From contig LFLA01000024.1 of NCBI GenBank assembly GCA_001542995.1, positions 68,499 through 132,498 on the forward strand: 64,000 bases of DNA, written 5' to 3'. Under the pieces are notes generated by a model that worked only from the letters and a program-made list of their open reading frames with translations, did no database searches and was not told where the DNA came from. The position numbers and the translations under genes are program-made. This document shows positions 1 to 64,000 of this stretch, one piece after another. This stretch comes from Nitrospina sp. LS_NOB. GTDB taxonomy: Bacteria > Nitrospinota > Nitrospinia > Nitrospinales > VA-1. Positions within the stretch are counted from its first letter, which is position 1, and each line of letters begins with the position of its first letter.

Positions 1-1494
1 AGGAGGACCCGATGGTGTGGGCTTTACCTCACCCTGTTTCAGGATCACTTGCACCTCATGACCGCTGGCTGATTTGACCATATCTTTGATGAACTGAACA
101 TTTTCCGGACTCCCAACCATTTCAAGGGTGAAGGAATCTGAAAACATCAGCTGAATTTCTTTTTCGTTCAGCACAAGAACCTGGCATTTATCCAGATAAT
201 GTTCGAAAGTCGGTCGTTTTCGGGAAACTTCCTGGCGGATCTTGGTCCAGGTCGAAGAATCGAAAGAACCATTACCCGGTTGAGTCTTCACGGGTGTTGC
301 GCTCGAATCGTTTTGCGCTGTCAGTGACGATGTAACCGGCTGGGCCGACTGAACTTCAATTTCCGCCTGATTGATCTTGTGGATGAGGTCATCGATATTT
401 TTAAAAGGCCGGGTTTCCGTTAACCTCAAAATAGCCATTTCAAAAACCATCTGCGTCAGGGAACTTCGTTTCATTTCCGCTTCGGCACGAGAAAGAATGG
501 TGAACATTTGTTGCAACTCGTCGGCATCGAATCCTTCGGCCTGTTTTTTCAAAACTTCCAAGTTGCAGGTATGTGCGTTGAGCAGTTTTTCCGGATTGCG
601 CGAAACTTTGACCATCAGCAGGTTTCTTAAATATTCCATCACACTCCGGCAAAACAGGGCCAGGTCTTTACCCTGATTGGCGACCTCCTGAACCAGAGCG
701 ATCAGTTCAGCCGGTTCCCGTTTTATGAGACGTTCGGCGAAAAGCTCGAGAGTGGTGCCCCCAACAATACCGAGCACCGACTCTACCGAATCGGTATCGA
801 TATTTTTGCCGCTGTAAGCAATGACCTGATCCAGCAGACTTTGCGCATCACGCATACTGCCAGCACCAACTTTGGAAATTTCTTCCAATCCTTTTTCATC
901 AATTTGAATTCCTTCCTGCCCGCAAATCAGTTCCAGTTGTTTGGTAATCTGGACATTGGACAGCGGTTTGAACTCAAAACATTGGCAACGCGAAAGGATG
1001 GTGTCCGGAATCTTGATCAGTTCGGTGGTGGCAAAAATGAAAATAACGCGAGGGGGTGGTTCTTCCAGCGTTTTCAACAATGCGTTGAACGCGCTTTTTG
1101 AAAGCATATGAACTTCATCGATAATATAAACTTTGTAACGGGCAGAGGACGTGGCGTATTGCACGTTGTCAATGAGATCGCGCACCTCGGCCACCCCATT
1201 ATTGGAAGCCCCATCGATTTCCTGAACATCGATGCAGTGGCCTTCGGTAATTTCCACACAAAAACTGCAGGTACCGCAAGGCTCGATAGTCGGTCCCTTT
1301 TCGCAATTGAGCACCCGCGCAAGAATCCGCGCCGTGGTGGTTTTACCCACACCGCGTGTTCCGGAAAACAGAAACGCATGCGAAACACGGTTCAGTTCAA
1401 TGGCGTTGGAAAGGGTTCGGACAATATGCTCCTGCCCAATCAATTCGCTGAATTTCTGGGGGCGCCATTTTCGGGCTGAAACCTGGAAGTCCAT
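1..1494 (-). CDS. dnaX: DNA polymerase III subunit gamma/tau (5' part; runs off the window start)
   Basis: Hand translation from ATG at 1494: MDFQVSARKWRPQKFSELIGQEHIVRTLSNAIELNRVSHAFLFSGTRGVGKTT (Walker A, DnaX N-terminus). Absent from the ORF track because its stop lies outside the window. Confidence 0.95.
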   Translation of the reverse strand, partial: MDFQVSARKWRPQKFSELIGQEHIVRTLSNAIELNRVSHAFLFSGTRGVGKTTTARILARVLNCEKGPTIEPCGTCSFCVEITEGHCIDVQEIDGASNNGVAEVRDLIDNVQYATSSARYKVYIIDEVHMLSKSAFNALLKTLEEPPPRVIFIFATTELIKIPDTILSRCQCFEFKPLSNVQITKQLELICGQEGIQIDEKGLEEISKVGAGSMRDAQSLLDQVIAYSGKNIDTDSVESVLGIVGGTTLELFAERLIKREPAELIALVQEVANQGKDLALFCRSVMEYLRNLLMVKVSRNPEKLLNAHTCNLEVLKKQAEGFDADELQQMFTILSRAEAEMKRSSLTQMVFEMAILRLTETRPFKNIDDLIHKINQAEIEVQSAQPVTSSLTAQNDSSATPVKTQPGNGSFDSSTWTKIRQEVSRKRPTFEHYLDKCQVLVLNEKEIQLMFSDSFTLEMVGSPENVQFIKDMVKSASGHEVQVILKQGEVKPTPSGPP

Positions 1495-1560
1495 TATTTC
1501 AGAAGACCGACAATTTGCAGGCAACCGCTGATGGCGGGTCGCCTGGGGATGTTATTTAAA

Positions 1561-1671
1561 GGCAGAATTGTTGGGGAACTCACAGCACACATGGGATTTT
1601 GCTACCGCTGCTTCCTTCCGGATCTGACGGGTTTCACAAAGCCACGTTGCGTGAGGCCCAACAAAACTGCC
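1561..1671 (-). ncRNA. ffs: Signal recognition particle RNA (4.5S type)
   Basis: Minus strand has CCCGTCAGATCCGGAAGGAAGCAGC (SRP domain IV with GGAA tetraloop) inside a long hairpin closed by GGCAG..GTTGGG / CCCAAC..CTGCC. The position just upstream of dnaX is typical. Confidence 0.92.
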
Positions 1672-1779
1672 AATACTTTTGCGGAGAATCTCCGCTAATA
1701 ACTGCAATCGCTCTATCTGGCGAGCAATAATTTCTCTCGGCCTTACGAACTCTTGCCAAATTACCCCCACGGTTAGTGG

Positions 1780-1869
<90 letters not shown>

Positions 1870-1880
1870 TGCTAGGCGCA

Positions 1881-1932
1881 GGGCCAATGTGCACGTAATA
1901 TTCTTCCTTAAACTTCGTGCCCCGGAGGGGTA
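1881..1932. repeat. REP-like dispersed repeat, family A (TACCCC-N3-GGGGCACGAAG...GGAANAATATCACG)
   Basis: Reverse complement is near-identical to 58202-58253. Related copies at about 1990-2035, 4845-4870, 5683-5710, 22601-22645, 26944-27000, 28875-28900, 48905-48930, 56447-56472 and 56751-56776. Confidence 0.85.
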
Positions 1933-2050
1933 ATAGCTCTTGCTTGCTGGCAAAGAGTTCTCTCGGCATTATTTTTACACGCTTACTCAATTTACCCCGT
2001 TGGGGCATAAAGGTAATGATAGGAATATCACAGCCTCCCCTGCCAAGGGG

Positions 2051-2119
2051 TATTCTAACAAAAAAAGGTCGAGAACACGTCCGCAAATAGAGAGCTACCA
2101 ACGTTGGTCCCGACCACAA
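2051..2119. repeat. ~70-bp direct repeat, copy 1 (hairpin plus T-tract on the minus strand)
   Basis: TATTCTAACAAAAAA...ACGTCCGC...TAGAGAGCTACCAACGTTGGTCCCGACCACAA recurs at 2411-2482. Confidence 0.85.
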
Positions 2120-2220
2120 TCAAAGCGTGTCGTATTCTAGATTTATCCACCGTAAGATTCAAGGTTAAATCCGCTTCCAACTCGCTAAGACCCTTTATTA
2201 CAATGCTGCGCCTGAGAGAA

Positions 2221-2308
<88 letters not shown>

Positions 2309-2410
2309 CAACGAGCAATCGCGTTATTTGGCAAGCGAAAGTTTTTCTCGGCTGAATTGAGCTTTTGCCCTATCAACACTCGGCTAACCTGAGCCGTTCA
2401 CCCAAAGCCC

Positions 2411-2482
2411 TATTCTAACAAAAAAGTCGGGAAAACGTCCGCTGTTAGATTAGAGAGCTACCAACGTTGGTCCCGACCACAA
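2411..2482. repeat. ~70-bp direct repeat, copy 2
   Basis: Matches 2051-2119; the 3' 31 nt are identical. Confidence 0.85.
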
Positions 2483-2512
2483 CAATTCTAAAAATTAAAT
2501 TGGAAGCAATAT

Positions 2513-2917
2513 TTATCGAACCCTTAGTTCGACTGCCTTTTTTAATTCTTTACAAATCTCTATTTGTCCATCTTTTGCCTCTGGCCAATTTACTATCACC
2601 GCATGGAGCGGGTGGGATGAGGTTTCTGGTATCACATCTAATTTCTGTTTATTTCTAATTTGTTCTGCTTGTAGGACAGCTATAGCTTTTGGGGGCTTTC
2701 GCTTTAAACCTGCAAAAGCATCCCCTGACTCCCATATTTCTTTATCTTGCTTTAAAGTAGATGTCCTGAATATTGAGGTTTCTAATCTATCAAGCTGCTC
2801 ACAAAATACTGGCATCAGCCTATTCCATCGGATATTTCCTGAGCTTTCTGTAAAGTCTTGATTGTCAAAAAGAAATCTGGACAACTCTTCTTGATCTGAA
2901 ACTAAACTAAAATTCAA
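2513..2917 (-). CDS. Hypothetical protein, possible ADP-ribosyltransferase/RES-like fold toxin
   Basis: 134-aa ORF in an AT-rich island with spaced R (LSRF), S (ETSIF) and H (HPLHAVI) motifs. The fold call is inference. Confidence 0.6.
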   Translation of the reverse strand: MNFSLVSDQEELSRFLFDNQDFTESSGNIRWNRLMPVFCEQLDRLETSIFRTSTLKQDKEIWESGDAFAGLKRKPPKAIAVLQAEQIRNKQKLDVIPETSSHPLHAVIVNWPEAKDGQIEICKELKKAVELRVR

Positions 2918-2918
2918 A

Positions 2919-3317
2919 TTATTTCCCTTTTATGACCCTTAATATATTTTTACTAATGGGCTCGGGAAACCAAAATCTATTAAAAATTTCAACACCTCTT
3001 TGTTTAGCCCCATTTGCAAAAAGCCCTGCAAAGAATAATTCATCGTTTGAGCCAAAACTGACCGCGAAGGAAGTATCTGCATTTTCATGTTCCCAATCCA
3101 AGGCAAAAGAACCATCTGGCTCTAAAAGTACTGTAGGAATTAGTTCTAACAACGACTCGGGAATTAAACGAATAAATTCACGAATATTTCTAAAGGAATT
3201 AATATTACCTGCTTTACCTCCATAGTTATCAGCGTTTCCCCCTTGAGAATCTGCAAAAACTTGATCAATTTCTTCAAGAAGCAAATGAATTTGGCGCCCT
3301 AACAGGGGAATCCTCAA
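2919..3317 (-). CDS. Hypothetical acidic protein (candidate antitoxin)
   Basis: 132-aa ORF 1 nt from the downstream gene; P...EPDGSFALDW motif of the small proteins I recall next to TIGR04255 genes. Confidence 0.65.
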   Translation of the reverse strand: MRIPLLGRQIHLLLEEIDQVFADSQGGNADNYGGKAGNINSFRNIREFIRLIPESLLELIPTVLLEPDGSFALDWEHENADTSFAVSFGSNDELFFAGLFANGAKQRGVEIFNRFWFPEPISKNILRVIKGK

Positions 3318-3410
3318 TCAATTCTTCTAAATCAACTATAACTACTGAAGAACAGGAAAAGCTAATTTCGTCTGACTCAAAAGGCAACATGCTTCTTTCT
3401 TTCGGAGTAA

Positions 3411-4153
3411 TCATTGATATAGCTCCACTCCTTTTGGTGTGAGGGAGTTAAAAAATATTGAATTCTTAAAAACTCTTAATTTATTCAAGTTTTCATTAAT
3501 TTTAGTATTTTCATTTTGAATTACATCCAGGCTAAACACATCAATATCAAAGATAACAGGGAGTTTTGGTTCTTTTATTTTATTACGGTCTAAACCTAAA
3601 TAAACAATAGCAGAAACAGAATTATCATCATCGTAAAGGGTCATTTGATTTAAAAACCCTGCCATCTCAAAACGGGTGCCTTTTGGAGAAGTTGGTGAGT
3701 TTACTATAATTTCCTTTAATTCTACATTGCGAGGAATATTAAGATTATTAATAAATCTAGAACCTATTTTAATTAAAGCATTTCTTTTCAATATTTTATC
3801 TGCTTTATTCCAAAGTTCCAAAGCTTTAGATGAAAATTCTTCCCATTTAGAATATTTCCCTACCCAGACAAATGAAAAGCTATCCCTTTTTAACTGAATT
3901 ATTTTTTTCTTATCAACAGAATAAAAAATAATAACTTCTGGGCCCAGACACTCGGCTTGTGGTGCGGCTGGCTTATCTTTCCCAAAAGCGAAGTCTACTT
4001 TACCACGGCGAATTATTTTTTTTCAGGGAAGTCCTTTTCAAATGCTGAATGAACAGACTCAAGGATTTGGAATTCTGCTATTTTATTTTGGAACCTAAAC
4101 TCTATCGCCGCTTCCGTTATCGGTGCGTTTTTAAGGTTAGGGTGTTCGGTCAT
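3411..4153 (-). pseudogene. TIGR04255-family protein split by a frameshift in an A8 tract
   Basis: ATG at 4153 gives MTEHPNLKNAPITEAAIEFRF...FPEKK* (the L.NAPI.EA.IEFRF motif). After the A8 run at 4016-4023 another frame continues ...IIQLKRDSFSF...YSKWEEFSSKALELW...IGSRFINNL...IFDIDVF...LRVFKNSIFFNSLT. Confidence 0.75.
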
Positions 4154-4357
4154 TTTTTAATGCTCTTACAGAGAAAAATTTATCAACACCTCATATATAT
4201 ACTTAAAGCTAAGGTGTAATACAATTATACCCTTGGTAATTTTGAATTTACATAATTAAAAAATAAAGTACCTGCGATTTTTAAATTCAACCTTTTGAAT
4301 ATTTTACTGAAAATCAACATCAGAAAATGAGCCATACTCTGCCCCTGCGGCGAGCGG

Positions 4358-4555
4358 TTAGCCGTCGCCGAGCTGGTTGAGTTCGACAATAGACTCGGGG
4401 GTGACGAGTCCTTCAGGGTCGGACCCTAACATCCAGGGTTCCCGTTCATATTTTTCTGAAGCTTCGACATGTGCTATATAATCGGTCATTTGCTTCTGGT
4501 TGTCCTGTAAAAACTTTCGGAAAACCATTTTCGGCCGTTTCTCTCTTTTAGTCAT
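4358..4555 (-). CDS. Small hypothetical protein
   Basis: 65-aa ORF between tRNA-Arg and the island; no motif recognised. Confidence 0.3.
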   Translation of the reverse strand: MTKREKRPKMVFRKFLQDNQKQMTDYIAHVEASEKYEREPWMLGSDPEGLVTPESIVELNQLGDG

Positions 4556-4671
4556 TAGCGCTCTTCCTTTTTTGTTTAAATATATTTGGTTCCCCAGAAG
4601 AAACGAACAATCGCCCTGTCTGGCGAGCGGGGGGAAGAGTTTTTACAAACTCCTCCCACAGCGGGTAGTAA

Positions 4672-4748
4672 TGGTGCGCCCAGCAGGACTCGAACCTGCG
4701 ACCTACGGTTCCGCAAACCGTCGCTCTATCCAGCTGAGCCATGGGCGC
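4672..4748 (-). tRNA. tRNA-Arg(GCG)
   Basis: GCGCCCATGGCTCAGCTGGATAGAGCG, anticodon arm ACGGT-TTGCGGA-ACCGT, GGTTCGAGTCC T-loop, GGGCGC-A-CCA; 77 nt. Confidence 0.93.
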
Positions 4749-4913
4749 ATAATTGGGTTTTAAGCGGAGTACCTCCGCAGGTAAATAGCAATATCTTTAT
4801 CTCGCGTCCAACCGTTCTCTCGGCTTGTAATATTCCCTCCATCAACTTCATGCCCCGGAGGGGTACAACAAGCTATATCAATTTGCCTCCCCTGCGAAGG
4901 GGCGGCTAGCAGG

Positions 4914-5522
4914 TCAGGACACATCGATGGGTATGTAATCCATCAACTGCAGAGCAAAATCTTCGTGCTCGAACGCGTACATCGTGGGATATTTCGCGAA
5001 TGCCCACCCTGTATAAATGGTCTTGCCATTTTGTTCAACCACTAATTGAACAGCAGGGTTGGTCAGTTCGTTTCCGCCAGATGTATAAGCTTTCTGGCTC
5101 ATTACAAAATTGGGCAAAAACGGGCCCACCGTAACCCTGATTCCCGAATCTTCCAATTCAAAACTGGAGCCCAGGGTGATGGTTTTCATTTCATTACGTT
5201 CTTTGTCTTTCTTGTTCTTGATCAGAAGCTTGACCGCTTTCCACTTGCCTTCTGCCTCCTCCGGCACGACAATCGCTCGCTGGACTTTCACCCCCTCCCG
5301 AACATTGGGGTGACTTCCGTCAGGAGCGTCGTAGTTGCCCGAACCTTTTTCCGATGAAGCTTCAACCTGCTGGATGGGCTTGGACCGGGACCCTTCAAAC
5401 TGGGAAACATTCAGTTTGCTGATGTCGGTCTCTTTCAGACCAGCGATATCTTCCTTGCTTTCGTAAGTGCAACCCACCATAAAAACCAGTGCCAGCACAA
5501 TTATATATTTTATGAAACGCAT
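4914..5522 (-). CDS. Lipoprotein with DUF2155-like domain
   Basis: Lipobox MVGC; C-terminal NPAV...GWAFAKYP...FEHEDF motif. Confidence 0.75.
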   Translation of the reverse strand: MRFIKYIIVLALVFMVGCTYESKEDIAGLKETDISKLNVSQFEGSRSKPIQQVEASSEKGSGNYDAPDGSHPNVREGVKVQRAIVVPEEAEGKWKAVKLLIKNKKDKERNEMKTITLGSSFELEDSGIRVTVGPFLPNFVMSQKAYTSGGNELTNPAVQLVVEQNGKTIYTGWAFAKYPTMYAFEHEDFALQLMDYIPIDVS

Positions 5523-5769
5523 TTAACTCCTTGCAAGTTGCTGAAAAACTCACCGTGATGAAATTTTTCTTCGATGTCATGCTGAAGCTCTCGAAGCATA
5601 CACCCTATTTAAAGGGGTTATCCCCTTTCGAGGGCGTCAGGGTGACAGACAAAAACCCTCTTGAGGTCAATCACCTATTTGCCTTCATGCCCGGCACGGG
5701 TACTTTTAGAAAGAGGGGGATTAAATCCCACCCCATGAGTCATTGCTATCAGCCCCTCTCGCTAGAGAG

Positions 5770-5860
<91 letters not shown>

Positions 5861-5939
5861 AATAAGTAATATTTTATCTTGCGCTCAAACCCTGTTGACC
5901 GCTTGAGGGGCTATTGCAATCTGCCCCCACGGCTAGTGG

Positions 5940-6025
5940 TGGCGGAGGGAGTAGGATTCGAACCCACGGAACTTTCGTTCAACGGTTTTCAAGACCGCCG
6001 CCTTAAACCACTCGGCCATCCCTCC
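5940..6025 (-). tRNA. tRNA-Ser(TGA)
   Basis: GGAGGGATGGCCGAGTGG, anticodon arm GCGGT-CTTGAAA-ACCGT, CCA encoded. Confidence 0.97.
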
Positions 6026-6189
6026 TGAATATTGTGAACCCGTTTATATTTATCCACTTGCGGGAAAATGTCAAGAGACGGTTTCCTGCTTTAAGTCAAT
6101 GCTTTATGGCGAAACATAAAACCTGCTATCAGCATTGACACGACCTTTAAAAAAAGGTTACGCGAATGGCAAAAATGAAAATTATAGAT

Positions 6190-7473
6190 TTATGGATGCC
6201 CTGCTAAAACTTCCTGCCCGTGCAAATAGGGGCGCAACACTTCCGGCACTACAACTGTTCCGTCTTCCTGCTGGTAATTTTCCAGCAGGGCCACAAACAA
6301 TCTGCCTGCGGCCAAGCCTGAACCGTTCAACGTGTGGACAAACTCCGGTTTACCGCCCGTGCGTTTTTTATAGCGGATCCGAGCCCGCCGGGCCTGATAG
6401 TCGGTAAAATTGCTGCAAGATGAGATTTCCCGATACGTATCCTGACTGGGAAGCCACACTTCCAGATCATAAGTTTTAGCGGCAGAGAAACCCAGGTCAC
6501 CGGCACATAGCTCCATCACCCGGTAATGCAAGTTAAGTTTTTTAAGGATGGACTCCGCATTCTCGACTAAAGCTTCAAGCTCTGCGGGTGATTCCTCCGG
6601 CCGGCTAAATTTGACCAGCTCTACTTTGTCGAACTGGTGCTGCCGAATCAATCCCTGCGTGTCTTTGCCATAGGACCCGGCTTCTCTCCTGAAACAAGGA
6701 GTGTAGGCGGCATAACAGATGGGCAACGACTCTTCTTCCAGAATTTCATCACGATGAAAATTGGTAACAGGAACTTCGGCGGTGGGGATGAGGTAAAGAG
6801 GGTCGTCGCGGGTGGCGAATAATTCTTCCTCAAACTTAGGCAATTGCCCGGTGCCCTGCATGCTCTCCTTATTGACCAAGAAAGGTGGATACAATTCCTC
6901 ATAACCGTTTTCCCGGGTTTGCACATCAATCATAAAATTGATCAAAGCACGCAACAGTCCTGCTCCTTGTCCTTTATAAACTGCGAACCGGGCTCCGGAA
7001 ATTTTTGCGGCTCTTTTTAAATCGATCAGGCCGAGCTGTTCGCCAATTTCCACATGATTTTTTGGTTTGAATGAAAGTTCCGGCTTCGTTCCCCAATCAC
7101 GCACCTTTCGGTTGGCGCTTTCATCGGCACCATCAGGAATGGAGTCATCAGGAGTGTTGGGGATGCCAAGCAGTTTCTCCTGCACCTGTTGTTCCAGGGT
7201 TCGGATTTTATCATCCAGCTCTTTTATGGAGCTGTTAATGACTTTGACCTCTTCCATAAGTTCTGAAGCGTCCTGGCCTTTTTGTTTGAGCTGACCGACC
7301 TCTGCAGAAAGTTTCTTTTTTTTATTTTTCAGCGATTCTGATTCCTGAAGTCCCAACCGCCGGTCTTCTTCGGGCTTGAGCAATTCATCCAGTTCCTTGA
7401 AATCACCACCCCGACGTTTGAGACGGATTTTCACCGCGTCAGGATTTTCGCGAATAATTTTTAAATCGAGCAT
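6190..7473 (-). CDS. serS: Serine--tRNA ligase
   Basis: [13 protein letters not shown]-terminus; [22 protein letters not shown] and HTLNGSGLA class II motifs. Confidence 0.98.
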
Positions 7474-8312
7474 CAGTGTTTCTTTTTCATCCTTTTTTCG
7501 ATGCCCACCAGTTTCATTTTAAGTATGGCGGGGTAAATATAATGCCCTTCCAAAACCTTAAACCGGTTGTAAGCTTCTTGTAAATGCCCCTCTTCCTCCA
7601 AGCAGGAGGCAACAATAAAGTCCATGTCTTCTTTAAAACGGCTTTCAGAATATTCCAGATTAAAATGCCGGTACTGTTCTCTTGCCTCGGGACACCGACT
7701 CAACGTATAAAGAATTTCAATAATTTTAAATTTGGATTCTTCCGCCCAGGAACTCTTGGGATAGTTTTCCAATAAAATTTCCAGTTCTACCAGAGCCTGC
7801 TCGTAATTTAGTTTTTTATAATAAATCGAGGCAATGCGGTATTGATGATCGCCGGTGTCATTTTTACCAGGATAATGATTGATTAAGTTCTGGTATTCGA
7901 TGATCGCCTGATCATAATCCTTCAAACCAAATTCGGCGATTTCCGCAATATATTTTTGTGCTGGATAACTGAACTCTCCACTTCGATTCATTTGCCGGAC
8001 TTCTTGAAAATAGACCAGGGACCGCGAACTACTGTTTAAGCTGAAGTGGTGGATTTCACCAAGGCGAAACAGGGCTTCTTCCGCCAGCGGGCCGGAGGGA
8101 TGCTCTTTCAGCACCTCATTGAATATCTCGATAGCGCTATGGTTTCGGCCTTGAATCCATTCTTCATTCGCCTTCTGAAGAAGAGGGTCCATCTGTTCTG
8201 AACAGGAAACCAGGAAGATCCACCCCAGAAAAAAAATCCCCACACTCAAGTTGTTCCAACCCGCCGGGTTAGACCATATTGGAGCAGGACAAGTCTGGGA
8301 GGTCACATCCAT
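7473..8312 (-). CDS. TPR-repeat lipoprotein (BamD/YfiO-like)
   Basis: Lipobox LVSC and repeated TPR-like helices ([19 protein letters not shown]). True start probably downstream of the listed ATG. Confidence 0.75.
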
Positions 8313-8323
8313 AGGGAGGGATT

Positions 8324-10744
8324 TTATTCAACCAGTTTTTCGATGCTGACAACCTGGTTGCCTTCGCCGGTACCCACCACGCGAACGCCTTGGGTGTTTC
8401 GGCCTATCAGGGATATTTCGCTGACGCGCATGCGAACAATATTACCATCGGAAGTGATGACCAGAAGCTGATCTGCCTCATCTACCTGTTGTACGCCCAC
8501 CACGGTCCCTATTTTTTCATTGCAGCGGATCGTCATAACACCCAGTCCGCCTCGACCTTGTTGAGGGTACTCTTCTATGGGCGTTCGCTTGCCATAACCG
8601 TTTGAAGTTACCGTGAGGAGTTTGGTGCCGGGTTGAACGATTTCCGCACTCACGACCCGGTCTCCGTCTTTGAGACGGATGCCGCGAACCCCTCTACCTG
8701 TGCGGCCGATGGGGCGTACTTCTTCTTCGTTAAAACGAATGGAAAAACCCCTTTCGGTGGCGAGTAAAATATCGCTTTTCCCGTCACACAATTCTGCGCC
8801 GATCACCCGGTCTCCGTCGTCGATCGTCAGCCCGATAATGCCGCCCTGTCGAGGCTTCTTATATGCCATCAGAGAAGTTTTTTTAACGATACCGCGTTCT
8901 GTAGCAACCATGACAAATTTATCTTCTTCAAATTCCCTGAGGGAAAGGATACTGGCTATGGCCTCTCCCGGCTGGAGACGCAAAAGATTGGCGATGGATT
9001 TTCCTTTGGCTATCCGGCTCACTTCCGGAATAGAATAAACCCGCAATGCGTGAATCTTTCCGATGCTGGTAAACACCAGAAGATGGCTCAGTGTTGAAGC
9101 GATGAAAAGTTTTTCGACAACATCTTCTTCTTTGAGGTTCATCCCCCGAATGCCCTTACCGCCTCTTCTTTGCGCCCGGTAATTATCAACGGTTTGCCGT
9201 TTGATATAACCGCCTCGGGTATAAACGACCACTGCATCCTCATCGGCGATGAGGTCTTCAATGTCTATATCGCCCTCACCATCCGTATCGGCGATTTCTG
9301 TCCGCCTCTCATTGCCATACTTGTTTTTAATTTCCAGCAATTCTTCTTTGATGATCTTAAGCTTGATTTCTTCGTGGGCAAGAACATTTTGCCGTTCTTT
9401 GATCTGTTTGCGGGTTTCTTCCAAGTCTTCAACTATTTTTTTCCGCTCCAGTCCGGTGAGACGTTGCAAGCGCATTTCAAGAATGGCTTTGGCCTGAATT
9501 TCTGACAACCCGAACTCTGCCATGAGCCCGTCGCGTGCCGCAGCCGGGTCCTGGGCATTGCGGATAAGCTGAACCACTGCATCCAGGTTATCCAACGCGG
9601 TGGCCAATCCTTCAAGGGTATGTTCTTTCTCGCGGGCCTTCTTTAAGTCAAACTCGGTTCTTCGAGTCACCACTTCTTTACGGAACAGGATGAAATGGTG
9701 CAAAAACTCTTTCAGGTTGAGAACCCTGGGTTGCTGATTCACCAAAGCTAACAGGATGACCCCGAAGGTGTCCTGAAGTTGGGTATTTTTGTAAAGAGAG
9801 TTTAAAACCACCTGACCCATGGTGCCTTTTTTCAATTCCACCACAACGCGGATTCCGTCCCGGTCCGACTCATCCCTCAGGTCAGAAATTCCTTCCAATC
9901 GCTTGTCTCTCACCAGTTCGGCGATCTTCTCCACCAGCCTGGCTTTGTTGACCTGAAACGGCAACTCGTTGATGACGATGCGTTCCCGGTCACTCTTCTC
10001 CATGGTTTCAATCTCAGCACGTCCCCGAACCCGGATGATACCTCTGCCGGTTTTATAAGCGGACCATATTCCATTTCTTCCCTGTATGATTCCCCGGGTG
10101 GGAAAATCGGGACCCGGCATAAGCTCAATAAGGTCTTCCACCGAACAATTGGGATTCTCAATAACGTGAACCGCGGAATCGATAACCTCTCCCAAGTTAT
10201 GCGGAGGAATATTGGTCGCCATACCCACGGCGATTCCTGACGAGCCGTTAACAAGCAATTGCGGAAAACTTGCAGGTAACACAGAAGGCTCTTTCAGAGA
10301 GTCATCATAGTTAGGGGTGAATTGAACGGTGTCTTTTTCCAAATCCCGGAGCAGTTCACCGGTGATCTCTTCCATGCGAATTTCTGTATAACGCATGGCG
10401 GCGGCGGAATCGCCATCTATCGAACCAAAGTTCCCCTGGCCATCGACAAGCGGGTGTCTTTGGGAAAACTCCTGCGCCAAACGAACGATTGTGTCATAAA
10501 TTGCCTGATCTCCATGTGGATGGTATTTACCCATCACATCACCAACGATGCGGGCGGATTTTTTATAGGGTTTGTTCCAGACATTCCCGGTCTCATGCAT
10601 CGCATAAAGGGCGCGGCGGTGGACAGGCTTCAACCCGTCTCGGACATCTGGCAGGGCGCGTCCAATGATTACGCTCATTGCGTAATCAAGGTACGAGTTT
10701 TTCATTTCATCGTCTATATTGATCGGTTCGATCGTTTCCGGCAT
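8324..10744 (-). CDS. gyrA: DNA gyrase subunit A
   Basis: [25 protein letters not shown] active site, QRRGGKG GyrA box. Confidence 0.98.
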
Positions 10745-10815
10745 TCAAAGACCTTTCTGTACTTGAAACTTCAAAAGCGACAAAAGGAGAAAGAGGTCAC
10801 CTGTAAAACGTTCCT

Positions 10816-13675
<2,860 letters not shown>

Positions 13676-13680
<5 letters not shown>

Positions 13681-15037
13681 CTTTTTCGATAAGCTCGATT
13701 ATTTTCCGGATGGACATCTCTAACTCATTGTTTTCTTTAACTAAATTAGATATTTTTTTGTAGGAGAAAATCACTGTTGTATGATCCTTGCCGCCAAACT
13801 GACGACCGATTTCAGGAAGTGAGGATTTAGTGTGTTCCCGACATAAAAACATGGCTATTTGGCGGGGTACAGAAATATCCCGAGTGCGCCTTTTAGATTT
13901 AATATCAGATACCTTAAGGTCGTAATATCCGGCAACAGTTTTAAGGATGTTGCTAATGGTGAAATGTTTGTTTTTATCTAGCGTAAAATCTTTTAACACT
14001 TCTTTGGTTAATTCTAAATCAAGCTTTCTATACGTAAAAGAGGAAAACGCGATGACCCTAAGTAAGAAACCTTCTAACTCGCGAATATTGGATTTTATGT
14101 TACCAGCTATGAAAATAGCGACGTCTTGCGAAATAGTTTTTTGGTGAAAGTCGGCCTTTTTATACAGAATAGCAACCTTCGTTTCTAGGTCGGGAGGATT
14201 GATATCTGCCACCAGCCCGGACTCAAACCGGGATCGTAACCGTTCTTCCATCTTCTGAATATCTTTAGGATACTTGTCGCTGGAAATAACGAGTTGTTTA
14301 TGTGATTCGTAAAGAGTATTGAAGGTATAAAAAAACTCCTCTTGAGTCCTTTCCTTGCCGGCAATGAATTGAATATCATCGACTAGCAGGACATCTAAGG
14401 GACGATACCTTTTGCGGAATAATGGCATTTTATCTTTTTTAATGGATTCAATTAGGTCAACGGTGAAGCTTTCGGCAGAAATATAACGGACTCGGGATTC
14501 GGGGTTGTTCTCACAAATTTTATTACCAATGGCATGTAGAAGATGTGTTTTACCTAACCCTACTGCCCCATACAAAAATAAAGGGTTATAAGCGACGGCT
14601 GGGTGGGTGGCAATGGCCAAAGCCGCTGCATGGGCAAACTGGTTGCTCGAACCAACCACGAAATTTGAAAAATTGTATTTAGGATTGAGAGAGGACGAAA
14701 CGCTAAGGCTCTCAACGGGCTTAATAACCAAGGTTTCCTCAACTTCTTTGTCTTGTCCCGTTTGGGCTATAGTTTCAGATTCTATGCAAAAGTCTACCAG
14801 GATCGGTTTTTCTGTGACAGATTTCAAAGTACTTTCGATCAGGTCCCGATAATTCTCTATGAGGCACTTTCTATAAAATTGATTTGGAACTGCGATGGTC
14901 ATCAAACCATCATCGAGAGTCCTGGGATAGGTGGGCGAAAACCAAGTGGTATAGCTTTCGGGCAGTATTTGCTCCTCAATTTTTTCTAAACATTTTTTCC
15001 AAAGGGCTTCTTTGACTTCCATAGTTTTTGGAAACAA
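13676..15037 (-). CDS. dnaA: Chromosomal replication initiator DnaA
   Basis: YNPLFLYGAVGLGKTHLL, LLVDDIQF, RELEG and GRQFGGKDHTTV motifs. Confidence 0.98.
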
Positions 15038-15514
15038 ATAATGAGTTGTGGGGGAAATTGGCGTTCAATATATAAAAGAAGAGCCCTAAAAGCAACCTCA
15101 AAAACCAGGAATAAGATCAAAGCCCTCCAACTTCAACATTAACAAAAGTTTTTAAAACAGATTTTTTTATATGTTTGCTTAATCAAGAGTCTGCCCATGA
15201 GTCTTCTCTCCACACTTAATTTTTAAAGGTTAGAAACCACACTATTCCAGTAGGTTAGGGAATCCGTACCTTGTTCCGGGTTACATAAGTTAAGAGGGTT
15301 GGTTTGCGAGTCCTTTTGGAAGAAGAATTTTTAACCAAAATGGCTTTCTAGCACACTAATTTAAAATTAGCCCATTAGTTCTAATTTTCCTATCAAGCCT
15401 TTTGCGCACTGGGCTTTGCCTGCCTCAGGAAAAGGTCGGAATTTTCCGGCCTTTTCCTCCCCCCAACAATAATAAATTAACAAAACATTTATTGTTAACT
15501 GGAGATATATCTGC

Positions 15515-15748
15515 ATGAATTGGTTGAATGGAAAAAAAACGTATATTATTTCCGCTCTGATGGCCATGGCCTCGCTGGTAAGTTTAGTAACAGGCGATCT
15601 AACACTGCTGGAATTTTTAAATGGCGAGCAGATGATAAACCTGTTCGAGGCCTTAGGGCTCACTACTTTGCGGGCTGGAATCCAGCAAAACCAGAAAGAT
15701 ACAACCCACGAGATCTTAAAAAATATTCACTTTCCCTATGCAGGTTAA
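15515..15748 (+). CDS. Small phage membrane protein (holin-like)
   Basis: 77 aa with GKKTYII..TM..GLTTLRAGI pattern, common among small phage membrane proteins. Confidence 0.6.
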   Translation: MNWLNGKKTYIISALMAMASLVSLVTGDLTLLEFLNGEQMINLFEALGLTTLRAGIQQNQKDTTHEILKNIHFPYAG

Positions 15749-15789
15749 TGACCCGGTCATGAATAGCTCGCTTTTATCAGATCAAACTC

Positions 15790-16143
15790 ATGAGTCTTGA
15801 ATTATTTCGGGCTCTGACGCCCTGGGTCTCGCTCTTACTTTTGCTGGGACTTGGAACTATCGGCTGGTTGATACGTTGGATGTTGGCAGAAAACCTTCGC
15901 CGGTTCCGTGACTTTAAGGAAAACCTCGAAGAGATTGAAACTTCCCTTCGCGATCTTGAGCGGGGGAGACAGGACGATCAAAAATACCTGTTTGAGCAAT
16001 ACGTCGATAAGAAAGCCTTTTATGTTGCTGTCGGGAAAAATGAAGCTTTGATAAGCAGGATATTTAAACAATTAAACGAACTTGCAAAATCAGTAAACCA
16101 GATTGTCGGTGCTTTGAATGCAGGAGAAAATAGAAATGTCTAA
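15790..16143 (+). CDS. Phage membrane/coiled-coil protein (DUF2730-like position)
   Basis: N-terminal TM helix followed by a coiled coil; lies before the terminase genes as in Mu-like phages. Confidence 0.6.
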   Translation: MSLELFRALTPWVSLLLLLGLGTIGWLIRWMLAENLRRFRDFKENLEEIETSLRDLERGRQDDQKYLFEQYVDKKAFYVAVGKNEALISRIFKQLNELAKSVNQIVGALNAGENRNV

Positions 16144-16582
16144 ACCCTTATCTGAAAATTTGGATCGCCTTGATGAATTGCTCTCAGGGCTTGAGGAGCT
16201 AAAAGAAATTGTACGGAATTTGATCCATGATTTTCCTGACGATTTAAAAATTCATCGGGTTTACTGTGCCTATGCAGGAAAAATTTTAGAAACTATTAAG
16301 ACCCGCATTCAGGTTGAAAACATAGATCCAGACTGGCTTCTCTCAGAAGCCTTAAAAACCGTCGCTCTTTTTCTTGCAGAAAATGGAGAGATCAGCGCCG
16401 CAAACCTTGTGGGGAACCACGTAGAAGAAATTGAGGAAAAAGTTAAACAAATATGGTGGCAACCCGAAGAAACAAAAGTATCGAGCCTAAATATAAAACA
16501 GGAACCTTCATTAAAGAGCTCCTCAAACCATTTGGTAAAACCAGCCAAAAGCAGAAAGAAAAACGAAGAACCCGTGCAATAA
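16136..16582 (+). CDS. Putative terminase small subunit
   Basis: Helical protein directly upstream of and overlapping terL; RBS (GGAG) before ATG 16136. Function inferred from position only. Confidence 0.5.
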   Translation: MSKPLSENLDRLDELLSGLEELKEIVRNLIHDFPDDLKIHRVYCAYAGKILETIKTRIQVENIDPDWLLSEALKTVALFLAENGEISAANLVGNHVEEIEEKVKQIWWQPEETKVSSLNIKQEPSLKSSSNHLVKPAKSRKKNEEPVQ

Positions 16583-18045
16583 AAGAACTTAAATATTTTG
16601 CCCAAAAATATTTTCCCCACCATTTGACGGAAAAACCCTCATCCATGCATGAGGACATGTTTTTGCGTTATCAACAACAAATTATTAATTCCGCGTCATC
16701 GGGAAAAGGAGGAAAAGAAGCGCTGGCCGCTCCACGCGGCAACGCCAAATCGACTCTCAGTACGCTTATTTTGCCGCTCTGGTGTATTGCCGGGGCTAGA
16801 AAAAAATTTATCGTTATCATTTCTGATACCACGGAGCAAGCTGAAGAGTTTCTTGATGGCATAAAATCAGAACTGGAAGCTAATAAAAGGTTGATGGAAG
16901 ATTTCCCAGAAGCCTGTGGTCCGGGCCGCACCTGGAAAGCCGCCAAACTCATTACGGAAAATGGTATTGCCGTCCGGTGCTGGGGAAAGCGTAAAAGATT
17001 GCGGGGAGCCAGGCATGGAAACCGTCGGCCCGACCTGGTTATTTGTGACGACCTTGAGGACGATGAGAACATCGATTCTCCCGAACAACGCGAGAAGGAC
17101 CGTAAATGGTTCTTCAAAGCGGTGATGAAGATTGGTGGCCGGTACACGGTTTATATCGTTATCGGCACCCTTCTTCATTACGATTCTCTGCTAGCTCGAT
17201 TATTAAAACGGCCAGGCTGGAACGGCAAAAAATGGCAGGCGGTTATTCGCTGGTCTTCTTCCCAACTTTGGGAAAAGTGGGAAGGGCTTTATACCTCCCG
17301 CTCTCTTGATGCGGAGCAAAAAGCCGAGGAGTTCTTTTGCCAGCATCAAAAAGAAATGTTGCGGGGCACCTCTGTTCTCTGGCCGGAAGTAGAAAACTAT
17401 TATTATCTGATGGCTATGAAGGTTTCAGATGGCCCGGCATTTTTTGACTCTGAAAAACAGAATGAACCGGTGAACCCTGATGACTGTTTGTTTCAGGAAG
17501 AGTGGTTCCGTTTTGCCCCGGAACCCGTGCCTACTCAAAAAGAAACGAGGTTCTACTGTTCCATTGACCCATCCATGGGTTCATCTTCCAACAAGGCCGA
17601 TCCGTCAGCCATTCTTATTGGGGCACTTCAGCCCGATGGAATCATCGATATCATCCAGGCTGACATTCAGAAGCGGCATCCGGATTCCATCATGGAAGCC
17701 CTTTTCGATTATCACCGTCAATACCAGTTTGAAAGGATCGCTATTGAAGAAGTCCAGTTCCAGCAACTGTTTAAGGACCAGGTAATTAAAGAAGGGGCTA
17801 AACGGAAATTGTATCCCCCGGTTGAAGGGGTACGGCCCATCAATGATAAAACTCTGCGGATTTCGAAATTACAACCTCATATTAAAAATGGTCTGATCCG
17901 GTTTCGCAGAAACCAGACGGTTTTTTTGGAGCAATTGAAATATTTTCCCAAAGCCAGTCACGATGACGGGCCTGATGCTCTGGAGATGCTCTTTAATCTT
18001 ATCAACAACGGTTTTAACGGGCCTCGTATCCGTCGAGTCGCCTGA
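16453..18045 (+). CDS. terL: Terminase large subunit (Mu gp28-like)
   Basis: YFAQKYFPH, Walker A APRGNAKST, Walker B RPDLVICDDLEDDEN, nuclease IDPS ... HDDGPDALE. Confidence 0.92.
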   Translation: MVATRRNKSIEPKYKTGTFIKELLKPFGKTSQKQKEKRRTRAIKELKYFAQKYFPHHLTEKPSSMHEDMFLRYQQQIINSASSGKGGKEALAAPRGNAKSTLSTLILPLWCIAGARKKFIVIISDTTEQAEEFLDGIKSELEANKRLMEDFPEACGPGRTWKAAKLITENGIAVRCWGKRKRLRGARHGNRRPDLVICDDLEDDENIDSPEQREKDRKWFFKAVMKIGGRYTVYIVIGTLLHYDSLLARLLKRPGWNGKKWQAVIRWSSSQLWEKWEGLYTSRSLDAEQKAEEFFCQHQKEMLRGTSVLWPEVENYYYLMAMKVSDGPAFFDSEKQNEPVNPDDCLFQEEWFRFAPEPVPTQKETRFYCSIDPSMGSSSNKADPSAILIGALQPDGIIDIIQADIQKRHPDSIMEALFDYHRQYQFERIAIEEVQFQQLFKDQVIKEGAKRKLYPPVEGVRPINDKTLRISKLQPHIKNGLIRFRRNQTVFLEQLKYFPKASHDDGPDALEMLFNLINNGFNGPRIRRVA

Positions 18046-18106
18046 AAAAACAATGGGTATATTTTTATTAATCAAATGTATTTCCTTTTATTAAAGGAGT
18101 TTTCTT

Positions 18107-18373
18107 ATGACCGATCCCTTCAAAAGCTATGAAACGGCTCCTACCAGCCCGGCCCGTAAGGGTTTTTCCATAACGCCTGATGATTCAGTGGATCTTTCGA
18201 TAACCTGCCGGGCTCTGTTTGTGGGTGGAGCAGGGGACATCGCTGTTATTCTTGCCGCTGATTCTTCTTCGATCATGTTTAAAAATATTCCTGCAGGAGT
18301 TGTTTTGCCAATTTCTGTTAAACGGGTGGAGGCGACTCTTACCACAGCAACCGATATTTTGGGGCTTTACTGA
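18107..18373 (+). CDS. Head-spike base protein, RcGTA Rcc01079-like
   Basis: DPF....TSPA..FSITPDDS.DL...RALFVGGAGDIAV....FKNIPAG..LPISVKRV.AT.TTATDILGL matches the Rcc01079 family pattern as recalled. Confidence 0.8.
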   Translation: MTDPFKSYETAPTSPARKGFSITPDDSVDLSITCRALFVGGAGDIAVILAADSSSIMFKNIPAGVVLPISVKRVEATLTTATDILGLY

Positions 18374-19065
18374 TGGAGATTGGGCTAGGAAACAGCCTTG
18401 CGACTGCGCGCGGGATTTCGGGGCCTTCTGGCCTTAACCCAGATTATGTAAAACTGCGACTTCATTTTGATTCTGATTTTTCGGATTCGTCGATTCATGA
18501 CAGGCTGCCGACCCTTATCGGCTCGTCAACAATTGATACGGTAGAAAAGGTGTTTGGCGATGGGTCTATGAAAAATCCGGGCCTTAGCGACATGATATCT
18601 TTCCCGGCCAGTTCTGATTTCAATATGGGTGATTCTATCCCTTTTCAATTGAGCTGGAGGATGCGTAGGACATCTGGGAGTCAAGCGGTATTTTTTGCGG
18701 TGGGTAACTATAACAATGGTTACATACTTGCCTCAAATGGGAATTGGACTGCGGTGGAAATTGGGTCGAACAATGCGGTGCAAGGCTCATGGCCTTATTC
18801 AGTCCTAATTAATACATGGGTCGCTTATAGGTTCAATCACGATGGAGCTAATAATTATAGATGGTATGTAAATGGAGTTTTACTAAGCATTAAAGTAATT
18901 ACTGGAATGGTTGACGCGTCTCTTCCATTTGTAGTAGGTGGGCGGCTCACTAATACGGGTATGGCCGGAAACTTTGATGAAGTTCTTTTTGAAAAACACG
19001 CTGATTTGGTTGTCACGACTGACCTGACTTATGAAGTGGAAACCACAGCATTCCCGGATCCATAA
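18373..19065 (+). CDS. Head-fibre-like protein with LamG/concanavalin-A-like domain
   Basis: Coupled to the spike-base gene; N-terminus MEIGLGNSL; LamG-like ...NTWV...WYVNGVL...VGG...GNFDE signature. Confidence 0.7.
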   Translation: MEIGLGNSLATARGISGPSGLNPDYVKLRLHFDSDFSDSSIHDRLPTLIGSSTIDTVEKVFGDGSMKNPGLSDMISFPASSDFNMGDSIPFQLSWRMRRTSGSQAVFFAVGNYNNGYILASNGNWTAVEIGSNNAVQGSWPYSVLINTWVAYRFNHDGANNYRWYVNGVLLSIKVITGMVDASLPFVVGGRLTNTGMAGNFDEVLFEKHADLVVTTDLTYEVETTAFPDP

Positions 19066-19092
19066 GGTCCTTTTATGTGTTTTTAAATTTTT

Positions 19093-19305
19093 ATGGAGAA
19101 AAATAAATTGAAAACAGGATATCAGAAAACGGTTCTTGAATCATTCGACACCGAAAATGTTTTTAGTGGTTCTTCAGATTCCACACCTCTGGAATACATT
19201 AACGATCCGATTATTGAAAAACTTTTGATACAGCAGGAAAAGATAAACCGGTTTAAAGATATCTGTAACCCAGGTATTTCTTATGGTTTTTATCATAATG
19301 GGTAA
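19093..19305 (+). CDS. Hypothetical protein
   Basis: 70-aa AT-rich ORF within the cluster. Confidence 0.35.
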   Translation: MEKNKLKTGYQKTVLESFDTENVFSGSSDSTPLEYINDPIIEKLLIQQEKINRFKDICNPGISYGFYHNG

Positions 19306-19368
19306 ACTCCATAGGTGTTTCACTATCCAATTCTCGCTGAGTTCCATTAAAAAAATAACAATTAAATT

Positions 19369-20577
19369 ATGAAATTTATCGACTGGTTCAAAAACATCCA
19401 GAAAAAAGAAAGCGCGGTGACCCGGGCTATGACCTTATGGTTGCCAGCAGGGCAGGGGGTCTCCAGCAAAACCGATTATGCTTCTTTGGCAAAAGAAGGG
19501 TTCACCCAGAACAGTGTTGTGTTTTCCTGCGTTAAAGAGATTGCTTCGGCAAGCGCTGGCATTCCCTGGGTTTTATTCAGGCAATTGCCCGATGGGGGAC
19601 GACGGGAGGTGTCTCAGCATCCTCTGCTTGATTTGATTGCCCGGCCTAATCCGCTCCAGGGAAAATATGAACTGATTGAATCCATGGTCTGCCATCTCTA
19701 TCTTTCCGGAAATGCTTATATGGAGTCTGTAGGTCCGCCCAGTGGTGGTCCTTCCGGTTTACCTAAAGAACTTTATGTTCTCAGGCCCGATCGGATGAAA
19801 GTCATTCCCGATGTGGTTCATTATGTCGGTGGTTATGAGTATACGGTATCCGGACAGAAGGTGGAGTTCCCTCGTGAGCAAATATTACATTTGAAACTGT
19901 TTAACCCTCTTGATGACTGGTATGGTTTGTCTCCGGTTCAGGTTGCGGCTTTGGCCATTGACAAACTCAACTCAGGCGATAAATGGAATGCATCGCTGTT
20001 GCAGAACGCGGCGGTTCCTTCCGGAGCATTAACCTGCAAGCAACGCCTGACGGACGATCAGTTTGACCGCTTGAAAACCGAAATGCGACGGCAGATTCAG
20101 GGAGTCAACAATGCCCGCGAACCTCTGCTTCTCGAACAGGATCTTGAATGGAAAGAGTTGGGGATTTCCCCCAAAGATATGGATTGGATTGAAGGTCTGA
20201 AAATGAGCGCTCTCCAGGTGGCGCAGGTGTTCAATGTTCCTCCGGAGTTGGTGGGGCTGGGTCCGGCCACGTACCAGAACCGCAAGGAAGCGCGCAAGGC
20301 TTTATATACCGAAGTGGTTTGCCCATTTCTCAACCGGCTTCGCGATGGTTTTAATAATTGGCTGGTTCCGCGATTCGGCGAAAATCTGATTTTGGACTAC
20401 GACAAGGACGGTATTGAGGCTTTGTCGGAAGACCAGGAAGCGTTGTGGAACCGGGTTAATCAAAGCGAATTTTTAACGGTAAACGAAAAACGCCGCATGG
20501 TTGGATTCGATGATGTGGCCGACGGGGATAAGATTTTGCTTAACCACCGTCCAAATTCAAGGAGTGAATCATCATGA
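19369..20577 (+). CDS. Phage portal protein, HK97 family (RcGTA-like)
   Basis: HPLLDLIARPNP, LSGNAY, ELYVLRPDRM, DDWYGLSP, PSGAL and FNVPPEL motifs. Confidence 0.95.
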   Translation: MKFIDWFKNIQKKESAVTRAMTLWLPAGQGVSSKTDYASLAKEGFTQNSVVFSCVKEIASASAGIPWVLFRQLPDGGRREVSQHPLLDLIARPNPLQGKYELIESMVCHLYLSGNAYMESVGPPSGGPSGLPKELYVLRPDRMKVIPDVVHYVGGYEYTVSGQKVEFPREQILHLKLFNPLDDWYGLSPVQVAALAIDKLNSGDKWNASLLQNAAVPSGALTCKQRLTDDQFDRLKTEMRRQIQGVNNAREPLLLEQDLEWKELGISPKDMDWIEGLKMSALQVAQVFNVPPELVGLGPATYQNRKEARKALYTEVVCPFLNRLRDGFNNWLVPRFGENLILDYDKDGIEALSEDQEALWNRVNQSEFLTVNEKRRMVGFDDVADGDKILLNHRPNSRSESS

Positions 20578-21266
20578 AAGAAATTAAATCGTTTCCTTTT
20601 AAGCTGGATGCGCTGAATGATGCCGGAGAGTTTTCCGGCTATGCTTCCACTTTTGGGTCTGTCGACCTGGGCGGGGATGTGGTGGAAAAGGGAGCTTATA
20701 AAAAAACCCTGAAGGAAAGCCAGGGGCGCATCCCTATTCTTGACCATCATGACCCCACTCGGCAGATTGGCTGGAACGTTCAGGCGCATGAAGACGAGCG
20801 TGGTTTGTTCGTGCGCGGACTGCTTGATCTCAATGTCAGTGCGGCACGGGAACGCCATAGCCTCATGAAAATGGCACAGAGCATCGGCGGACGCACAGGG
20901 CTTTCTATCGGATTTAGAACGATCAAGGAGGAACCGGACCGGAAGCGCCCCGACATTCGCCGGTTGAAGGAAATCCAGCTCATGGAATACAGCGTTGTCA
21001 CGTTCCCCATGAACCCGCAGGCGGGAGTGCTCAGCGTAAAAGCGAAAGAACAATTGATTGGCCAGTTTTTGCAAAATGCCGTGGGGTTGGACAAACGACA
21101 AACCCAACTGGCAATCATTAATTTTAAATCACTCCTTTCTAAAAGCAACGAGCCGGGTTTTGCCCACTCGGGTAGATTGAAAATGGGAGCCGATATCCCG
21201 GACTGGGAGCCGTTACGGCTGTCCCTGTGCCGACTTTTAAGCTCTGTAAAGGGAGCCCTGAACTAA
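20574..21266 (+). CDS. HK97-family prohead protease
   Basis: FSGYASTFG..DLGGDVVEKGAY, HHD..IG, GLSIGF and EYSVVTFPMNP motifs. Confidence 0.95.
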   Translation: MKEIKSFPFKLDALNDAGEFSGYASTFGSVDLGGDVVEKGAYKKTLKESQGRIPILDHHDPTRQIGWNVQAHEDERGLFVRGLLDLNVSAARERHSLMKMAQSIGGRTGLSIGFRTIKEEPDRKRPDIRRLKEIQLMEYSVVTFPMNPQAGVLSVKAKEQLIGQFLQNAVGLDKRQTQLAIINFKSLLSKSNEPGFAHSGRLKMGADIPDWEPLRLSLCRLLSSVKGALN

Positions 21267-21369
21267 CCTCGAATTTCTAATTTTAGACCTTCCTCGGGCC
21301 AATTTATACCGTGTTTGTTCCCTATTATATAAGGTCTTCTCGTAAGGGGCCGGGTGAGGGTTTTTTTTA

Positions 21370-22581
21370 TTGAAGGAGATTGAAATGGAAGAGATTAAAC
21401 AGCTTGTTGAGGAACTCAATCAGGCATTTATAGAACATAAGGTAAAAAACGATCAGCGCTTGAACGAAATCCAGAAAAAGGGTTATGCCGATCCTGTTCT
21501 TGAGGAGCAGGTTGATCGTGTGGCGAAAGAGATCCAAAAGCTGGCTGAGGTTAAGGAACGACTTGAGCGGGTAGAAACCAAGCTAGAGCGCCCGATTCTG
21601 GGCAAGCACGAAAGCGATAAGACGGAGCCCTTTTCCAGCGAAAGAAAAGAAGCCGTGATTCATTACCTCAGAAAGGGAGAAGGGTTTTTGACCCCACAGG
21701 AAATCAAACTTCTCGCCACCGACAGCGATCCGGATGGCGGGTATTGGATGACTTCGGAAATATCTCAACAGGCCATTCAAAAGGTTTATGAAACTTCACC
21801 CATGCGCAATATTGCTACGGTTGAGACCATCTCAACCGATGCTCTGGAAATTCCTGAAGACCTTAACGAAGCTGATAGTGGATGGGCTTCGGAACGGTCT
21901 GCCCGCCCTGAAACCAGTACTCCGCAGATTGGCGTACGGAGAATTCCTGTGCATGAGCTTTACGCAATGCCGAAAGCGACACAGACCTTACTGGATGATT
22001 CACGTATTGATGTCGAGTCCTGGTTGTCGGTAAAAATTGCCGACAAGATGGTGCGCATCGAAAACTCCGCCTTCATCAATGGGGATGGTGTCGGAAAACC
22101 GCGCGGCATATTGACTTATTTGCCAGGCACTACCAATCCCGGCCAGGTGCAACAGGTCAATTCCGGAAATGCCAGCTCTTTGACCGCTGATGGCCTGCGC
22201 TCGTTATTTTACACTTTGAAGGGTTCATATATTCCCAATGCCCGGTGGTTGATGTCACGAAGTGCTATTGAAGAAGTTTCCAAGCTGAAAGACTCTGCCG
22301 GTTCTTACATCTGGCAACCGGGGTTTCAGGAGGGAGAACCGCAAACCTTGCTGGGTCATCCGATTGAGCGCATGGAAGATATGCCGCAAGTGGCAGCTAA
22401 TTCCATGTCTGTAGCGTTTGGGGATTTCAGGCAGGCTTATACCATTGTTGACCGGATGGGATTGAGGGTTCTTCGCGATCCTTTCAGCTCCAAACCTTTC
22501 GTGCTGTTTTATACCACGAAGCGCACTGGTGGTGATGTGGCTAACTTTGAAGCCTTCGCCATCCAGAAAACAGCCGCATAA
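21370..22581 (+). CDS. Major capsid protein, HK97 fold (RcGTA g5-like)
   Basis: DGGYW, HELYAMPKATQTLLDDS, AFINGDGVGKPRGIL, AFGDFRQAYTIVDR and LRDPFSSKPFVLFYTTKRTGG motifs. Confidence 0.97.
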   Translation: MKEIEMEEIKQLVEELNQAFIEHKVKNDQRLNEIQKKGYADPVLEEQVDRVAKEIQKLAEVKERLERVETKLERPILGKHESDKTEPFSSERKEAVIHYLRKGEGFLTPQEIKLLATDSDPDGGYWMTSEISQQAIQKVYETSPMRNIATVETISTDALEIPEDLNEADSGWASERSARPETSTPQIGVRRIPVHELYAMPKATQTLLDDSRIDVESWLSVKIADKMVRIENSAFINGDGVGKPRGILTYLPGTTNPGQVQQVNSGNASSLTADGLRSLFYTLKGSYIPNARWLMSRSAIEEVSKLKDSAGSYIWQPGFQEGEPQTLLGHPIERMEDMPQVAANSMSVAFGDFRQAYTIVDRMGLRVLRDPFSSKPFVLFYTTKRTGGDVANFEAFAIQKTAA

Positions 22582-22600
22582 AAAAACCTAACCCCCTCAA

Positions 22601-22705
22601 TACCCCTTCGGGGCACGAAGATTTAGGAAAAATATCACGTCGACCTTGCCAGGGGGAAGTTTTTAAACTCCTCCCCTGTCAAGGGGAGGCGGGGAGGGGT
22701 TAAAA
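22601..22705. repeat. Composite host REP (family A plus CCTCCCC/GGGGAGG hairpin) inside the phage cluster
   Basis: TACCCCTTCGGGGCACGAAG...AATATCACG; the GGGGGAAG..TTTT..AAACTCCTCCC segment also occurs near 4630. Confidence 0.75.
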
Positions 22706-22729
22706 ATAAAACTCTTTTCGGAGAAAATA

Positions 22730-23107
22730 ATGAAAGATCTCAAAAACCATATAGACGCGGTCAACTCCATTAATCCGGATGATTACACCGCAACTATTAA
22801 CGGACTGGGCATTGACCTTCAGGGCTTCGAAGGTTCTGCCGTTGTTTTCAGTGTCGGCACGGTTACGGACGGAACCCATACCCCGAAGATTGAAGAGTCG
22901 GATGATAATTCTAACTGGATGGATGTAGCCTCGATCGACCAGGAGGGACTGTTGTCCGATTTAGCTTCTGACACCAATCAACGTGTAGGATATAAAGGCA
23001 CGAAGCGTTATCTACGTGCGGTATTGACCGTTTCCGGCGCTACCATTGGGGCCCAGGCCGCCAGTCTGGTGCTGAGAGGAATCCCGCATCGGGCACCTGT
23101 CAACTAA
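22730..23107 (+). CDS. Phage protein following the capsid gene (possible decoration/cement protein)
   Basis: beta-rich 125-aa ORF with GIDL..G...ESDD..W..VGYKG.KRYLR pattern. Confidence 0.65.
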   Translation: MKDLKNHIDAVNSINPDDYTATINGLGIDLQGFEGSAVVFSVGTVTDGTHTPKIEESDDNSNWMDVASIDQEGLLSDLASDTNQRVGYKGTKRYLRAVLTVSGATIGAQAASLVLRGIPHRAPVN

Positions 23108-23111
23108 TCAA

Positions 23112-23155
23112 TCCTTTTCCCTTTTTTAATTTGAGGGGAAGGGGAATTTTTTTGG
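23112..23155 (+). terminator. Possible intrinsic terminator
   Basis: Imperfect TCCTTTTCCC/GGGGAAGGGGA hairpin followed by T7. Confidence 0.35.
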
Positions 23156-23164
23156 ACATTATTT

Positions 23165-23374
23165 ATGAAAATTAAAATGCTCAAAACCCGGCAAGGTTCT
23201 CCGGATGGAATCGCCGTCAACACTTATATCAGTGGTGAAATGGTGGATGTTCCGGATGAGTTAGCGCGTGTTTTCATTCAACAACGCTGGGCGCGCAAGG
23301 TCACCAAACCGACAACGAAAGACCGGGGCAAGGCCCCTGAAAACAAAAACACTGTAAAAAAACGAAAACCTTAA
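23165..23374 (+). CDS. Small phage head-region protein
   Basis: 69 aa, MKIKMLK...SPDG...Y..GE.VDVPDELA..FI..WA. Confidence 0.6.
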   Translation: MKIKMLKTRQGSPDGIAVNTYISGEMVDVPDELARVFIQQRWARKVTKPTTKDRGKAPENKNTVKKRKP

Positions 23375-23386
23375 CAGAAAAATAAA

Positions 23387-23989
23387 ATGGCTTTAATAAT
23401 AAGTGTTCCGCCTGTTTCGGAGCCGGTTTCTCTGGCCGAGGCTAAAATCTATTTGCGTATTACGGATAGCGATGATGACGCGTTGATCAATTCTCTGGTT
23501 ACCGCTATCCGGCAAAAGGCCGAAACCTGGACCCGACGTTTGTTCATCACCCAGACTTGGACCTTGTGGCTGGATTGGGCGCCGGAAGGCACGATGCTTC
23601 CCATCCCGCTCTCACCTTTGCAGTTGGTAGTTGATATTAAATCCTATGATTCCGCCAATACGGTCAGCACTTTCGATGCCAGTAAATATCTGGTAGACGG
23701 CGTGTCCACTCCCGGTCGAGTTGGCTTAAATGATGGACAGACTTGGCCTAATGCTCTAAGAGCAATGAATGCGCTGGAAATAAAATTCGTGGCCGGTTTC
23801 GGGGATGCCTCCAAAGTTCCGGAAACGATCAAACAGGGCATTCTGCAATGGGTCAAACTGTTGTTCGCCAACAAATCCAAACTGTATGAATCCAATGAAT
23901 CCACTTCTGGACTGCTAGAATTGAACCGCGTACCCATTCCACCCGCTGTGATGGTTCTGTGGGAACCCTATCGAGTTTTCAAAATATAA
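23387..23989 (+). CDS. Head-tail connector/adaptor (gp6/phiE125 gp8-like)
   Basis: PP.SEPVSLAEAKIYLRI..DDDALI..L...AE..T.R.FITQTW; GFG..VP..IKQGIL. Confidence 0.9.
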   Translation: MALIISVPPVSEPVSLAEAKIYLRITDSDDDALINSLVTAIRQKAETWTRRLFITQTWTLWLDWAPEGTMLPIPLSPLQLVVDIKSYDSANTVSTFDASKYLVDGVSTPGRVGLNDGQTWPNALRAMNALEIKFVAGFGDASKVPETIKQGILQWVKLLFANKSKLYESNESTSGLLELNRVPIPPAVMVLWEPYRVFKI

Positions 23990-23997
23990 TTGATTTG

Positions 23998-24462
23998 ATG
24001 GCTATTTTTCTTCGTTTTGATTCGTTTGAAAAGATAAAGACCTGTTTCCTGCATTTATCACAAGGCGTGAAAGAGGCAACACGTGAGACCGCTCGCACAT
24101 TAATGCTCCGCGCTGGGCATCTGGCAAAGGCAAGGGTCCGATCCACAACCCGTAAACCCAATATAGGCAAGGGCAATTATTTCCGATCCATTAAATCTGG
24201 TTTTCTGGATGGGGGCGGGTCTTTCACCTCAAAGCTGGAAAGCAACTCGCCCGTGGCGGGAATCATTGAGTTTGGCAGCCGCCCGCATATTATTCGACCC
24301 AAGGGAAATAAACTTTTGTTCTGGCCGGGGGCGAAACATCCCGTAAAAGAAGTCAAACACCCTGGCACTCCAGCATTCCGGGTGCTGGGTGAGGCAACCG
24401 AAGAGGCGGCTGAAGACATCGGAAAGACTTTTGAGTCCGCCCTCAAGCGGAAATTTAATTAA
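23998..24462 (+). CDS. HK97 gp10-like tail-completion protein
   Basis: IEFGSRPHIIRPK..K.L....KEVKHPGT motif. Confidence 0.75.
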   Translation: MAIFLRFDSFEKIKTCFLHLSQGVKEATRETARTLMLRAGHLAKARVRSTTRKPNIGKGNYFRSIKSGFLDGGGSFTSKLESNSPVAGIIEFGSRPHIIRPKGNKLLFWPGAKHPVKEVKHPGTPAFRVLGEATEEAAEDIGKTFESALKRKFN

Positions 24463-24493
24463 GAGAGACCTGAATAATTAAAGGAGAGATTCG

Positions 24494-24970
24494 GTGACCG
24501 ATTATACCGTTCTTGGCAATGCCATTAAAACCACCCTGGAAAACGACGCGTGGACAGGCAATTCCGCCAATGTGAAAACCCTTGAAACTCATAAACGTGG
24601 ATTTTCCATTCAGGATGAGAAGGACGCGCGGTTTTTTGCCCCGTCCGACCTGCCCGCCATCGCGGTGGTGCCTAACGCAGAGGCCAAACAACAGGAGCCC
24701 GGAGCTACTAACGAGATTCGTGAAACTGTTCCGGCGCAGGTGATCGCCGTGACCCGGCAGAGGGACGCCCAATTCGGGTTGGCGGCTCATCATACCCTGG
24801 TGGCGAATATAGAAAGAGTGTTGGATAAACAAAAAAGTTCCAATGACGATCTGGGCATCGGAGGTTTTGTCCGGGAGGTCAGCACCACCGAAGAACAGTT
24901 TAAAAAGGGAGAATACTATTATTTTATTTCCATCACCACAGCCCAAATTGAATTGACCGTAAACTTTTAA
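24494..24970 (+). CDS. Putative tail terminator
   Basis: Position before the tail tube gene; LPAIAV motif; alpha/beta pattern. Confidence 0.55.
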   Translation: MTDYTVLGNAIKTTLENDAWTGNSANVKTLETHKRGFSIQDEKDARFFAPSDLPAIAVVPNAEAKQQEPGATNEIRETVPAQVIAVTRQRDAQFGLAAHHTLVANIERVLDKQKSSNDDLGIGGFVREVSTTEEQFKKGEYYYFISITTAQIELTVNF

Positions 24971-25056
24971 CGATTCATCAATAATTCAAGTTATTAGAAA
25001 CTCCATTAATTAATCATAACATCAATAGCAGGAGCAATAGACTCTGAGGATATTTT

Positions 25057-26100
25057 ATGACGACGAAACGTATCACTACAGGATGGCGTGGATTTTCCAC
25101 TGCCAAAGAAGTTAGCTACGGAACCCCGACAGGAATTTCCACCGCTTTCAATTTTGAAGGCCCCATCACCGATGTGCAACCGAATGAGGTTCAGACGGAT
25201 GAAAACGAGACCACCGGACTCAATGAGCCGTCGATTCAGGAAGTTTTGAACTGGAAACTGGATGGCACCCATCAACAGCGTGCCATGCCACATAACATGG
25301 CTTATTTTCTCGCACTGGTTATGGGAAAAGTAACCACCGACCAGCCGGATGATGTCAACGATCCCACTGTTTATCGGCATTTCATGGAGCGCGACCTGGC
25401 CAATATTACCCTGCCCTCTGTGACCTTGGTGGAATATGACGGAATCGCCAACAAGCGTTTTACCGGATTGTTCGGCAAATCCGTCAAAATCAGCGGGTCG
25501 AGGGGCGACTTTGTCAAACTTGAGGCGCAGTTTGGCGGCATGGGCAAAGAAGAACCCAATGCCGACTCCAAACCCACCGTGATTGGGGAATCTTATTTAA
25601 GATATGGGGACGTCAATTTCAATCGAGGCGGTTCTCTTTCAGGCTCGGTTGCGGGAGGAGATCTTGCGGTTGTTGGTTCGCCGACATCATTCAAAGCAGA
25701 TTTGCTTTCCTTTGACTGGACAATGGATAACCAAGTAAAAACCTTTTACGAAATGGGCGACAGTTCCGGATATGTAACGAGAGCAGAACGCGGCGACCGG
25801 TTCCAGCAAACTTTAAACGCGACTCTGGAAATGCAGGACGATAGCCACAAGTCCGGGCTGGTCAACGGTACCGAATATGTGTTTCACATTCCCGTTACCG
25901 GAGCGGTGATCGCAGGGGGATCCGGTTCGTTCAATTATTCCTGTGATCTTATTTTTCCCAAGGTTGTTTATAAAGAAGCCAAAAAGGATCGGGATGGAGA
26001 AGTGCTGACGGTGAACGCCGAGTTTCAGGTGCTGGAAGACACGACCTACGGGTCGGTGATCGTAAAAGTAATCAATGAGCAAACAGGGTACTTGCTTTGA
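25057..26100 (+). CDS. Major tail tube protein
   Basis: 347 aa; KEVSYGTP N-terminus, beta-rich, immediately before the chaperone genes. Confidence 0.75.
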   Translation: MTTKRITTGWRGFSTAKEVSYGTPTGISTAFNFEGPITDVQPNEVQTDENETTGLNEPSIQEVLNWKLDGTHQQRAMPHNMAYFLALVMGKVTTDQPDDVNDPTVYRHFMERDLANITLPSVTLVEYDGIANKRFTGLFGKSVKISGSRGDFVKLEAQFGGMGKEEPNADSKPTVIGESYLRYGDVNFNRGGSLSGSVAGGDLAVVGSPTSFKADLLSFDWTMDNQVKTFYEMGDSSGYVTRAERGDRFQQTLNATLEMQDDSHKSGLVNGTEYVFHIPVTGAVIAGGSGSFNYSCDLIFPKVVYKEAKKDRDGEVLTVNAEFQVLEDTTYGSVIVKVINEQTGYLL

Positions 26101-26184
26101 TTCAGCATTTACTAATTGTCACCCTGGGTTTATCGAAGGGTACATCCTTCGACAGACTCTGGATGACCCAAAATGGAGGTTTGA

Positions 26185-26574
26185 ATGGCAATCAATATAA
26201 ATCCGGGAGTTATAAAAGTTGAAATTCCTTATTGCGGGGCGACCGTTGTTCTGGTTTTGCGGGATTATACGACCGAAGAGTATTGCCAGTTCCAGAAAAA
26301 CCGGTTTAAGTTTGTTTCTCCCGGCAATGTCGATGACCACTCCTCGCAGGCGCGCATCGAGTTCATCGAAACAATTTTAATGGATATAAAAGTTAAAACC
26401 AAAGAGGGCGAAGAAGAGGTTGTTTTTACCGACCCTGCTACAGGCGAGGAAAAACCTTTGACTCCTTCGATTCCAAACTGGAAAAAGTATGTCCAGGCCT
26501 CATTCAAATGCGCCGCGGCCATGGTGTTTGAGGGAACCTCCGCCAACTTGGAACACGCCACGCTAAAAAACTGA
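26185..26574 (+). CDS. Tail assembly chaperone (gpG-like)
   Basis: Lies between the tube and tape-measure genes; ends in the slippery heptamer A-AAA-AAC just before TGA. Confidence 0.75.
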   Translation: MAININPGVIKVEIPYCGATVVLVLRDYTTEEYCQFQKNRFKFVSPGNVDDHSSQARIEFIETILMDIKVKTKEGEEEVVFTDPATGEEKPLTPSIPNWKKYVQASFKCAAAMVFEGTSANLEHATLKN

Positions 26575-26894
26575 TCACCTACTTCCAGGACGATGTGCCG
26601 GGACTGGAAGTAGAGTACCAGAATTTTCTAAAACGGGTTCACGAGGAAACGGATGACCCGCAATGGAATATCGAAAATCACCCGGCACGAAAAATTCTCA
26701 ACCGCTACTCTGAAGGGTTCGGCAAATGGGTGGGGTATCTGGAAAACCTTCTGTTGTTAAAAAAGGGTGGCTATCCTTTTGAGAAGAATGATCTGGGTAT
26801 TACTGAATGGAAAGCCCTGGCCCTGCTGGAACTCCTCGGCGGAGGGCCAATGAACAACCGGTCAGCGACCGGTGACGATAAATTGTACAAATAG
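26565..26894 (+). CDS. gpGT-like extension reached by -1 frameshift
   Basis: The -1 frame from 26565 reads K-K-L-I-T-Y-F-Q-D-D straight into the ORF 26595-26894. Confidence 0.7.
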   Translation, partial: KKLITYFQDDVPGLEVEYQNFLKRVHEETDDPQWNIENHPARKILNRYSEGFGKWVGYLENLLLLKKGGYPFEKNDLGITEWKALALLELLGGGPMNNRSATGDDKLYK

Positions 26895-27187
26895 ATAGCT
26901 TCCTCCTGATAAGGGGGATTTCAATGGACCCCTCTTTCTTAAAGTACCCGTGCCGGGCACGAGGGCTTTGGAACAATATCACGAGGGGCTGGGGTGATTT
27001 ACCCTCCTCCTTGACGGGCCTCCTCTTTCTCTTTCACCTTAAGGGTGAGAGGGAAGGGGGGATTACCTTCTTATCACTGATTTCTTTTCCGCATTCTTGG
27101 CAGGGGATCAGAGCCATGGCTGTTTCTCCATATTGGTTTACGGGTTTTAGCATAGCTGATTAACAGTTTTAACGAATCTCTTTTTCA

Positions 27188-27300
27188 GGAATTTAATTAT
27201 GGCCAGTCCAGTTAACGTAAGCGCAAAAATAACAGTTGGGTTTGAAGATCAGTTCAGCGGGCAAGCCTGTCAGGCATTTGAAACCTGTGCATGTCTATAG
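27188..27300 (+). pseudogene. Duplicated 5' end of the tape-measure gene (33-codon stub)
   Basis: 27188-27283 closely matches 27661-27756 (MASPVNVSAKITVGFEDQFSG/AQACQAFE), then stops at 27298-27300. Confidence 0.8.
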
Positions 27301-27319
27301 GAAATAGGGGCAGGATGAA

Positions 27320-27541
27320 CTATAAGCCGAATATGCGAGTTCCCACCCAATAAAGTCCTAAGGCGGAAACAAAAGAGATGGATAAAAAGATAATTAATGA
27401 AGATAATACTTTTAGAATCTTTTCTGACCCGGTCATTTCAGAAAAACTTTTTTTTATGCGAATAGGTACGCCGCAATGCGGACAGGTTGATGCCTTGTCG
27501 CTGATTTGTTTGTCACATTCCGGACAGGGGAACAGGGCCAT
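27320..27541 (-). CDS. Double zinc-ribbon membrane protein (moron-like)
   Basis: CPEC...CPHC plus a C-terminal TM helix; AT-rich and antisense to the cluster. Confidence 0.75.
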   Translation of the reverse strand: MALFPCPECDKQISDKASTCPHCGVPIRIKKSFSEMTGSEKILKVLSSLIIFLSISFVSALGLYWVGTRIFGL

Positions 27542-27671
27542 TTGTTAGAACCTTCTTTCAGGTGCGGAAGAGTATTTTAGCGGTAACATTTATTGCTTCT
27601 TTATAAATCAAGTGCAGTTATTCTAACATTAAATTTGCTATAGCAATTTTATTCTTTAAGGGAATTTAAAT

Positions 27672-28790
27672 ATGGCCAGTCCGGTTAATGTAAGTGCAAA
27701 AATAACAGTCGGGTTTGAAGACCAGTTCAGCGCGCAAGCCTGTCAGGCATTTGAAATCGTAAAAAAATGCGCTGAGGACGCCTTTCAAGTAATGGACTCG
27801 TTCCCCAAAGCATTGGCACCCGGTGGTTTTCAGGATGATGTTGAATTATTTTCGCAATCGGTGGAAAAACTCGAGAGTTCCATAAACCGCATGAATGAGA
27901 GCCTGATAAAGTCACAGGAAGAGGCCACCCGGTTTGGTGAGTCTTTGGAAAACCCCAGCAAGTTTGTGGCTGACTTTTGGGAAAGCTTGAAACAAGGGAA
28001 TACTTTTGCGGTCACTACCGCCATAGCTGGCTTGACTGTTGGGTTAGCTGGCTTAGCAACATTAAACGCTCCATTAGCTGGACTTGGTGCGGTTATTTTA
28101 GGTGTAGGTTTAAACGCTGCATTTTTGGCGTCACTTTTGAATGATGTCGAGGAATCACTGAAAGCGTTGGAGGCTCAAAAACTAATTGAACCTAAAATCA
28201 CCGAAGATTCGATCTTTCAACTGGAAAGATTTTCTTCTGCGCTTGAGCCGTTAAGAAATCCGCCGGACTTCCAGCTCAAAGTTGATTTGCTGGATAACGC
28301 CACGGGAAGTGGCGCAAAAATTCGCCAGCAACTGGAAGAAATGTTTAAGTCTCCCATCACCCAGACGATCGTCACCGAACGTGTGGATGCTGTTTTAAAT
28401 TTTTCAAAATCGCCTGGGCGGTCCTCGTCCGATCCATTCAACTCCTTTTTTGATGATGGATTGCCGGAATTTCTGACATCGAGCCCGGACCTGACTGGGT
28501 TTAACAAGTCGGTGGGATTCTCCCCGGCTAAACCCGCTCTTCCCAGTTTTGCCAGCGGCATCGACCGGGTTCCACGGGACATGCCGGCCCTTATCCATAA
28601 GGATGAAGCGGTTCTCCCCAAAACCCAGGCAGAAGATTTTCGCCGTGGCGGCTCCAGCGGGATGAGCATTGAAAACCTTAATTTCAGCTTCAATGTCGCC
28701 AACGGCGCCAAGCTCGACCGGGAGGAGTTTCGCAATATGGCTTTTATGATGCGTGATGAACTCAAACGCCTCGACCGCCGAATCGATTAG
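27672..28790 (+). CDS. Short tape measure-like protein
   Basis: Helical N-half with a hydrophobic A/G/L-rich stretch; C-terminal FASGIDRVPRDMPALIHKDEAVLP motif typical of tape-measure C-termini. Confidence 0.8.
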   Translation: MASPVNVSAKITVGFEDQFSAQACQAFEIVKKCAEDAFQVMDSFPKALAPGGFQDDVELFSQSVEKLESSINRMNESLIKSQEEATRFGESLENPSKFVADFWESLKQGNTFAVTTAIAGLTVGLAGLATLNAPLAGLGAVILGVGLNAAFLASLLNDVEESLKALEAQKLIEPKITEDSIFQLERFSSALEPLRNPPDFQLKVDLLDNATGSGAKIRQQLEEMFKSPITQTIVTERVDAVLNFSKSPGRSSSDPFNSFFDDGLPEFLTSSPDLTGFNKSVGFSPAKPALPSFASGIDRVPRDMPALIHKDEAVLPKTQAEDFRRGGSSGMSIENLNFSFNVANGAKLDREEFRNMAFMMRDELKRLDRRID

Positions 28791-28998
28791 CCGCTAGGCT
28801 GGGTTGCCATCCTGTGCGTCATCGCGAGCGACTGTAAGAAGCGCGGCGATCCAGGTTTGTGATATTCCCTCATTAGCCTTCATGCCCTGCAAGGGTATTT
28901 TTGGATTGCGCTGTCGCCTTTGGCTCCTCGCAATGACGACCGGGCCATGGTTTTTTATTGGAAGAAGTTTTTTTATATAGTGATTTGGAGAATGTTTT

Positions 28999-29379
28999 AT
29001 GAGTTTTGGTTTTTATTATCCGACAAAGTCCGCACCGACGGCGCAATGGGTGCCTGTTACACAGCCGGAGTACCCGGCGGGGGAGGTCCTGGATTATCCT
29101 GAACAGATCAATTCGGTCACTGCCGGTGGCACGCTTTATGTGCAGGAGAAGGGTGGCCAGCGCCAGACCTTTCAGTTTAATTTTTCCCGAATCAACCAAG
29201 CTGACCGAGACAGCGCCCAAACCTTTTTTGATACCGTTAAAAAATCATTCAAGACCTTTGAATTGGAGGACCAGAATGCAACCCTGCACACCGTACGGTG
29301 GATGAACGGATTAAATTTTCAGCTGGTCCTCTTTGGCAAATATTCCGGGACTATTGATCTCAGGAAAGAACCGGCGTAG
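28999..29379 (+). CDS. Distal tail (Dit-like) protein
   Basis: Follows the tape measure; TAGG..YVQ......F.F...FFDTV...F pattern. Confidence 0.6.
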   Translation: MSFGFYYPTKSAPTAQWVPVTQPEYPAGEVLDYPEQINSVTAGGTLYVQEKGGQRQTFQFNFSRINQADRDSAQTFFDTVKKSFKTFELEDQNATLHTVRWMNGLNFQLVLFGKYSGTIDLRKEPA

Positions 29380-29537
29380 CTGCCGGGGGCAAATTGCAAT
29401 AACTCTTTCAGGCGAGCAAAAAGTTGTCTGGGCCTGAGAAATCTTTGCCCAATCACCACCGGGCGTTGCCTGGCCAGCGTCACGCTGGTCACGCCGAGTG
29501 GGTGGAGGTTTTCCGTAAATAAATAAAGGAGATAAAT

Positions 29538-29855
29538 ATGATTGATTGGAGCCAGTGCCGGCCTGAGGATTTCAACCTTGTGGTGGATGGCGAGGAAATT
29601 CAGCAGGTGGGGCAGACACAATTGTTCCCGATCCGGGTCTTTTATAAAGGGGATACTTTTGTTTTCCGGAAATCGGTTCCCCTTCGAGCTGAATTTTATG
29701 CCCAGTTGAGAGAGAGGGAGGATTGGAAAGAACGGTTGATGGAAATTCTGAAAAATCGGGTGCGGGGGGAGATTGATGAAAGGATTCACTCAAGCCAGAT
29801 AGGCATTGACGACAAACTGGAGTTGATGGCTATGAGCAAGGACCCGATTGGATGA
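29538..29855 (+). CDS. Hypothetical protein
   Basis: 105-aa ORF with an AGGAG RBS; no family recognised. Confidence 0.65.
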   Translation: MIDWSQCRPEDFNLVVDGEEIQQVGQTQLFPIRVFYKGDTFVFRKSVPLRAEFYAQLREREDWKERLMEILKNRVRGEIDERIHSSQIGIDDKLELMAMSKDPIG

Positions 29856-29935
29856 AAAGGCAACCCCCTAAATCCCCCTTGTCAGTGGGACTTGCAGCCA
29901 AACTTTTTTATTAACATTTACTTTTCTGACTCGTC

Positions 29936-32827
29936 ATGCGAACCGATTTTACATCCGGATTTAACACTTCGAGAAATAGCAAGACCAATGCGCCGGTCAA
30001 TTTATTACAAATTGACTGGCCTGCCATGAATGGTTTGCCGGCGTTAACGTTAAGGCTGACCGATCGGGAAGGGATCACGATCAACTCTCTTTATTGGTAT
30101 CCGCTGGTGAATGATATGGGAAACCTTGACCGACTGGTATCTCCCGATCAAACCGATAGCAATTCTTACCCCAACCTCACGGTGAACGTGGTGAATGCGC
30201 CGGTGGACTTGTTCAGTCCGGTGGCCCGATTCTCAAACTTGTTTCGCCATCGTCCCCCTGAATCGGCTGTGGTGACTCTTTACCAGTGGTTTGCGGGTGA
30301 CGGGCTGACCGATGCGGATCTTGGCGTCCTTTTTATTGCTCGCATTGGAGACCCGATCCAATATGACGAGGCGATTTGTATTTTTGACCTGGTGGATATA
30401 TCTCAGGGCTATGGTGCCACAGTGATCGGCAATACTCTTACCCTTGCTGATTACCCTAATGCTCCCGAACAATCGGTTGGAAAAATCAGGCCCATCGTTA
30501 TTGGAAATGTCGATGAAGCTCCCGGGACTTTGGTACGGAAATCACAACAAACCCAATTAACTTCGGTGGCGATTCCTGGTGGGACGTTGCTGGATGTTTC
30601 TTCCACCGCTAATTTTCCGGCGTCCGGGACGGTTATCGTCAATGATGATGAAATCAGTTTCACCAGTTTGAACTCCACTCAGTTTTTGGGCTGTTCCGGG
30701 ATCAACGAATTTCATTATAGCGGTGACGCGGTTCTCGAGAAGGTGACAGACCATCGTTATTTGTTCAGCGATCCCGATTATCCTATTAAGGGTATTACTA
30801 ATATCAGGGTTGGGGGCCACCTGGCCGATTCCGGAGAATTTTTGGTAGATGTTGCTGAAGGGGAAGTGGTATTTTCTTCCAAGCCTAAAAAATCTGATTC
30901 CATCGATACCAAATTCTTACAGGCGCAGAACGATGTAGTGGGCGCGGGGAATACTGCTATCAATCCCACCAATGCCAACATTCCCAATAGTCCTACCACT
31001 TACGCTAAAATTAACCAGAGCACCAATGTTCTATCGTTACGGCAAACCGATTCCCTGGCTAATATTGGAACCATTGGTAAAGTACTTTTGCGGGTCGAGC
31101 ATTTTGTTGAGGAGAAACTTCCTAATGACAGTATGACGGCCCATGTTACCGGTGTGGGCCAAGTCGGCGTCTTATCTGCCCCGGCTGTGGACGATGTGGT
31201 GGTCTCAAGCGGGACGACGGATATCACTCATACGCATTTGGATTCGTTTGGGTTTCCCATCAGCGATCCACAACATCAGCATACCGAAGCCCTTCCTCCA
31301 AAGATAACGCAAAGTGCTCTATCCGGGATCGGCGGGCTGACGATCAGCTTAGGGAGCGGACAACAACATATTATTACTTTTCCCGATCCGGGTCCGGGCA
31401 CTTGGGCAACGGGGGAGTATGGAATTGGATTTGAATGGACCGGTACGATTTCTGGTCCGAGCACGGTGGATGTCTATGCGAAAAACAGTGGCGGAAGTCC
31501 TTCTGATGACTACAGAGTGTGGAGACGGCAAGGAACGACGCAGACCTACACCACAGGCGGCAACATCAATACGGACACGAACTCCATTCGTCTCACTCAC
31601 AACGCGACACTTATTACTTTTAAGGTGACTTTTGCCACGCGGGTCGTGACCATGAATGCACCGTTAAGCGTGAGTACGCAAGGGACCAATGTTTCCACCT
31701 CAAAAACGGGTTCCTTAACTCAACATTCTTCCAGCCCGGCGATTAATTCCACGGCTGAAAAAGCCACTCGCAGTGTTGTTGATTTTTTTGATATCACCAG
31801 CCATGTGAACGGGGACTGGAACTGGTTCACCAACCGGGAATCCCAAATTCAATACAATGGTTCCAGTGATGGCCGCACGGCCTTTATCGTTCACCTTGCT
31901 TATGAAATTGAGTATGCCCGGAGGCGAATCCAGTTCACCGATGAGGTCAGCGCTGATATCCAGGGTGTGAAGGATGATTCCAGTGGAACCCTGACCGGGA
32001 TTGCCGACTCCCTTGTTGAAAGACCGGATCATGTTTACAAATGGTCAATTCTCAAAGCGTTAAATTTTGGCAGTTCGGTCCTGGACTCTGCGTCTCTGGA
32101 TCAGGCCGGAGGTTTGTTTTCCAGTTATTATCTGGCCGGGATAATAGTCAATAAGGTTTCAGCCCGCGAACTCTGGAATCAATGGGGCAAGGAAAGCCGT
32201 TCTTTTTTTTATTGGGATTTGGGATTGGCAAAAATTCTGTTTCGTCCATTAAACCTTGTGAACACCAGCACCATCGCGGATAAAATCATTTTGGACAATA
32301 TGGTTTTGTTGGATTCTAAAAACCAGGTTCGGTTTAAATCCACGCGTAATCCTATTGAGGATGTGGTGAATAAAATCGATCTGAGATATCGCAAAAACTG
32401 GTCCGGTGAGGGCTATAAATCGGTGGAAAGCGCCAATGATGTTGAATCGATCAATCAGTTTGGGCAAAAGGAAAAGCCGGCTGATTTTGAGTTCAATTGG
32501 ATTCGGACCGAGGTCCTTGCGGCGGATCTGGCTTTATTTTATTTGCAGGAACGCGGGTTTCCCCGGGATGTTTATGAGATTGAATTGCTGCTGGATAATA
32601 TGGAGATTGAGCGGGGCGATATTCTTGAAGTCAACCCTCCCACGCATGAATTGAAAAATGTCAAAGTCATGGTTTTAGGTGCCGGTAGGTCTATTGGCTC
32701 GGGAATCGCCCAACGTATGGATACGGTTCCTGTAATTGCCCGGCAAATGCGCGGACTTGTCGGCAATGCGGGATTTGGGCTGCAGGGTTTTGGGGACTCG
32801 GGTTTTGGCGGCGCGGAAATAAATTAA
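29936..32827 (+). CDS. Baseplate hub/tail-tip protein with internal variable region
   Basis: 963 aa; hub-like N-part (RPIVIGNV), T/S/G-rich internal region, C-terminal INQFG..EF.WIR...A..LA...L tail motif. Confidence 0.75.
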   Translation: MRTDFTSGFNTSRNSKTNAPVNLLQIDWPAMNGLPALTLRLTDREGITINSLYWYPLVNDMGNLDRLVSPDQTDSNSYPNLTVNVVNAPVDLFSPVARFSNLFRHRPPESAVVTLYQWFAGDGLTDADLGVLFIARIGDPIQYDEAICIFDLVDISQGYGATVIGNTLTLADYPNAPEQSVGKIRPIVIGNVDEAPGTLVRKSQQTQLTSVAIPGGTLLDVSSTANFPASGTVIVNDDEISFTSLNSTQFLGCSGINEFHYSGDAVLEKVTDHRYLFSDPDYPIKGITNIRVGGHLADSGEFLVDVAEGEVVFSSKPKKSDSIDTKFLQAQNDVVGAGNTAINPTNANIPNSPTTYAKINQSTNVLSLRQTDSLANIGTIGKVLLRVEHFVEEKLPNDSMTAHVTGVGQVGVLSAPAVDDVVVSSGTTDITHTHLDSFGFPISDPQHQHTEALPPKITQSALSGIGGLTISLGSGQQHIITFPDPGPGTWATGEYGIGFEWTGTISGPSTVDVYAKNSGGSPSDDYRVWRRQGTTQTYTTGGNINTDTNSIRLTHNATLITFKVTFATRVVTMNAPLSVSTQGTNVSTSKTGSLTQHSSSPAINSTAEKATRSVVDFFDITSHVNGDWNWFTNRESQIQYNGSSDGRTAFIVHLAYEIEYARRRIQFTDEVSADIQGVKDDSSGTLTGIADSLVERPDHVYKWSILKALNFGSSVLDSASLDQAGGLFSSYYLAGIIVNKVSARELWNQWGKESRSFFYWDLGLAKILFRPLNLVNTSTIADKIILDNMVLLDSKNQVRFKSTRNPIEDVVNKIDLRYRKNWSGEGYKSVESANDVESINQFGQKEKPADFEFNWIRTEVLAADLALFYLQERGFPRDVYEIELLLDNMEIERGDILEVNPPTHELKNVKVMVLGAGRSIGSGIAQRMDTVPVIARQMRGLVGNAGFGLQGFGDSGFGGAEIN

Positions 32828-32874
32828 AGAATTTTGATTCATACCGGCCGGGGGTTCGGCCTTGGATTTAAATT

Positions 32875-33351
32875 TTGGAAAGGAGTTTTATGGCTAATAC
32901 TTTTACAATGAACCTGAATCTTGCAATTCCCTCCGCCGGAGATTTAAATTGGGAAAATGAGTATTCCGACTTTTCCGAGGCGGTGGATGATCTTGGGAAT
33001 TTGTTTTGTTTTACCGTTCCCGTTCTCGATTCGGCTGCCAATGGAATGGTATTTTTTGATGGATTTATTCCAGCGGAAAATATTACGGTAAAGGCTATAG
33101 GCCTTTTTGCGCAAATCGCTCCCACCGGCCAGGATATGAAGGTCGATGTTTTGAAAAATGGAACGGCCCAGACCAACCCCGGAACCTTAACGGACGGAAG
33201 CCAGTTTGGGAAAACGGTTTTAGGTTCTTCAATTGGGTTTTTGGTGTCCGACCGGCTGGGTTTAAAATTTACTCAAGTCGGATCGGTTGTCGCAGGGGAT
33301 AAGATTGTGGTGACCATTTATTACCAGAAAGAAGCAATACCCGGCCCTTAA
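32875..33351 (+). CDS. Putative tail-associated structural protein
   Basis: 158-aa beta-rich last gene of the cluster (APTGQD..VDVLKNG..DRLG). Confidence 0.6.
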   Translation: MERSFMANTFTMNLNLAIPSAGDLNWENEYSDFSEAVDDLGNLFCFTVPVLDSAANGMVFFDGFIPAENITVKAIGLFAQIAPTGQDMKVDVLKNGTAQTNPGTLTDGSQFGKTVLGSSIGFLVSDRLGLKFTQVGSVVAGDKIVVTIYYQKEAIPGP

Positions 33352-33433
33352 AAAAGTGAGCACCTCCGCGCCTCTATTATGGCTTACCGAGGCGGAAATT
33401 GTAAAATCAAATTGTCTGGATTGTGGAAGGAGT

Positions 33434-34324
33434 TTAAAGCTCTTTCCAGGCACCAATAACGCGACCGACAATGGGGTCGGGATGTTCGTTGAGGTTGATG
33501 ATTTGTACCTGAGAATTGGGGTTGATAGGCCTGAGAATTAACAGGTTTTTTTGGGATTCCACATATTTTGCCGTTAAGCCCTCATCATAGAAGATGGCAA
33601 AGATGCGGTTTTTCAATAATTTTTTGTCGTCCCGGTCAATGACCACAATGTCGCCCGAGTGCAACATGGGCTCCATGGAATCCCCGTCTACCCGACTGGC
33701 CACCAGATTTTTCTTTTTGCCTGCCGCCCGTATATGAAGGAGAACATAATCCTCAATATTATTTTCCTGGATGATGGGTTGTCCGGCGGCGATGGAAGAG
33801 GCCGTGAGAGGAATGGAGATATAGTCTTCCCCTTTAATGGCTGGAGCTTCTGCGATGCTCCTGGGTTGATAAATTTTCAATTCCGGCACCTGCACTGGAA
33901 ACGTGTCCCCCTCCTTCAAAAACTCGTTCGGCGGAATATTCATTTTTTCTGCCAGGTCGTTGAGCAAATCAGGGGAGATGGACCAGTTTCCATTTTCGTA
34001 GTTTTGTAAAACCTGCGGAAAGAGAGAAACGCGCTTGCCCATTTCTTCAAGGGACCAGCCATTCTTTTTTCTCAAACGTTTGAGCTTTTTACCAATTCTC
34101 TGGTTAAGGGGAGAGGAAGAAGTGATGCCCGTAATCAGCCATCCCAGATCCAGCCTGAAATGCCTGGCGATTTTTTCCAGGGTTATAGAATCAGGAGGTC
34201 CATTGTTACGCCTATGGCTCTTCTTGAATTTTTCATAATTCAAGCCAACCTTTCGACAAAAATCGGCAAGGTTGTTGTTCCCCGGCAAAGACCCTATTCT
34301 TTCCCAAACCCGTGTTTTTGGCAT
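33434..34324 (-). CDS. CI/LexA-like repressor: two HTH domains plus S24 peptidase
   Basis: LDLGWLITG (CI-like HTH); second XRE HTH (LKRLRKKNGWSLEEMG..YENG); VDGDSMEP Ser and AKYV Lys dyad. Confidence 0.9.
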   Translation of the reverse strand: MPKTRVWERIGSLPGNNNLADFCRKVGLNYEKFKKSHRRNNGPPDSITLEKIARHFRLDLGWLITGITSSSPLNQRIGKKLKRLRKKNGWSLEEMGKRVSLFPQVLQNYENGNWSISPDLLNDLAEKMNIPPNEFLKEGDTFPVQVPELKIYQPRSIAEAPAIKGEDYISIPLTASSIAAGQPIIQENNIEDYVLLHIRAAGKKKNLVASRVDGDSMEPMLHSGDIVVIDRDDKKLLKNRIFAIFYDEGLTAKYVESQKNLLILRPINPNSQVQIINLNEHPDPIVGRVIGAWKEL

Positions 34325-34342
34325 GGCGGAGTGAAAAAGCTC

Positions 34343-34397
34343 TTGACATAAGAGGACAAATGTCCTATATTAAAAATAAGAAAAGGGAATAATGTCC
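34343..34397 (+). promoter_or_regulatory. Sigma70 promoter with overlapping palindromic operator, divergent from the repressor
   Basis: TTGACA (34343-48), 17-nt spacer, TATATT (34366-71); palindrome AGGACA-AA-TGTCCT at 34353-34366; 11/14 copy GGGAATAATGTCCT at 34384-34397. Confidence 0.7.
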
Positions 34398-34446
34398 TTA
34401 TCCCGAATTCGCTGTTTTTTTGTAATTTGCTCTTCGGCGAAACAGT

Positions 34447-34483
34447 CTCGCTTTTCTGCTTTATCGACTTACGCAAAGGTCTC
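34447..34483. repeat. Single end of the GAGACCTTTGCATAA MITE family
   Basis: ...TCGACTTACGCAAAGGTCTC matches the ends at 56232, 56536 and 63252. Confidence 0.6.
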
Positions 34484-34857
34484 TTTATTGGCAGTATTGC
34501 CTGGCTCTAATTCTGCTTTTCCACTGATTATACCATTTTGATCAGGTATTTTGAGAAGAGGGGAAATGAATAGATAAAATAATTCACTATTTATCAATTA
34601 ATTATAGCAACTACAAAATGGTTATTTTAATGTGCAAAATAGCCGAAACGAATGGCCCCCGGCTTTCCTGCGATATGGATTTGCCGGACAAAACTCAAAG
34701 GGTCAAGCTGGGGACTTGGGAATTATAACAATTCCTATCCGGACAATGCAATCGGTAAACGAAAATTATCCGGAAAATGATGGGAATGTGTTTGGTTGGG
34801 GGTTGGTTGAGATTTTTTCAGGTAGCGGGTCACTATTATTTATGAGGGGGGGGTACT

Positions 34858-35292
34858 GTGGAAAAGATACGGATAACACGTTCTTCTGCGGGTCATAACG
34901 CATCTGCCAGGAAAAGACTCAAACTTTGTTTGCCGGTTTCTTATGTATTGGAAAGCGGAGAAACTCTTCAAAGGGGTTGCGGTAGAAAGGGATTGTACGA
35001 AACCGATGTGGGTTGGCATTGCCTTTATTGTGGAAATTATTTATACCGTCGGGAACCTTCGCTTAAGGCACTGTGGTTTCATTTCAGGGTAGGACGTGAA
35101 TATTGGCGGACGATGTTCTCCCGGGATAAAGTTTTTATTAACGGTGTTCCCGTGACGGGTTTGCCAGATGGTTTGCCGCGCAGTCTTTTTGCCGATTTGC
35201 TCGAGCCCGATCCGCCTCCCTGGTTTTCCTATTTTATTTTTTATGATGGTCCTCAATTTCTAAAATACTTGGAGAATCACGAGCATGTCTGA
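34858..35292 (+). CDS. Hypothetical protein with C..HCxxC (possible zinc ribbon)
   Basis: 144-aa ORF overlapping the next gene; GC...WHCLYCG motif. Confidence 0.6.
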   Translation: MEKIRITRSSAGHNASARKRLKLCLPVSYVLESGETLQRGCGRKGLYETDVGWHCLYCGNYLYRREPSLKALWFHFRVGREYWRTMFSRDKVFINGVPVTGLPDGLPRSLFADLLEPDPPPWFSYFIFYDGPQFLKYLENHEHV

Positions 35293-35629
35293 ACCCTGCA
35301 AAACAAATGAAGGTATAGATTATGGATCGGAGAATGACTATCACTTGAGGTTTTTTCCTCCTGATGAGTTGGAAATTATCCGCAATGCCCAGAATTTCGG
35401 GGTTGAATATCAGGACTACCGTCCGCACTCAGAGTTTTCCTATTTAAAGGAAGGTTTCTTGAACCTTGAAGATATGGGATTGACGGACAGGCAGTTGATG
35501 GCTGTCTCATTGGTGTTTTATGGGAGGCTTAAGAAAAAACTCGCTGCGCGTATCATGAAGATCAGCAGCCAGGCCCTCTCCGACCACCTCAAGGCCGGCC
35601 TCAAAAAAATGACCTTTGTTTTGGGGTAA
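35285..35629 (+). CDS. Sigma-70 region-4-like HTH regulator
   Basis: LTDRQLMAVSLVFY...KKLAARIMKISSQALSDHLKAGLKKM resembles sigma70_r4 / LuxR-type HTH. Confidence 0.7.
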   Translation: MSEPCKTNEGIDYGSENDYHLRFFPPDELEIIRNAQNFGVEYQDYRPHSEFSYLKEGFLNLEDMGLTDRQLMAVSLVFYGRLKKKLAARIMKISSQALSDHLKAGLKKMTFVLG

Positions 35630-35676
35630 ACCCCCCCTATATTTGTCTCTTATTTACCATATAGCACAATGGAGGC

Positions 35677-35776
35677 TTGACAATTCATGGACTTTTTATA
35701 AAACTTCAATAGTATAGAGGGCGATATGGGCATTCTGCCCATCGATATTGATTCTGTTCTGGAATTGTTCTACAAT
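35677..35776 (+). promoter_or_regulatory. Shared promoter/leader element, copy 1
   Basis: TTGACA, then 51 nt on, GGGCATTCTGCCC..TATTGATTCTGTTCTGGAATTGTTCTACAAT; 45/49 identical to 53532-53580. Confidence 0.65.
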
Positions 35777-35941
35777 GCCCCATTCAACTTTATTTCAGGT
35801 TTTTCTACGGGTATCCAGAGAGGTGTCTTTTATTCCATTTTTTGTGGAAGTTTCTCTTGATGCGACGCACGCTATTATAGGGTTTAGAAAAGCCGATTTT
35901 TCGCCGTAATGTATTTATAATCTTAATCCGACAAGGCATAA

Positions 35942-36295
35942 ATGACCGATAAAACAAAACCCAAGCAAGAAGTTCACTTCAAGTACCAGAAAACTCATGG
36001 GTATAGAAACTTTCATGTAGATGGGATTTACGGGGGCCTCACTGGAAAGGGTTTCTTGCATATGGATTTCTTTGTTGAGAAACACCCTATACCGGATGAA
36101 GAGACCTACTCACTAGAGCAGAAGGGTTTCGAGCTCTCAGACAAAAAAAGCTCAGAATCAGTTATTAGGGAGGTTGAAGGAGGGCTTATGATGGATTATA
36201 ACATGATGAAGGCGATGAGAGCGTGGTTGGATGACAAGATCCAGCAATTTGAGAATACTTTTGTAGCCCCAAAGCAACCTACACAAAAACATTGA
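35942..36295 (+). CDS. DUF3467-like protein (candidate chaperone)
   Basis: YRNFHVDGIYGGLT..G.LHMDFFVE...VIREVEGGLMM.....MRAWL pattern. Confidence 0.7.
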   Translation: MTDKTKPKQEVHFKYQKTHGYRNFHVDGIYGGLTGKGFLHMDFFVEKHPIPDEETYSLEQKGFELSDKKSSESVIREVEGGLMMDYNMMKAMRAWLDDKIQQFENTFVAPKQPTQKH

Positions 36296-36302
36296 GGAAA
36301 CC

Positions 36303-36695
36303 ATGCCCCCAGCAACTCTCAATGACATAAACCTTGATGATGCTCAGCGTTGGAATGCCTTGCTACAACAAGCGGGGATAGCTGTGACCGCTCCCATCCC
36401 TGAAGTGGACAGTTTTTCACAAAGAGGCTTCCTTCTCCGAATTGAGGATTTGGGAGAAGGTATCATGCTAAGTGACCCCATAATGGTCACTGTAGAGTTT
36501 TCGCAGGACGGGCCCTCTGGGTATTACAAGCCTCTAAGCCTTCATACATTCAGTGATACCATTCCTGAAATAGAGCAAGAACTCAAGGGTGAAATCCTTG
36601 ACCTTTGGGACTGGCTTAAAGAAGCCGATGAATCAGAGTTAGGTCAAGAACCATTAGAATGGAAATCCCACCTTAAAGACATTATCTTGGCTTAA
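36303..36695 (+). CDS. HicB-like (partial RNase H fold) candidate antitoxin
   Basis: PIMVTVE..G...Y..L.L.TFSDT..E....L..EI.DLW..L..ELG pattern. Confidence 0.6.
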   Translation: MPPATLNDINLDDAQRWNALLQQAGIAVTAPIPEVDSFSQRGFLLRIEDLGEGIMLSDPIMVTVEFSQDGPSGYYKPLSLHTFSDTIPEIEQELKGEILDLWDWLKEADESELGQEPLEWKSHLKDIILA

Positions 36696-36701
36696 CGTAA
36701 T

Positions 36702-37019
36702 ATGGCGGAAAAGATAAAGCGTTTCCTTGAGTCAGAAATAAATTCTAAAATCAAGTCAAAGGTAAGCAAAGTCAGAATCCCCGGAAGAAAAAAGAGGGGT
36801 CCGCACCCCACATTTGCTATTTCACTAAATGGCAAGATAGTAGGGAAGGTTAAGGTTCCTAACGATCACGACAGGTTATTTTCCGAAGGGAAATCAGAAA
36901 AAATTGCCCAAGCCTTAAAGTTAACTTTCGAAGAATATAATAACCTGATCGAATGTTCCCTCACAGGCTCAGGATATTTTGAAATCCTTGCAACCAGGCT
37001 AAACCCTGCCCCAGCTTGA
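36702..37019 (+). CDS. HicA-like candidate toxin
   Basis: Basic protein; GPH..F....K..GKV.VP.H......IAQALKL...EY..LIECSL pattern. Confidence 0.6.
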   Translation: MAEKIKRFLESEINSKIKSKVSKVRIPGRKKRGPHPTFAISLNGKIVGKVKVPNDHDRLFSEGKSEKIAQALKLTFEEYNNLIECSLTGSGYFEILATRLNPAPA

Positions 37020-37150
37020 CAGATCCACTCCCCGTCGTGTAGCTCTCCTTTTATTTTCGTGCGTATAGTTAAGGTTACTAGATATTGTGGTTTTGCAAAT
37101 TGCCGCCCTCTGCGATAATATCCAGATTAAATTAATTGTGCTTGAGGATT

Positions 37151-37927
37151 ATGAAAATCATCGTTTGTGTTAAACAGGTTTTGGATACTGCCGCTCAAAT
37201 CCAGATTGAAAATGGAAGAGTGGTTTCCCCCGGGAGTTCCCGCATCATCAACCCCTACGATGAGTTTGCGATTGAAGAAGCGGTGCGCATTAAAGAAAAA
37301 AAACCGGATACCGAAATCACACTTTTATCGCTGGGGCCCGAGGGAGTTAAGGATTCCATTAAAAAAGCTCTTGCTATGGGTGCGGACAAGGCCGTGCATT
37401 TGATGGATGCTAAATTTGAAGGACTGGATTCTTATGCATTGGCCCAAGTTTTGGCCTGCGCGATTGAAAAAATTCCCTACGATTTAATTCTTTGCGGCAG
37501 GCAGGCTGTGGATGTGGATCGGGCCCAGACCGGCCCGGCCCTGGCTACTTTTCTCGATATTCCCTTCGTCACTGTGGTGACGGGGATTGAGTTCTCCGAC
37601 GACTTTCAAAATGCTAAAATCACCCGGCAGGTTGAAGGCGGCAGCGAAGTTCGCGAATTGCCGCTTCCCTTGCTGTTGACTTGCCAGAAGGGCCTGAATG
37701 AACCTCGCCTGCCCTCCCTCAAAGGCATAATGGCCGCTAAGAAAAAAGAAGTTTTAACGCTATCAGCCCTTGATGTTGAGACGCTTGACATTGGTGACAA
37801 CCGGGTGATTGAGGAAAATCTCTGCTTGCCCCCGGAGCGAAAAAAGGGAATAATTCTGCAAGGATCTGAAGAAGAAATAAGCGGCGAGCTGGTTCGCTTG
37901 CTGCGTGAAGAGGAAAAAATCATTTAA
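37151..37927 (+). CDS. etfB: Electron transfer flavoprotein beta subunit
   Basis: MKIIVCVKQV, INPYDEFAIEEA, CGRQAVD and NEPRLPSLKGIM motifs. Confidence 0.95.
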   Translation: MKIIVCVKQVLDTAAQIQIENGRVVSPGSSRIINPYDEFAIEEAVRIKEKKPDTEITLLSLGPEGVKDSIKKALAMGADKAVHLMDAKFEGLDSYALAQVLACAIEKIPYDLILCGRQAVDVDRAQTGPALATFLDIPFVTVVTGIEFSDDFQNAKITRQVEGGSEVRELPLPLLLTCQKGLNEPRLPSLKGIMAAKKKEVLTLSALDVETLDIGDNRVIEENLCLPPERKKGIILQGSEEEISGELVRLLREEEKII

Positions 37928-37944
37928 ATAAGAAAATATACCCT

Positions 37945-38130
37945 ATGAATGAAACTCCTGCCCCCGCGGACAGCGGACTAAAAAGCCTGGCACAGAAATA
38001 TAAAGGTCAGATTGGCATTGGTCTCCTGGTTCTATATGTTTTTCTTCTCGGACTGGGAACCATTGGCGAAATCTGGGAGGTTGAATGGATATTGGATCTT
38101 CCCCTGTTTCGCCCACCCGGAAAATCTTGA
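37945..38130 (+). CDS. Small single-pass membrane protein between etfB and etfA
   Basis: 61 aa; hydrophobic helix IGIGLLVLYVFLLGLGTIG. Confidence 0.55.
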   Translation: MNETPAPADSGLKSLAQKYKGQIGIGLLVLYVFLLGLGTIGEIWEVEWILDLPLFRPPGKS

Positions 38131-38254
38131 CCGTACTGTGATTTTAAATCCCATTAAATGCGCTAATTGGGCTATGCCCAAAATGGCAATTTTTATTTTT
38201 GTTCTGGCGCCTTGATGCCGGCCACCCTATTTATTTTTTGTTCCGGAGTTTTTT

Positions 38255-39238
38255 GTGAGTGTTGACTGTGTCCTAGCTGTGGTGATCGAGCATGACCAAG
38301 GTAAAACCAAACCAGTATCGTTAGAGGTTCTAAGCGCCGCCCGGAAACTGGCGGACCAGATCTCTGGAAAGGTCGTTGCCTTTTGCTTTTGCCATGCAGC
38401 AGATTTTGAGGTTGATCTTTTTATTCAACACGGCGCCGATGAAGTGCGTGTTCTCACCCATCCCGATCTGCAGCACTATGTCCATGAAAATTATGCTTTC
38501 GCTTTATTGCGGCAGCTGGAAAAATCTGAATTCGATTATCTATTGTTACCGGCGACCAATAACGGCAAGGAATTGTCAGCGGTTCTTTCGGCCCGGTTAG
38601 GGGTAGGGGTGGCGACAGACTGTATTTCCCTTTCTGTCAGCGGTGGTGAGGTGGAGGCGGTGCGGCCGGTTTCAGCTGGGAAGGCCCATTCCACTGTCCG
38701 CTTCAAGGGCAAGAAACCGCATATACTATCCCTCAGGCCGAATGTGTTTCGCGATCCTCCGCTTTCCCGGCAGGGTGACATTATTCAGGAAGAAATCGAA
38801 TTGCCGGAATTTTCCCAACGAGTCCGGGAACTGGTCAAACAGGTGGGTTCCCAATTAGATGTCACCGAAGCCCGGATTGTGGTATCGGGTGGACTGGGGA
38901 TGCAGGGGCCGGAAAATTTTAAACTGCTGGAAGACCTGGCAGAAGTCCTGGGTGGGGCGGTAGGGGCCAGTCGGCCTGTGGTGGATAATGGCTGGCGCGA
39001 CTATTCTAACCAGGTGGGCCAGACCGGGCGAACCGTTTCTCCGGACCTTTATTTCGCTTGTGGTATTTCTGGGGCGGTACAGCATTTAGCCGGCATGTCT
39101 TCGTCACGATGCATTGTGGCCATTAATTCTGACCCCAACGCCGCTATTTTTTCCGTTGCCGATTATGGGTTAGTTGGAGATGTGCTTAAGATCGTTCCTA
39201 TTCTTACCCGGGAATTTAAAAAGATTCTTGCTTCCTGA
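38255..39238 (+). CDS. etfA: Electron transfer flavoprotein alpha subunit
   Basis: LDVTEARIVVSGG, AVGASRP, QVGQTG, LYFACGISGAVQHLAGM and AINSDPNAAIF motifs. Confidence 0.95.
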   Translation: MSVDCVLAVVIEHDQGKTKPVSLEVLSAARKLADQISGKVVAFCFCHAADFEVDLFIQHGADEVRVLTHPDLQHYVHENYAFALLRQLEKSEFDYLLLPATNNGKELSAVLSARLGVGVATDCISLSVSGGEVEAVRPVSAGKAHSTVRFKGKKPHILSLRPNVFRDPPLSRQGDIIQEEIELPEFSQRVRELVKQVGSQLDVTEARIVVSGGLGMQGPENFKLLEDLAEVLGGAVGASRPVVDNGWRDYSNQVGQTGRTVSPDLYFACGISGAVQHLAGMSSSRCIVAINSDPNAAIFSVADYGLVGDVLKIVPILTREFKKILAS

Positions 39239-39253
39239 ACGCCATTTTGCCCC

Positions 39254-39898
39254 ATGCAAAGGCCTCCCATGCAAGGTACCATTGGACATATTTTGCAGGA
39301 CCCCCGGCTGGCTCTCGCTAGTGAGCTTTCTAGCCTCGTGGAGTCCCGGATTCAGCACTATCTGGATCTTTTGGTCAAGTGGAACCACAAAATAAATCTC
39401 ACCGCAGAAAAAGACCCTGAAAGCATCCTCAAAAGACATATATTCGACTCTCTGCAGTATTGCCGGGCACTCAAACCCGATTTTCGGACCATGGATATAG
39501 GCAGTGGTGCTGGTTTTCCCGGGATTCCTTTAAAAATCATTTTTCCTGAAATGCCATTGGTTTTGGTGGAAAGCCAGCGAAAACGCTGTAGTTTTCTGGA
39601 AACGGTCATCCGGGAGCTTGGGCTGGATCGGGCTGAAGTGATCAATGCCAGGGCGGAAGACATTCCGGCCCAACAGGAAGGTCAATTCGATGCAGTCGTA
39701 TTTCGCGCTGTATCAGGTGTAAACCCGTGTCTGGCCCTGGGTGAGAGGTTTTTGGTTGCTGGAGGCAGGTTGGTCCTGAAAAAGCCCCCCGACGAAACCC
39801 TGCCAGAATCCGAGCTTTCTTTAAAAGACGAGATCACCATAACCAGCTATCAGGGACTGGTCTCAAGCCTCTTGATTTATGAAAAATGTTCCACGTGA
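39254..39898 (+). CDS. rsmG: 16S rRNA G527 methyltransferase
   Basis: KWNHKINLT, HIFDSL, DIGSGAGFPGIPL and RAE..RAV motifs. Confidence 0.93.
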   Translation: MQRPPMQGTIGHILQDPRLALASELSSLVESRIQHYLDLLVKWNHKINLTAEKDPESILKRHIFDSLQYCRALKPDFRTMDIGSGAGFPGIPLKIIFPEMPLVLVESQRKRCSFLETVIRELGLDRAEVINARAEDIPAQQEGQFDAVVFRAVSGVNPCLALGERFLVAGGRLVLKKPPDETLPESELSLKDEITITSYQGLVSSLLIYEKCST

Positions 39899-39902
39899 AA
39901 CA
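39887..39902. promoter_or_regulatory. parS: parS site 1
   Basis: TGTTCCACGTGAAACA, one mismatch to consensus TGTTTCACGTGAAACA. Confidence 0.88.
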
Positions 39903-40073
39903 GTGGCGAACCGCCACAGGTGTGATAACTTACCTAAACATTCGCCCGCAGGGGTATAAATGGTAATAGCTTCACCATGCGGGCAAACGTTGTTTCGGTC
40001 TCACGCTTGGTCAAGCCGAGAAAAACTGTTGCTCACCAGAAAGAGCTATTGCTAGTCGGCCCCACGCAGTGGA

Positions 40074-40089
40074 TGTTTCACGTGGAACA
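40074..40089. promoter_or_regulatory. parS: parS site 2
   Basis: TGTTTCACGTGGAACA, upstream of parA. Confidence 0.88.
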
Positions 40090-40276
40090 CCCGCTCCAGC
40101 GGGAGGAAACTAATCAAGGGCTCAGCCAAAAAAAAGATTGTTTTCAGAGAGACTATTGCCAGTTGGGTCCAGCGTTTCGCTGGTGAAACAATGGTCCAAG
40201 AATCATTTATATATTGGCAAAGAATTGAAAATATGGTAATTTGAAGCGGTTGTCCGAACTGTTCTCAAGAGGTTTC

Positions 40277-41071
40277 ATGGGCAAAATCATAAGCATCGCA
40301 AATCAAAAAGGCGGGGTGGGCAAAACCACCACAGCCATCAATCTTTCCGCCTCTATAGCCCTTTCGGGCAAAAAAGTGTTGTTGATCGATATTGATCCCC
40401 AAGGCAACGCCTCCAGTGGATTGGGGATTGATGCCAATTCCCGGGGGGTTTATGAACTCTTGATGGGTGAGGCGAGTCAAAAGGAAGTCATTTGCTCCAC
40501 TGAAATTGAAACGCTGAAAATCATTCCTTCGAGGGTGGATCTTACCGGCGCTGAAATCGAGTTGGTATCCAGAGAAGCCCGGGAAAAAGTTTTGAAGACT
40601 GCGCTCAACGGTGTGCGCGAGGAGTTTGAGTTTGTGGTTATAGATTGTCCACCTTCTTTAGGTCTTTTGACTTTGAATGCCTTGGCTGTTTCCAACTCGG
40701 TGCTGATTCCCATGCAATGCGAATATTATGCTCTTCAGGGTTTGAGCCATTTGCTGAAAACTTTAAAGCTGATAAAAAAATCCATCAACCCGGATTTAAA
40801 AGTGGAAGGTATCTTGTTAACGATGTTTGATAGCAGAACCCTACTGGCGTCACAGGTGAAGGACCAGGTGCAAAAATATTTCAGCGACTTCCTGCTAAAA
40901 ACAATCATTCCAAGGAATGTGCGGTTGAGCGAGGCGCCCAGTCATGGCAAGCCGATCATGCTGTATGCCGGTCGCTCACGCGGCGCGGATTCTTATGTTG
41001 AACTGGCTAAAGAAATTATTTCCCGATCTAAAACCGATGAACGAACCTCACTTCCAGGCTCGGCGGCATGA
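40277..41071 (+). CDS. parA: Chromosome partitioning ATPase
   Basis: NQKGGVGKTT, DIDPQGNA, DCPPSLG and IPRNVRLSEAPSHG motifs. Confidence 0.96.
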   Translation: MGKIISIANQKGGVGKTTTAINLSASIALSGKKVLLIDIDPQGNASSGLGIDANSRGVYELLMGEASQKEVICSTEIETLKIIPSRVDLTGAEIELVSREAREKVLKTALNGVREEFEFVVIDCPPSLGLLTLNALAVSNSVLIPMQCEYYALQGLSHLLKTLKLIKKSINPDLKVEGILLTMFDSRTLLASQVKDQVQKYFSDFLLKTIIPRNVRLSEAPSHGKPIMLYAGRSRGADSYVELAKEIISRSKTDERTSLPGSAA

Positions 41072-41940
41072 ACCGAAAAGCATTAGGCAAAGGCATTAAC
41101 GCATTGATCCCGGACTTCGAAATGGGAGTTCCTGAGTCCGTCGAAAGAGGAACGAGCCTGGGAACGGAACTACTGATTGATGAAATTTCACCGAACCGGT
41201 TTCAACCGAGAAAATATTTCGATGATGACAAGCTGGAAGAACTGGTAACGTCCATTCGTGAAAATGGAATTCTGCAACCGGTGATTGTGCAAAAAGCCGA
41301 AACCGGTTATGAGTTGGTGGTGGGTGAAAGACGATGGCGGGCATCAAAAAAAGCAGGACTGAAAAAAATTCCCGCATTGATTCGCGAAGTCAGCGACAAT
41401 CAGGCTCTGGAATTGGCGATCGTTGAAAATATTCATCGTCAGGATCTCAACCCCATAGAAGAGGCGGAAGCTTATGCCCGCCTTTCCGATGAGTTTGCCC
41501 TGACTCAGGAAATGATCGCTAAAAAGGTAGGTAAAAGCCGGGCTACGGTTGCCAACATTTTGCGCCTTCTCAAGCTGTCCAGAAATATCAGGGAAGATTT
41601 AATTTCCGGCAGACTTTCCATGGGCCACGCCCGGGCTCTCCTGGGGCTGGACAATGCCGGACAAATGCAAGCTCTGCGTAAAGAAATTTTCAAACAGGAT
41701 CTTACGGTACGGCAAACAGAAAGCCGGGTGAACAGGTTAAAACAACCGGCGCTGACAAAACTCGTCCCTGCCAGTAAAAAAAATATTTTTATCAGGGACT
41801 TGGAAAAGGAGTTGGAGCGCAAGCTGGGGACCAAAGTTGAGATTAATCCAAGGAAAAAAGGTGGCAAACTGGTGGTGACTTATTACTCGGATGACGATCT
41901 GGATCGCATCCAGGAATTGATTGGTCAACAAAAACATTAA
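41068..41940 (+). CDS. parB: Chromosome partitioning protein ParB
   Basis: LGKGINALI, QPRKYF, GERRWRA and ENIHRQDLNPIEEA motifs. Confidence 0.96.
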   Translation: MNRKALGKGINALIPDFEMGVPESVERGTSLGTELLIDEISPNRFQPRKYFDDDKLEELVTSIRENGILQPVIVQKAETGYELVVGERRWRASKKAGLKKIPALIREVSDNQALELAIVENIHRQDLNPIEEAEAYARLSDEFALTQEMIAKKVGKSRATVANILRLLKLSRNIREDLISGRLSMGHARALLGLDNAGQMQALRKEIFKQDLTVRQTESRVNRLKQPALTKLVPASKKNIFIRDLEKELERKLGTKVEINPRKKGGKLVVTYYSDDDLDRIQELIGQQKH

Positions 41941-41978
41941 AACGGGACGGGTGGTTTCTCATGTGGAGAGAGAAAATT

Positions 41979-42386
41979 ATGAAAAAAGAAGACACGCAAA
42001 TTAAAGCCTATATGAGCGAAGACACGGTTTTTAACGGATCGTTATATTTTGACGGGACTGTTCGCATTGATGGCAAGTTTGAAGGCGCGGTCCACACCGA
42101 TGATACGCTGGTTGTCGGGGAGACGGGACATCTTGTCGCGGAAATTTCTGCGGGGACGGTTGTCTGCATGGGCCGTATAGAGGGAACCATCATTGCTTCC
42201 AAAAAGGTTGAGATTCATGCGAACAGCCGGGTGGTGGGAAATATTAAGTCCCCTGCTTTGTACATTGAGCTGGGAGGGGTATTGGACGGTTCCTGCGATA
42301 TGACGGGAAAAGAAAATAAAATCATACCTCTGGTAAAAACCGAAGAAAAAGAAAAGAAAGTTTCCGGCCAGTCCGCGAAAGGGTAA
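41979..42386 (+). CDS. Bactofilin (polymer-forming cytoskeletal protein)
   Basis: Beta-helix repeats VRIDGKFEG..VVGETG..VVGNI..GVLDGSC. Confidence 0.9.
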   Translation: MKKEDTQIKAYMSEDTVFNGSLYFDGTVRIDGKFEGAVHTDDTLVVGETGHLVAEISAGTVVCMGRIEGTIIASKKVEIHANSRVVGNIKSPALYIELGGVLDGSCDMTGKENKIIPLVKTEEKEKKVSGQSAKG

Positions 42387-42460
42387 CTGAAAATCGGTCC
42401 TGATTTTCCGCACGAAGAGTTGAGTTTTTCAAAACCGGAGACTAAAATAAATATTCAATC

Positions 42461-43171
42461 ATGGCTGTTGTGCAACCGGGGTCAGTGGAAGCGGGCAATT
42501 TATTTGTAGTGAGCACCCCGATTGGCAACTTGGGTGATGTGACCCATCGCGCTATAGAAACCCTTGATGCGGTTTCCCTGATAGCGGCTGAAGATACCCG
42601 CCGGACAAGAATTTTGTTGAACAGGTACCAAATCCAAACGCCCCTTTCCAGTTACAACAGCTTTAACAAAATTAAGAAAGGCAGGGAGTTTGTCGAGCGG
42701 CTCAAAAAAGGCGATGACCTTGCCCTGGTTTCAGATGCCGGAACCCCCGGAATTTCCGATCCGCATTATCATTTGGTGAACAGCGCAATCGAAGAGGGGG
42801 TTTCTATTTATTCCATTCCTGGTCCATCGGCACTGCTGGCGGCATTGACTGTTTCCGGTTTGCCCATGGACCGGTTTGTTTTTGAGGGGTTCCTGCCCCG
42901 TAAAAAAGGGCGCACGACGATGCTGGAGAATCTGGCGAATGAAAAACGCACCGTAGTTTTATTTGAATCGCCGAACCGCATTCAAAAAACGCTGCAAGAC
43001 CTTTACCGGTTTTTTGGAGATCGCAAGGTGGCTGTCGCCCGCGAGTTGACTAAAATGTATGAGGAAGTGATTCGAGGAAACCTGAAAGAACTTTCCACTC
43101 TGACACGGACCTGGAAAGGCGAAATCACCGTGGTGATCGCCGGCTCAGACGAGAAAAAGAGGAAAAGTTAG
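42461..43171 (+). CDS. rsmI: 16S rRNA C1402 2'-O-methyltransferase
   Basis: TPIGNLGD, AAEDTR, VSDAGTPGISDP and ARELTKMYEE motifs. Confidence 0.95.
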   Translation: MAVVQPGSVEAGNLFVVSTPIGNLGDVTHRAIETLDAVSLIAAEDTRRTRILLNRYQIQTPLSSYNSFNKIKKGREFVERLKKGDDLALVSDAGTPGISDPHYHLVNSAIEEGVSIYSIPGPSALLAALTVSGLPMDRFVFEGFLPRKKGRTTMLENLANEKRTVVLFESPNRIQKTLQDLYRFFGDRKVAVARELTKMYEEVIRGNLKELSTLTRTWKGEITVVIAGSDEKKRKS

Positions 43172-43278
43172 TAGTATTTTCTATTAAAAAGTTTTTCATC
43201 ATCCCGTTTAACAATGGGGAAGATATCCAGGATATGCGGAACGTCCGATTTATTTCATAAAGAAAAAGGAGTAGGAGT

Positions 43279-43566
43279 ATGAATGATTTTTGGTATAGAT
43301 ATGTTGATGAACATCTAACAAGGGCTTATGGTGGTGATATGACCATGGAAACCAGATTAAATGCTAGGATTAAAGTTCTCGAAGAAAACCCTAAGCAATC
43401 AGGCACAGCATCCCATGATAGATTTGAACTTTATGCGAAATGCAGGACAGTTGGCGCATATATAGAAGAGATCAAAAAAGGCACGGAAGAAAATGGAAGG
43501 AACTATGGATCGCCCGATCTGAAATGGGATAGTGAACGCAATTTCATTGAATTTGAAATACCTTAA
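43279..43566 (+). CDS. Hypothetical protein (NPK..RFELY..DLKWD motif)
   Basis: Strong AAGGAG RBS; AT-richer than the flanking genes. Confidence 0.6.
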   Translation: MNDFWYRYVDEHLTRAYGGDMTMETRLNARIKVLEENPKQSGTASHDRFELYAKCRTVGAYIEEIKKGTEENGRNYGSPDLKWDSERNFIEFEIP

Positions 43567-43582
43567 ACCAGGAAATTCCGAA

Positions 43583-44956
43583 ATGAAAAAACCATGGAGC
43601 GGTCGGTTCAAACAATCGACCGATGCGTTGATGGAAACCTTCTCGGCTTCCATTTCTTTTGATAAGCGGCTTTACGCCTGTGACATCGAGGGGAGTATCG
43701 CGCATTGCAAAATGCTGGCGCATTGTAAAATCATTTCCCTGTCCGAATCGCAGAAAATCCAAAAAGGGTTGAAACGTATTTTAAAAGAATGCGAAGCGGG
43801 GCGGTTCCAGTTCAGCGACAAGCTGGAAGATATTCATATGAATATCGAAAGCCGCCTGCGTGACATGATAGGACCCGCCGCCGGCAAACTCCACACCGCT
43901 CGCAGTCGCAACGATCAGGTTTGCCTGGACATCCGTCTGTATTTGCGAAACGAGGTGGATGAGACAGTAAAGGAAATCGACCGGTCGTGCAAAACTCTGG
44001 TGGCTCTTGCCAAAAAGAATATCGATCGGGTGATTCCGGGATACACACATTTGCAAAGGGCACAACCGGTTTTGTTGTCACACCACCTTTTGGCTTATGT
44101 GGAAATGTTGCTTCGCGACAAAGACCGTTTTCTGGATGCGCGCAAAAGGATCAACGTTATGCCTCTCGGTTCAGCGGCATTGGCCGGGACCAATTTTCCC
44201 ATCGACCGCCAATACACTGCCAAACTTTTAAAGTTTCCGGAAATTTCCCATAACAGCATGGATGCGGTGGCGGATCGGGATTTCGCCGCAGAATTTTGCA
44301 GCGCTTCGGCTCTACTGATGATGCATCTCAGCCGATTCTGTGAAGAACTGGTCATTTGGAATTCCAGTGAGTTCGGGTTTGTGGAGTTATCCGATGCGTT
44401 CACCACCGGCAGCAGTATCATGCCGCAAAAAAAGAATCCCGACGCAGCAGAACTGATTCGGGGGAAATCCGGCCGCGTGTTTGGCAATCTGGTTTCCCTC
44501 CTTACCTTAATGAAAGGATTGCCGCTGGCCTACAATAAAGATTTGCAGGAGGACAAGGAACCCCTGTTCGATTCGGCGGATACGATCAAAGTCTGCCTGA
44601 AGATTTTCACCGATATGATGAAGTCGGCAAAGTTCACTTCGCTTTCAGACGAGGAACTGGAGGCCAGTGGGTTTTTGACTGCCACCGACATGGCGGACTA
44701 TCTGGTCCTGAAAGGGGTTCCCTTTCGTGAGGCCCACGAGATTACCGGAAAAACCGTCGCCTGCTGTTTGGATGAGAAAAAAACCCTCGGCAACCTTTCG
44801 TTGGGCGAACTTCGCAAAATTTCCAAACGGTTTGAAAAGGATGTCACCGAGCACATTGCTCTTAAGAACTCAGTGGACCGGAAAAATGTTCACGGGGGGA
44901 CGGCAAAAAAACAGGTGAAGGCGCAAATTGTCCGATTGACGAAAAAACTGAAATAA
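43583..44956 (+). CDS. argH: Argininosuccinate lyase
   Basis: WSGRF, EDIHMNIE, LHTARSRNDQV, GSSIMPQKKNPD and YNKDLQEDKE motifs. Confidence 0.97.
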   Translation: MKKPWSGRFKQSTDALMETFSASISFDKRLYACDIEGSIAHCKMLAHCKIISLSESQKIQKGLKRILKECEAGRFQFSDKLEDIHMNIESRLRDMIGPAAGKLHTARSRNDQVCLDIRLYLRNEVDETVKEIDRSCKTLVALAKKNIDRVIPGYTHLQRAQPVLLSHHLLAYVEMLLRDKDRFLDARKRINVMPLGSAALAGTNFPIDRQYTAKLLKFPEISHNSMDAVADRDFAAEFCSASALLMMHLSRFCEELVIWNSSEFGFVELSDAFTTGSSIMPQKKNPDAAELIRGKSGRVFGNLVSLLTLMKGLPLAYNKDLQEDKEPLFDSADTIKVCLKIFTDMMKSAKFTSLSDEELEASGFLTATDMADYLVLKGVPFREAHEITGKTVACCLDEKKTLGNLSLGELRKISKRFEKDVTEHIALKNSVDRKNVHGGTAKKQVKAQIVRLTKKLK

Positions 44957-45026
44957 GGCCGGCGAGCCGCCGGGGGCAGAAAACATCCGTGCCAGGCATG
45001 AAGGCGGGGATACCACAGGTGCGAAT

Positions 45027-45140
45027 ATGAAAATAAGAACGATTGTGCTTTTGTTAGTGATCCTGGCTTTTCTTGGCGGCGTAGTCGGTTGCGGCAAGAA
45101 AGGCCCTCCTGTTCCTCCCCCAAACACATCAATGTATTAG
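45027..45140 (+). CDS. Small lipoprotein, LptM/YifL-like (37 aa; below the ORF-track cutoff)
   Basis: MKIRTIVLLLVILAFLGGVVGCGKKGPPVPPPNTSMY; lipobox plus CGKKGP motif. Confidence 0.8.
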   Translation: MKIRTIVLLLVILAFLGGVVGCGKKGPPVPPPNTSMY

Positions 45141-45195
45141 AAAACCGGAAGAATCCGCTTGAATCCGCTAGCCGGTTTCGTTTAAAGTAATAAGT

Positions 45196-45726
45196 ATGCT
45201 TTCCGAATATACAAGTAATAGCCAGGGCTGTGTGCGCTTGATGACTTTTCGAATGAACAGGAAAATTTCAGGTTTGTGGAGGTGGATATTTTTGGGGATC
45301 ATTATTCCGCTCTCTTTGCTTCCGTTCATTCATTATCATCCTGAAACCGAGCATCTCCATGATGAACGCGCAGGCGCTCATCAGCATCAGGGGCGCTATC
45401 ATTCCGCGACTTTGGAAGCTTATGCCCATCTTGTTAGCGGGCATTTTTCCAATTCTGAACTCGATGACCATTTTCACCATTCGCATTCTTCCCGGGACGA
45501 GGGTGAAAACGATTCCGATTATTTTGTCCTGGCTAAAAACGCCAAGTCCTTCAAGCAGGGGCTGGTCTTTACGCCGGATTCCTCACACTTTGAATTTTCC
45601 GCTCCCCTGGTTTTTGTTCCTATAGGCTCTGAAACCGTTTCATTCCAATTACGTTTTAGAAGAAGTCCAAATTCTTCGCGTGCCCCCCCCTTTGTTGTTT
45701 CTTTAAACCCATCACCACAAATTTAG
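45196..45726 (+). CDS. His-rich exported protein upstream of czcC
   Basis: Hydrophobic segment, then HYHPETEHLHDE..HQHQGRYH..HFHHSH; ends in the RAPP motif. Start codon uncertain. Confidence 0.6.
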   Translation: MLSEYTSNSQGCVRLMTFRMNRKISGLWRWIFLGIIIPLSLLPFIHYHPETEHLHDERAGAHQHQGRYHSATLEAYAHLVSGHFSNSELDDHFHHSHSSRDEGENDSDYFVLAKNAKSFKQGLVFTPDSSHFEFSAPLVFVPIGSETVSFQLRFRRSPNSSRAPPFVVSLNPSPQI

Positions 45727-45822
45727 TTCCTTTTAAATTTCCGGCGTCATGAAGCCTGTTGCGTAATGGTTTGCGTCTGGGCTTGATTTTTATGTGCCGG
45801 AAAAGCATCGAGGATAAAGCAG

Positions 45823-47124
45823 ATGAAACGCGTGTTAAAAACCCTTGGGGTTTGTCTGGCTCTAAGCTTTTCTATACCAGTCATCTCCTGGGCAGAAGAA
45901 CAACAACAGAAAACCTTAACCGGGACCATTACTCTGACCCAGGTCTTACCGGTGGTCTTGTTGCAAAACCCTGACCTGAAGGCTTTTTCGTATGAGGTTC
46001 GTGCTCGGGAAGCCGAGACCCTACAGGCCGGGTTGGTCTCTAACCCTCAACTGCATGTGCAGGTGGAAAACGTAGCGGGATCGGGAAACTTTAACGGCTT
46101 CGACCAATCCGAAACCACGGTTCAATTGAGCCAGCGACTGGAGTTGGGAAGTAAGCGCGATCTTAGGAGAAGTTCCGCCAATTTATCGAAACAAATTGCC
46201 GGATGGGATTATGAAGTCCAGCGCCTCGAAGTATTGGCCCGTGTTTCGAAAGCTTTCACTCATGTGCTGAAAGCCCAGCAAAAAGTTTCTTTAACAGCCG
46301 AAGGAGTGCAACTGGCGAGAAAATTTTTGAATGCGGTCTCTGAGAGAGTCACAGCGGGCAAGGTTGCGGCGATAGAAAAAATCAAGGCGCAGGTGGCTCT
46401 TGCCAATATGCGCATGGGAAAAGAACGGGCCCAACAGAAACTGGAAAATGCCCGCAGGAAATTGTCCGTACTGTGGGGGAACGCCGAACCCCGGTTCGAC
46501 TCGGCTCAGGGAGATTTTTTCGCAATTTCCGACAAGCCGCCAGCAACAGAACTGTCCGCCAATCTGCGCCTCTCTAGATCGGCAACGGCTCTGGCCCATC
46601 GGCAGGCGGAGCTGGATGTAGAGAATTCCAAAGCGATTCCTGATTTGACACTCAGCGGTGGTTACCGTCGGTTGGAACAAACGGATGATAACGCTTTGGT
46701 GTTTGGTGTAACCGTTCCCTTGAACTGGTTCAACCGCAATCAGGGAGGCATTGCCAAAGCCCGTCACAGGCTGTCCAAAGCTCAGGAAGAAAAAAAGGCA
46801 GAGGCATTGCGAATACAGGAAGCTCTGTTGAAGGCCCACAGCGAAGTGTCTTTTTCTCACGCAAAAGTAATTTCGATCAAAGCCGAGGTTTTGCCCGGAG
46901 CTAAAAAAGCGTTCGATGCCATCAGCGAAGGTTATCGGTTCGGCAAATTCGGTTTGTTGGATGTGCTGGATAGCCAGAAAACATTTTTTCAGGTTCAAAG
47001 CCAATACCTTGATGCGCTGGCCGAGTATCACAACGCCGTTGTCGATGTGAAACGCCTGACGGGGGTGGATCCATTTACCCAAAACAAAACTCTGGAAAAC
47101 GGGAAAGGAGAAAACCAGCCATGA
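45823..47124 (+). CDS. czcC: Heavy-metal efflux outer membrane factor (TolC family)
   Basis: Signal peptide; NP.L..SQRLELG.KR, PDLTLSGG, VPLNWFNRNQG and GKFGLLDVLDSQ motifs. Confidence 0.9.
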   Translation: MKRVLKTLGVCLALSFSIPVISWAEEQQQKTLTGTITLTQVLPVVLLQNPDLKAFSYEVRAREAETLQAGLVSNPQLHVQVENVAGSGNFNGFDQSETTVQLSQRLELGSKRDLRRSSANLSKQIAGWDYEVQRLEVLARVSKAFTHVLKAQQKVSLTAEGVQLARKFLNAVSERVTAGKVAAIEKIKAQVALANMRMGKERAQQKLENARRKLSVLWGNAEPRFDSAQGDFFAISDKPPATELSANLRLSRSATALAHRQAELDVENSKAIPDLTLSGGYRRLEQTDDNALVFGVTVPLNWFNRNQGGIAKARHRLSKAQEEKKAEALRIQEALLKAHSEVSFSHAKVISIKAEVLPGAKKAFDAISEGYRFGKFGLLDVLDSQKTFFQVQSQYLDALAEYHNAVVDVKRLTGVDPFTQNKTLENGKGENQP

Positions 47125-48866
47125 ACGGAAAGATTTCTTTCGGCGCGATTGCCATTCTGGTTGTAGGAGCGGTTCTGGCCTGGGGCATTTTAAATATGGA
47201 CAAGCCAAAACCTGGACTTGATGAGCCGGGCTCATCGCTTGCTCAAGGAAAGGAGCTCTCCGTTCAAAGGGGAAAACACGGGGGCTGGTTGTTTGTCGAA
47301 CAGGATTTTCAGGTGGAGGTGAAAATTTTTGAAGACGGTATTCCGCCGCAATTCAGGATCTATATAACTTCAAGCGAACAAGTGAACCTTGACGAGATTA
47401 ATTTGAATATCGTTTTAAAGAGGTTGGATAGGACCGACACCATTGGTTTCAAACCTTCGGGAGATTATTTGCTGGGAGACCAGGTGGTTGCCGAGCCGCA
47501 TTCTTTTGAAATGATTGTCAACGCAAAATGGAAAGGGCAAAACTTCCAGTGGAAACTTTCTCAAATTGAAGGCCGGGCAGAATTTTCCCCAGAGGCGATT
47601 CAAAACGCGGGACTTGTTTTTAAAAAAGCCGGTTCGGGAAAACTAGTGACAAAGATACGTTTGCCGGGCGTGATCGGACTCAACGAAGAAAAAGTGGTCC
47701 ACATTGTTCCAAGGGTTGATGGGGTGGTTAAAAAAGTATTTAAAGATTTGGGAGATCAGGTTTCCCGTGGCGAGGCCATCGCCATCCTGGAAAGCCGGGA
47801 ACTGGCCGACGCGAAGATCGATTACCTGACCAACACCAAGCAGGCTGACATGGCTGGGGCAGACCTGGACCGGGAAATACAGGTCTTCGAAAACACCCAG
47901 CGCATGCTGGATCTGCTTGAGAAGAATTTGGACCCGGAGGAAATATACCGTCAGCTTAAAGACCTGGTGATCGGAAAAAGCCGCGAACTGCTCATTCCCG
48001 TCTCTGCCAAATTGAGACTGGCAAAGTCCATTCACCTGCGTGAAAAGGGATTGCTGGAAAAGGGCATCTCATCCGAATCGGAATATTTAGTCGCTTTGGA
48101 AGATTACAAAAGCACCGAGGCTCGTTATATCGCTTTGCGTGAAAGAATCTCCTACGATGGCGCGTGGTCTCTCCGGCAAAAGAAAAAAACTCTGGAGATC
48201 GATCAGCTTAATCTGAAAACCGCCAACCAAAAACTGCTGGCATTGGGACTGACCCCGGAGGAAGTGGATCATTTGCTGGAACAGGATGAACAGCATTTCA
48301 CCCGGTATGAACTGCGCGCTACTTTAGACGGTACGGTGATCCAGAAACATCTAACCACCGGAGAGGCGGTCAAAAAGGACGATGACATCTTTCTCCTGGC
48401 CGATCTTTCAGAGGTCTGGGTGAATTTTGCCATTCCGGAAAAGGAACTCAAAAAAGTTCACCTCGGGCAAAAGGTGCTTTTTGAGGGAGGACTCAATACG
48501 GCGAAACTGTCTTATCTCAGTTCGATCATTGATGAAAAAACCCGAACGGTGACAGGGCGTGTAGTGATTCCCAATAAGAAGCGCGATTTGCGTCCCGGTG
48601 GTTATGTCACGGTGGAACTGGTTCTTGGTGAACGAAAGGTTCCGGTGGCGGTGGAACCGGATGCCATTCAAAGTTTCCGCGACTGGTCGGTGGTCTTTGT
48701 CAAGTACGGATCTCAACTGGAAGCACGGCCTTTGGAGCTTGGAGAAAACGATGGCAACCGGGTGGAAGTTCTACAGGGTTTGAAAGCCGGGGAACAGTAT
48801 GTGGCAAAAAACAGTTATGCGGTGAAGGCCGAGATTGAAAAGTCTGGCGCCACCCACAGTCACTAG
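47121..48866 (+). CDS. czcB: Heavy-metal efflux periplasmic adaptor
   Basis: IVPRVDG, ESRELADAK, LADLSEVWV and TRTV..LRPG motifs; long helical hairpin. Confidence 0.88.
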   Translation: MNGKISFGAIAILVVGAVLAWGILNMDKPKPGLDEPGSSLAQGKELSVQRGKHGGWLFVEQDFQVEVKIFEDGIPPQFRIYITSSEQVNLDEINLNIVLKRLDRTDTIGFKPSGDYLLGDQVVAEPHSFEMIVNAKWKGQNFQWKLSQIEGRAEFSPEAIQNAGLVFKKAGSGKLVTKIRLPGVIGLNEEKVVHIVPRVDGVVKKVFKDLGDQVSRGEAIAILESRELADAKIDYLTNTKQADMAGADLDREIQVFENTQRMLDLLEKNLDPEEIYRQLKDLVIGKSRELLIPVSAKLRLAKSIHLREKGLLEKGISSESEYLVALEDYKSTEARYIALRERISYDGAWSLRQKKKTLEIDQLNLKTANQKLLALGLTPEEVDHLLEQDEQHFTRYELRATLDGTVIQKHLTTGEAVKKDDDIFLLADLSEVWVNFAIPEKELKKVHLGQKVLFEGGLNTAKLSYLSSIIDEKTRTVTGRVVIPNKKRDLRPGGYVTVELVLGERKVPVAVEPDAIQSFRDWSVVFVKYGSQLEARPLELGENDGNRVEVLQGLKAGEQYVAKNSYAVKAEIEKSGATHSH

Positions 48867-48904
48867 GGAAAAGCAAATCCCCCCGACCCCTGTGGTATTT
48901 AACA

Positions 48905-49205
48905 TCAGCCTTCATGCCCCAAAGGGGTACTTCGTAGAAGGAGAGTTTTGCATAAGTCGAAAAATCGAAGAATCAAGATTCTTCACTACGTTCAGAATGA
49001 CAATGCAATCTCGTTCAGAATGCCAATACTGGGCCATTTTGTCATCCTCGAGGAGCCGAAGGCGACGAAGGATCTCGCCTTGTACTAATCTGGGGATTCT
49101 TCACTACGTTCAGAATGACAATGCGATCTCGTTCAGCATGATAATACTGGGCCATTTTGTCATTCTGAGGAACAATATCACGAGGAGCTGGGGTGATTTA
49201 CAACC
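48905..49205. repeat. REP/MITE composite between czcB and czcA
   Basis: Family A hairpin, left end GAGAGTTTTGCATAAGTCG, and GATTCTTCACTACGTTCAGAATGACA / GTCATCCTCGAGG..GGATCT units shared with 56232-56797. Confidence 0.8.
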
Positions 49206-49237
49206 TCATATGTAATATGTGAATCAGGGGAAAAAAT

Positions 49238-52200
49238 ATGTTAGAAAAAATTATCGCATTTTCCATTCGGCAAAGATTTTTTGTGATTGCAGGGGCTTTG
49301 GCCCTCATCGCGCTGGGTGGATATAATTTTACAATCCTTCCCATTGATGCGGTTCCCGATGTCACCAATATTCAGGTGCAGATCAATACCGAAGCCCCGG
49401 GCTTCACCCCGTTGGAAGTTGAACAGCGCATCACCTTCCCGATTGAAACCACCCTGGCGGGCATGCCCCGATTGAAGCGTACCCGTTCTCTATCCCGCTA
49501 CGGCCTTTCCCAGGTCACGGTGATTTTTGAGGACGGAACAGATATTTATTTTGCCCGGCAATTGATCAATTCCAAAATTCAGGAAGTAAAAAGTCACCTG
49601 CCTGAAAATGTGGAACCGGTCATGGGTCCGATCGCGACGGGACTGGGGGAAATCTTCATGTGGTCGGTAGAAGCCGAAGACCAAAATCGAAAACCCTATT
49701 CACTCACAGAGTTGAGAACCATTCAGGACTGGATCATCAAGCCGCAACTGAAGAACATCCCCGGAGTGACAGAGGTCAACAGCCTTGGCGGTTATGTTAA
49801 AAACTTCCAGGTGTCGCCCGATCCGCAAAAGCTGATCGCCTATGGTTTTTCGTTCAGGGATGTCATCGAAGCGTTGAGCAGAAATAACGAAAACATTGGT
49901 GCGGGTTATATTGAGCACAGCGGCCAGCAATACCTTGTGCGAACTCCCGGTCAGGTATCGGGCTTGGAAGATATAAAAAATATCGTGCTTGGCTCGCATC
50001 AGGGCGTTCCTATTTATATCAAGGATGTGGCAGGTGTAGACCTGGGTAAAGAGCTCAGGACAGGAGCCGCCACTAAGGACGGTGCGGAAATGGTGCTGGG
50101 TACCGTCTTCATGCTCAAGGGAGAAAACAGTAGGACGGTTTCATTAAGGGTTGCCGAGAAAATGAAATTGATCAACCAGACTCTGCCCGAAGGCGTGGTG
50201 GCACGAACCGTTTATGACCGCACCCATCTGGTTAACGCCACTCTCAAAACCGTCCGCGATAATCTGCTGGAAGGAGCGCTTCTGGTTGTCGCCGTTTTAT
50301 TTTTGTTGCTGGGCAATTTCCGCGCGGCGGTGATCACGGCGCTGGTGATTCCCCTTTCCATGTTGTTTGCAGTAACGGGGATGGTGAGCAACCGGGTCAG
50401 CGGTAACCTGTTGAGCCTGGGCGCCATTGATTTTGGCATCATTGTTGATGGCGCGGTGATCATTGTGGAAAACTGTAGCCGCTGTCTTACCGAGAAACAA
50501 AAACGGTTGGGGCGAATACTGAATCAGCAGGAACGCTTTGACATTGTGCAAAGTTCTGCCTGCGAAGTTTCCCGCCCCAGCATCTTCGGGGTGTTCATCA
50601 TCATGATCGTTTATCTGCCTATACTCACTTTGACTGGAATCGAAGGCAAAATGTTTCAGCCTATGGCTTTCACCGTGTTGATGGCTCTTGCCGGAGCATT
50701 GATTCTTTCGATCACTTTTGTTCCGGCGATGATGGCTCAGTTTGCGTCTTCTTCCATCTCTGAAAAGGAGAGCATCATTTTAAAAGGTGCGGGCCGACTT
50801 TATTCCTTCCTGCTGGACGTCACCGCTAAAAATCGCGCCTCGGTGATCGCCTTTGCCGGGGTTCTGGTTGTGCTCAGTATTTTATTGAGCCAGAAATTGG
50901 GCAGCGAGTTTCTCCCGACTCTGGATGAAGGGGATTTCGCCGTTCACGCCCTCCGGGTTCCAGGCACCAGTATTTCCCAGGCTGTTTCCATGCAGGACAC
51001 GCTGGAGAAAAAAATAAAGGAACTGCCGGAAGTGGATTATGTTTTTGCGAAGATCGGCACGGCGGACATCGCTACCGACCCGATGCCACCCAGTGTGGCC
51101 GATGTATTTATAATCGTGAAACCCCGTTCTGAATGGAGTGACCCCACAAGGGAAAAATCAGCTCTGGTGCGGGATCTGGAAAAGAAGCTGGCCGAAGTCC
51201 CCGGAAACAAATACGAAATCACCCAGCCGATTGAGATGCGGTTTAATGAATTGATTTCGGGCGTGCGCAGTGATGTGGCGGTTAAAATTTTTGGCGATGA
51301 TCTGGACAAGCTGCTGGTTCTGGCCGATGAGGTCGAACATGTCCTGGCCGATATTCCCGGTGCGTCCGATGTTAAAGTTGAACAGGTGACCGGACTCCCG
51401 GTTCTGACGGTGGAGATGGACCGTCCTGCAATGGCCCGGCTGGGAATCAACGCCGCCGATGTTCAGGAAGTCGTCCAAATCGCCATTGGAGGTAAAAAGA
51501 CCGGGCAGGTTTTTGAAGGAGACCAACGGTCTGACCTCATCGTGCGTTTGCCGGAAGACATCCGCGAAAAGATGGACTTGCTCAAGGAGCTTCCCATTCC
51601 ATTAGCTCAGGACGGAGAAGAAGTACACTCGGTGATGAGTTCGCGTTTCCCCAAATTCATACCACTTGGCACGATTGCGGAATTTAAAATTATTAAAGGA
51701 CCGAATCAGATCAGCCGCGAAAACGCCAAGCGCCGTGTGGTGGTGACCGCCAATGTAAGAGGCCGCGACCTGGGTTCTTTTGTTGCAGAGGCGCAAAACG
51801 CTTTGCAGCTTAAAGCAGAGCCGGGTTATTGGATCGAGTGGGGCGGTCAGTTCGAGCACCTGATTTCCGCAACGCAAAGATTGTGGGTGGTGATTCCCCT
51901 GACCCTTGTGCTGATTTACTTGTTACTGTTTGCGGCGTTCGGTTCCAACGCCAATGCTCTGCTGGTTTTTACCGGAGTCCCTCTGGCGCTCACTGGCGGG
52001 TTTCTCTCCCTGTGGCTGCGGGGAATTCCCTTATCGATTTCGGCGGCGGTGGGTTTTATAGCTCTGTCGGGAGTCGCGGTGCTGAACGGCATGGTGATGA
52101 TTTCATTCATCGGCAACCTCCGCGACCAAGGGGTTCCCTTGGATGATGCCATTCGACAAGGATCGCTCACGCGGCTCCGTCCGGTTTTGATGACGGCACT

Positions 52201-52414
52201 GGTCGCTTCGTTGGGGTTCATCCCCATGGCTCTGGCAACGGGAACCGGTGCCGAAGTGCAACGTCCGCTGGCAACGGTGGTGATCGGCGGCATCCTCTCC
52301 TCGACCGCATTAACTTTAGTTGTCCTTCCCGCTCTCTACCGCTACTTCCATGAGGCGCCCGCCTCAAGGGAGAGGAAGATAAAAGTCCCTTCTCCCCTGG
52401 AGGGAGAAGGTTAG
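49238..52414 (+). CDS. czcA: CzcA/CusA-family heavy-metal RND permease
   Basis: IDAVPDVTNIQVQI, DFGIIVDGAVIIVEN, FLPTLDEG, GVAVLNG and RLRPVLMTA motifs. Confidence 0.95.
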   Translation: MLEKIIAFSIRQRFFVIAGALALIALGGYNFTILPIDAVPDVTNIQVQINTEAPGFTPLEVEQRITFPIETTLAGMPRLKRTRSLSRYGLSQVTVIFEDGTDIYFARQLINSKIQEVKSHLPENVEPVMGPIATGLGEIFMWSVEAEDQNRKPYSLTELRTIQDWIIKPQLKNIPGVTEVNSLGGYVKNFQVSPDPQKLIAYGFSFRDVIEALSRNNENIGAGYIEHSGQQYLVRTPGQVSGLEDIKNIVLGSHQGVPIYIKDVAGVDLGKELRTGAATKDGAEMVLGTVFMLKGENSRTVSLRVAEKMKLINQTLPEGVVARTVYDRTHLVNATLKTVRDNLLEGALLVVAVLFLLLGNFRAAVITALVIPLSMLFAVTGMVSNRVSGNLLSLGAIDFGIIVDGAVIIVENCSRCLTEKQKRLGRILNQQERFDIVQSSACEVSRPSIFGVFIIMIVYLPILTLTGIEGKMFQPMAFTVLMALAGALILSITFVPAMMAQFASSSISEKESIILKGAGRLYSFLLDVTAKNRASVIAFAGVLVVLSILLSQKLGSEFLPTLDEGDFAVHALRVPGTSISQAVSMQDTLEKKIKELPEVDYVFAKIGTADIATDPMPPSVADVFIIVKPRSEWSDPTREKSALVRDLEKKLAEVPGNKYEITQPIEMRFNELISGVRSDVAVKIFGDDLDKLLVLADEVEHVLADIPGASDVKVEQVTGLPVLTVEMDRPAMARLGINAADVQEVVQIAIGGKKTGQVFEGDQRSDLIVRLPEDIREKMDLLKELPIPLAQDGEEVHSVMSSRFPKFIPLGTIAEFKIIKGPNQISRENAKRRVVVTANVRGRDLGSFVAEAQNALQLKAEPGYWIEWGGQFEHLISATQRLWVVIPLTLVLIYLLLFAAFGSNANALLVFTGVPLALTGGFLSLWLRGIPLSISAAVGFIALSGVAVLNGMVMISFIGNLRDQGVPLDDAIRQGSLTRLRPVLMTALVASLGFIPMALATGTGAEVQRPLATVVIGGILSSTALTLVVLPALYRYFHEAPASRERKIKVPSPLEGEG

Positions 52415-52599
52415 GATGAGGGGGATATCACAGCCTTCGGCGGTCGCGCCAGCGTCACCGCCACATTGCCACCGGCGGCTACGCCGGCGGGTTCCGATAA
52501 TACTATAACCTATTGATTTTATGTATTTTATATCTATCAGGTTGGCGGGTTCTGTGTTATATTGAGTCCTCTTTCAACATACTCGAATAGGAAAACTTC

Positions 52600-53334
52600 A
52601 TGAATAAAGACCAGATCGCTATTTATCTCAACGAGCACCCCGAGTTTTTCAATGAATACCCGGAACTGTTGAAAAAAGTAAAAGAGATTAAAGACGAAGA
52701 CCTTCCTATCGAGCCGATGACGACATTGAGTCTGGCGGACCGGATCATCAAGCGGGTTTACGACGATAAAGAGCATCTTGAAAGCAAATTGGAATGGTTG
52801 TTCGAAATTTCCCGCGCTAACGAAAAAATTCAGGATCACCTGTTCGAAATCGAAAGACTGGTGTTGACCAGCACCAATCTCGACCAAATGGTCCATCAAT
52901 TACAAAAAGAAATTCCCAACCGGTTTGGCATTCCCAATGTCAAGGTTTGTCTGGTGAAAGGCTCCGACCCTTGTATGGAAAACCGGTTGCGGCAACGCTA
53001 TAACGGCACCCTCGATGAAACGGTGAAATTCATTTGCCGGGAAACGGCTGATAGCTGGTTTCCAAACGGGCTCAAGCCCATCCTTCGCAGTGAGATTAAA
53101 GAATCGGAAATGTTCGCTAATGATGACAGCATTAAATCAGAAGCGTTGATTCCCATCATGGCGCAGGATGTCATGGTCGGGGCGATTGCCTTTGGCAGTC
53201 CCAACCCTTTTCATTTTCATGACGGACTCGGCACCGAGTTTCTCGAACGCATGGCCGACAAAGTTTCCATCTCCATCAACAATATCCTCCTCATCGACCA
53301 ACTCAAAGACCAGCTGGTAGTAAACCCAGCGTGA
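52600..53334 (+). CDS. DUF484 family (GAF-like) protein
   Basis: IAIYLNEHPEFF N-terminus; SEALIP..GAIAFGS..FHDGLGTEFL C-terminus. Confidence 0.85.
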   Translation: MNKDQIAIYLNEHPEFFNEYPELLKKVKEIKDEDLPIEPMTTLSLADRIIKRVYDDKEHLESKLEWLFEISRANEKIQDHLFEIERLVLTSTNLDQMVHQLQKEIPNRFGIPNVKVCLVKGSDPCMENRLRQRYNGTLDETVKFICRETADSWFPNGLKPILRSEIKESEMFANDDSIKSEALIPIMAQDVMVGAIAFGSPNPFHFHDGLGTEFLERMADKVSISINNILLIDQLKDQLVVNPA

Positions 53335-53480
53335 CGCTGGACTCAGTAAAAAAAAGACTGTTATAAATAGTGAATGGGGGAGGGGGGAATAGCGGATAAG
53401 TGAGTTGGAGAAGAAGGCGAAGGTGAGGTAATTTGACGTAGGAGTAAGCCAAAGCATTTCAATGCGAAAGCCGTTAAGTA

Positions 53481-53580
53481 TTGACAAATTAGAGGTTTAT
53501 TGTAGTATCTAGTCAGTTGATGAGGATATTTGGGCATTCTGCCCCTCAGTATTGATTCTATTCTGGAATTGTTCTACAAT
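53481..53580 (+). promoter_or_regulatory. Shared promoter/leader element, copy 2
   Basis: TTGACA (53481), TAGTAT (53503), and the 49-bp block at 53532-53580 matching 35728-35776. Confidence 0.65.
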
Positions 53581-53758
53581 ACTGGTTAACCATTAAATTA
53601 TACGATTTACTTGGGCGTTCGGTGCGGTGTCTTTAAAATTAATCCGCTGGTGGCGGTTATGTGATTTTGTCACTATATTTGGGTTATATAAAGGTTTACG
53701 CCCCCTGACCCGATATGTAAATCAGGAATAGAACTTACTTTATTTATCGGAGAATATA

Positions 53759-54205
53759 ATGAGTACGGCAACTTACGATTCTTTCTTAGATGACGTATCT
53801 GCTGAAAAGAGTAAAGTAGCGTCTTTATTGGGGACTTTGAGCGATATGCCAGAAGTTTTTGCATCAACGCTTAAAGTTTCAGTGAAAAGCTACGCCCTCT
53901 TGCGCGTGGTAGACAGTTTTGTTTCTGAGGTTGAAAGAGAAGATGGGAAGTATAAGCAAGAACTGCAAGATGTTGAATTTCTTAAAAAGTTGGGGAGCCA
54001 TCTTGAATGGTTGGTTTCTAGCCTAAAAGAAATGATCAGCCTCCAAATGGAACATAAGGCCTTCAGGTATTTCATCGGATGGGAATCAGAGTTGATTGAT
54101 AGGATGGAAGACTTAATAGAAGATTTAGACATATCTACCGACCCCGAAATTAGAAGCCTTATGCACGAGGCAGGGCAAAAACTATCCCCTGCCGATGTCA
54201 TTTGA
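53759..54205 (+). CDS. Acidic helical protein (candidate antitoxin)
   Basis: 148 aa, overlaps the downstream RelE-like gene; C-terminus STDPEIRSLMHEAG resembles Phd-type helices. Confidence 0.6.
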   Translation: MSTATYDSFLDDVSAEKSKVASLLGTLSDMPEVFASTLKVSVKSYALLRVVDSFVSEVEREDGKYKQELQDVEFLKKLGSHLEWLVSSLKEMISLQMEHKAFRYFIGWESELIDRMEDLIEDLDISTDPEIRSLMHEAGQKLSPADVI

Positions 54206-54542
54206 GTTTGCCTCCCCTACAAGTCACTACTCAAGCCACTTAGAATCCCTATTTGAGACATACCCAAACTCCAAGGCGTCTATTGAAGAAGAGATCAATA
54301 CAAAAACCCCAGACTTCACCCTTACAAATAAAATCCGATTTCTAAACACCGGGATAAGGAAGCTGAAAATCCCTCTCACAGAATATGAGATTAGTACTCG
54401 CCGTGGACTAAGGTTGATTTATATAATCGCAAAAAATAAAATATGGCTTATTACTATTTATTCTAAGAGTGAGTTTAATAGAGGGAGAGAAATAAATAGG
54501 CTAATTAAGGCCGGGTGGGATGCAATAGATTTCGACCATTAG
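54195..54542 (+). CDS. RelE/HigB-like toxin
   Basis: IRKLKI...STRRGLRLIY...IWLITIYSKSE RelE-superfamily signature. Confidence 0.75.
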   Translation: MSFEFASPTSHYSSHLESLFETYPNSKASIEEEINTKTPDFTLTNKIRFLNTGIRKLKIPLTEYEISTRRGLRLIYIIAKNKIWLITIYSKSEFNRGREINRLIKAGWDAIDFDH

Positions 54543-54887
54543 TCCCACCCCTGTAACTCCCAAGAGACGAAATGAGAACTATAGCTTTTATTAACCAGAG
54601 GGGCGGAGTTGGGAAAGGATTAGTTGATCAAACCAGCATGACGTTTGTTTGGAGTGGCGGTAAATAGCTAAGGGTTTTTCAATGTAAATGGGGCGAGGCC
54701 GGTTTGTATTGGCCCTGCCCCGTATTTTTTGCCATTGACTAAATTAATAATCTCCCCGATACTACGAAATCACCGTTTTTTTAGAAAAAAGTTTTATTGA
54801 CTAACAAGCGATATTTCAAAGCTTATTGATTGTTAAGTTGCCAACGGAGAGCTTTCGTTGGCAACTTACGTTAAGGTTCCTATATAA

Positions 54888-55406
54888 ATGTTACGAGAAG
54901 CTAAAATAGAGGATGCGCAGGCCATCCAGAATCTGATCTGTTTCTATTCGGAAGATGGCAAAATGCTGTTTCGCGCGTTGGCGGAAATAGAAAAAAGCAT
55001 TGCCGATTTTCTGGTTTACGAGAAACATAATGAGATCATCGGCATCTGTAGCCTGAAATTTGGTTGGGACCGTCTCGTAGAGATCCGCTCGCTCGGTGTC
55101 GACCCGCGCTATCACCGGCAGGGCATCGCCACCGAGATGATTCAAGGCAGTGTGGAATGCGCTTTGTTGCGGGACGATTGCGACACCGCCTTTGTTCTGA
55201 CATACGCGGTGCCATTGTTCACCCGGTTCGGATTTGAAGTGGTCGATAAAATGCTTCTGCCGCAAAAGGTGTGGAACGATTGCCAGGCTTGCCTGCATAA
55301 AGACAATTGCGATGAAACGGCCATGAGCCTTTCATTATTACCGTTGAAAAAATTGCCATTGGCAAAGCCGGCAGCCTTGAAAGATTCTGCAGAAGTCCTA
55401 TATTGA
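54888..55406 (+). CDS. GNAT N-acetyltransferase (short ArgA-like)
   Basis: LVEIRSLGVD....QGIA, FVLTY..FF..GF and LPQKVWNDC..C..CDE motifs. Confidence 0.85.
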   Translation: MLREAKIEDAQAIQNLICFYSEDGKMLFRALAEIEKSIADFLVYEKHNEIIGICSLKFGWDRLVEIRSLGVDPRYHRQGIATEMIQGSVECALLRDDCDTAFVLTYAVPLFTRFGFEVVDKMLLPQKVWNDCQACLHKDNCDETAMSLSLLPLKKLPLAKPAALKDSAEVLY

Positions 55407-55437
55407 CCGGGATAAGGGTTTAAGGAGGATTTAAGCC

Positions 55438-56153
55438 ATGTTAGGTCCTATATTCAACGCGTTAACAGGATTAAGAAACGCGTCTCAAAGACTGCAAAAC
55501 AGCGCCAACAACGTTGCCAACATCAACACCGCCGGATTCAAGAAAAGCGATGTCAACAGTGTCGAATTAAAATCGGGCGGCACCCGGGTCAGCGATATTT
55601 CCAGATCCAATACTCAGGGGTCGTTGATTCCGACTGGCAATCCTCTCGATCTTGCCATTGATGGCAATGGTTTTTTTCAGGTGACGAATCCAAACGGCGG
55701 CACCAGCTTCACCCGCTCGGGTAGCTTCAAACAAGACGGTGCGGGAAATATTGTTGATGCCAGTGGCAACGCCCTGGTCCCGGCGATCAATATTCCGGGA
55801 AACAATACTGGAATCAGTGTCGATGCCAATGGGCAGTTTTCTGCGCAGGTAGGCGGACAGCCTGAGGTCTCCGGTCAGATCACCCTCGCAAACTTTCAGA
55901 ATCCATCAGGGTTAACTGCCGCAGGTGGGAACCTGTTCAACGAATCGGCTGCCTCCGGTGCGCCGGTGGCTGGCAACCCGGGAGCAGGCGGATTGGGCAC
56001 ACAGTGCGTTCCGGCTTTCTCGAAGGTTCCAACGTCGACATCACCGAGGAGATCGTCGATCAGATCGTAGCGAAGGCGGCGTTTAAAGCCAACGTCAATG
56101 TCATTAAAGCGAACGACGAATTGCCGGGCACCATCCTGGACATTAAGGGGTAA
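55438..56153 (+). pseudogene. Flagellar basal-body rod (FlgG/FlgE-like) gene with frameshift near the 3' end
   Basis: ANNVANINTAGFKK, TGNPLDLAIDGNGFF and FTRSGSF motifs. The C-terminal GFLEGSNVDITEEIVDQI..FKAN domain is in another frame after ACACA at 55999-56003 (stop 56151-56153). Confidence 0.8.
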
Positions 56154-56193
56154 CTACCTGATAATGTGAGAAGCAAATTGCAAAGCACTCTTG

Positions 56194-56797
56194 AAGGGAG
56201 AGGAGGCAAAAAGTTCCTTCTCCCCTGGAGAGAGACCTTTGCATAAGTCGAAAAACCTGAAAAGCGAGATTCTTTACTACGTTCAGAATGACAAGAAACG
56301 CCAGTTTGTCATCCTCGAGGAGCCGAAGGCGACGAAGGATCTCGCCTTGCACTAACCTGGGGATTCTTCACTACGTTCAGCATGACAATAAAGAGCTATT
56401 TTGTCATTCTGAAGAGCGTACGCGATGAAGACGTGATACTGTTCCAAAGCCCTCGTGCCCCGCAGGGGTAATCTCGGGTTATGCAAAGGTCTCTTCAAAG
56501 GGAGAGGAGGCAAAAAGTTCCTTCTCCCCTGGAGAGAGACCTTTGCATAAGTCGAAAAACCGGAAAAGCGAGATTCTTCACTACGTTCAGAATGACAAGA
56601 AACACCAGTTTGTCATCCTCGAGGAGCCGAAGGCGACGAAGGATCTCGCCTTGCACTAACCTGGGGATTCTTCACTACGTTCAGCATGACAATAAAGAGC
56701 TATTTTGTCATTCTGAAGAGCGTATGCGATGAAGACGTGATATTGTTCCAAAGCCCTCGTGCCCCGCAGGGGTAATCTCGGGTTATGCAAAGGTCTC
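56194..56797. repeat. Tandem duplication (period 304 bp), each unit containing a MITE-like element with 15-bp TIRs
   Basis: GAGACCTTTGCATAA...TTATGCAAAGGTCTC at 56232-56493 and 56536-56797. Confidence 0.9.
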
Positions 56798-56869
56798 CTG
56801 GAGGGAGAAGGCCAGGATGAGGGGAGGGGCTAATATGGGTAAAATTCTTTCTTTTATTTCATTAATTTC

Positions 56870-57133
56870 GTGAATCTTGAAAACCAAAACTATCTTGTCA
56901 CTGTTGAACAGTTTTTTCTTGCCCTGAAAGATTCGGGCCTGGCGCTTTCCGCCACCGATTACGATTTGATTCAGCAATGGGAGAGCCGGGGCATTCCGGT
57001 CAATGTTGTTTGTCGCGGCATTGAGAACGGAGTCGTCGAATTTGACAGGCAGAACACCCGGCAATCTTCGAGAGTGGGTTTGAGTTATCTCAAGGTATTT
57101 GTCGAAGCGGAAATGGAACGGTCTCATTCATGA
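56870..57133 (+). CDS. DnaD/DnaB_2-like small protein
   Basis: LSATDYDLIQQWESRGIPVNVVCRGI pattern; coupled to the ATPase gene. Confidence 0.55.
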   Translation: MNLENQNYLVTVEQFFLALKDSGLALSATDYDLIQQWESRGIPVNVVCRGIENGVVEFDRQNTRQSSRVGLSYLKVFVEAEMERSHS

Positions 57134-57957
57134 AAAGTAAGACGGCCAACTCGGTGAACTGTAACACCTGCCGCGATCATCAGTATGTGGTGTCCAATCA
57201 AAAAGGCAAAGTCCGCGCCGAGGCCTGTAAATGTTTCGCCTGTGAAAGTTGCCAGGGGACAGGAAGAATTCTGGAGGAAGATGCGAATGGCATTTCCCGA
57301 ATCCGCGAATGCCAATGCGCCGATTTTAATAAAAGATTAAAGCTATTCAATCAAGCTGGGATTCCCGGCAAGTTTGTGCACGAGGGTCTGGACAATTATG
57401 AGGTCACACCGCCCCGGCACAGGTCGCTGAAAGACGCTTTGACCCGGTCCAGAACCTTCATCAAAGAGTTTGTCCAGATGAAGGGTCAATACAGTCAGGG
57501 CCTGATATTCATGGGCGAACCCGGACTGGGCAAAACCCATCTCGCGGTATCCATCATCAAGGAGTTGATTTTAAAACATGGCGTCGAATGTAAGTTCGTC
57601 GACTTTTTTGAACTGTTGCGCGACATCCGCCACGGTTATGGAGAAGATATCTCGGAAGGGGAATTCATCAATCCGTATGTCGGCGTCAAGGTATTGGTGG
57701 TCGATGAGTTGGCCAAGGGCAGGAACACGGATTGGGAAATAACCATTCTCGATCACTTCATCTCCACCCGCTACAACGATGACGACAAGGTGACACTGGT
57801 CACCACCAACTTCAATGACAAGCCGGCAATCGACGACAATAAAAAATCCGCACCTTCCTACACTCTGGAGGAGAAAATCGGCCCGCGCATTTTTTCCCGA
57901 TTGATGGAAATGTGCAAGAAGGTCCACCTGCAGGGCAAAGACTTCCGCCAGGTTTGA
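57130..57957 (+). CDS. DnaC/DnaI/IstB-like AAA+ ATPase with N-terminal Cys clusters (helicase-loader-like)
   Basis: GEPGLGKTHL, VLVVDEL, TLVTTN and IGPRIFSRLMEMC motifs. Confidence 0.85.
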   Translation: MKSKTANSVNCNTCRDHQYVVSNQKGKVRAEACKCFACESCQGTGRILEEDANGISRIRECQCADFNKRLKLFNQAGIPGKFVHEGLDNYEVTPPRHRSLKDALTRSRTFIKEFVQMKGQYSQGLIFMGEPGLGKTHLAVSIIKELILKHGVECKFVDFFELLRDIRHGYGEDISEGEFINPYVGVKVLVVDELAKGRNTDWEITILDHFISTRYNDDDKVTLVTTNFNDKPAIDDNKKSAPSYTLEEKIGPRIFSRLMEMCKKVHLQGKDFRQV

Positions 57958-58161
57958 GTAAAGCCCTTCCAAGTTAATAGCTTACCAACCCCCCGTTGCC
58001 GATTTTCCCTTTTCGACTTATATTTAATAAGAAATCGGGGAGGTGTCCTATGCCTGGAAAACCAGCTACCGATTCATCCAGGAAATTGTCCGCCGAGTCT
58101 ATGTCCCCTTTCGGATTCAGCGTCACGCCCCTTTTCAGGGGACGAAGTTGGGCAATAATTC

Positions 58162-58725
58162 ATGAGGCTACCAATGTCATCTGCTAGTCAAAAAAAGAAT
58201 CTACCCCTCCGGGGCACGAAAGCTAAGGAAGAATATCACGTGCACGCTGGCCCCAAGCCGAGTGGACCGAATCGTGCCGAGCTTGCAAAAGTTCATATCG
58301 CCAAACGTGATTTGAAACTGACTGATCAGTTGTATCGCGGGTTTTTGAATGTGTTGTTTGGTGAAACCTCTGCCAAAGATCTCACTCATGAACAGATCGA
58401 CGAACTACTCGATCATTTTAAAAGCCTGGGTTGGGAAAGCGGCTACCCTTCAGCACCAGCAACGGGGGCTGTTGTTAAAACTAAAGACCCTGACCGATTA
58501 CAAACCCCTCACCCCATTACTACCTCCGGGCGCAAGCCTGCCACCATGGCACAACTCAGTTTGATCATGTATTTATGGCAGCACGGACCCGGCATTCGCA
58601 ATGAATCGCTACAGGCGCTGGACCATTTTTTGAACCACCATTTTCATGTTTCTCAACTAAGCGAAGTGAAAGCGGGTCAGGTGCCAGGCATTTTAGGCGC
58701 GATCAAAAATATGGGAAAAGTGTAG
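58162..58725 (+). CDS. Mu gp16/GemA (DUF1018)-like regulatory protein
   Basis: LAKVHIAKRDLKL..YR.FL...G.TSAKDL...L.HFKSLGW; AQ..LI..LW..L..F. The 5' end overlaps a family A REP. Confidence 0.8.
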   Translation: MRLPMSSASQKKNLPLRGTKAKEEYHVHAGPKPSGPNRAELAKVHIAKRDLKLTDQLYRGFLNVLFGETSAKDLTHEQIDELLDHFKSLGWESGYPSAPATGAVVKTKDPDRLQTPHPITTSGRKPATMAQLSLIMYLWQHGPGIRNESLQALDHFLNHHFHVSQLSEVKAGQVPGILGAIKNMGKV

Positions 58726-58739
58726 TTTTACTATTTTTG

Positions 58740-59297
58740 CTATTTGAGTACGTGCTGGAAGATGGTTCCGAAAAAGTAGCAATAAATAAAAATGGGAAGA
58801 GGGAGCCCGATTATCGTTCCCAGGATGTAATGACTGAATCGAACGTTTGCCATGGCCAAGGCATAATTCAGTGCCGGTACGGTTTGGAACATCAACCTCA
58901 ACAGCGCTATGGAGTAAATCGGGTATTGGTCCAGTTTTGAAAATATTCTATCGGCATATTTGTTGTTGATGCTGCGAAGAGCATCCCCGCCTATCTTATG
59001 AATGAGGAAAAAACTAATTGTGGAAGAGGTGAGAGCCGCAATATAAGTGGTCAAGCCTCCCCATTCCTTACCAAGAGCAAAAACCGCTCCCAGCAAAAAA
59101 ATCCAACCAGGAATATAGAGCAGGTTCCCGATGCTGAAGCTTATGCAGAATATCAATATGCCCCAAAGCTGGAACTGCAGAAATAATTCTTTGATGTGTT
59201 GAGGAGAAAGGCTTGCCCGAAGGCCTGTAAGTTCTGCTACTAAAAAAACTATCACCAATAGCGCGCAAATCATTAATAGCTTTATTTTTGGGTTCAT
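58740..59297 (-). CDS. TVP38/TMEM64 (VTT/DedA-like) membrane protein
   Basis: Multi-TM protein; YIPG...GAVFALG..G, LLRL..P..NYA..Y.LGT..G.P motifs. Confidence 0.85.
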   Translation of the reverse strand: MNPKIKLLMICALLVIVFLVAELTGLRASLSPQHIKELFLQFQLWGILIFCISFSIGNLLYIPGWIFLLGAVFALGKEWGGLTTYIAALTSSTISFFLIHKIGGDALRSINNKYADRIFSKLDQYPIYSIALLRLMFQTVPALNYALAMANVRFSHYILGTIIGLPLPIFIYCYFFGTIFQHVLK

Positions 59298-59342
59298 TGG
59301 ACTAAGGACTAAAAAGAGATCAGCATGAGTACATCAAAAATT

Positions 59343-59912
59343 TTACCCTGATGAGGCCGGATATTTTTTATTGAGTAGATAAACGATAGCCGCTTCGGTT
59401 TCCTGGTAACGCCCTTCGCCGAAATGCATGTATCGGACTATCCCATCTTTGTCTACCAGATACATAGCCGGCCAAAACCTGTTTTTGTATGCTCTCCACA
59501 GTTTAAACTTATTGTCGATAGCAACTGGAAAAGTCAAGCCAAACCGTTTCACCGCTCCGATTACGTTATTCAGTTTTCGCTCATAATTAAATTCCGGAGC
59601 ATGAATGCCCAAGACCACCAAGCCTTGATCCTTATAAGCTTGATGCCATTTTTGTACATGCGGTAAGGTGTGGATGCAATTAATGCAACCAAACGTCCAA
59701 AAATCGATGAGAACGACCTTTCCTTTTAATTCGTCCATAGAACGAATTTCAGAAGAGTTGATCCAATTGGTCAGGCCGGTGAATTCCGGGGCTGGGTAAA
59801 ATTTCGGCAACAGTTTGCCTTGGTCAGGCCGGTCATGTGCCCAGGCCGGGTAGAAATAAAACACTCCGGTCAGTAAAATAACAATGAGAGAGACGCGTTT
59901 GATCGATTTCAT
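59343..59912 (-). CDS. Thioredoxin-like redoxin (DipZ C-terminal type)
   Basis: APEFTGL..WIN, VLIDFWTFGCINC, GIHAPEF and NRFWPAMYLVDKDG motifs. Confidence 0.9.
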   Translation of the reverse strand: MKSIKRVSLIVILLTGVFYFYPAWAHDRPDQGKLLPKFYPAPEFTGLTNWINSSEIRSMDELKGKVVLIDFWTFGCINCIHTLPHVQKWHQAYKDQGLVVLGIHAPEFNYERKLNNVIGAVKRFGLTFPVAIDNKFKLWRAYKNRFWPAMYLVDKDGIVRYMHFGEGRYQETEAAIVYLLNKKYPASSG

Positions 59913-60038
59913 CGATAAATGGTTTCTAAAATAAGCAACGATTATCCTCCGAGAAAGAGAGGTTTCAAGATGGGTCGGGTTTTCCGGCCTGAGCTTACAT
60001 ACGCATAAACCATTCCTGTATCTTTATAATGTAAGGTA

Positions 60039-61406
60039 ATGTCTTTATTCAAGACTTACTTGAAAACAACCCCTGAACGACCTATTCATATGAAAAATAT
60101 AAAACGTACTCAGATTTTCGATGCTGTGCAGACGGAGGAGATAAGCGAAAACGAAAAAAAGGAACGCGAAAAAGCACTGAGAGCCACCCGCAAGCGATTG
60201 GGAAAGTTTAACCAACCCAATCAGTTTTTGGGTTCTCGCAACTCGATCGGGTGTGTATCGGTTGAGATCAGCCAACGCTGCAACTTGAGTTGCTCTTTGT
60301 GTTATCTGTCCGAAAACTCCAACGATGTTACCGACCTCCCTTTATCCGAAGTTTTTGAGCGGTTGGAAGGTGTGCGCCGGAATTTTGGCATAGGGACCAA
60401 CGTCCAAATCAGTGGCGGTGATCCGACTATGCGAGATCGTACCGAGTTAGTTCAGATTGTGCGGTACGCGCGTAACCTGGGGTTGCATCCATCGCTACTC
60501 ACAAATGGAATACTGTGCCCTCGCGATTTACTGGTCGAGCTGTGCGAAAATGGGTTGAGTGACGTGGCGTTCCATGTAGACCTGACCCAAAAACGAAAGG
60601 GGTTTACCACCGAAAAGGAACTAAACACCATCCGACTCGAATATATCGAACGTGCTCGGGGCTTACCCTTGATGGTCATGTTCAACACGACCATCTTCAC
60701 GGATAATTACCATGAACTTCCAGACCTGGTGCAGTTTTTTATCGAGCAGTCCGATGTGGTGGGTTTGACATCGTTTCAATTGCAAGCGGATACCGGGCGC
60801 GGCGAAGTGCGGGGCCGACCGGACTGCATAAGTTTGGAATCCGTTCGCAACCAGATCAGCCTGGGGGCAGGTTCTGAATTACCCTGGGAGGTTGTTCTGG
60901 TCGGGCATCCCCAATGCCAAAGTTATTTACCTGCTCTGGCGGTGAACGGAAAAGCATTCGGCCTCATAGACGATGCGAATTTATTTGCCGGATTTTTACG
61001 TGAGTTTGGTGATGTCATGCATGATCGGAGGCAAAGTGCTTCGGCTATCGCCTGGTCCTATTTTAAAGTCATGCTGCGCAAGCCCCTTTGGTTGTTGGAG
61101 ATGTTGAGATATGTCCTGGCCAGATTGTGGTTCCTTCGGCATCATTTTTGGGCGGCTAGAGGAAAAGCTCGACCGATTATTTTTTTCGTGAAAAATTTTA
61201 TGCACGCAGACCATTTAGATCAGGAACGAATCGATGCCTGTTCCTTTATGGTGATGACCCCCGACGGTCCGGTTTCGATGTGTGCACACAATGCTGAAAG
61301 GGATGAATATATTTTGCGTCCACTGGAAATCGAAACCGATCATGGTAAAGAAATTTTTTATCCGCTTTCTTCCGAAAAAACTTTGATAAAGGACTCCGCC
61401 GCTTGA
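60039..61406 (+). CDS. Radical SAM protein (distantly MJ0619/Tes-like)
   Basis: CNLSCSLC, QISGGDPT, LLTNG and SFQLQ..TGRG motifs; C-terminal FM...LD.ERIDACSFMVMTPDGPVSMCAHN. Confidence 0.85.
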   Translation: MSLFKTYLKTTPERPIHMKNIKRTQIFDAVQTEEISENEKKEREKALRATRKRLGKFNQPNQFLGSRNSIGCVSVEISQRCNLSCSLCYLSENSNDVTDLPLSEVFERLEGVRRNFGIGTNVQISGGDPTMRDRTELVQIVRYARNLGLHPSLLTNGILCPRDLLVELCENGLSDVAFHVDLTQKRKGFTTEKELNTIRLEYIERARGLPLMVMFNTTIFTDNYHELPDLVQFFIEQSDVVGLTSFQLQADTGRGEVRGRPDCISLESVRNQISLGAGSELPWEVVLVGHPQCQSYLPALAVNGKAFGLIDDANLFAGFLREFGDVMHDRRQSASAIAWSYFKVMLRKPLWLLEMLRYVLARLWFLRHHFWAARGKARPIIFFVKNFMHADHLDQERIDACSFMVMTPDGPVSMCAHNAERDEYILRPLEIETDHGKEIFYPLSSEKTLIKDSAA

Positions 61407-62221
61407 TCCTCAATGCACGACATCTATTTTATCGTTTTGTCTTTCTTTTGTTCGCCCTGATGGCTATGGGAGTTCTTCAAGGGTGCAGTAAGAATATTAA
61501 AATACCAGCATCTTCCGGAAGTCAGAAGGACTGGACACCGAAACAAGCGGATCGATTATGGGCCGTCATTTTGAAACAGGCAGTGGATGCTAAAGGTCAA
61601 ATTGGTTTTTCAGGTTTGACCCGAAACCCCAGCCGCCTGCGCGCCTATGTGGCATATATCGGACACAATGCACCGCACAACCGTCCCGATTTGTTTCCCG
61701 ACCCGGATAGCCGGTTGGCGTATTACCTGAATTCTTATAACGCTCTGGCTATGTACGGGGTGGTGAAGCTTGGGGTGGAAGACGGATTTGAAAGCCTGTT
61801 GGATCGCACAAAATTTTTTAAACTAACCCGGTATGCTGTTGGCAAAGATTGGATTTCGCTATTGGATTACGAAAACAAAATCATCCGGCCCCTGGGAGAC
61901 CCGAGGGTTCACTTTGCTTTGAATTGTATGGTGGTGGGGTGCCCCCGCTTGCCCCAAGCACCCTTTCAGGCAGATCAGTTGGACAAACAATTGGAACGCG
62001 TTACCTATGAATTTTTGAATCACTCGCGCAACGTCCAGGTTCATAGAAAGAAAAAAGTAGCCTACCTTTCGGAGATTCTGGATTTTTATACAGATGATTT
62101 TGTGGACCGCGAACGAACTCCCACATTAATCACTTATATCAACAGGTACCGCAAAACCCCAGTCCCCGAACATTATGACATCGAGTTTATTCCTTATGAC
62201 TGGACGCTTAACCAACAATAA
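61403..62221 (+). CDS. DUF547-domain lipoprotein
   Basis: Lipobox LQGC; LAYYLNSYNA, DPRVHFALNC...CP.L and F.PYDWTLN motifs. Confidence 0.9.
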   Translation: MILNARHLFYRFVFLLFALMAMGVLQGCSKNIKIPASSGSQKDWTPKQADRLWAVILKQAVDAKGQIGFSGLTRNPSRLRAYVAYIGHNAPHNRPDLFPDPDSRLAYYLNSYNALAMYGVVKLGVEDGFESLLDRTKFFKLTRYAVGKDWISLLDYENKIIRPLGDPRVHFALNCMVVGCPRLPQAPFQADQLDKQLERVTYEFLNHSRNVQVHRKKKVAYLSEILDFYTDDFVDRERTPTLITYINRYRKTPVPEHYDIEFIPYDWTLNQQ

Positions 62222-62633
62222 AATCTTCGGTCGTTTTCTGCGGTTTTTTATCGCGGCCATTCTACTGACCACAGGATTGGGCAAGGCTCTGGATATTCAC
62301 GGTTTCGTCGAAATCCTGATCACTTATCAGGCGTTTGCCGACTGGATGCTCTATCCTGTTGCCTTGGGCATGATAGCCGCAGAGCTAATTTTGTCTTTTT
62401 GGTTGTTCAGCGGGCGCATAATATTTTGGGCGGCGTTTAGTTCATTGGGGTTGCATACGGTGTTTACGCTTTGGGCCTCAGTGACGGTTATGAGAGGACT
62501 TGATATTCCCAACTGTGGGTGCTTTGGTGTGTTTTTCGCCCGACCTTTGGATGGTTGGACCATCCTGGAAGATCTGGTCATGGTGGCATTTTCCGGATTG
62601 TTAATGGTTTCCGCGCGGATGTTGGAGCGTTAG
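62196..62633 (+). CDS. DoxX/MauE-family membrane protein
   Basis: GLGK..D...F......Y, E..L..L and GLDIPNCGCFG motifs. Confidence 0.85.
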   Translation: MTGRLTNNKIFGRFLRFFIAAILLTTGLGKALDIHGFVEILITYQAFADWMLYPVALGMIAAELILSFWLFSGRIIFWAAFSSLGLHTVFTLWASVTVMRGLDIPNCGCFGVFFARPLDGWTILEDLVMVAFSGLLMVSARMLER

Positions 62634-62636
62634 ATT

Positions 62637-62956
62637 ATTTTTTCAGCCTGGATTTGACTTTATTAAGTTCTTCTTCTGTTTGATCTCGGGTGTTCAACCC
62701 TTTTCTTTCAAGAATCATTAATACCAGTTCAACTATCTAATCCAGGCATACTGATGTCTGAGGTGATCAGGTCGGGTTGGAATTCGTGAATTTTTAGAAT
62801 AGCGTCATGACTGTTATGAGCCACTTCAACCCGGTAATTACTTTTTAACATTCCGGCTAATAGTATGGTGATGGATTTTTCACCATCAACAATCAATATT
62901 TTCTTTTTTGATTCTGCCATATCCTTTTTGGCAATATTGGAATATGAATTTCGCAA
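62637..62956 (-). pseudogene. Degraded response-regulator receiver domain
   Basis: KILIVDGE..PDLITSDISMPGLD then an in-frame stop; a shifted frame continues VELVLMI..., consistent with a small deletion in the DG motif. Confidence 0.6.
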
Positions 62957-63123
62957 GTTACAACATCATTTGTGATGATATCAGAGTTTGGCTATATTTT
63001 AGATGCGGTCCGCAAAACGGCGCATTTAGGGGAGGGTGCTTCGCTAATGGGTTTTAAAGTTGGGGGGATGAAGAATTTGGGGCACATGGGAGGCAATTCC
63101 TCCTGGAGTCGCCTCCCATGTAT

Positions 63124-63252
63124 GAGACCTTTGCATAACCCCGGATTCTTCGTCACCTTGTTCCTCAGAATGACAAATAGCCTTGTATTGTCATTCTGAA
63201 CGCAGTGAAGAATCTCGCTTTTCTGTTTTTTTTCGACTTACGCAAAGCTCTC
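63124..63252. mobile_element. Short MITE-like element with flanking 6-bp direct repeat ATGTAT
   Basis: GAGACCTTTGCATAA...TTACGCAAAGCTCTC; ATGTAT at 63118-63123 and 63253-63258. Confidence 0.7.
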
Positions 63253-63382
63253 ATGTATGGGGTAATTGCAATCGTTCCAACTCTACCTTGGTAGAGGATT
63301 AGAAGTTAGCCAGTCATCAAAATTATCCCAATAAAATTGTATGTGGCTCCGGTGGCGGAGCCGAAAGTTCAAGCCAGTCAGA

Positions 63383-63580
63383 CTATTTAAGATTTTCATC
63401 GTCGTAATCCATGTTTTTCTGCGATTTTCGTTTGCGTCCCTTCGCTTTCATCGACTCAGCCAACGGATTGTTAAAAAACGAGTCCCAGTACTTTGTGCTG
63501 AGCTTCTCGCTGGAAAGGACCTTTTTGACTTTGCCCTTTTTATCGAATATTTTGACTTCGTGAAACATGTTACACTCCAA
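63383..63580 (-). CDS. Small basic hypothetical protein
   Basis: MFHEVKIFDKKGKVKKVLSSEKLS..YW; plausible GGAG RBS. Confidence 0.55.
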   Translation of the reverse strand: MECNMFHEVKIFDKKGKVKKVLSSEKLSTKYWDSFFNNPLAESMKAKGRKRKSQKNMDYDDENLK

Positions 63581-63802
63581 ACTTAAGGTCGGCCTGGTCG
63601 ATTTTCGCCCCGGTTTGGAGGTTTAAGTACATATTTGAAGTGCCTCCGCCTGGTTGATAAATCAACGTGTTGGGTCGGTTTCAGCCCTTTGGGCCGAATG
63701 AAATTATGAACTGGGTATTGTAGTATTAATGAAATCTACTAGTTAGGATGTCAAGCACCTGCCCAAGATTTATTTCTTCGGCCTGTATGCTCTTATCGGA
63801 GG

Positions 63803-64000
63803 ATGATTTTGAAACGATTAGCGTTATTTTGCTATTTTTTGGGAATTCTTGGGCTAGCGGGGTGTGATGGGGAGTTGAAAGAGCACCCTCTGCCCGAAAG
63901 CCTGAAAAAAGAACTGGCCAGAAAGGCCGATCCGACTATTCACCTTAATGACGTTTCCGGCACTATTGTACTCGACCCTGCGCTGCGGGTGAGTTTGAGC
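63803..64000 (+). CDS. Lipoprotein, 5' part (runs off the window end)
   Basis: GGAGG RBS; MILKRLALFCYFLGILGLAGC lipobox; frame open to the window end. Confidence 0.75.
   Translation, partial: MILKRLALFCYFLGILGLAGCDGELKEHPLPESLKKELARKADPTIHLNDVSGTIVLDPALRVSLS

Follow-up and report, generated by a model that had tools for sequence, protein, structure and literature searches.

A damaged copy of a mobile, TIGR04255-led three-gene operon and its possible kinship with three-part toxin–antitoxin systems

An AT-rich islet and its three genes

The window, by which we mean the whole 64,000-nt stretch of DNA that was analysed, contains a stable-RNA gene cluster of about 50% GC (serS / five tRNA genes / SRP-RNA / dnaX), and inside this cluster lies an AT-rich islet, a minus-strand cassette running from 4226 to 2411. 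GC content is 28–41% in 300-nt windows between 2401 and 4350 and 45–54% in the flanks, and the islet sits between tRNA-Arg(gcg) and tRNA-Ser(cga), much as the first-pass annotation had described it; its AT-richness marks the cassette as foreign DNA. The co-oriented trio that had been read there is likewise confirmed at the level of genes: a TIGR04255 protein (g1, identified by a profile match), its acidic partner (g2) and an open third gene (g3, 134 aa) follow one another in that order, all on the minus strand and translationally coupled (Table 1). Two of these three genes are broken in the window, g1 by a frameshift and g2 by the loss of 23 nt.

Table 1. Features of the islet and its borders (window coordinates)
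Feature	Position	Strand	Remarks
tRNA-Arg(gcg)	4672–4748		One border of the islet
Cassette leader	4154–4226	-	blastn homology to relatives' cassettes begins near 4226 (L001) or 4190 (L002)
g1 N-terminal fragment	4013–4153	-	46 codons, then TAA; NCBIfam TIGR04255 E 3.5e-4, profile positions 2–41
A8 run, g1 frame break	4016–4023	-	Relatives with nine positions have A9, or a run broken by G or C
g1 remainder, shifted frame	3411–4022	-	203 codons; TIGR04255 E 1.4e-10, profile positions 107–246
g2 N-terminal piece	3274–3414	-	46 codons; tail region, severed from the rest by the 23-nt deletion near 3280
g2 C-terminal ORF	2919–3317	-	Entire conserved 'NxDxYGxK ... EPDG ... DWE' domain
g3	2513–2917	-	Intact; begins at a TTG 1 nt past the g2 stop
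3' trailer of cassette	2411–2512	-	blastn homology to relatives' cassettes stops near 2411
tRNA-Ser(cga)	2221–2308		Other border of the islet

Directly 5' of the g1 start, the leader carries a 6-nt inverted repeat, ACACCT (4217–4212) and AGGTGT (4191–4186), a palindrome that is also found in the relative L001 and that we infer to be a putative operator, and at the opposite end contigs from other sequencing runs part from the window sequence at 2411. Promoter and terminator scans of the cassette gave counts not above those in shuffles. A 20-nt direct repeat (2100–2119 and 2463–2482) was considered as a pair of att sites and rejected; it lies on either side of the tRNA-Ser(cga) segment instead of the cassette, and is probably a piece of repeated tRNA leader.

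Membership of TIGR04255 is set by a curated NCBIfam cut-off of 30 bits, and the window g1 lies above it through its C-terminal fragment (41.4 bits, match at 3411–3821; the N-terminal fragment scores 20.5 bits), which upholds the family assignment made at first sight. The 247-aa intact homologues in L001–L004 match at E 5.5e-28, with 98.5 bits for L001. A structure model of g1 (pLDDT 91.8) found TATA-binding-protein-type pseudo-dimers, AdoMetDC and arginine kinase in a fold search, at E values of about 1e-3 to 2e-2 and with no match at E<=1e-3, and SecB was not present in the top 50. The earlier suggestion of a SecB-like fold for TIGR04255 proteins is thus not borne out by the model, which indicates a TATA-binding-protein-like pseudo-dimer instead. 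In addition, the protein has an invariant polar cluster (T13, E14, Y101, R129, R133, D203, D205 and K230) which, judged from conservation, would suit an enzyme or ligand site better than a passive chaperone. A g1 profile run against PDB sequences returned nothing meaningful, and 9hnh_A was dismissed as a relative, being a repeat protein aligned over a short helical stretch.

The g1 stop and the g2 start overlap as ATGA in the window. Intact g2 homologues are 168–175 aa long, and what the window retains in its C-terminal ORF (132 aa from a TTG at 3317, or 121 aa from a TTG at 3284) has homologues that are 73–99% identical and contains a domain that also aligns to distant partners. The pieces are indeed acidic, as had been claimed, with pI values of 4.1–4.6 (4.6 for the C-terminal ORF). 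A g2 profile found nothing meaningful among PDB sequences, the matches there being designed helical bundles, which we dismissed. Scanning all pieces of the window cassette against Pfam, NCBIfam, PADLOC and PHROG yielded TIGR04255 and a single weak PDC-M32A match, and nothing more.

The third gene encodes a small, usually basic alpha/beta protein, and its family, which has at least 607 cluster representatives, has no Pfam entry. The spaced Arg, Ser and His motifs noticed in the first pass do belong to the family: across 101 members R14, S48 and H105 vary little or not at all, with an invariant Ser-His pair and a nearly invariant Glu and two Arg, and the window g3 keeps every family-conserved residue (E10, R14, P36, S48, R51, W62, L93, H105, A106 and W111). 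Searches of Pfam, NCBIfam, PADLOC and PHROG with the window g3 found nothing, no recognised toxin–antitoxin (TA) toxin family included, and the same was true of the 101 relatives in Pfam; a plasmid collection held no g3 match. At the level of structure, the model is good (pLDDT 95), with R14 lying in the first strand, S48 in the second long strand and H105 where a later strand begins, yet neither the PDB (350,542 chains, searched with Foldseek) nor BFVD yielded anything at E<=1e-3, and the BFVD matches carry no annotation.

What chemistry might such a protein perform, if it is a toxin? One possibility, which we hold only tentatively and which is a sub-hypothesis of the toxin model developed below, is that g3 would be an NAD+-using enzyme of the ADP-ribosyltransferase (ART) fold, akin to RES toxins and ParT, that poisons the cell by breaking down NAD+ or by ADP-ribosylating a target. 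Indeed, ParT (6d0i_C, 6d0h_C) and RES toxins (9r35_D, 6gw6_A) stand at ranks 7, 11, 17 and 38 of the PDB search, and four chains in the top 38 is far above chance for so small a family, although each match is weak (E 0.56–2.1, probability 0.06–0.11, TM 0.31–0.33, rmsd 8–9 A) and MbcT, DarT, Tpt1 and the classical ARTs are all missing from the top 50. Nor did any of the 101 family members match RES (PF08808) or another ART family in Pfam at E<=0.1, and the family profile found nothing relevant among all PDB sequences at E<=10. We know of no precedent among ARTs for an Arg-Ser-His set. The strand places of the three residues do correspond to ART regions 1, 2 and 3 as in MbcT (PMC6436930). These regions bear an R-S-E or H-Y-E signature in ARTs, and R-E-S in RES domains, from which g3 departs in having R14, S48 (with R51) and H105 and no conserved Glu or Gln at the third position; MbcT itself also departs from Glu there, its region 3 residue being Gly (PMC6436930). 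For the fold proposed in the first pass, the search with this well-modelled protein gives recurrent ParT and RES chains, none of them significant.

A toxin of some other chemistry, such as a small Glu/Arg/His ribonuclease or a new fold with a new activity, is a further possibility to which we would give a minority share of our confidence. It would accommodate a confident model for which neither PDB nor BFVD offers a match of like confidence; E10, R14, E46-T-S48, R51 and H105 are residue types that microbial RNases use as well, and a basic g3 beside an acidic g2 recalls nucleic-acid-directed TA pairs. Speaking against it, g3 matches no nuclease family or fold, and its residue spacing is, to our knowledge, unlike that of the barnase/T1 type.

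A travelling trio with exchangeable partners

Searching through g1, we found 80 related genome loci, and in 40 of them, from at least 14 phyla, the trio stands in the same order, as it does on four of nine related predicted viral contigs in IMG/VR. Look-ups made from the g3 side returned the trio wherever there was enough upstream DNA (L007, L008, L010, L104 and one JGI contig). The 4-nt overlap of g1 and g2 recurs in 43 of 49 loci, and this recurrence of gene order and overlap is far beyond chance. The median pI of g2 is 4.9 and that of g3 is 9.0, an acidic/basic charge pattern typical of TA pairs, and dN/dS values of 0.24–0.54 among intact relatives indicate purifying selection on all three genes.

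The cassette has a patchy distribution over the phyla that departs from the phylogeny of the hosts. In one relative it is carried on an element with integrase, excisionase and Prim-Pol genes, in another it is accompanied by an integrase together with a methylase/ResIII pair, and in a further one it adjoins a Mu-F prophage gene and a Dam methylase; the cassette is horizontally mobile. As regards defence islands, the neighbourhoods pull in two directions. Restriction and helicase genes are the commonest neighbours, ResIII is the top neighbour family (5 of 135 ORFs, a raw count without formal background control), and PADLOC recognises type I, IIG and IV restriction among the neighbours, but most neighbours overall are housekeeping genes.

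A second kind of evidence concerns the way in which the parts are combined. The N-terminal tail of g2, some 40 residues long, has M-S/T-x-A at its start and G-hydrophobic-S-x-D/E-A/S near residue 20, and these motifs are common to the middle proteins of other TIGR04255-led cassettes. The strict motif falls at residues 18–28 in 18 of 50 middle proteins of g3-type cassettes (1.6 in shuffles) and in 9 of 28 of the other type (0.8 in shuffles), and the C-domain of one type bears no relation to that of the other. In the other type the third gene is DUF7689 in 22 of 29 cassettes, the remaining third genes that were scanned having no Pfam match. In the g1 tree, DUF7689-type cassettes make up a single clade within the g3-type ones, with 5 label changes against 25.7 in shuffles: the pair of g2 core and g3 has been swapped on one g1 lineage. 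As a side observation, DUF7689 is not a recognised toxin, and in two plasmid examples of TIGR04255 (Crinalium and Thermus) the partners are unannotated. A full-text literature search found no paper naming TIGR04255 or DUF7689.

Lesions in the window and decay in sponge-metagenome strains

Near-identical strains, that of run X2 among them, have all three genes intact, as do relatives such as L001 and L002, and comparison with them places both lesions of the window. The break in g1 lies at an A8 run, where one more base is present in X2, X3/X4, X8–X10 (extra T) and X11–X12 (extra G), and is missing in contigs X1, X5 and X14. In g2, 23 nt have been lost between two AATTCATTT repeats; they are retained behind 3280 in X2, X4, X5, X8, X9 and X10, whereas X11 and X12 have them placed behind 3289. 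The frameshift that the first-pass annotation pointed to is thus real, but it is not the sole lesion, as had been implied. With g1 frameshifted, the g2 tail severed and only the g2 core and g3 open, the window copy is therefore probably inert or cut down to a two-part remnant.

Might both lesions be sequencing or assembly errors, and the cassette intact in the organism? The g1 break does fall in a homopolymer, a classical site of error, and yet we consider this explanation very improbable. Errors do not take the form of a clean 23-nt deletion between direct repeats, both lesions recur in the contig that Logan has for run X1, which shows 0 differences but could stem from the source sample itself, and the A8 state recurs in contigs from two other studies, X5 and X14. 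We accordingly reject error as the source of the 23-nt deletion and regard it as unlikely at the A8 run.

The sponge-metagenome sequences together amount to a natural allelic series: intact; helper and tail lost; helper and effector lost; antitoxin only. Where g1 is in frame, in at least ten of these sequences, no lesion is found elsewhere, and all three copies with the A8 frameshift have a second lesion, namely a g2 whose tail is cut off (window/X1), a 115-nt deletion in g3 (X5), or the loss of all but a g1 remnant (X14). The X8 variant, the dominant one (about 830x vs 80x), has lost most of g1 and suffered two deletions in g3 with g2 kept, and wherever a sponge-metagenome copy has lost g1, its g3 or its g2 tail is damaged as well. 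In these strains no copy that still has this stretch of the locus has lost the g2 core, and none has g3 without that core. This pattern is consistent with g3 as toxin, g2 as antitoxin and g1 as helper; the series is a small one (three or four events that arose independently), and the same pattern would be expected if neutral erosion set in once any first hit had occurred.

In a quite different reading, the trio would be a mobile accessory operon with no part in TA or defence, for instance a small regulatory or modification pathway with TIGR04255 as its enzyme, and the lesions would be neutral symbiont decay. The enzyme-like polar cluster of g1, with AdoMetDC and arginine kinase among its weak fold matches, suits this reading, as do the mostly housekeeping neighbours and the fact that neither g3 nor DUF7689 falls in a recognised toxin family. 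We nonetheless judge it distinctly unlikely. It is hard to square with AT-rich foreign DNA scattered across phyla off the host phylogeny, with carriage by integrative and viral elements and kinship to PDC-M32 (see below), with a tightly coupled acidic/basic pair, or with a decay that is directional, the g2 core being kept while g3 is destroyed.

A candidate three-part module and its nearest known systems

The explanation that we favour, with a little more than even confidence, is that the islet contains one copy, damaged in recent times, of a mobile three-gene operon that resembles a three-part TA system and may defend against phages. In it, g3 would be the effector or toxin, and g2 an acidic, two-part neutraliser whose C-terminal 'NWDGYG' domain would be the g3-specific partner; g1 would be a helper acting on g2 through the N-terminal tail, as stabiliser, sensor or modifier, and would thereby set whether g3 remains neutralised. 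We infer the toxicity of g3, its neutralisation by g2, the contact between g1 and the tail and any anti-phage role because of the conservation, the charge pattern, the purifying selection, the modularity, the defence and mobile context and the natural decay described above. Counted against this three-part model are the want of any significant fold or sequence match between g3 and known toxins, the fact that DUF7689, third gene of the alternative cassettes, is likewise not a recognised toxin, the enzyme-like invariant polar cluster of g1 and the mostly housekeeping neighbours.

A bolder version, improbable in all its parts at once, would combine a TIGR04255 control platform, a new ART-fold clade and an on/off switch at the A9 run. 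Here the polar cluster on the TBP-like beta-saddle of g1 would recognise or covalently modify Ser-containing N-terminal antitoxin tails, making g1 a sensor or enzyme that serves many unrelated antitoxin cores and governs exchangeable toxin pairs; the g3 proteins would be the first of a new, minimal clade of ART-fold toxins that use NAD+ and have an Arg-Ser-His site; and the A9 run would be a slippage-prone switch in the sponge-symbiont lineage, its OFF state being viable only where a second lesion is present.

From at least 14 bacterial phyla to phage-like contigs, the g3 family is found in company with TIGR04255 and the 'NWDGYG' partner family, and if the three-part model is true the three would constitute a large, hitherto unrecognised class of three-part toxin–antitoxin or abortive-infection modules. 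The helper of such modules would not be SecB, and one helper lineage would have exchanged its antitoxin-core/effector pair. This would furnish the first functional annotation for TIGR04255 and add content to the PADLOC candidate PDC-M32, and the sponge-symbiont allelic series makes the model testable with intact natural alleles.

Among known systems, the closest in plan are the toxin–antitoxin–chaperone (TAC) systems, CmdTAC and HigBA-SecB(TA) of M. tuberculosis, which likewise have three genes acting from helper to antitoxin to toxin, roles that are predicted in our case. The TAC antitoxin carries a C-terminal extension through which the helper acts (chaperone addiction). The predicted antitoxin g2 also has a terminal extension apart from its putative toxin-specific core, but at its N-terminus, and g1 may act through it. 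When the helper leaves the CmdTAC complex, the antitoxin becomes unstable and the toxin is released (Vassallo, Doering and Laub 2024, PMC11618068). Our natural alleles fit a rule by which loss of the helper goes with either a destroyed toxin or a missing extension. There are further differences: the helper here is a TIGR04255 protein with a TBP-like predicted fold where that of TAC is SecB-like, its gene comes first where the TAC helper gene comes last, and g3 falls in no known TA toxin family. Of the parallel with CmdTAC drawn in the first pass, the conserved operon of helper, acidic partner and small effector stands, and the SecB-like helper does not, by fold search.

The ART-fold, NAD+-using toxins of RES-Xre, MbcTA and ParST (PMC6436930) likewise combine a small toxin, a first-strand Arg and an acidic partner, and the weak fold matches of g3 repeatedly include structures of ParT and RES toxins. 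The cassette differs from them in that g3 has no significant match by structure or sequence and has His where ARTs have Glu or Gln (Gly in MbcT), in that g2 is not an Xre/COG5642 protein, and in the presence of a third, leading gene. With classical type II TA systems, in which one product is toxic and the other neutralises it through direct binding, the cassette may be likened in its acidic/basic pair, its tight coupling and a decay that spares g2 while g3 is lost.

PDC-M32 (genes A and B) is one of 145 predicted PADLOC candidates, obtained through 'guilt by embedding' (Payne et al. 2024, bioRxiv 10.1101/2024.01.29.577857), and as described it is a two-gene candidate without TIGR04255. In a pool of 48 g2 and 48 g3 sequences, PDC-M32A is matched by 28 of the 96 (best E 2.3e-6) and PDC-M32B by 3 (best E 2.4e-5); the window g2 core matches positions 277–335 of the A model weakly (E 0.014), and the window g3 has no PDC-M32 match. 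Cassette proteins match only the C-terminal part of the 375-position A model, and the matches are weak and missing in most g3 members; on sequence similarity, the pair of g2 core and g3 appears to be a distant relative of this candidate. Finally, TIGR04255 is labelled 'sporadically distributed' in NCBIfam, with function unassigned, and g1 belongs to it by the family's own cut-off; to this family the present analysis adds a predicted fold class, a fixed first place in coupled trios and co-inheritance with particular partner pairs.

The cassette, its lesions and its setting

The islet stands out by its G+C content, 28-41% from about 4350 to 2400 against 45-54% in the flanks, and is filled by three co-oriented genes: g1, a TIGR04255 gene; g2, its acidic partner; and g3, a candidate effector. 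Composition, order and gene reading thus confirm the trio that the first-pass annotation had placed in an AT-rich islet within the tRNA cluster. The host cluster consists of stable-RNA genes read on the minus strand and, since tRNA-Ser(gga) and dnaX have the SRP RNA gene between them, the cassette sits within a cluster of six of them.

Features of the cassette and its surroundings, in cluster order
Feature	Positions	Strand	Remarks
serS	7473-6190	minus	first in cluster order
tRNA-Ser(tga), tRNA-Ser(gct), 202-aa lipoprotein-like gene		minus	in this order between serS and tRNA-Arg(gcg)
tRNA-Arg(gcg)	4748-4672	minus
65-aa ORF	4555-4358	minus	conserved; directly downstream of tRNA-Arg, ahead of islet
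g1, N-terminal piece	4153-4013	minus	46 codons; NCBIfam TIGR04255; TAA directly after A8 run
A8 run in g1	4023-4016	minus	frame break
g1, remainder	4022-3411	minus	203 codons, frame reached by -1 shift; NCBIfam TIGR04255
g2, N-terminal piece	3414-3274	minus	46 codons; start overlaps g1 stop (ATGA)
g2, C-terminal ORF	3317-2919	minus	g2 split in two
g3	2917-2513	minus	134 aa; TTG start one base after g2 stop; intact
Direct repeat, 20 nt	2463-2482 and 2100-2119		exact copies
tRNA-Ser(cga)	2308-2221	minus	after islet; followed by tRNA-Ser(gga)
SRP RNA	1663-1566	minus	bacterial small type

Close relatives occur in five contigs, L001-L005 (66-87% protein identity to g3; one contig of 2.68 Mb). L001-L004, where the whole locus is present, have uninterrupted genes of 247, 172 and 134 aa, and L005, cut at its contig start, has part of g1 and then genes of 168 and 132 aa. 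In alignment with these relatives, which read GAAAAGAAAATAA or GAAAAACAAATAA at the A run, the window is one base short there, and 23 nt are missing from its g2 between two AATTCATTT repeats; of the single frameshift implied by the first-pass annotation, the break in g1 stands, and the loss in g2 had been missed. The window copy is, in short, decaying, and to judge from its sequence slippage by -1 on A-AAA-AAA before the TAA, during transcription or on the ribosome, could still give some full-length g1 product.

The surroundings are themselves fluid. The 65-aa ORF, which matches no family, lies next to tRNA-Arg also in L001, L002 and L005, wherever the cassette sits. The direct repeat, AACGTTGGTCCCGACCACAA, brackets a 363-nt segment with tRNA-Ser(cga) and probably belongs to a shared tRNA leader; past g3, L001 and L002 continue straight into what follows the window's second copy. 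As tRNA-Ser(cga) lies upstream of the cassette in L001 and is missing from the region in L002, the tRNA gene has changed place, or undergone duplication and loss, among close relatives.

A conserved, mobile unit and its exchangeable pairs

The three genes form a unit that is both conserved and mobile. An exhaustive g3 profile search (E<=1e-3) returned 607 cluster representatives, all single-domain and of about 125-165 aa, with no Pfam family among 101 sampled members, and look-ups from g3 met the same three genes in every contig long enough: behind Prim-Pol, excisionase and integrase genes (L007), in L008, beside HTH, RNase_T/AAA and Bro-N genes (L010), with an integrase and a methylase/ResIII pair (a JGI contig), and beside a Mu-F head gene and a Dam methylase (L104). 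A g1-based scan that took one genome from each species gave 80 loci, 40 of them with g1-g2-g3 in order and spanning at least 14 phyla; the g1 tree disagrees with host phylogeny, and four of nine related IMG/VR viral contigs carry the trio. In 43 of 49 loci the start of g2 overlaps the g1 stop by 4 nt; the median pI is 4.9 for the acidic g2 and 9.0 for the basic g3. All three genes have dN/dS values of 0.24-0.54 among intact relatives. The homology unit covers about 4226-2411, and its position relative to the tRNA genes varies within the window's clade (after tRNA-Ser(cga) in L001, after an extra 375-aa gene in L002, before tRNA-Arg in L005). Such an extra gene of 361-375 aa, with no Pfam or NCBIfam match, stands just upstream of the cassette in some relatives (L002:3275-4402, L003:3-1088) and is absent from the window; L001 has instead a Fic-domain gene between serS and the tRNAs.

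Downstream of g1 in 29 of the 40 non-trio loci come two more ORFs, tightly coupled in most, the third protein being DUF7689 (PF24738) in 22 of the 29, and a few loci have a pair of ~97 and ~175-198 aa instead. No solved structural relative of g2 was found, and the middle proteins of these other cassettes do not match the g2 profile. What they have in common with g2 is an N-terminal tail (about 40 residues in g2) with an M-S/T-x-A start and G-hydrophobic-S-x-D/E-A/S near residue 20; the strict motif [FVLIM]S.[DE][AS] at residues 18-28 is found in 18 of 50 g3-type and 9 of 28 other-type middle proteins, against 1.6 and 0.8 in shuffles. In the g1 tree, where labels change five times in all (25.7 in shuffles), the cassettes with DUF7689 fall into a single clade nested among the g3-type ones, so that one tail-bearing g1 lineage has swapped its core-plus-effector pair.

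This sister cassette (L015, L019, L021 and 19 others; for example, L015:611-2231) consists of TIGR04255, a ~145-aa middle protein with the g2-type tail motif, and DUF7689, whose conserved YNC...H-type motifs are suggestive of a thiol hydrolase; a full-text search found no mention of DUF7689 by name. Another cassette type lies on the mobilizable plasmid pCRI9333.03 of a cultured cyanobacterium, Crinalium epipsammum (L100, 4001-5831), where TIGR04255 is followed by overlapping hypothetical genes for 182-aa and 171-aa proteins, neither matching g2 or g3, and this plasmid could offer an experimentally accessible case.

Predicted folds of g1 and g3

The g1 model (pLDDT 91.8, from the intact L001 copy and 46 homologues) is built of two strand-helix-four strands-helix repeats, as is the TATA-binding-protein pseudo-dimer. 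Its fold matches are mostly TBP chains (E about 1e-3 to 2e-2, probability up to 1.0, TM about 0.3), with AdoMetDC and arginine kinase also among them. SecB is absent, and the prediction of a SecB-like TIGR04255 helper therefore fails. The invariant polar residues T13, E14, Y101, R129, R133, D203, D205 and K230, part of which secondary structure places on strands S1, S1' and S4', could form a binding or catalytic site.

The g3 model (pLDDT 95, 101-sequence alignment) is a compact alpha/beta domain of seven strands and four helices, with S48 and H105 invariant and E10, R14, P36, R51, W62, L93, A106 and W111 nearly so. Foldseek gave no match at E<=1e-3 in PDB or BFVD. ParT (6d0i, 6d0h) and RES toxins (9r35, 6gw6) nevertheless make up four of the top 38 PDB matches, a share that chance probably does not explain in a family this small, and R14, S48 and H105 lie on strands whose order matches that of ART regions 1 to 3 in MbcT (PMC6436930). 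Against this, the four score poorly (TM 0.31-0.33, probability 0.06-0.11), the third residue is a histidine, other ARTs are absent from the fold matches and no RES or ART sequence model matches g3. We therefore keep an ART/RES-like g3 as a lead, and a rather doubtful one.

Natural alleles, defence links and known systems

Alleles were compared in Logan contigs of public sponge-metagenome runs (X1, X2 and so on). X1, probably the source sample, has a contig identical to the window, and X2, with 13 differences in about 1850 positions, has both the extra A-run base and the 23 nt, so the window's lesions are genuine, recent differences between strains. Further intact trios come from X3/X4, X9, X10, X11, X12 and, as a minor variant, X8. 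A8 is found again in X5 (about 97% identical) and in X14, while the much closer X2 has A9, and the run has thus slipped more than once. Across the lineages, A9 is in frame in several strains, more distant relatives have a G- or C-interrupted run, and A8 is shared by at least two or three lineages that do not pair as closest relatives; the run behaves as a slippage hot spot.

Beside at least ten intact sequences stand four broken alleles. In the window and X1, g1 is frameshifted, the tail of g2 is cut off and both the g2 core (its C-terminal part) and g3 are open; in X5, g1 is frameshifted, g2 intact and g3 struck by a 115-nt frameshifting deletion that removes H105; in the X8 variant that dominates (about 830x, the intact form reaching 80x), g1 is cut at 3544, g3 has deletions of 172 and 77 nt and g2 is kept; X14 has a g1 remnant with two frameshifts. 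In this small sample a second lesion accompanies each loss of a working g1, copies with g1 in frame are free of lesions, and the g2 core is retained wherever that part of the locus exists, g3 never being found without it. Such a pattern is as expected if g3 were a harmful product, neutralised by the g2 core, and full-length g2 relied on g1 via its tail, so that loss of g1 would be survivable either through destruction of g3 or through removal of the tail. The alternative reading is neutral erosion that followed an initial hit. As a separate observation, in an Opitutales MAG from another phylum an IS-like/transposase-like 494-aa gene (L068:5443-6927, minus) splits g3 from g1-g2 in an otherwise complete trio, and its near-identical relative L057 has no insert.

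The possible anti-phage link proposed earlier holds as far as a mobile, defence-linked context goes (integrase, Prim-Pol, viral contigs, restriction neighbours, PDC-M32 kinship). Sequence matches point to the g2 core and g3 as distant relatives of the two-gene PADLOC candidate PDC-M32: among 96 pooled sequences (48 g2, 48 g3), 28 match PDC-M32A and three PDC-M32B. PDC-M32 is itself a prediction from genes embedded in known defence systems (bioRxiv 10.1101/2024.01.29.577857). Of the 135 ORFs that flank 45 trios at up to about 2 kb, most are ordinary genes; ResIII is the commonest Pfam family in the set (five ORFs, as a raw count), and PADLOC hits in it are to type I, IIG and IV restriction, PbeA, mads, HEC-06 and PDC-S05.

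We class the cassette as a candidate three-part toxin-antitoxin-type module, all of whose parts come from uncharacterised families. Of the CmdTAC-like architecture suggested by the first-pass annotation, the three-part toxin-antitoxin-like logic survives and the SecB-like helper does not. The dependence of full-length g2 on g1 via its tail, as proposed here, would find its analogue in chaperone addiction, which is known from toxin-antitoxin-chaperone (TAC) systems.

Follow-up and report, generated by a model that had tools for sequence, protein, structure and literature searches.

The window, a 64,000-nucleotide stretch of DNA from a Nitrospinota bacterium (a marine nitrite oxidiser), contains an intact and complete set of head and tail genes at positions 15515-33351 (17.8 kb). 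The set consists of 23 co-directional ORFs on the plus strand and one antisense ORF, and every ORF is open. The GC skew switches at approximately 13.5 kb, gyrA-gyrB-dnaA is located immediately upstream and rsmG-parAB downstream, and the cluster adjoins the replication origin (oriC) of the chromosome. Including a leader and a control module, the whole element spans approximately 20 kb (15395-35629). The initial annotation had described a single co-directional head-tail operon with all core ORFs intact; the run from terminase to hub and the open frames were confirmed, and the description was amended for the antisense ORF (27320-27541) and for a tape-measure remnant. No published account of this locus, or of any gene transfer agent (GTA) in Nitrospinota, was found in the literature searched, in agreement with the earlier statement that none is described for this lineage. 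The leader and the first genes are listed below.

15395-15458, plus strand: two-hairpin leader preceding the first cluster gene, c01 (fold z = -3.8)
15395-15416, plus strand: leader hairpin 1, loop TTTGCGCACT
15427-15458, plus strand: leader hairpin 2, 14-bp stem
15515-15748, plus strand: c01, small membrane protein (77 aa), holin-like candidate with a hydrophobic N-terminal segment
15790-16143, plus strand: c02, 117 aa, transmembrane segment at the N terminus and then a coiled coil, listed on conservation
16118-16582, plus strand: c03, 154 aa, putative small terminase, by position only

Hairpin 2 was found in both major clades (14 of 19 loci), with arm sequences that vary and complementarity that is kept. 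A search of the leader against Rfam returned no family match, and we infer that it is a putative attenuator or antitermination target. The c01 gene is kept as the first gene in 18 loci and possibly encodes a holin-like protein; c02 is intact in 22/22 loci, with 100% identity to locus L001 and dN/dS of 0.00-0.07. The c03 gene lies immediately 5' of the large terminase gene, which it overlaps, and its core residues 18-113 are kept phylum-wide. Profile searches gave no family match for c01 or c03. The packaging and head genes follow.

16453-18045, plus strand: large terminase, TerL (phrog_38, 3.9e-115; TIGR01630, 8.7e-23)
18107-18373, plus strand: c05, head-spike base of the RcGTA Rcc01079 (GhsA) family (NF048002, phrog_12296)
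18373-19065, plus strand: c06, 230 aa, variable putative spike fibre or receptor-binding protein (phrog_3545, 7.7e-12)
19093-19305, plus strand: c07, small ORF (70 aa) in a variable slot between TerL and portal, listed on its homologues
19369-20577, plus strand: portal protein (PF04860, 8.4e-83)
20574-21266, plus strand: prohead serine protease, S78 (PF04586, 2.9e-24; phrog_80, 4.9e-46)
21370-22581, plus strand: major capsid protein of the HK97 fold, delta domain at the N terminus (PF05065, 5.5e-82; TIGR01554, 1.9e-111)
22730-23107, plus strand: c11, conserved head-associated protein, 125 aa (phrog_5707, 3.3e-26)
23112-23145: strong terminator-like hairpin after c11, 13 pairs and then a T-run
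23165-23374, plus strand: c12, small conserved protein, 69 aa (phrog_2616, 2e-6)
23387-23989, plus strand: head-tail adaptor (PF05135, 6.8e-8; TIGR02215, 3.9e-29)

The Walker A, Walker B, and nuclease motifs of TerL are kept in 23/23 genomes with conservative variants only, and its dN/dS is 0.03-0.10. The portal gene is intact in 30/30 loci (loci cut by a contig end were left out). The initial annotation had called the portal and capsid RcGTA-like, and RcGTA proteins are indeed their closest solved relatives: the top PDB match of the portal is Rcc01684 (1.3e-78) and that of the capsid is Rcc01687 (5e-74, 42% identity). The RcGTA adaptor Rcc01688 is the sole PDB profile match of the head-tail adaptor (E = 0.034), and c05 matches the NCBIfam model NF048002 at 2.3e-29 (101.5 bits, cut-off 28) and phrog_12296 at 4.8e-23. 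Directly 3' of this spike-base gene, c06 is only 41-91% identical to its relatives, compared with 85-98% for neighbouring genes. Eight loci of the clade to which the window belongs (given as L002-L006, L013, and L014) carry c07 homologues with 54-72% identity, and profile searches gave no family match for this ORF. Homologues of c11 occur in alphaproteobacterial relatives too, and c12 is kept in most loci. The tail genes are as follows.

23959-24462, plus strand: c14, Neck1/tail completion (phrog_5, 1.1e-7)
24494-24970, plus strand: c15, 158 aa, listed on lineage distribution
25057-26100, plus strand: tail tube, double-domain, 347 aa (PF18906, 3.4e-11)
26185-26574 and 26595-26894, plus strand: tail assembly chaperones c17 and c18, with a -1 frameshift signal
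27199-27300, plus strand: tape-measure 5'-end remnant of 33 codons, recognised from a direct repeat
27320-27541, minus strand: c19, antisense Zn-ribbon membrane protein, a moron (PF13248, PF13240)
27672-28790, plus strand: tape measure protein, 372 aa, by position and weakly by phrog_1204
28999-29379, plus strand: c21, 126 aa, Dit/gpM-like by position
29538-29855, plus strand: c22, 105 aa, listed on conservation
29936-32827, plus strand: baseplate hub/Tal, 963 aa, from an AF2 model and Foldseek
32875-33351, plus strand: c24, conserved distal protein, 158 aa, listed on its homologues

The tail is non-contractile and of the T5/P74-26 type, with frameshifted chaperones and a pb3/J-type hub. The AF2 model of the tube (pLDDT 88.6) matched the P74-26 tube in Foldseek (9.5e-15, TM 0.71) and T5 pb6, and that of the hub (pLDDT 83) had T5 pb3 (1.1e-13) and lambda gpJ (1.9e-12) as top matches, followed by the RcGTA hub (7e-6) and megatron (2e-5). 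All members of the tube family (101 members) that carry a source name are from Nitrospinota, as are the source-named members of the hub family (100 members), the sole exception being a partial protein whose source MAG is labelled Desulfuromonadales. A canonical slippery heptamer, A_AAA_AAC, is positioned at 26565-26571, just 5' of the c17 stop codon, and c18 lies in the -1 frame relative to c17; in 15/15 loci examined (those with near-full-length c17), the c17 homologue ends with A_AAA_AAC or A_AAA_AAT. The tape-measure remnant lies in one copy of a 96-nt direct repeat (27188-27283 and 27661-27756, 93% identity), and its translation runs into a stop. The tape measure protein has a central hydrophobic segment, and this allele is just 46% identical to that of L001, compared with approximately 95% for neighbouring genes. 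The c14 and c15 genes are restricted to tube-bearing lineages, and c21 and c22 are kept in every lineage, tube-less ones included; neither family searches nor PDB sequence searches returned a match for c21 or c22. We found c24 homologues in both clades (13 loci), and profile searches gave no family match for this protein.

The initial annotation had held that no life-cycle or early genes flank the cluster. This was wrong, since a repressor switch and putative early regulators adjoin it downstream.

33434-34324, minus strand: CI/LexA-type repressor, two HTH regions plus S24 autopeptidase domain (PF00717, PF01381, phrog_4)
34343-34371, plus strand: early promoter, TTGACA-17-TATATT (sigma-70 match)
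34353-34366, plus strand: putative operator O1, palindromic, AGGACAAATGTCCT, within the early promoter
34385-34398, plus strand: putative operator O2, 3' of the early promoter
34858-35292, plus strand: d26, 144 aa, putative early regulator with a Cys/His zinc-type motif
35285-35629, plus strand: d27, 114 aa, putative early regulator with a sigma region-4-like HTH (phrog_3512 'sigma factor', 2.3e-4)

The repressor matched PF00717 (4.3e-17), PF01381 (4.9e-11), and phrog_4 (2.3e-36), giving an HTH_XRE and Peptidase_S24 architecture. It is predicted to be of the autocleavable LexA/CI type, and its AAG cleavage site, SMEP serine, and TAK lysine are invariant across nine genomes. The gene is divergent from the strong early promoter, which was the top sigma-70 match among the 20 kb scanned (11/12 positions), and the layout of a promoter with two operators is repeated in eight other genomes from both clades. 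A search for the repressor operator upstream of c01 did not find one. Downstream of the repressor, d26 is present in eight other loci and d27 in three; PDB sequence searches gave no matches for either protein, and no homologues of known function were found. The roles proposed here for these two proteins and for the leader hairpins are conjectural.

The initial annotation had regarded the cluster as host-maintained and had suggested that it be checked for an equivalent locus in related genomes, for trees congruent with the host, and for dN/dS below 1. The cluster was found at an identical dnaA-gyrB-gyrA site and in the same orientation in approximately 20 Nitrospinota loci whose DnaA identities range from 62 to 93%, and the dnaA-adjacent position and the orientation were also observed in Ca. 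Nitrohelix and Ca. Nitronauta. For Nitrospina watsonii the adjacency is inferred, because the cluster is located at the end of the chromosome record and the fetched locus does not contain dnaA. Distances for DnaA and for TerL+portal+capsid were correlated (Mantel r = 0.975, slope 1.08, 0/2000 permutations), and 15 of 18 splits were common to the two NJ trees. NG86 dN/dS values were 0.03-0.3 for nearly all cluster genes and 0.03-0.11 for dnaA and gyrB. Nearly all of the approximately 30 genomes have intact core genes, and the few truncated genes are confined to single MAGs. Long residence is indicated by the GC, GC3, and RSCU of the cluster, which are indistinguishable from those of host genes, and by insertions of host genes (for cytochromes c and a PDZ protein) within it in some lineages. 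These comparisons, which bear out the earlier view, indicate that the cluster has been passed on with the host chromosome throughout the phylum and that purifying selection acts on it. The Nitrospina/Nitronauta clade does not have the tube, chaperone, and tape-measure module and keeps heads, hub, and fibres; long-tail DNA delivery therefore cannot be the conserved function of that clade.

Profile searches of the cluster turned up neither an integrase or replication gene nor a sheath or endolysin domain, and the larger flanking ORFs that were examined across the window likewise had none of these. A search for flanking att-like direct repeats was negative and no lysis enzyme was identified, so that this part of the initial annotation stood. 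A search of IMG/VR found no close free phage: the matches with >=68% capsid identity were all fragments of 4-9.5 kb, and the next matches were at <=54%; capsid identity to known phages is <=57%.

The locus is most likely, in our judgement, an ancient phage-derived, host-domesticated, origin-adjacent system of Nitrospinota that makes phage-like particles and is GTA-like. Its domestication is well supported. Vertical inheritance across the phylum together with purifying selection makes it a strong candidate for a new GTA. The locus encodes all parts of a DNA-filled tailed particle; the defining properties of a GTA, a small head and random packaging and transfer of host DNA, are not readable from sequence. 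In the proposed mechanism, DNA damage (RecA*) would cause self-cleavage of the repressor, and the early promoter would be freed to produce d26, with its zinc-type motif, and d27, with its sigma region-4-like HTH. These proteins may activate the late operon c01-c24 or antiterminate through its hairpin leader. Heads would then be filled with host chromosomal DNA by headful packaging, cells would be lysed via functions encoded outside the cluster, and variable spike or fibre proteins would attach to related cells for DNA delivery.

Several observations run against the GTA reading. Purifying selection and intactness are also compatible with other roles for such particles, for instance PBSX-like killing or altruistic lysis, and the element has its own phage-type repressor switch, whereas host regulators such as CtrA and quorum sensing take part in RcGTA control. 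The lack of an identified lysis enzyme, the missing tube module of the Nitrospina/Nitronauta clade, and the negative search for a repressor operator upstream of c01 count against it as well.

Of the other explanations, the one that deserves most weight, while still judged unlikely, is that domesticated particles are selected for another use, such as PBSX-like SOS-induced killing in kin competition, stress-triggered lysis, or exclusion of related phages, with packaging of host DNA being incidental. By analogy, an SOS-type repressor with a small sigma-like regulator recalls the Xre/Xpf logic of PBSX; replacement of c06 and of the tape-measure allele is typical of surface-recognition arms races, and one clade lost tube and tape measure and retains heads, hub, and fibres. 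However, terminase, portal, and capsid are conserved as strongly as DnaA with catalytic motifs intact, which suggests selection on DNA packaging itself. Tailocins, the known tail-only killing particles, have lost their heads, and the tail encoded here is non-contractile.

Selfish packaging by a pac-type element was considered improbable. Here the terminase would start inside the cluster and proceed by processive headful packaging, co-directionally with replication, so that the cluster and the adjoining right replichore would be strongly over-represented, as in a fixed lateral-transduction engine and unlike random packaging. A separate putative small terminase is kept and conserved, and the cluster has a fixed place beside the origin, with a single orientation, in all genomes examined. 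This explanation fits all of the sequence data, but no specific result points to it, no pac site was identified, and genes for in situ replication are absent.

A temperate prophage of the ordinary kind that integrates beside dnaA, whether still intact or defective since recent times, would account for the phage gene order, the CI-type repressor with a divergent early promoter, and the listing of element fragments as viral contigs in IMG/VR, but is very improbable given the missing integrase, excisionase, replication, and lysis-enzyme genes and att repeats, the span of ~20 kb (15395-35629), the single site in approximately 20 genomes (DnaA identity 62-93%) with congruent trees, and a host-like composition with host genes within the cluster in some lineages. 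A decaying remnant without function, to which the small tape-measure remnant, the antisense insertion, and the few truncated genes in single MAGs might point, has the slimmest chance of all, against dN/dS of 0.03-0.3, ORFs intact phylum-wide, catalytic motifs with conservative variants only, and a conserved programmed frameshift signal. Both prophage explanations were rejected on the shared site, co-divergence, low dN/dS, host composition, missing self-propagation genes and att repeats, and the lack of a close free phage.

The candidate GTA was compared with known systems. HK97-like temperate siphophages (Azospirillum phage Cd; Caudoviricetes sp. MW202897) share its gene order and a homologous head module; the capsid is 57% identical to that of phage Cd (71% of the length aligned) and 45% identical to that of MW202897 (full length aligned). 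Their records are 40-62 kb, approximately twice the size of the element, which lacks genes for integration, replication, and lysis enzymes and has become fixed in its host lineage. The tails of T5 and P74-26 share the double-domain tube fold (TM 0.71 to P74-26, with T5 pb6 also matched) and, in T5, a pb3-like hub; sequence identity is just 8-14%, however, and the head lineage is different. BaGTA (Bartonella, Bartogtaviriformidae) is likewise a domesticated particle system tied to a replication origin and, as cited in PMC9662315, is coupled to run-off replication. The origin in Bartonella is phage-derived, whereas the Nitrospinota cluster abuts the chromosomal origin, in the host origin region beside dnaA.

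PBSX of Bacillus subtilis is similar by analogy only, as a chromosomally fixed defective phage whose Xre-type repressor is SOS-responsive and lies divergent to the early genes. These early genes include a small sigma-like activator, and PBSX particles package host DNA; the PBSX tail is contractile, lysis genes are part of the element, and the particles kill cells and do not transfer DNA. No sequence relationship was found, the portal_PBSX model scoring 9.6e-5, far under the cut-off.

RcGTA (Rhodobacter capsulatus, Rhodogtaviriformidae) is also a head-tail cluster without integration or replication genes that is inherited vertically under purifying selection. The Rhodobacter-type content proposed initially holds for the homologous head parts, namely the spike base (Rcc01079 family), portal, protease, capsid (42%), and adaptor (TIGR02215), and fails for the T5/P74-26-like tail and the regulation. 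The neck, tube, chaperones, tape measure, and Dit have no sequence homology to those of RcGTA, the hub is similar to the RcGTA hub and megatron in fold only, and the GTA_TIM and megatron models gave no match above threshold in the cluster. The RcGTA tube is small and single-domain, unlike the 347-aa double-domain tube of the P74-26/T5 type found here. RcGTA is controlled through CtrA, GafA, and quorum sensing, with host regulators involved, whereas the Nitrospinota cluster has its own CI/LexA-type switch, resides in another phylum, and is 17.8 kb long and anchored at oriC. Capsids of true phages are equally or more similar (45-57%, compared with 42% for RcGTA), and the comparison therefore gives no indication of common descent from a GTA. 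As judged from its genes, the likeness to RcGTA is limited to the head and, given its tail and regulation, the Nitrospinota cluster is an independent lineage.

The head-tail gene cluster (15515-33351, plus strand, genes c01 to c24) was located relative to the replication origin by a GC-skew computation on the window, which gave a change of sign at about 13-14 kb, and by its gene context. Three genes lie just to its left:

8324-10744, minus strand, gyrA
10816-13416, minus strand, gyrB
13676-15037, minus strand, dnaA

To its right are etfBA, rsmG, and parAB. The skew change, with gyrA, gyrB, and dnaA on one side and rsmG and parAB on the other, identifies the window as the origin region of a bacterial chromosome. 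A scan with the E. coli consensus detected no DnaA-box cluster in the spacer between dnaA and c01, which leaves GC skew and gene context as the criteria for placing the origin. Upstream, a small bacterial SRP RNA gene (1566-1663) precedes five tRNA genes (four Ser and one Arg, 1780-6025) and serS (6190-7473), and among the tRNA-Ser and tRNA-Arg genes there is a low-GC island at 2513-3821 (GC 0.29-0.38, GC3 0.20-0.30; three small ORFs on the minus strand), which was probably inserted recently. Three small ORFs (117, 130, and 105 aa) at 35942-37019, between the regulatory genes described below and etfB, had no family match and no tblastn match in those fetched loci that reach that far downstream; they are lineage-specific cargo.

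The initial annotation had described an intact cluster, which was borne out by family searches, open reading frames, and structure models: a full head-tail set lies between dnaA and rsmG-parAB. A structural cluster derived from a caudoviricete and resident in a cellular chromosome is among the features of gene transfer agents (GTAs, viriforms) listed by Kogay et al. (2022; PMC9662315), which were used as criteria in this analysis. The large terminase (TerL), portal, S78 protease, HK97 capsid, adaptor, Neck1/tail-completion, and tube proteins were identified by family searches. The 88-aa ORF after TerL belongs to the head-spike-base family of RcGTA, the GTA of Rhodobacter capsulatus (NF048002, 2.3e-29, above the cut-off), and is followed by a variable 230-aa protein (c06). 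Genes c17 and c18 are a tail-assembly-chaperone pair with c18 in the -1 frame, and a slippery heptamer of canonical type, A_AAA_AAC, is located at 26565-26571, just 5' of the c17 stop codon. Either this heptamer or A_AAA_AAT ends the c17 homologue in all 15 loci with a near-full-length c17, and the synonymous sites around it vary. In its model (pLDDT 88.6), the 347-aa tube protein adopts the double-domain fold known from the P74-26 and T5 tubes, with a TM score of 0.71. Sequence searches of Pfam, PHROGs, and the PDB gave no match for the 963-aa hub protein (c23); its AlphaFold model, built with 49 homologues as input (pLDDT 83), matched the baseplate hubs of T5 (pb3, 1.1e-13), DT57C, lambda (gpJ), and T1, and the RcGTA hub and megatron were weaker matches. 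PDB sequence and profile searches with c21 (Dit/gpM-like by position), c23, and the putative early regulators d26 and d27 gave no matches. The small membrane proteins c01 and c02 may be holin- or spanin-like.

Capsid homologues form a graded series from 96% to 63% identity, and those with names are almost all from Nitrospinota (Nitrospina spp., N. watsonii, Ca. Nitrohelix vancouverensis, and Ca. Nitronauta litoralis). When one genome per GTDB species was scanned, 28 loci from Nitrospinota were recovered. Three checks proposed in the initial annotation (a common dnaA-adjacent site, congruence of gene trees with the host, and dN/dS below 1) were run, and all came out as it had anticipated. Wherever the contig reaches far enough, the cluster stands beside dnaA-gyrB-gyrA in the same orientation, and about 20 genomes have this same locus; the N. 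watsonii cluster is at the very end of the chromosome record with no dnaA in the fetched locus, and adjacency across the record start is assumed. The p-distances of TerL, portal, and capsid followed those of DnaA, the single gene used as host marker, in 21 genomes (Mantel r = 0.975, a value that none of 2000 permutations reached; slope 1.08), and the neighbor-joining trees of the cluster and DnaA agreed in 15 of 18 splits. Vertical transmission and evolution in concert with the host are a second viriform feature. Purifying selection on the structural genes, a third, is indicated by dN/dS, conserved catalytic motifs, and the frameshift signal. Cluster genes gave dN/dS values (Nei-Gojobori) of 0.03-0.3, and dnaA and gyrB gave 0.03-0.11. 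Core genes are open in nearly all genomes, and the Walker A, Walker B, and nuclease motifs of TerL are kept in 23 of 23, with conservative variants only. Two dN/dS outliers, the capsid against L014 and c24 against L012, coincide with an in-frame stop in the matched stretch and probably reflect a frameshift or assembly error, not relaxed selection. The composition of the cluster is indistinguishable from that of the host genes in the window (GC 0.479 versus 0.478; GC3 0.510 versus 0.514; RSCU r = 0.92 between cluster and host, compared with 0.90 between two halves of the host set).

The gap between TerL and portal, an insertion hot spot, ranges from 43 bp to 6.8 kb across lineages, as at the following junctions:

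18046-19368, window
1416-8223, L027
1-8121, L025
3360-4886, L058 (N. watsonii)

Depending on the lineage, it contains spike genes or genes of host type, for cytochromes c, a PDZ protein, a SocA/Panacea protein, or a 740-aa protein with a dCTP-deaminase domain, the last possibly an anti-phage defence gene. The tape measure is only 46% identical to the allele of the closest genome (L001), compared with about 95% for its neighbours, and its dS is 1.29 versus approximately 0.3. A direct repeat of 96 nt (93% identical) within 27188-27756 marks a 33-codon remnant of the 5' end of another tape measure, upstream of the antisense Zn-ribbon gene. Against the same genome, dS is 0.04-0.15 from c02 through the capsid (15790-22581), 0.33-0.48 in the flanking dnaA and gyrB, and 0.34-0.43 in c15-c17; the lower values suggest recent homologous exchange of this part of the cluster between lineages.

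N. watsonii, Nitrospina sp. 32_T5, and Ca. Nitronauta belong to a monophyletic clade that lacks genes c14-c20 (23959-28790; neck, tube, chaperones, and tape measure) and is represented by loci L018, L019, L022, L024, L027, L058 (N. watsonii), and L062 (Ca. Nitronauta). Here the adaptor is followed directly by c21, c22, and the hub, and then by tail-fibre genes. Tube genes were not found elsewhere in these loci by iterative HMM search, and a word-seeded search of the protein database found no tube homologues from the genomes of this clade, the named Nitrospina genomes among them. The genes downstream in these loci were considered as tubes and rejected, being tail fibres. The tube family as a whole has 101 members in 5.8 billion proteins. 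In several other lineages, the order of the tail module is rearranged, the chaperones and tape measure having moved into the TerL-portal gap or to a place before the adaptor and tube:

2635-7873, L007
6974-7618, L015
7192-7896, L017
12492-17164, L060 (Nitrohelix)

Such reordering is unusual among phage structural operons.

The initial annotation also stated that phage life-cycle genes were lacking in and around the cluster, and this has to be amended, as a repressor switch of the CI/LexA type and two putative regulators lie directly downstream. The repressor (296 aa, 33434-34324, minus strand, opposite to the cluster) has HTH_XRE and Peptidase_S24 domains, and neither its Ala-Gly cleavage site nor its catalytic Ser and Lys vary among nine genomes. 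Of the sigma-70 promoter matches in the 20 kb that were scanned, the best (TTGACA-17-TATATT, 34343-34371) is 19 bases from the repressor start codon and points away from the repressor gene. Its spacer contains the perfect palindrome AGGACAAATGTCCT, and a second related site is found about 20 nt downstream. This layout of a promoter with two operators, each conforming to GGGACA-N2-TGTCCC (GGACANNTGTCC core), is present in eight other genomes from both major clades. The early promoter reads towards d26, whose 144 aa include three invariant Cys and one invariant His, and d27, a protein of 114 aa with a sigma region-4-like HTH at the C-terminus. In eight other loci d26 also follows the repressor, and in three d27 does. 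Since a phage-type switch adjoins the cluster, the functional unit spans from about 15.4 to about 35.6 kb. In Ca. Nitronauta, a response-regulator receiver gene adjoins the repressor gene (L062:19233-19637).

Upstream of c01, the operator GGACANNTGTCC was not found, which leaves direct repression of the late operon by the repressor unsupported, and there was no good match to a sigma-70 promoter on the plus strand. The leader forms hairpins at 15395-15416 and 15427-15458 (fold z = -3.8). The second, with a stem of 13-14 bp, occurs in 14 of 19 loci of both clades, its arms differing in sequence and remaining complementary; complementarity was judged from per-sequence folds, since the stems were out of register in a MAFFT alignment, from which RNAalifold retrieved only 5 pairs. 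Rfam identified only the SRP RNA and tRNAs in the window and no family for the leader. The position of the hairpins suggests an attenuator or an antitermination target.

Viriforms as defined by Kogay et al. also have their production governed by host regulation, and their particles contain largely random host DNA, in pieces shorter than the entire encoding locus, which they pass on to recipient cells. In the present locus, control appears to go through the locus-encoded repressor, kept with the cluster, and this repressor may be coupled to host RecA or other host signals. From the parts, their conservation, and the operator-promoter architecture, which are observed, we infer an order of events: RecA-stimulated self-cleavage of the repressor would derepress the early promoter, and d26 and d27 would then switch on the late operon. 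By analogy with GTAs, particle assembly would be followed by headful packaging of host DNA, lysis of the cell through genes located elsewhere, and adsorption via the variable c06 fibre. A more specific proposal is that this phylum-wide, origin-fixed domesticated phage is an SOS-triggered DNA exporter, an in-built lateral transducer whose packaging begins in the cluster and follows the replication fork along the right replichore, and that its Nitrospina/Nitronauta form lacks tube and tape measure, the hub and fibres docking near the head. We regard this proposal as a long shot; if true, both the particle form and the host-controlled mode of gene export would be undescribed for any GTA.

An intact temperate prophage would share with this locus the immunity repressor with its divergent early promoter and operators (34343-34398). 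A border integrase or recombinase with att sites and a replication module with a lysis enzyme, which would also be expected, were not found: the cluster, the regulators, and the larger flanking ORFs of the window have no detectable homologue of an integrase, excisionase, replication gene, sheath, or lysis-enzyme domain, no att-like direct repeat flanks the cluster, and precomputed Pfam annotation likewise shows none of these genes within 10 kb on either side of the cluster in N. watsonii, Nitrohelix, and Nitronauta. The lack of self-propagation functions, taken as absence of detectable homologues, is a further viriform feature. In IMG/VR, capsid identity is at least 68% in eleven contigs, each a fragment of the present cluster 4-9.5 kb in length, and no more than 54% in the best match after them. 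As these fragments are catalogued as viruses, the locus could pass for a free phage in surveys that use such catalogues. A recent or decaying prophage is excluded by the absent phage genes and att sites, the shared site, co-divergence, dN/dS, open core genes, host-like composition, the host-type genes inserted in some lineages, and the lack of a close free phage. The same results show that the host has maintained the cluster over a long time. Domestication is strongly supported, GTA function is a plausible prediction, and the observation behind the initial annotation was largely right.

Full-text literature searches turned up neither a GTA nor a conserved prophage-like cluster described for Nitrospinota. 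To our knowledge, little is known of gene exchange in this phylum. If the particles carry host DNA, the cluster would represent a GTA lineage that is new, was domesticated independently in a phylum distant from Alphaproteobacteria, and is old enough to span that phylum. Several of its features would bear on open questions about GTAs, namely the simple, conserved, and directly testable LexA/CI-type switch, the fixed position at the replication origin, and the rapid exchange of spike and tape-measure alleles. The loss of the tail tube in the clade with cultured Nitrospina strains, and its retention in the clade with the Ca. Nitrohelix enrichment, would provide a natural experiment. In the ocean, Nitrospinota are the chief nitrite oxidisers known (PMC8026999); Roux et al. 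(2015) merely listed Nitrospinae among phyla with a first detected virus, and the Nitrohelix/Nitronauta genome paper mentions phage-related unique genes and not the present locus.

Recognised GTA families (PMC9662315) comprise types I and II of Alphaproteobacteria and a spirochaete type. The likeness to RcGTA proposed in the initial annotation holds for the head and does not extend to the neck and tail. Homologues of the RcGTA g3 portal, g4 protease, g5 capsid, and g6 adaptor are all present. The RcGTA capsid (5e-74, 42% identity over 352 residues) and portal (1.3e-78) are by far the best solved relatives of those encoded here, the RcGTA adaptor is the sole PDB profile match of the adaptor (E = 0.034), and the spike base belongs to the Rcc01079 family. 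In contrast, the families of RcGTA g7-g15 (Phage_HCP, gp17 tail completion, small tube, DUF2460, DUF2163/BR0599, and megatron) were unmatched in Pfam and NCBIfam searches, the GTA_megatron model scoring 14 bits (E = 0.006) where its cut-off is 800. No sequence relation to RcGTA was seen for the neck, tube, chaperones, tape measure, Dit, or hub, and the tube fold, of the P74-26/T5 type, differs from that of RcGTA. Rhodogtaviriformidae reside in Alphaproteobacteria (Rhodobacterales), whereas the host here and those of all close relatives are Nitrospinota. The nearest loci outside this phylum, in alphaproteobacterial and Rickettsiales MAGs, have capsids of about 49% identity, and their clusters have Phage_connect_1, Phage_HCP, and gp17-type tail-completion genes, which we take to be the neck families of RcGTA g6-g8, with host genes interspersed. 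In L029 and L030 (approximately 4000-15100), these three are syntenic with terminase, portal, protease, and capsid; in both, portal and protease are separated by genes for cytochrome b561 and YceI, and the series is not continued by tail genes. Descent from the alphaproteobacterial GTA was not retained as the most parsimonious reading, as the relatedness is confined to the head and true phages are as close, deposited phages having capsids at least as similar (45% identity when the whole length is aligned, or 57% across 71% of it). The cluster falls outside the RcGTA family and is best regarded as a phage of a related head lineage that was domesticated independently.

What the first reader, a model, noticed from the sequence alone, without database searches (positions are those of the whole stretch)
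18107..19065. RcGTA-type head-spike gene pair embedded between terL and portal
The 88-aa protein follows the Rcc01079 (spike base) pattern almost end to end. The coupled 230-aa gene starts MEIGLGNSL, recalling the Rcc01080 anchor peptide (M.ALGLGL), and carries a LamG/ConA-like lectin domain. In R. capsulatus these genes lie outside the main cluster and mediate binding to capsular polysaccharide. Here they are inside it, with a different putative sugar-binding domain, which suggests capsule-targeted delivery to kin cells.
Basis: partly seen in the sequence, partly recalled or inferred. Interest (0 to 1): 0.62.

Follow-up and report, generated by a model that had tools for sequence, protein, structure and literature searches.

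The report
Capsid head-spike pair with lectin fibre
Two coupled genes in a phage-like particle gene cluster of a marine nitrite-oxidising bacterium (Nitrospinota) encode a small protein that most likely forms a socket on the capsid corners and a fibre with a sugar-binding-type head that plugs into it. This is a correctly spotted but fairly common phage module, and its binding domain is swapped between close strains.

Summary
Both ORFs are real: 18107-18373 (88 aa) and 18373-19065 (230 aa). They share one base (TGATG) and lie between terL and portal.

**Base protein.** The 88-aa protein is a full-length homologue of the RcGTA head-spike base Rcc01079 (PDB 6TB9: E 3e-7 alone, 4e-13 as a profile).

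**Fibre.**
- It starts with an alternating hydrophobic/small peptide (MEIGLGNSL), like the RcGTA fibre anchor IALGLGLGL.
- Residues 1-18 are modelled with low confidence, consistent with a flexible linker.
- Residues 25-230 form one LamG/ConA-like jelly roll (AF2 pLDDT 87; phage LamG proteins TM 0.76-0.81).

**Capsid.** The major capsid protein's best solved relative is the RcGTA capsid protein (E 5e-74).

**Context.** The host is Nitrospinota. The ~18-kb head-tail cluster sits beside dnaA in every related genome fetched, co-diverges with gyrA/gyrB/dnaA, and shows dN/dS of 0.02-0.26 (head genes 0.02-0.11). That pattern is GTA-like. The fibre diverges about ten times faster, and its core is replaced between close strains while the anchor is kept.

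**Novelty is modest.**
- At least 406 IMG/VR loci carry the base.
- It often lies inside head modules, once in the same terL-pair-portal order.
- Phage P8625 already pairs a base with a ConA-like protein.

Sugar binding and delivery to kin cells remain untested.

The parts
18094..18099 (+). Shine-Dalgarno-like AAGGAG, 7 nt before the base gene's ATG
   Evidence: Read directly from the sequence. The fibre gene has only a GGGG run upstream, which would fit lower fibre output by translational coupling (inference).
18107..18373 (+). Head-spike base protein (88 aa), Rcc01079 / phrog_12296 family
   Evidence: PDB 6tb9_E3 E 3e-7. Profile E 4.3e-13 end to end, and 8cjz_h 'Spike Base Protein' E 2.8e-7. 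phrog_12296 E 5e-23. 72-94% identical in Nitrospinota orthologues. dN/dS 0.10-0.28.
18371..18375 (+). TGATG stop/start overlap coupling base and fibre
   Evidence: Sequence. The same one-base overlap occurs in all Nitrospinota loci with an ATG fibre start called, in Parvibaculaceae, and in phages P8625, RcapNL and MW202426.
18373..18399 (+). Fibre N-terminal anchor peptide MEIGLGNSL (alternating hydrophobic/small residues)
   Evidence: Compare the RcGTA fibre residues 2-10, IALGLGLGL, which form a five-point star in the base pentamer. Orthologues read MEIGFGMGL, MKLGTGLGL and MDIGMGMSL; phage partners read MIGLGLDLSL and MGLGLGIGLGL. The motif is unique among 148 window ORFs. It is retained when the rest of the gene is swapped.
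18400..18444 (+). Probable flexible linker (residues 10-24)
   Evidence: AF2 pLDDT is below 50 for residues 1-18. These columns are variable in the family alignment.
18445..19065 (+). LamG/ConA-like jelly-roll head domain of the fibre (residues 25-230)
   Evidence: AF2 pLDDT 87.1, pTM 0.84. Foldseek BFVD: LamG-like jelly-roll phage proteins, E 1e-12 to 6e-14, TMq 0.76-0.81. PDB: ConA-like jelly rolls, TMq 0.60-0.65. PF13385 hits 13 of 17 relatives. The family profile finds 8487 proteins.
18513..18964 (+). Hypervariable core of the fibre gene
   Evidence: blastn alignment to L098/L099 (81-87% nt identity on the flanks) breaks exactly here. In run X4 a contig about 96.5% identical on the flanks replaces 18414-19094 with 690 unrelated bases. 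Fibre amino-acid identity is 41-51% against 85-92% for terL and portal. Tree path lengths are about 10 times those of the housekeeping genes.
19093..19305 (+). Small ORF (70 aa) of unknown function between fibre and portal; probably not part of the spike
   Evidence: No Pfam or PHROG hit. A 65-66 aa ORF is present in most orthologous loci, but there is no match in L007 and none in L046.
21370..22581 (+). HK97-fold major capsid protein, the presumed docking surface of the base pentamer
   Evidence: PF05065 E 5.5e-82. The best solved relative is the RcGTA major capsid protein Rcc01687, E 5e-74 over residues 52-403.
16453..18045 (+). Large terminase (upstream neighbour)
   Evidence: phrog_38 E 3.9e-115.
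19369..20577 (+). Portal protein (downstream neighbour)
   Evidence: PF04860 E 8.4e-83.

Best explanation
The two genes encode a capsid head spike of the RcGTA type.

**Proposed mechanism.**
- Five copies of the 88-aa protein form a small jelly-roll pentamer on each capsid penton. This is inferred from homology to Rcc01079.
- One copy of the 230-aa protein inserts its N-terminal alternating hydrophobic/small peptide (M-E-I-G-L-G-N-S-L) into the five hydrophobic pockets of that pentamer. This is inferred from the conserved motif and gene coupling.
- A linker of about 15 residues, modelled with low confidence and so possibly flexible, holds out one LamG/ConA-like beta-sandwich.
- That domain makes the first, reversible contact with a cell-surface polysaccharide. 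The fold is shown; the ligand is inferred.
- The strong ribosome-binding site (RBS) on the base gene and the one-base TGATG overlap would favour an excess of base over fibre (inferred).

**Specificity.** The binding core evolves fast and is exchanged as a cassette between close strains, while the anchor stays constant. It therefore looks like the specificity determinant.

**The particle.** It is encoded by an ~18-kb head-tail cluster that is vertically inherited next to dnaA/oriC in Nitrospinota. The cluster is most probably a domesticated, GTA-like element.
For: **Base protein.**
- Homology to Rcc01079 and phrog_12296.
- RcGTA cryo-EM describes a base pentamer plus one fibre whose residues 2-10 (IALGLGLGL) form a star in the pentamer.
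- The capsid protein's best solved relative is the RcGTA capsid protein, E 5e-74.

**Fibre.**
- The anchor-like N-terminus is conserved in Nitrospinota orthologues, Parvibaculaceae, and phages P8625, RcapNL and MW202426. About a third of the IMG/VR partner ORFs I read also show it.
- The motif is rare otherwise.
- The one-base overlap is conserved.
- The AF2 model shows a low-confidence N-terminus plus a confident beta-sandwich.
- The fold is LamG/ConA-like; PF13385 hits relatives.
- The RcGTA spike fibre binds capsule.

**Variability.** Hypervariable core and cassette swap.

**The cluster.**
- Same position beside dnaA-gyrB-gyrA in 11 related loci.
- Same tree topology as the housekeeping genes, with similar or shorter branches.
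- dN/dS 0.02-0.11 for the head genes, similar to gyrB and dnaA.
- No integrase or replication genes; etfBA-rsmG-parA follow.
Against:
- One of the five anchor positions is Asn, not hydrophobic.
- Rcc01079 Glu12, which helps bind a cation at the capsid interface, aligns to Thr13 here.
- The fibre body has no detectable sequence similarity to any solved chain.
- The 230-aa protein itself misses the Pfam threshold.
- LamG domains can also bind proteins.
- Database records label this family 'tail fiber protein'.
- No expression data were found.
- GTA function is not demonstrated, and a CI-like HTH/S24 repressor lies next to the cluster.
Confidence: 0.75

Rival explanations
1. The pair is a tail fibre or tail accessory rather than a head spike, as the database label 'tail fiber protein' implies.
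For: phrog_12296 and several phage records call the base 'tail fiber protein'. In P8625, RcapNL and MW202426 the pair lies after the tail genes or near the lysis genes.
Against: - The only solved relatives are capsid spike bases (Rcc01079; 8cjz 'Spike Base Protein'). I did not trace where the 'tail fiber' label in the records comes from.
- Here the pair sits among head genes, with an RcGTA-like capsid protein.
- In several IMG/VR contigs the base lies between portal, capsid and adaptor genes.
Confidence: 0.07
2. It is a head spike, but of an ordinary prophage (active or cryptic). The spike would then serve phage adsorption during infection, not gene transfer to kin.
For: - The base family is a widespread phage module, with at least 406 IMG/VR loci.
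- IMG/VR lists fragments of this very element as viral (L018, L019).
- A CI-like HTH/S24 repressor is adjacent.
- No particle or DNA-content data exist.
Against: - The cluster has the same chromosomal position next to dnaA in all 11 related loci.
- It co-diverges with gyrA/gyrB/dnaA with equal or shorter branches.
- dN/dS is 0.02-0.11 for the head genes.
- It is only about 18 kb of head-tail genes with no integrase, replication or recognisable lysis module, and housekeeping genes flank it on both sides.
Confidence: 0.25
3. The LamG head does not recognise the recipient cell. It would instead tether particles to an environmental matrix such as biofilm or sponge-host glycans, or it would act only as a capsid decoration or stabiliser.
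For: - The best DNA holder of the window is a sponge metagenome.
- The same LamG_3 domain type is repeated in giant proteins of 2,000-6,600 aa.
- In L046 the partner of the base is a GDSL esterase.
- RcGTA spikes are not essential for transfer: loss of either gene cuts activity by about two-thirds.
Against: - Strain-level cassette replacement and 41-51% identity between lineages are typical of receptor-binding proteins that track a variable cell surface.
- The RcGTA counterpart binds the producer species' own capsule.
Confidence: 0.15
4. The two ORFs are expressed as one fusion protein by a -1 frameshift, as was once proposed for rcc01079-rcc01080.
For: - The fibre frame is -1 relative to the base frame and is open for 17 codons before its ATG.
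- A T_TTG_GGG run lies there.
- Hynes et al. proposed a frameshift for rcc01079.
Against: - RcGTA cryo-EM resolves the fibre from residue 2 as a separate chain inside the base pentamer.
- The Met-start and anchor peptide are conserved in all homologues.
- T_TTG_GGG is not a canonical slippery heptamer (my own knowledge).
Confidence: 0.03

Closest known systems
RcGTA head spike: Rcc01079 (GhsA, base) + Rcc01080 (GhsB, fibre), Rhodobacter capsulatus (PDB 6TB9/6TBA/6TSU/6TUI)
   Same: - The base is homologous end to end (E 4.3e-13 with a profile).
- Gene order is base then fibre.
- The fibre N-terminus has alternating hydrophobic/small residues.
- The partner capsid protein is closely related (E 5e-74).
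- The presumed role is polysaccharide adsorption.
   Different: - The genes lie inside the structural cluster between terL and portal, not at a separate locus beside capsule genes.
- The fibre is 230 aa with one LamG domain. Rcc01080 has 325 aa, and I found no sequence similarity between the two bodies.
- Glu12 of the base is Thr here.
- One anchor position is Asn.
- The host phylum is Nitrospinota.
- The tail genes (347-aa tube, 963-aa distal protein) have no sequence match to RcGTA tail proteins.
Verrucomicrobia phage P8625 gp23/gp24
   Same: A base homologue (43% identity, E 2e-11) is followed, with a one-base overlap, by a partner that starts MIGLGLDLSL and is annotated as ConA-like lectin/glucanase superfamily.
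   Different: The partner is 584 aa. The pair lies after the tape-measure and tail-fibre genes of a bona fide phage.
Rhodobacter phage RcapNL gp29/gp30
   Same: A base homologue (40% identity) is followed, with a one-base overlap, by a partner that starts MGLGLGIGLGL.
   Different: The partner is 144 aa. The pair lies after the lysis genes, next to the integrase region of a temperate phage.
IMG/VR contig IMGVR_UViG_3300035002_000021 (L046)
   Same: It has the same order terL - base - partner - portal - protease - capsid, with portal 42% and capsid 40% identical to the window's.
   Different: The partner is a 350-aa GDSL/SGNH esterase with a weaker anchor motif (MPGLSLAEV). It is not from Nitrospinota, and the nature of the contig is unknown.
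Parvibaculaceae (Alphaproteobacteria) base + fibre pairs (L013, L014)
   Same: The base is 47-48% identical. The coupled 254-aa partner starts MTANLGLGLW.
   Different: The two genes are isolated among housekeeping genes, as in R. capsulatus. The partner had no Pfam hit.

Membership tests
Rcc01079-type head-spike base (phrog_12296) | Full-length sequence homology to the solved base protein | tested here: met
   phmmer E 3e-7, residues 3-84 against 2-81 of 84. Profile E 4.3e-13. phrog_12296 E 4.8e-23, residues 1-87 against 1-85 of 86.
Rcc01079-type head-spike base (phrog_12296) | Six-stranded jelly-roll fold forming a pentamer on capsid pentons | not tested
The fold is inferred from homology only.
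Rcc01079-type head-spike base (phrog_12296) | Cation-coordinating Glu12 at the capsid interface (a reinforcing feature in RcGTA, not necessarily a defining one) | tested here: not met
   Glu12 aligns to Thr13. The Nitrospinota motif is L-T-S-P-A against L-E-S-P-A in RcGTA and Parvibaculaceae.
Rcc01079-type head-spike base (phrog_12296) | Co-occurrence with an RcGTA-like HK97 capsid protein to dock on | tested here: met
   The capsid protein's best PDB hit is Rcc01687, E 5e-74.
Head-spike fibre (Rcc01080-like, defined by its mode of attachment) | Gene immediately downstream of the base and translationally coupled to it | tested here: met
   The one-base TGATG overlap is conserved in orthologues and in phage pairs.
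Head-spike fibre (Rcc01080-like, defined by its mode of attachment) | N-terminal peptide with five alternating (iso)leucine-type residues | tested here: inconclusive
   Four of five positions are hydrophobic (M1, I3, L5, N7, L9). Orthologues have five of five, for example MEIGFGMGL. The motif is unique among window ORFs.
Head-spike fibre (Rcc01080-like, defined by its mode of attachment) | Sequence homology of the fibre body to Rcc01080 | tested here: not met
   No Rcc01080 chain appeared among the PDB hits of the protein or its profile at E<=10 and E<=1. Caveat: a deposited chain shorter than 20 residues would not be in the library.
LamG / ConA-like lectin superfamily (PF13385 Laminin_G_3) | Pfam profile match | tested here: inconclusive
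   The window protein has no hit at E<=1. 13 of 17 aligned relatives hit, best E 3.8e-12, and orthologues carry precomputed PF13385.
LamG / ConA-like lectin superfamily (PF13385 Laminin_G_3) | Beta-sandwich jelly-roll fold | tested here: met
   AF2 pLDDT 87.1, pTM 0.84. Foldseek BFVD: LamG-like jelly-roll proteins, TMq up to 0.81, E down to 5.6e-14. PDB: 412 matches at E<=0.001; those listed are ConA-like jelly-roll domains.
LamG / ConA-like lectin superfamily (PF13385 Laminin_G_3) | Carbohydrate binding | not testable with these tools
   This needs a glycan array or a cell-binding assay.
Gene transfer agent (context of the pair) | Head-tail cluster without replication or integration genes, at a fixed chromosomal site, co-diverging with the host under purifying selection | tested here: met
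   (gene content). (synteny in 11 loci). (dN/dS). (congruent trees).
Gene transfer agent (context of the pair) | Particles package host DNA and transfer it to recipient cells | not testable with these tools
   No culture, particle or transcript data. No RNA run was confirmed: the RNA search returned one run of unrecorded kind.

The most novel reading that the evidence does not exclude
The cluster is a working gene transfer agent of Nitrospinota, the first outside the known GTA lineages to carry an RcGTA-type head. Its head-spike fibre acts as a swappable address label. Strains exchange the LamG core behind a constant anchor, so particles adsorb preferentially to cells that display the matching surface glycan. 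That would give strain-level (kin) targeting of gene transfer in an uncultured group of marine and sponge-associated nitrite oxidisers.
Probability: 0.25. Interest if true: 0.8.

Novelty: new member of a known kind. Interest (0 to 1): 0.45.

Why it matters
- **Annotation.** The result corrects a widespread label. The 'tail fiber protein' of phrog_12296 is a capsid spike base. It also shows that the base plus N-terminally anchored partner is a general, modular phage cassette. Its heads vary (LamG lectin, GDSL esterase and others), and it is usually encoded within or just after the structural genes.
- **Biology of the element.** For the Nitrospinota element, the result identifies the most likely specificity determinant. 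Its binding core is replaced between near-identical strains. If the element is a GTA, that locus would decide who receives DNA.
- **Practical use.** The 25-230 domain is a small, well-modelled candidate probe for surface glycans of uncultured nitrite oxidisers.

Tried and rejected
- **Single-sequence AF2 of the fibre** failed (pLDDT 32). The 17-sequence alignment was needed.
- **Direct searches with the fibre** gave nothing useful: Pfam and PDB by sequence. The fibre profile against PDB gave only insignificant hits (E 0.07 or worse) to ConA-like jelly-roll domains. I read these as fold-level resemblance only.
- **Frameshift fusion** of base and fibre was considered and rejected (with the structure described).
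- **Promoter and terminator scan** of 15000-23500 found no more sites than in shuffled sequence. There is only a weak 5-bp hairpin over the fibre's stop codon.
- **RNA evidence:** no usable RNA run was found.
- **PDB entry 8cjz** could not be traced to a paper.
- **Literature:** no paper in the library links GTAs to Nitrospinota in substance. The two searches returned a handful of papers whose titles concern other subjects, and I did not open them.
- **Own-genome search:** I could not look for extra copies or count how many Nitrospinota species carry the cluster.
- **Tail proteins:** the tube and the 963-aa protein have no PDB sequence hits. The RcGTA resemblance found here is limited to the capsid protein and the spike base.
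- **Capsid Asp210:** its equivalence could not be settled, because I could not map the chain's sequence positions onto the paper's residue numbering.
Full report
**1. Observation**

The window holds an 88-aa ORF at 18107-18373 and a 230-aa ORF at 18373-19065 on the + strand.
- The stop of the first and the start of the second share one base (TGATG).
- The first gene has an AAGGAG ribosome-binding site 7 nt upstream. The second has only a GGGG run upstream.
- Upstream lies the large terminase (16453-18045, phrog_38 E 3.9e-115). Downstream lie a 70-aa ORF and the portal gene (19369-20577, PF04860 E 8.4e-83).

**2. The 88-aa protein**

- It matches phrog_12296 over its whole length (E 4.8e-23).
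- Among solved structures it matches the RcGTA 'Head spike base Rcc01079' (6tb9/6tba/6tsu/6tui): E 3e-7, residues 3-84 against 2-81 of 84.
- A profile of 21 orthologues raises this to E 4.3e-13. It also finds a second solved 'Spike Base Protein' (8cjz_h, E 2.8e-7).
- One difference: Rcc01079 Glu12 coordinates a cation with the capsid protein in RcGTA. It aligns to Thr13 here, and to Thr/Ser/Asn in all Nitrospinota orthologues.
- I could not fold the base, because both prediction jobs went to the fibre.

**3. The 230-aa protein**

*Direct searches.*
- On its own it has no Pfam or PDB sequence hit, and it folds poorly without an alignment.
- Word-indexed search found five relatives at 42-50% identity, two carrying PF13385 Laminin_G_3.
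- A profile search found 8487 proteins. Most are giant multi-repeat proteins that carry this domain up to 19 times.

*Fold.*
- 13 of 17 aligned family members hit PF13385.
- With that alignment AF2 gives pLDDT 87.1 and pTM 0.84. Residues 1-18 have low confidence and residues 25-230 form a beta-sandwich.
- Foldseek matches LamG-like/ConA-like jelly-roll proteins of phages (TMq 0.76-0.81, E down to 5.6e-14).
- It also matches ConA-like jelly-roll domains in the PDB, including a carbohydrate-binding domain of a GH43 arabinanase (TMq 0.60-0.65, identity 12-18%).

The PDB matches are fold-level resemblances only. The LamG/ConA call is confirmed.

**4. The anchor**

In RcGTA each spike is a base pentamer plus one fibre. 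[quoted passage not shown]

| Source | Fibre N-terminus |
|---|---|
| Window | MEIGLGNSL |
| Nitrospinota orthologues | MEIGFGMGL, MKLGTGLGL, MDIGMGMSL, MEIGLGLGL |
| Parvibaculaceae | MTANLGLGLW |
| Phage P8625 | MIGLGLDLSL |
| Phage RcapNL | MGLGLGIGLGL |
| MW202426 | MLAGLSLGMGI |

- In the window's fibre the alternating positions are hydrophobic at 4 of 5; position 7 is Asn.
- About a third of the ORFs that follow base genes in the 80 IMG/VR loci, as I read, begin with the same kind of peptide.
- The core motif occurs in the first 9 residues of only 1 of 148 window ORFs, namely this one. It occurs in 1.1% of all ORFs in the fetched loci, which were themselves chosen for carrying base genes.
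- M1 and G6 are invariant in the family even though the proteins are only 42-50% identical overall.

The resemblance is therefore real and conserved, not a chance match.

**5. Surroundings**

*Gene content.*
- After the portal come an S78 prohead protease, an HK97 capsid protein, a gp6-like adaptor, a neck protein, a 347-aa tube protein, further tail genes and a 963-aa distal protein.
- The capsid protein's best solved relative is the RcGTA capsid protein Rcc01687 (E 5e-74, residues 52-403). A docking surface of the right type is therefore present.
- The tube and the 963-aa protein have no solved sequence relatives.

*Flanks.*
- Upstream, on the other strand, are dnaA, gyrB, gyrA, a TPR protein and serS. 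The GC skew changes sign at about 14-15 kb.
- Downstream are an HTH/S24 repressor-like gene, small ORFs, then etfB, etfA, rsmG and parA.
- No integrase or replication gene was found.

**6. Host and inheritance**

- The base gene's close relatives lie in Nitrospinota MAGs: six GTDB species representatives, 72-94% identical. They also lie in marine metagenome contigs.
- The best DNA holder of the window is a sponge metagenome.
- In all 11 related loci the cluster sits in the same place next to dnaA-gyrB-gyrA, with the same gene order.
- terL, portal, protease and capsid are 85-99% identical across these genomes. gyrB and dnaA are 84-94% identical.
- dN/dS is 0.02-0.11 for terL, portal, protease, capsid and tube, against 0.03-0.12 for gyrA, gyrB and dnaA.
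- Trees of gyrA+gyrB+dnaA and of terL+portal+protease+capsid have the same unrooted topology. Path lengths from the window are 0.057-0.17 and 0.034-0.14 respectively.

This pattern is expected of a vertically inherited, selected element. It is GTA-like, not an independently acquired prophage. The library holds no substantive paper linking GTAs to Nitrospinota. I tested the synteny, selection and co-divergence parts independently. Particle function remains unproven.

**7. The fibre is the variable part**

- Fibre identity falls to 41-51% between lineages in which the neighbouring genes stay at 85-92%. The base is intermediate at 72-94%.
- Path lengths are about 10 times (fibre) and 2-3 times (base) those of the housekeeping genes.
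- Some lineages have two tandem LamG domains (451-462 aa).
- Against strains with 81-87% nt identity on the flanks, the nucleotide alignment breaks exactly at 18513-18964. That is the LamG core between the conserved first and last strands.
- In metagenome run X4, a contig about 96.5% identical on both flanks replaces 18414-19094 with 690 unrelated bases. It keeps the base gene and the first 13 codons of the fibre.

This is cassette replacement of a binding domain behind a constant anchor, as expected for a specificity determinant.

**8. How common is the module**

- tblastn finds the base in 83 deposited phage genomes of diverse hosts, usually labelled 'tail fiber protein' or hypothetical.
- In P8625, RcapNL and MW202426 it is followed, with the same one-base overlap, by an anchored partner. 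In P8625 that partner is annotated as ConA-like. In those three phages the pair lies after the tail or lysis genes.
- Among the 80 loci fetched, the base lies at several positions in head modules: after the capsid gene, after the adaptor, or between portal and protease or capsid.
- In L046 the order is terL, base, a 350-aa GDSL esterase partner, portal (42% identical), protease and capsid (40% identical).
- In Parvibaculaceae the pair is isolated among housekeeping genes, as in R. capsulatus.

Being embedded in the head module is therefore common for this cassette, and the RcGTA arrangement is the unusual one. A lectin-type partner is not new either.

**9. Mechanism and verdict**

*Shown.*
- Base homology to Rcc01079.
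- A conserved anchor-type N-terminus and gene coupling.
- A LamG fold.
- An RcGTA-like capsid partner.
- Fast evolution and cassette swapping of the fibre core.
- Vertical inheritance of the cluster.

*Inferred.*
- A pentameric base on pentons.
- A 5:1 base-to-fibre stoichiometry.
- Reversible binding to a surface polysaccharide.
- A GTA lifestyle.

The finding is a correct identification and a new member of a known kind of module. Its interest comes mainly from the Nitrospinota GTA-like context and from the strain-level swapping of the binding domain.

Noticed in passing
window 22601-22641, 26920-27002, 28817-28939, 29370-29470, 34446-34483: Short intergenic elements inside and just after the cluster recruit many other contigs, at 2-5 times the local depth in four metagenome runs, with loose ends and strand-switch joints. 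They look like copies of a dispersed MITE/REP-like repeat.
   Followed up: no
window 27143-28435: This stretch is missing or replaced in the related strains of runs X3 and X4. It holds an antisense ORF and the 5' part of the 372-aa tail gene, which is only 42-48% identical in other loci. It is a second variable spot in the cluster.
   Followed up: no
window 33369/33370: Related strains in runs X2 and X4 carry about 650 extra bases here, between the last tail-side ORF and the HTH/S24 repressor-like gene.
   Followed up: no
L008 10267-10608: In one complete Nitrospinales MAG the fibre ORF stops after 113 aa, and the remainder continues in another frame. This is either a real pseudogene or an assembly indel.
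   Followed up: no
window 19093-19305; L007: The 70-aa ORF between fibre and portal is present in most orthologous loci as a 65-66 aa gene, 46-72% identical. It has no match in L007, the closest relative, and it has no family hit.
   Followed up: partly
window 22730-23107; L038, L051, L080: The 125-aa protein after the capsid gene (phrog_5707, function unknown) has homologues in viral contigs. There they sit between the capsid gene and the spike base gene. It could be another capsid-surface protein.
   Followed up: no
L046 1751-2803: In this IMG/VR contig the gene coupled to the spike base encodes a GDSL/SGNH esterase (PF13472 E 1.5e-16) instead of a lectin. This suggests head spikes that modify surface polysaccharide as well as spikes that bind it.
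   Followed up: partly
proteins P0033, P0039, P0046 and others: The fibre's LamG_3 domain type, with the signature first strand KLLLHFDxDFxDSS, is repeated up to 19 times in giant proteins of 2,000-6,600 aa from metagenomes. Repeats are 23-42% identical to the fibre. Their organisms and roles are unknown.
   Followed up: partly
L013/L014 9998-11022: Two Parvibaculaceae (Alphaproteobacteria) genomes carry a base plus anchored-fibre pair alone among housekeeping genes such as the EPSP synthase and histidinol dehydrogenase genes. This mirrors the off-cluster arrangement of RcGTA.
   Followed up: partly
window 13676-15790: The particle cluster starts divergently from dnaA, where the GC skew changes sign, so it lies at the replication origin. 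dnaA is followed directly by gyrB.
   Followed up: partly

Follow-up and report, generated by a model that had tools for sequence, protein, structure and literature searches.

In Pseudomonas aeruginosa, the PrtR/PrtN system controls the R- and F-type pyocins: RecA-activated cleavage of an S24 CI-like repressor frees the gene of a positive regulator, and a phage-derived particle cluster that includes lysis genes is turned on (PMC8609362). Programmed lysis in the same species involves AlpR/AlpA, a system with a self-cleaving repressor of the LexA-like kind; the small regulator under its control enables RNA polymerase to read through an intrinsic terminator that separates the promoter from the lysis genes (PMC7969949, PMC9371919). 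In the RogA/GafY-GafZ system of the Caulobacter GTA, and with GafA of RcGTA, a repressor keeps an adjacent activator pair off, and the pair turns on a head-tail GTA cluster, in part through antitermination at its internal terminators (PMC11150451, PMC9632790). The locus described here comes from a marine nitrite-oxidising bacterium of the Nitrospinota and stands at the end of a domesticated phage cluster of head and tail genes, within a stretch of 64,000 nucleotides that was analysed as a whole and is called the window below (Table 1). Nitrospinota dominate among the nitrite oxidisers of the ocean and are hard to grow, and our literature search found nothing published on phage-derived elements or on the DNA-damage response in this phylum. 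Our main reading, to which we give a probability of roughly 0.55, is that the locus as a whole is an SOS-type switch in which a repressor, rep296, controls the coupled genes znf144 and sig114, and these in turn control the particle genes.

As read from its sequence, this locus shares with PrtR/PrtN both the logic and the gene order, with the repressor divergent from the activator. However, neither znf144 nor sig114 showed a sequence relation to PrtN (there was no Pfam match), two co-translated regulators stand in the place of the single PrtN, and the Nitrospinota element includes heads in addition to tails; no repeated site resembling a P-box was found. A conserved terminator-like hairpin directly ahead of the first, lysis-type gene of the cluster recalls AlpR/AlpA and lambda Q, whereas antitermination is here a predicted mode, and by the searches run znf144 and sig114 are not homologous to the AlpA or Q families: neither protein matched Q, AlpA or other antiterminators in Pfam, PHROG, NCBIfam, PDB-sequence or Foldseek searches. 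The likeness to RogA/GafY-GafZ consists in a two-protein activator and in terminators inside the cluster, represented here by terminator-like hairpins, but the repressor is of the SOS-type S24 class and not RogA, the host phylum differs, and the Nitrospinota regulators sit at the tail end of the cluster itself. No match of znf144 or sig114 suggests homology to GafY, GafZ or GafA, and the comparison with GafA drawn in the initial annotation of this DNA is best taken as an analogy of function. The lambdoid CI/Cro switch also has a repressor divergent from a strong promoter, operators that overlap this promoter and an S24 self-cleavage domain, and PHROG 4 is the best match of rep296; unlike that switch, the Nitrospinota locus has no Cro or other early HTH gene, two operators instead of three, a repressor with two HTH domains, and putative late regulators as its first rightward genes. 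The balance of these comparisons tips modestly towards a switch that follows the logic of PrtR/PrtN, AlpR/AlpA and RogA/GafY-GafZ and is built with unrelated regulators. If this is true, it would be a third independent way, beside PrtR/PrtN-AlpR/AlpA and RogA/GafY-GafZ, to silence a lethal particle cluster and fire it in few cells, and two protein families without known relatives would join the RNA-polymerase regulators.

Table 1. Coordinates of the features discussed, in positions of the window
Feature	Position	Strand	Description
Cluster leader, candidate target	15395..15458	+	GCGC-centred inverted repeat 15395-15416; 14-bp terminator-like hairpin 15427-15458
HK97-type head-tail cluster	15515..33351	+	terminase, portal, protease, capsid, adaptors, tail; presumed regulated operon
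Conserved terminator-like hairpin	23112..23145	+	within the cluster, downstream of the 125-aa gene that comes next after the capsid gene
rep296, CI/LexA-type repressor, 296 aa	33434..34324	-	XRE-type HTH and Peptidase_S24
Rightward consensus sigma-70 promoter (P_R-like)	34343..34371	+	TTGACA 34343-34348, 17-nt spacer, TATATT 34366-34371
Operator O1 (predicted), AGGACAAATGTCCT	34353..34366	.	perfect palindrome in the promoter spacer, touching the -10
Operator O2 (predicted), GGGAATAATGTCCT	34385..34398	.	11/14; about +7 to +20 of the predicted transcript
Solo MITE end	34446..34483	.	inserted in the leader
Three ATTATANCA copies	34527..34730 (at 34527, 34601, 34722)	+	untranslated leader; conserved cis-element
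znf144, orphan	34858..35292	+	GTG start behind GAGGGGGGGG
sig114, 114 aa	35285..35629	+	C-terminal half a sigma-70 region-4 / DUF134-like HTH

The repressor, its promoter and the switch leader

Pfam places in rep296 a Peptidase_S24 domain (PF00717; 4.3e-17, 62.3 bits against a cut-off of 23.3, residues 173-290) and an HTH_3 domain (4.9e-11, 42.9 bits against a cut-off of 23, residues 81-135), and the best whole-protein profile is phage PHROG 4, 'transcriptional repressor' (2.3e-36, residues 5-295). The initial annotation had called this protein a double-HTH S24 repressor; the S24 domain and the second HTH were borne out, while the N-terminal HTH (residues 1-72) is weak, with HTH_26 at E 0.16, phrog_3037 at 7e-5 and, for the family profile, the XRE regulator 4ich at E 0.015. 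The predicted catalytic dyad consists of Ser216 in GDSMEP and Lys253 in LTAKY, and the predicted cleavage site is Ala180-Gly181 in IAAGQP, which lies in the linker. Both dyad residues are invariant in the family (23/23 sequences), and the Ala-Gly site is present in 22 of the 23, locus L004 having AAR. We consider rep296 a member of the S24 CI/LexA-type repressors that probably cleaves itself with RecA. An assignment to LexA proper was rejected, since the score against TIGR00498 is 39 bits, far under the equivalog cut-off of 110.95, with the S24 part alone aligning (171-295), and the DNA-binding domains are XRE-type, not the winged helix of LexA. The dN/dS of the repressor gene is 0.05-0.11.

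All sequence features described in the initial annotation were confirmed, none of them more than 1 nt off the coordinates given there, among them the divergent TTGACA-17-TATATT promoter, which has 11 of 12 consensus matches and begins 18 nt from the rep start codon. TTGACA or TTGACG with a 17-nt spacer occurs in 22 of 23 sequences. The palindrome in the spacer is the sole perfect copy of AGGACAAATGTCCT within the 64-kb window; its second copy has the 11/14 match that had been reported and lies 32 nt downstream, not 31. In distant relatives O2 is a better palindrome, for example GGGACAAAAGTCCC in L020, and in L021 both of its arms are altered symmetrically (GAGACTATAGTCTC). The layout of promoter, O1 and O2 is kept in all 22 other Nitrospinota loci with a repressor (23/23 sequences), and the exact core GGACANNTGTCC (GGACA-NN-TGTCC) is found once each in 12 loci, always at the switch, with no copy elsewhere in 884 kb (the window plus 83 loci). 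A single such promoter and palindrome per 64 kb would by themselves not be above chance; the signal goes beyond chance because the geometry is conserved in the other loci. O1 and O2 are best regarded as putative palindromic rep operators that overlap the promoter, and autoregulation of rep296 is most likely, since its own start codon sits only 18 nt away. No conserved minus-strand -35/-10 was identified as the promoter of rep296 itself, and a minus-strand candidate at 34630-34601 was dropped as window-specific and not conserved.

The statement that a Cro gene is missing also held, as no clade has a conserved small ORF from O2 to znf144; deep clades have a gene for an SMC-like ATPase at this place. 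The MITE end that had been noted in the Cro position is real: multiple copies of it are found in metagenome contigs, and the window has 7 copies of its 20-mer where 0.01 would be expected. Close relatives are without it, so that it falls outside the switch proper. A terminator-like hairpin at 34436-34452 in the switch leader was discarded because it is partly made by this window-specific insertion and is not conserved. The ATTATANCA element is strand-specific, with 41 plus-strand matches and 1 minus-strand match in 884 kb, 31 of them in this leader. Rfam gave no match in 15000-15600 or 34300-34900.

The two coupled, putative regulator genes

The znf144 stop and the sig114 start overlap by 8 nt (ATGTCTGA), in agreement with the two coupled genes of the initial annotation. 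The znf144 product, a putative zinc-binding protein, has four invariant Cys residues (24, 41, 55 and 58) and an aromatic-basic helix. Profile and structure searches found no similarity of znf144 to known transcription factors or to any relative of known function, and its matches amount to only 24 representative clusters among 1.84 billion proteins. The structure model is of moderate quality (pLDDT 61), with a predicted beta-rich N-terminal half.

The sigma-70 region-4-like HTH that had been claimed for sig114 is weak in the single sequence, where the Pfam match (0.035, 14.1 bits) stays under the cut-off of 24.1, but consistent across the family, of which 17 of 23 members match sigma region 4 (best 4.3e-5). 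Further region-4 matches are to PHROG 3512 (2.3e-4) and to NCBIfam PRK05602, an ECF sigma factor (1.6e-4), and the top Foldseek matches of the model (pLDDT 69) are ECF sigma region 4 at E 0.03-0.5. Against DUF134/UPF0251 (PF02001) sig114 scores 16 bits, under the gathering score of 27; 22 of the 23 family members match DUF134 weakly (best 2.2e-4), and some sources annotate sig114 homologues as UPF0251. No sigma region 2 was found in sig114, and for znf144 a threshold as loose as E 10 brought up no Sigma70_r2 signal. With this result and the predicted beta-rich N-terminal half, a split sigma factor with znf144 as surrogate for region 2 was rejected. A znf-sig fusion was likewise considered for the 185-192-aa sig114 relatives that have a Cys-rich N-terminal extension, yet znf144 still adjoins such a gene (L084), and the idea was given up. 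Both proteins occur in Nitrospinota only and are under purifying selection (dN/dS 0.05-0.17, with etfB similar). A transcriptional activity of znf144 and sig114 is putative.

The particle cluster and a possible mechanism of its control

In Nitrospinota the head-tail element is sited between dnaA and etfB. Integrase, replication and Cro genes are no longer left in the island, and the loci compared contain no further conserved regulator gene in it. Cultured phages have no homologue of znf144 or sig114, and IMG/VR yielded a single related contig, via its terminase. Slightly favoured is the view that the element is a domesticated, GTA-like head-tail element and that the rep/znf/sig module is its control module. 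If the cluster is indeed a GTA or another domesticated particle, the module would be its on-switch.

The leader of the cluster contains a terminator-like hairpin in 16 of 16 loci, with a stem of 7-15 bp followed by a C/U-rich tract, 20-55 nt before the first gene; in the window the hairpin ends 56 nt ahead of this gene, which is of the lysis type. L036 is a natural case in which the hairpin is deleted. These hairpins were obtained from single-sequence folds, their stems being unrelated in sequence among loci and unalignable by MAFFT and RNAalifold, and they leave no space for a promoter between hairpin and first gene. In the clade of the window they are without a clean U-tract, so that they may not terminate. 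Upstream of the cluster there is no repressor operator and no plus-strand sigma-70 promoter with at least 9/12 matches, and the missing operator implies that control of the cluster would be indirect. No 8- or 9-mer was shared by 60% or more of the switch leaders and also by 60% or more of the regions upstream of the cluster. CGGA-N4-6-TCCG, picked by eye as a motif shared by both places, proved non-specific, with 8 scattered copies in the window against 3.1 expected.

The steps proposed from these sequence features begin with a rep296 dimer that would bind O1, in the promoter spacer, and O2, just past the start site predicted near 34378. Binding would keep the rightward znf144-sig114 operon silent and would also let rep296 regulate itself. 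Upon DNA damage, the RecA filament would stimulate self-cleavage of rep296 at Ala180-Gly181 by the Ser216/Lys253 dyad, and znf144 and sig114 would be produced, in a deep clade together with an SMC-like ATPase. The two proteins would then act on RNA polymerase to turn on, at a distance of 18 kb, the genes for lysis, heads and tails. We favour antitermination or another modification of the polymerase as the mode of action, by which polymerase would pass both the hairpin before the first cluster gene and the hairpin after the capsid module; the conserved hairpins at these two places would suit antitermination. More tentatively, and at odds well below even, we speculate that znf144 and sig114 form an undescribed two-protein RNA-polymerase modifier, composed of a region-4-like subunit and a zinc-binding partner that has the aromatic-basic helix. 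Following SOS-type cleavage of the repressor, this pair would load onto polymerase, possibly at ATTATANCA, and take it past the conserved terminators of a GTA-like cluster that is inherited vertically and lies at the replication origin. If this were true, the main nitrite oxidisers of the sea would share DNA-damage-induced particle release across their phylum. The cheaply testable handles are a 56-bp operator fragment, a defined rep cleavage site, two small genes and the leader hairpin.

Conservation across Nitrospinota and other explanations

The order tail963, g158, rep (on the minus strand), znf, sig, etfB recurs in about 22 loci of the Nitrospinota, and this synteny holds down to 40% identity in the tail protein; the co-occurrence of regulators and cluster in other genomes, on which the initial annotation had made its proposal depend, was thus found. 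An SMC-like ATPase gene heads the znf-sig operon in the deep clade, and several lineages encode an SMC/AAA_23-like ATPase in this operon. In L020 the ATPase gene begins 147 nt past the rep start and overlaps znf, which argues for a single operon driven by the promoter. By tblastn, the leader of the window holds no relic of the ATPase gene. L012 and L027 have lost the structural genes by deletion and carry sig114 as a remnant that is frameshifted or truncated. The deletions in these two loci are single contiguous events, so the loss of the regulators there is weak evidence for a functional link. L019 and L023 retain intact rep, znf and sig though most structural genes are gone; znf and sig evolve there 2-3 times faster relative to rep, which stays constrained at a dN/dS of 0.10. 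Since these loci keep the switch without most of the structural genes, the module may serve another or an additional purpose.

Such a purpose could be that of a host SOS-like regulator beside an old prophage, in which rep296 does the job of LexA for a wider regulon and znf144 and sig114 are SOS effectors or regulators unrelated to particles. The repressor is under constraint as strong as that on a housekeeping gene and stays constrained in L019 and L023 despite the loss of structural genes, which speaks for this explanation. However, the confinement of the exact operator core to the switch in 884 kb does not fit a wider regulon, across the whole phylum the module keeps its place beside the tail genes, loci with a decayed cluster show faster evolution of znf and sig, loci from which the cluster has been deleted carry them as pseudogenes, and the best whole-protein match of rep296 is PHROG 4, with a LexA equivalog score far under its cut-off; we regard a mainly host role as unlikely. 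It is somewhat less probable again that the repressor and promoter act as described while znf144 and sig114 are not particle activators at all. The two would then have another early function, whether as an antirepressor or feedback pair in place of Cro, in immunity or exclusion, or, together with the SMC-like ATPase of the deep clade, in DNA processing or defence. The presence of this ATPase in the same operon in several lineages would suit such an early function, as would the dissimilarity of znf144 to any known transcription factor and the lack of a cis-motif common to the switch and the region upstream of the cluster. Against it stands the region-4-type HTH of sig114, a domain characteristic of proteins with affinity for promoter DNA or RNA polymerase. 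In addition, the cluster has no recognisable sigma-70 promoter and lies behind a terminator-like hairpin, so that it would need some dedicated factor, and no other conserved regulator is found in the island.

It is very improbable that the locus is an inert relic, left over from a dead prophage, in decay and functionless today. The absence of integrase, replication and Cro genes and the MITE fragment in the leader could be taken in this sense, but strong purifying selection acts on all three proteins, conservation of the promoter and operators spans the phylum, and the catalytic residues of the repressor are invariant.

Genomic setting, repressor and putative operators

The window comes from a Nitrospinota chromosome; gyrB and gyrA come after dnaA (13676-15037, minus strand), and at this point the GC skew switches sign. 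The switch studied here, made up of the repressor gene rep296, a divergent promoter with the putative operators O1 and O2, and the znf144-sig114 gene pair, lies directly 3' of the head-tail module, the particle cluster, and ahead of the host genes etfB and etfA. We favour, with a probability of about 0.55, a model in which rep296 controls znf144 and sig114 and these in turn would act on the particle genes.

Locations of the switch, cluster and leader features (window coordinates unless a locus is named)
Feature	Position	Strand	Remarks
Terminator-like hairpin before first cluster gene	15427-15458	+	14 bp
HK97-type head-tail module	15515-33351	+	complete: terminase, portal, protease, capsid, adaptors, tail proteins, 963-aa distal tail protein
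Second terminator-like hairpin	23112-23145, then T7	+	3' of the 125-aa gene after the capsid gene
rep296	33434-34324	-	ORF, 296 aa
Consensus sigma-70 promoter TTGACA-17-TATATT	34343-34371	+	11/12 positions match; 18 bases beyond the rep start codon, opposite strand
O1 (putative operator)	34353-34366		perfect palindrome AGGACAAATGTCCT; sole perfect copy in window
O2 (putative operator)	34385-34398		11/14 copy of the O1 palindrome; 32 nt downstream
Solo MITE end	34446-34483		multi-copy in metagenome contigs; skipped in relatives; its 20-mer 7x in window
ATTATANCA in leader	34527, 34601, 34722	+	three copies
znf144	34858-35292	+	shares overlap ATGTCTGA with sig114
sig114	35285-35629	+	shares overlap ATGTCTGA with znf144
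SMC/AAA_23-like ATPase gene	L020 7271-9511; L021 6296-9046; also L018, L022, L024		first gene of the putatively repressor-controlled operon

The rep296 protein is a typical phage CI-type S24 repressor. HTH_3 covers residues 81-135 and Peptidase_S24 residues 173-290 (62.3 bits against a cut-off of 23.3), and the PHROG 4 phage repressor family matches the whole protein (2.3e-36); the score falls far under the LexA equivalog cut-off, with the alignment confined to the S24 part. The predicted cleavage motif is IAAGQP (Ala180-Gly181), with Ser216 in GDSMEP and Lys253 in LTAKY, and the catalytic Ser and Lys are invariant across 23 rep orthologues. We consider rep296 probably RecA-inducible. The L004 repressor carries AAR at the predicted site, that is Ala-Arg (residue 181) and not Ala-Gly, and may be a non-inducible variant. 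In several lineages a gene for a CheY-like single-domain response regulator lies directly downstream of rep on the same strand (L084 8007-8417, L019 6599-7081, L023 6675-7118 and L012 9426-9872); it is absent from the window and might provide the switch with a second input.

A lone promoter with 11 of 12 matches and one palindrome in 64 kb are within chance, and it is the comparison across loci that settles their above-chance status. TTGACA (TTGACG twice) stands 9-48 nt after the rep start codon in 22 of 22 repressor-bearing loci, with a spacer of 17 nt (16 once). Most of these loci have a -10 of the NATATT type after the spacer, most have a GACA-N2-4-TGTC palindrome 9-10 nt past the -35 start, and many have a second palindromic site 30-32 nt beyond the first. 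At distant loci this second site is the better palindrome, such as GGGACAAAAGTCCC in L020. In L021 both operator arms are altered together (GAGACTATAGTCTC), as would be expected where a dimer recognises the site. GGACANNTGTCC, the exact core, is found once per locus in 12 loci, always at the switch, and nowhere else in 83 loci. Repression of the znf-sig operon by rep296 through O1 and O2 is very likely. The divergent consensus promoter with a palindrome in its spacer, as described in the initial annotation, is present, and so is the second palindrome copy, at an offset of 32 nt rather than 31; the double-HTH S24 repressor described there holds for the S24 and HTH_3 domains, the second, XRE-type HTH being a weak resemblance in the N-terminal 72 residues.

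Operon, leader and the two putative regulators

In a deep Nitrospinota clade (L018, L020-L024) a gene for a 746-916-aa SMC/AAA_23-like ATPase with a coiled coil begins about 145 nt after the rep start. Because this gene comes immediately after the operators and runs into the znf start (translationally coupled), the consensus promoter appears to drive one uninterrupted operon with znf and sig at its end. L019 and L023 carry a degenerate ATPase gene. The window lacks the gene, and its clade retains no trace of it. Judged by sequence comparison, this clade has lost the gene, so that a leader of about 480 nt remains.

No conserved ORF is found in the rep-to-znf leader, and the earlier observation that Cro is missing is borne out, as are the MITE end within the leader and the two coupled genes behind it. 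The terminal inverted repeat of this solo end recurs in two complete MITE copies, each about 262 bp long, that stand in tandem at 56232-56493 and 56536-56797, and further ends are scattered at 48941 and 63233. The leader is also marked by a strand-specific motif, ATTATANCA, which in 884 kb has 41 plus-strand copies and a single minus-strand one, with 31 of the 41 inside rep-to-znf leaders (those of L001-L025 and the window). It stands 42-57 nt ahead of the ATPase start in the ATPase clade and 35-57 nt ahead of the tape-measure start in four loci (L003, L005, L009 and L045); the remaining copies are in line with chance. The motif may serve a dedicated factor as a -10-type or loading element, in which case positive feedback and a tail-gene promoter would result.

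The sig114 protein has 83 relatives in a collection of 5.8 billion proteins, and every named one is from Nitrospinota. In its C-terminal half the conserved sequence LTDRQLMAVSLVFYGG-KKK-AAR-MKISSQAL-DH-KAGLKK makes up a putative HTH of the sigma region-4.2 type, in line with the region-4-like HTH initially annotated, with support that is weak for each sequence and consistent over the family: Sigma70_r4 matches 17 of 23 members (best 4.3e-5) and DUF134 22 of 23, sig114 itself matches an NCBIfam ECF sigma (1.6e-4) and the PHROG 'sigma factor' (2.3e-4), and the top Foldseek matches of its model (pLDDT 69) are ECF sigma region 4. The znf144 protein has invariant cysteines at 24, 41, 55 and 58 and a conserved aromatic-basic helix, LWFHFRVGREYWR; its predicted model, of moderate quality, has beta strands at 22-63 and helices after them. 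Searches of Pfam, PHROGs, NCBIfam, PDB sequences, PDB folds and cultured phages gave no match for it, and its profile recovers only 24 clusters among 1.84 billion representatives. Purifying selection acts on all three genes as strongly as on etfB, with dN/dS of 0.05-0.11 for rep, 0.10-0.17 for znf and 0.05-0.11 for sig.

The proposed logic, in which an S24 repressor controls a dedicated positive regulator and through it a particle or lysis cluster, is known from PrtR/PrtN of pyocins and from AlpR/AlpA (PMC8609362, PMC7969949). RogA/GafYZ of the Caulobacter GTA is a further parallel, with its two-gene activator and antitermination inside the cluster (PMC11150451), both of them predicted here. 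No relation of znf144 and sig114 to PrtN, AlpA, Q or another characterised protein was detected. Our literature search found no paper tying Nitrospina to gene transfer agents, LexA or SOS-controlled prophage.

Proposed link to the particle genes

Within 15038-15515 there is no repressor operator, even allowing two mismatches, and no plus-strand sigma-70 promoter that reaches 9/12, so repressor control of the cluster must be indirect. Comparison of 52 metagenome loci, collected by their terminase, reveals a conserved leader directly 5' of the first cluster gene (window 15395-15458; also L019, L027 and L032-L059), consisting in order of a GCGC-centred inverted repeat, a short pyrimidine-rich linker, a strong hairpin and a C/U-rich tract. 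The hairpin folds in 16 of 16 diverse sequences (z-scores -1.9 to -6.3) with stems unrelated in sequence between clades, and is missing in L036. Since only 20-55 nt separate it from the start codon, the cluster promoter must be upstream of the hairpin, which the transcript then has to traverse. The position of the second hairpin is kept in L017, L026, L055 and L084, again with unrelated stems. Because this anatomy, with hairpins that may act as terminators, matches that of lambda PR'-tR'/Q, AlpA and GafZ (PMC7969949, PMC9371919, PMC11150451), we favour by analogy that znf144 and sig114 would act by antitermination or a related polymerase modification on cluster transcription. In the window's clade the cluster opens with the holin-like g77, and the peptidase M15 gene is absent from this position; in deeper clades the cluster opens with the M15 gene. 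This endolysin-like gene stands ahead of g77 in L027 (7744-8103) and in L019, L047-L052, L057, L059 and L077.

Activation of the particle genes by znf and sig is, on present sequence evidence, an even call. Phylum-wide synteny speaks for a link between switch and cluster: with one genome scanned per species, sig114 relatives turned up at 28 loci, all in Nitrospinota, and the order tail963 (the distal tail protein), g158, rep (minus strand), znf, sig, etfB is preserved in about 22 of them, with tail protein identity down to 40%, and in a further locus, L084. Weak evidence for a functional link also comes from two single, contiguous deletions, one in L012 that removes the cluster, rep and znf and leaves sig frameshifted, the other in L027 from mid-terminase to mid-sig. 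Against an exclusive link stands the survival of the switch in L019 and L023, where most structural genes are lost and rep, znf and sig are intact. In these two loci the dN/dS of rep stays at 0.10 and that of znf and sig rises to 0.23-0.36, and dN(znf) and dN(sig) amount to 2.1-3.0 times dN(rep), versus 1.0-1.9 times in cluster-bearing pairs, which suggests, from one pair, that constraint on znf and sig is relaxed once the cluster decays. Of the SOS-responsive cascade initially proposed, from repressor to activator to particle operon, the architecture and the co-occurrence of regulators and cluster are observed, and the cascade itself we infer. In L012 the natural deletion (8677-10354) joins dnaA nearly directly to etfB, and the last 16 rep codons remain beside the frameshifted sig114.
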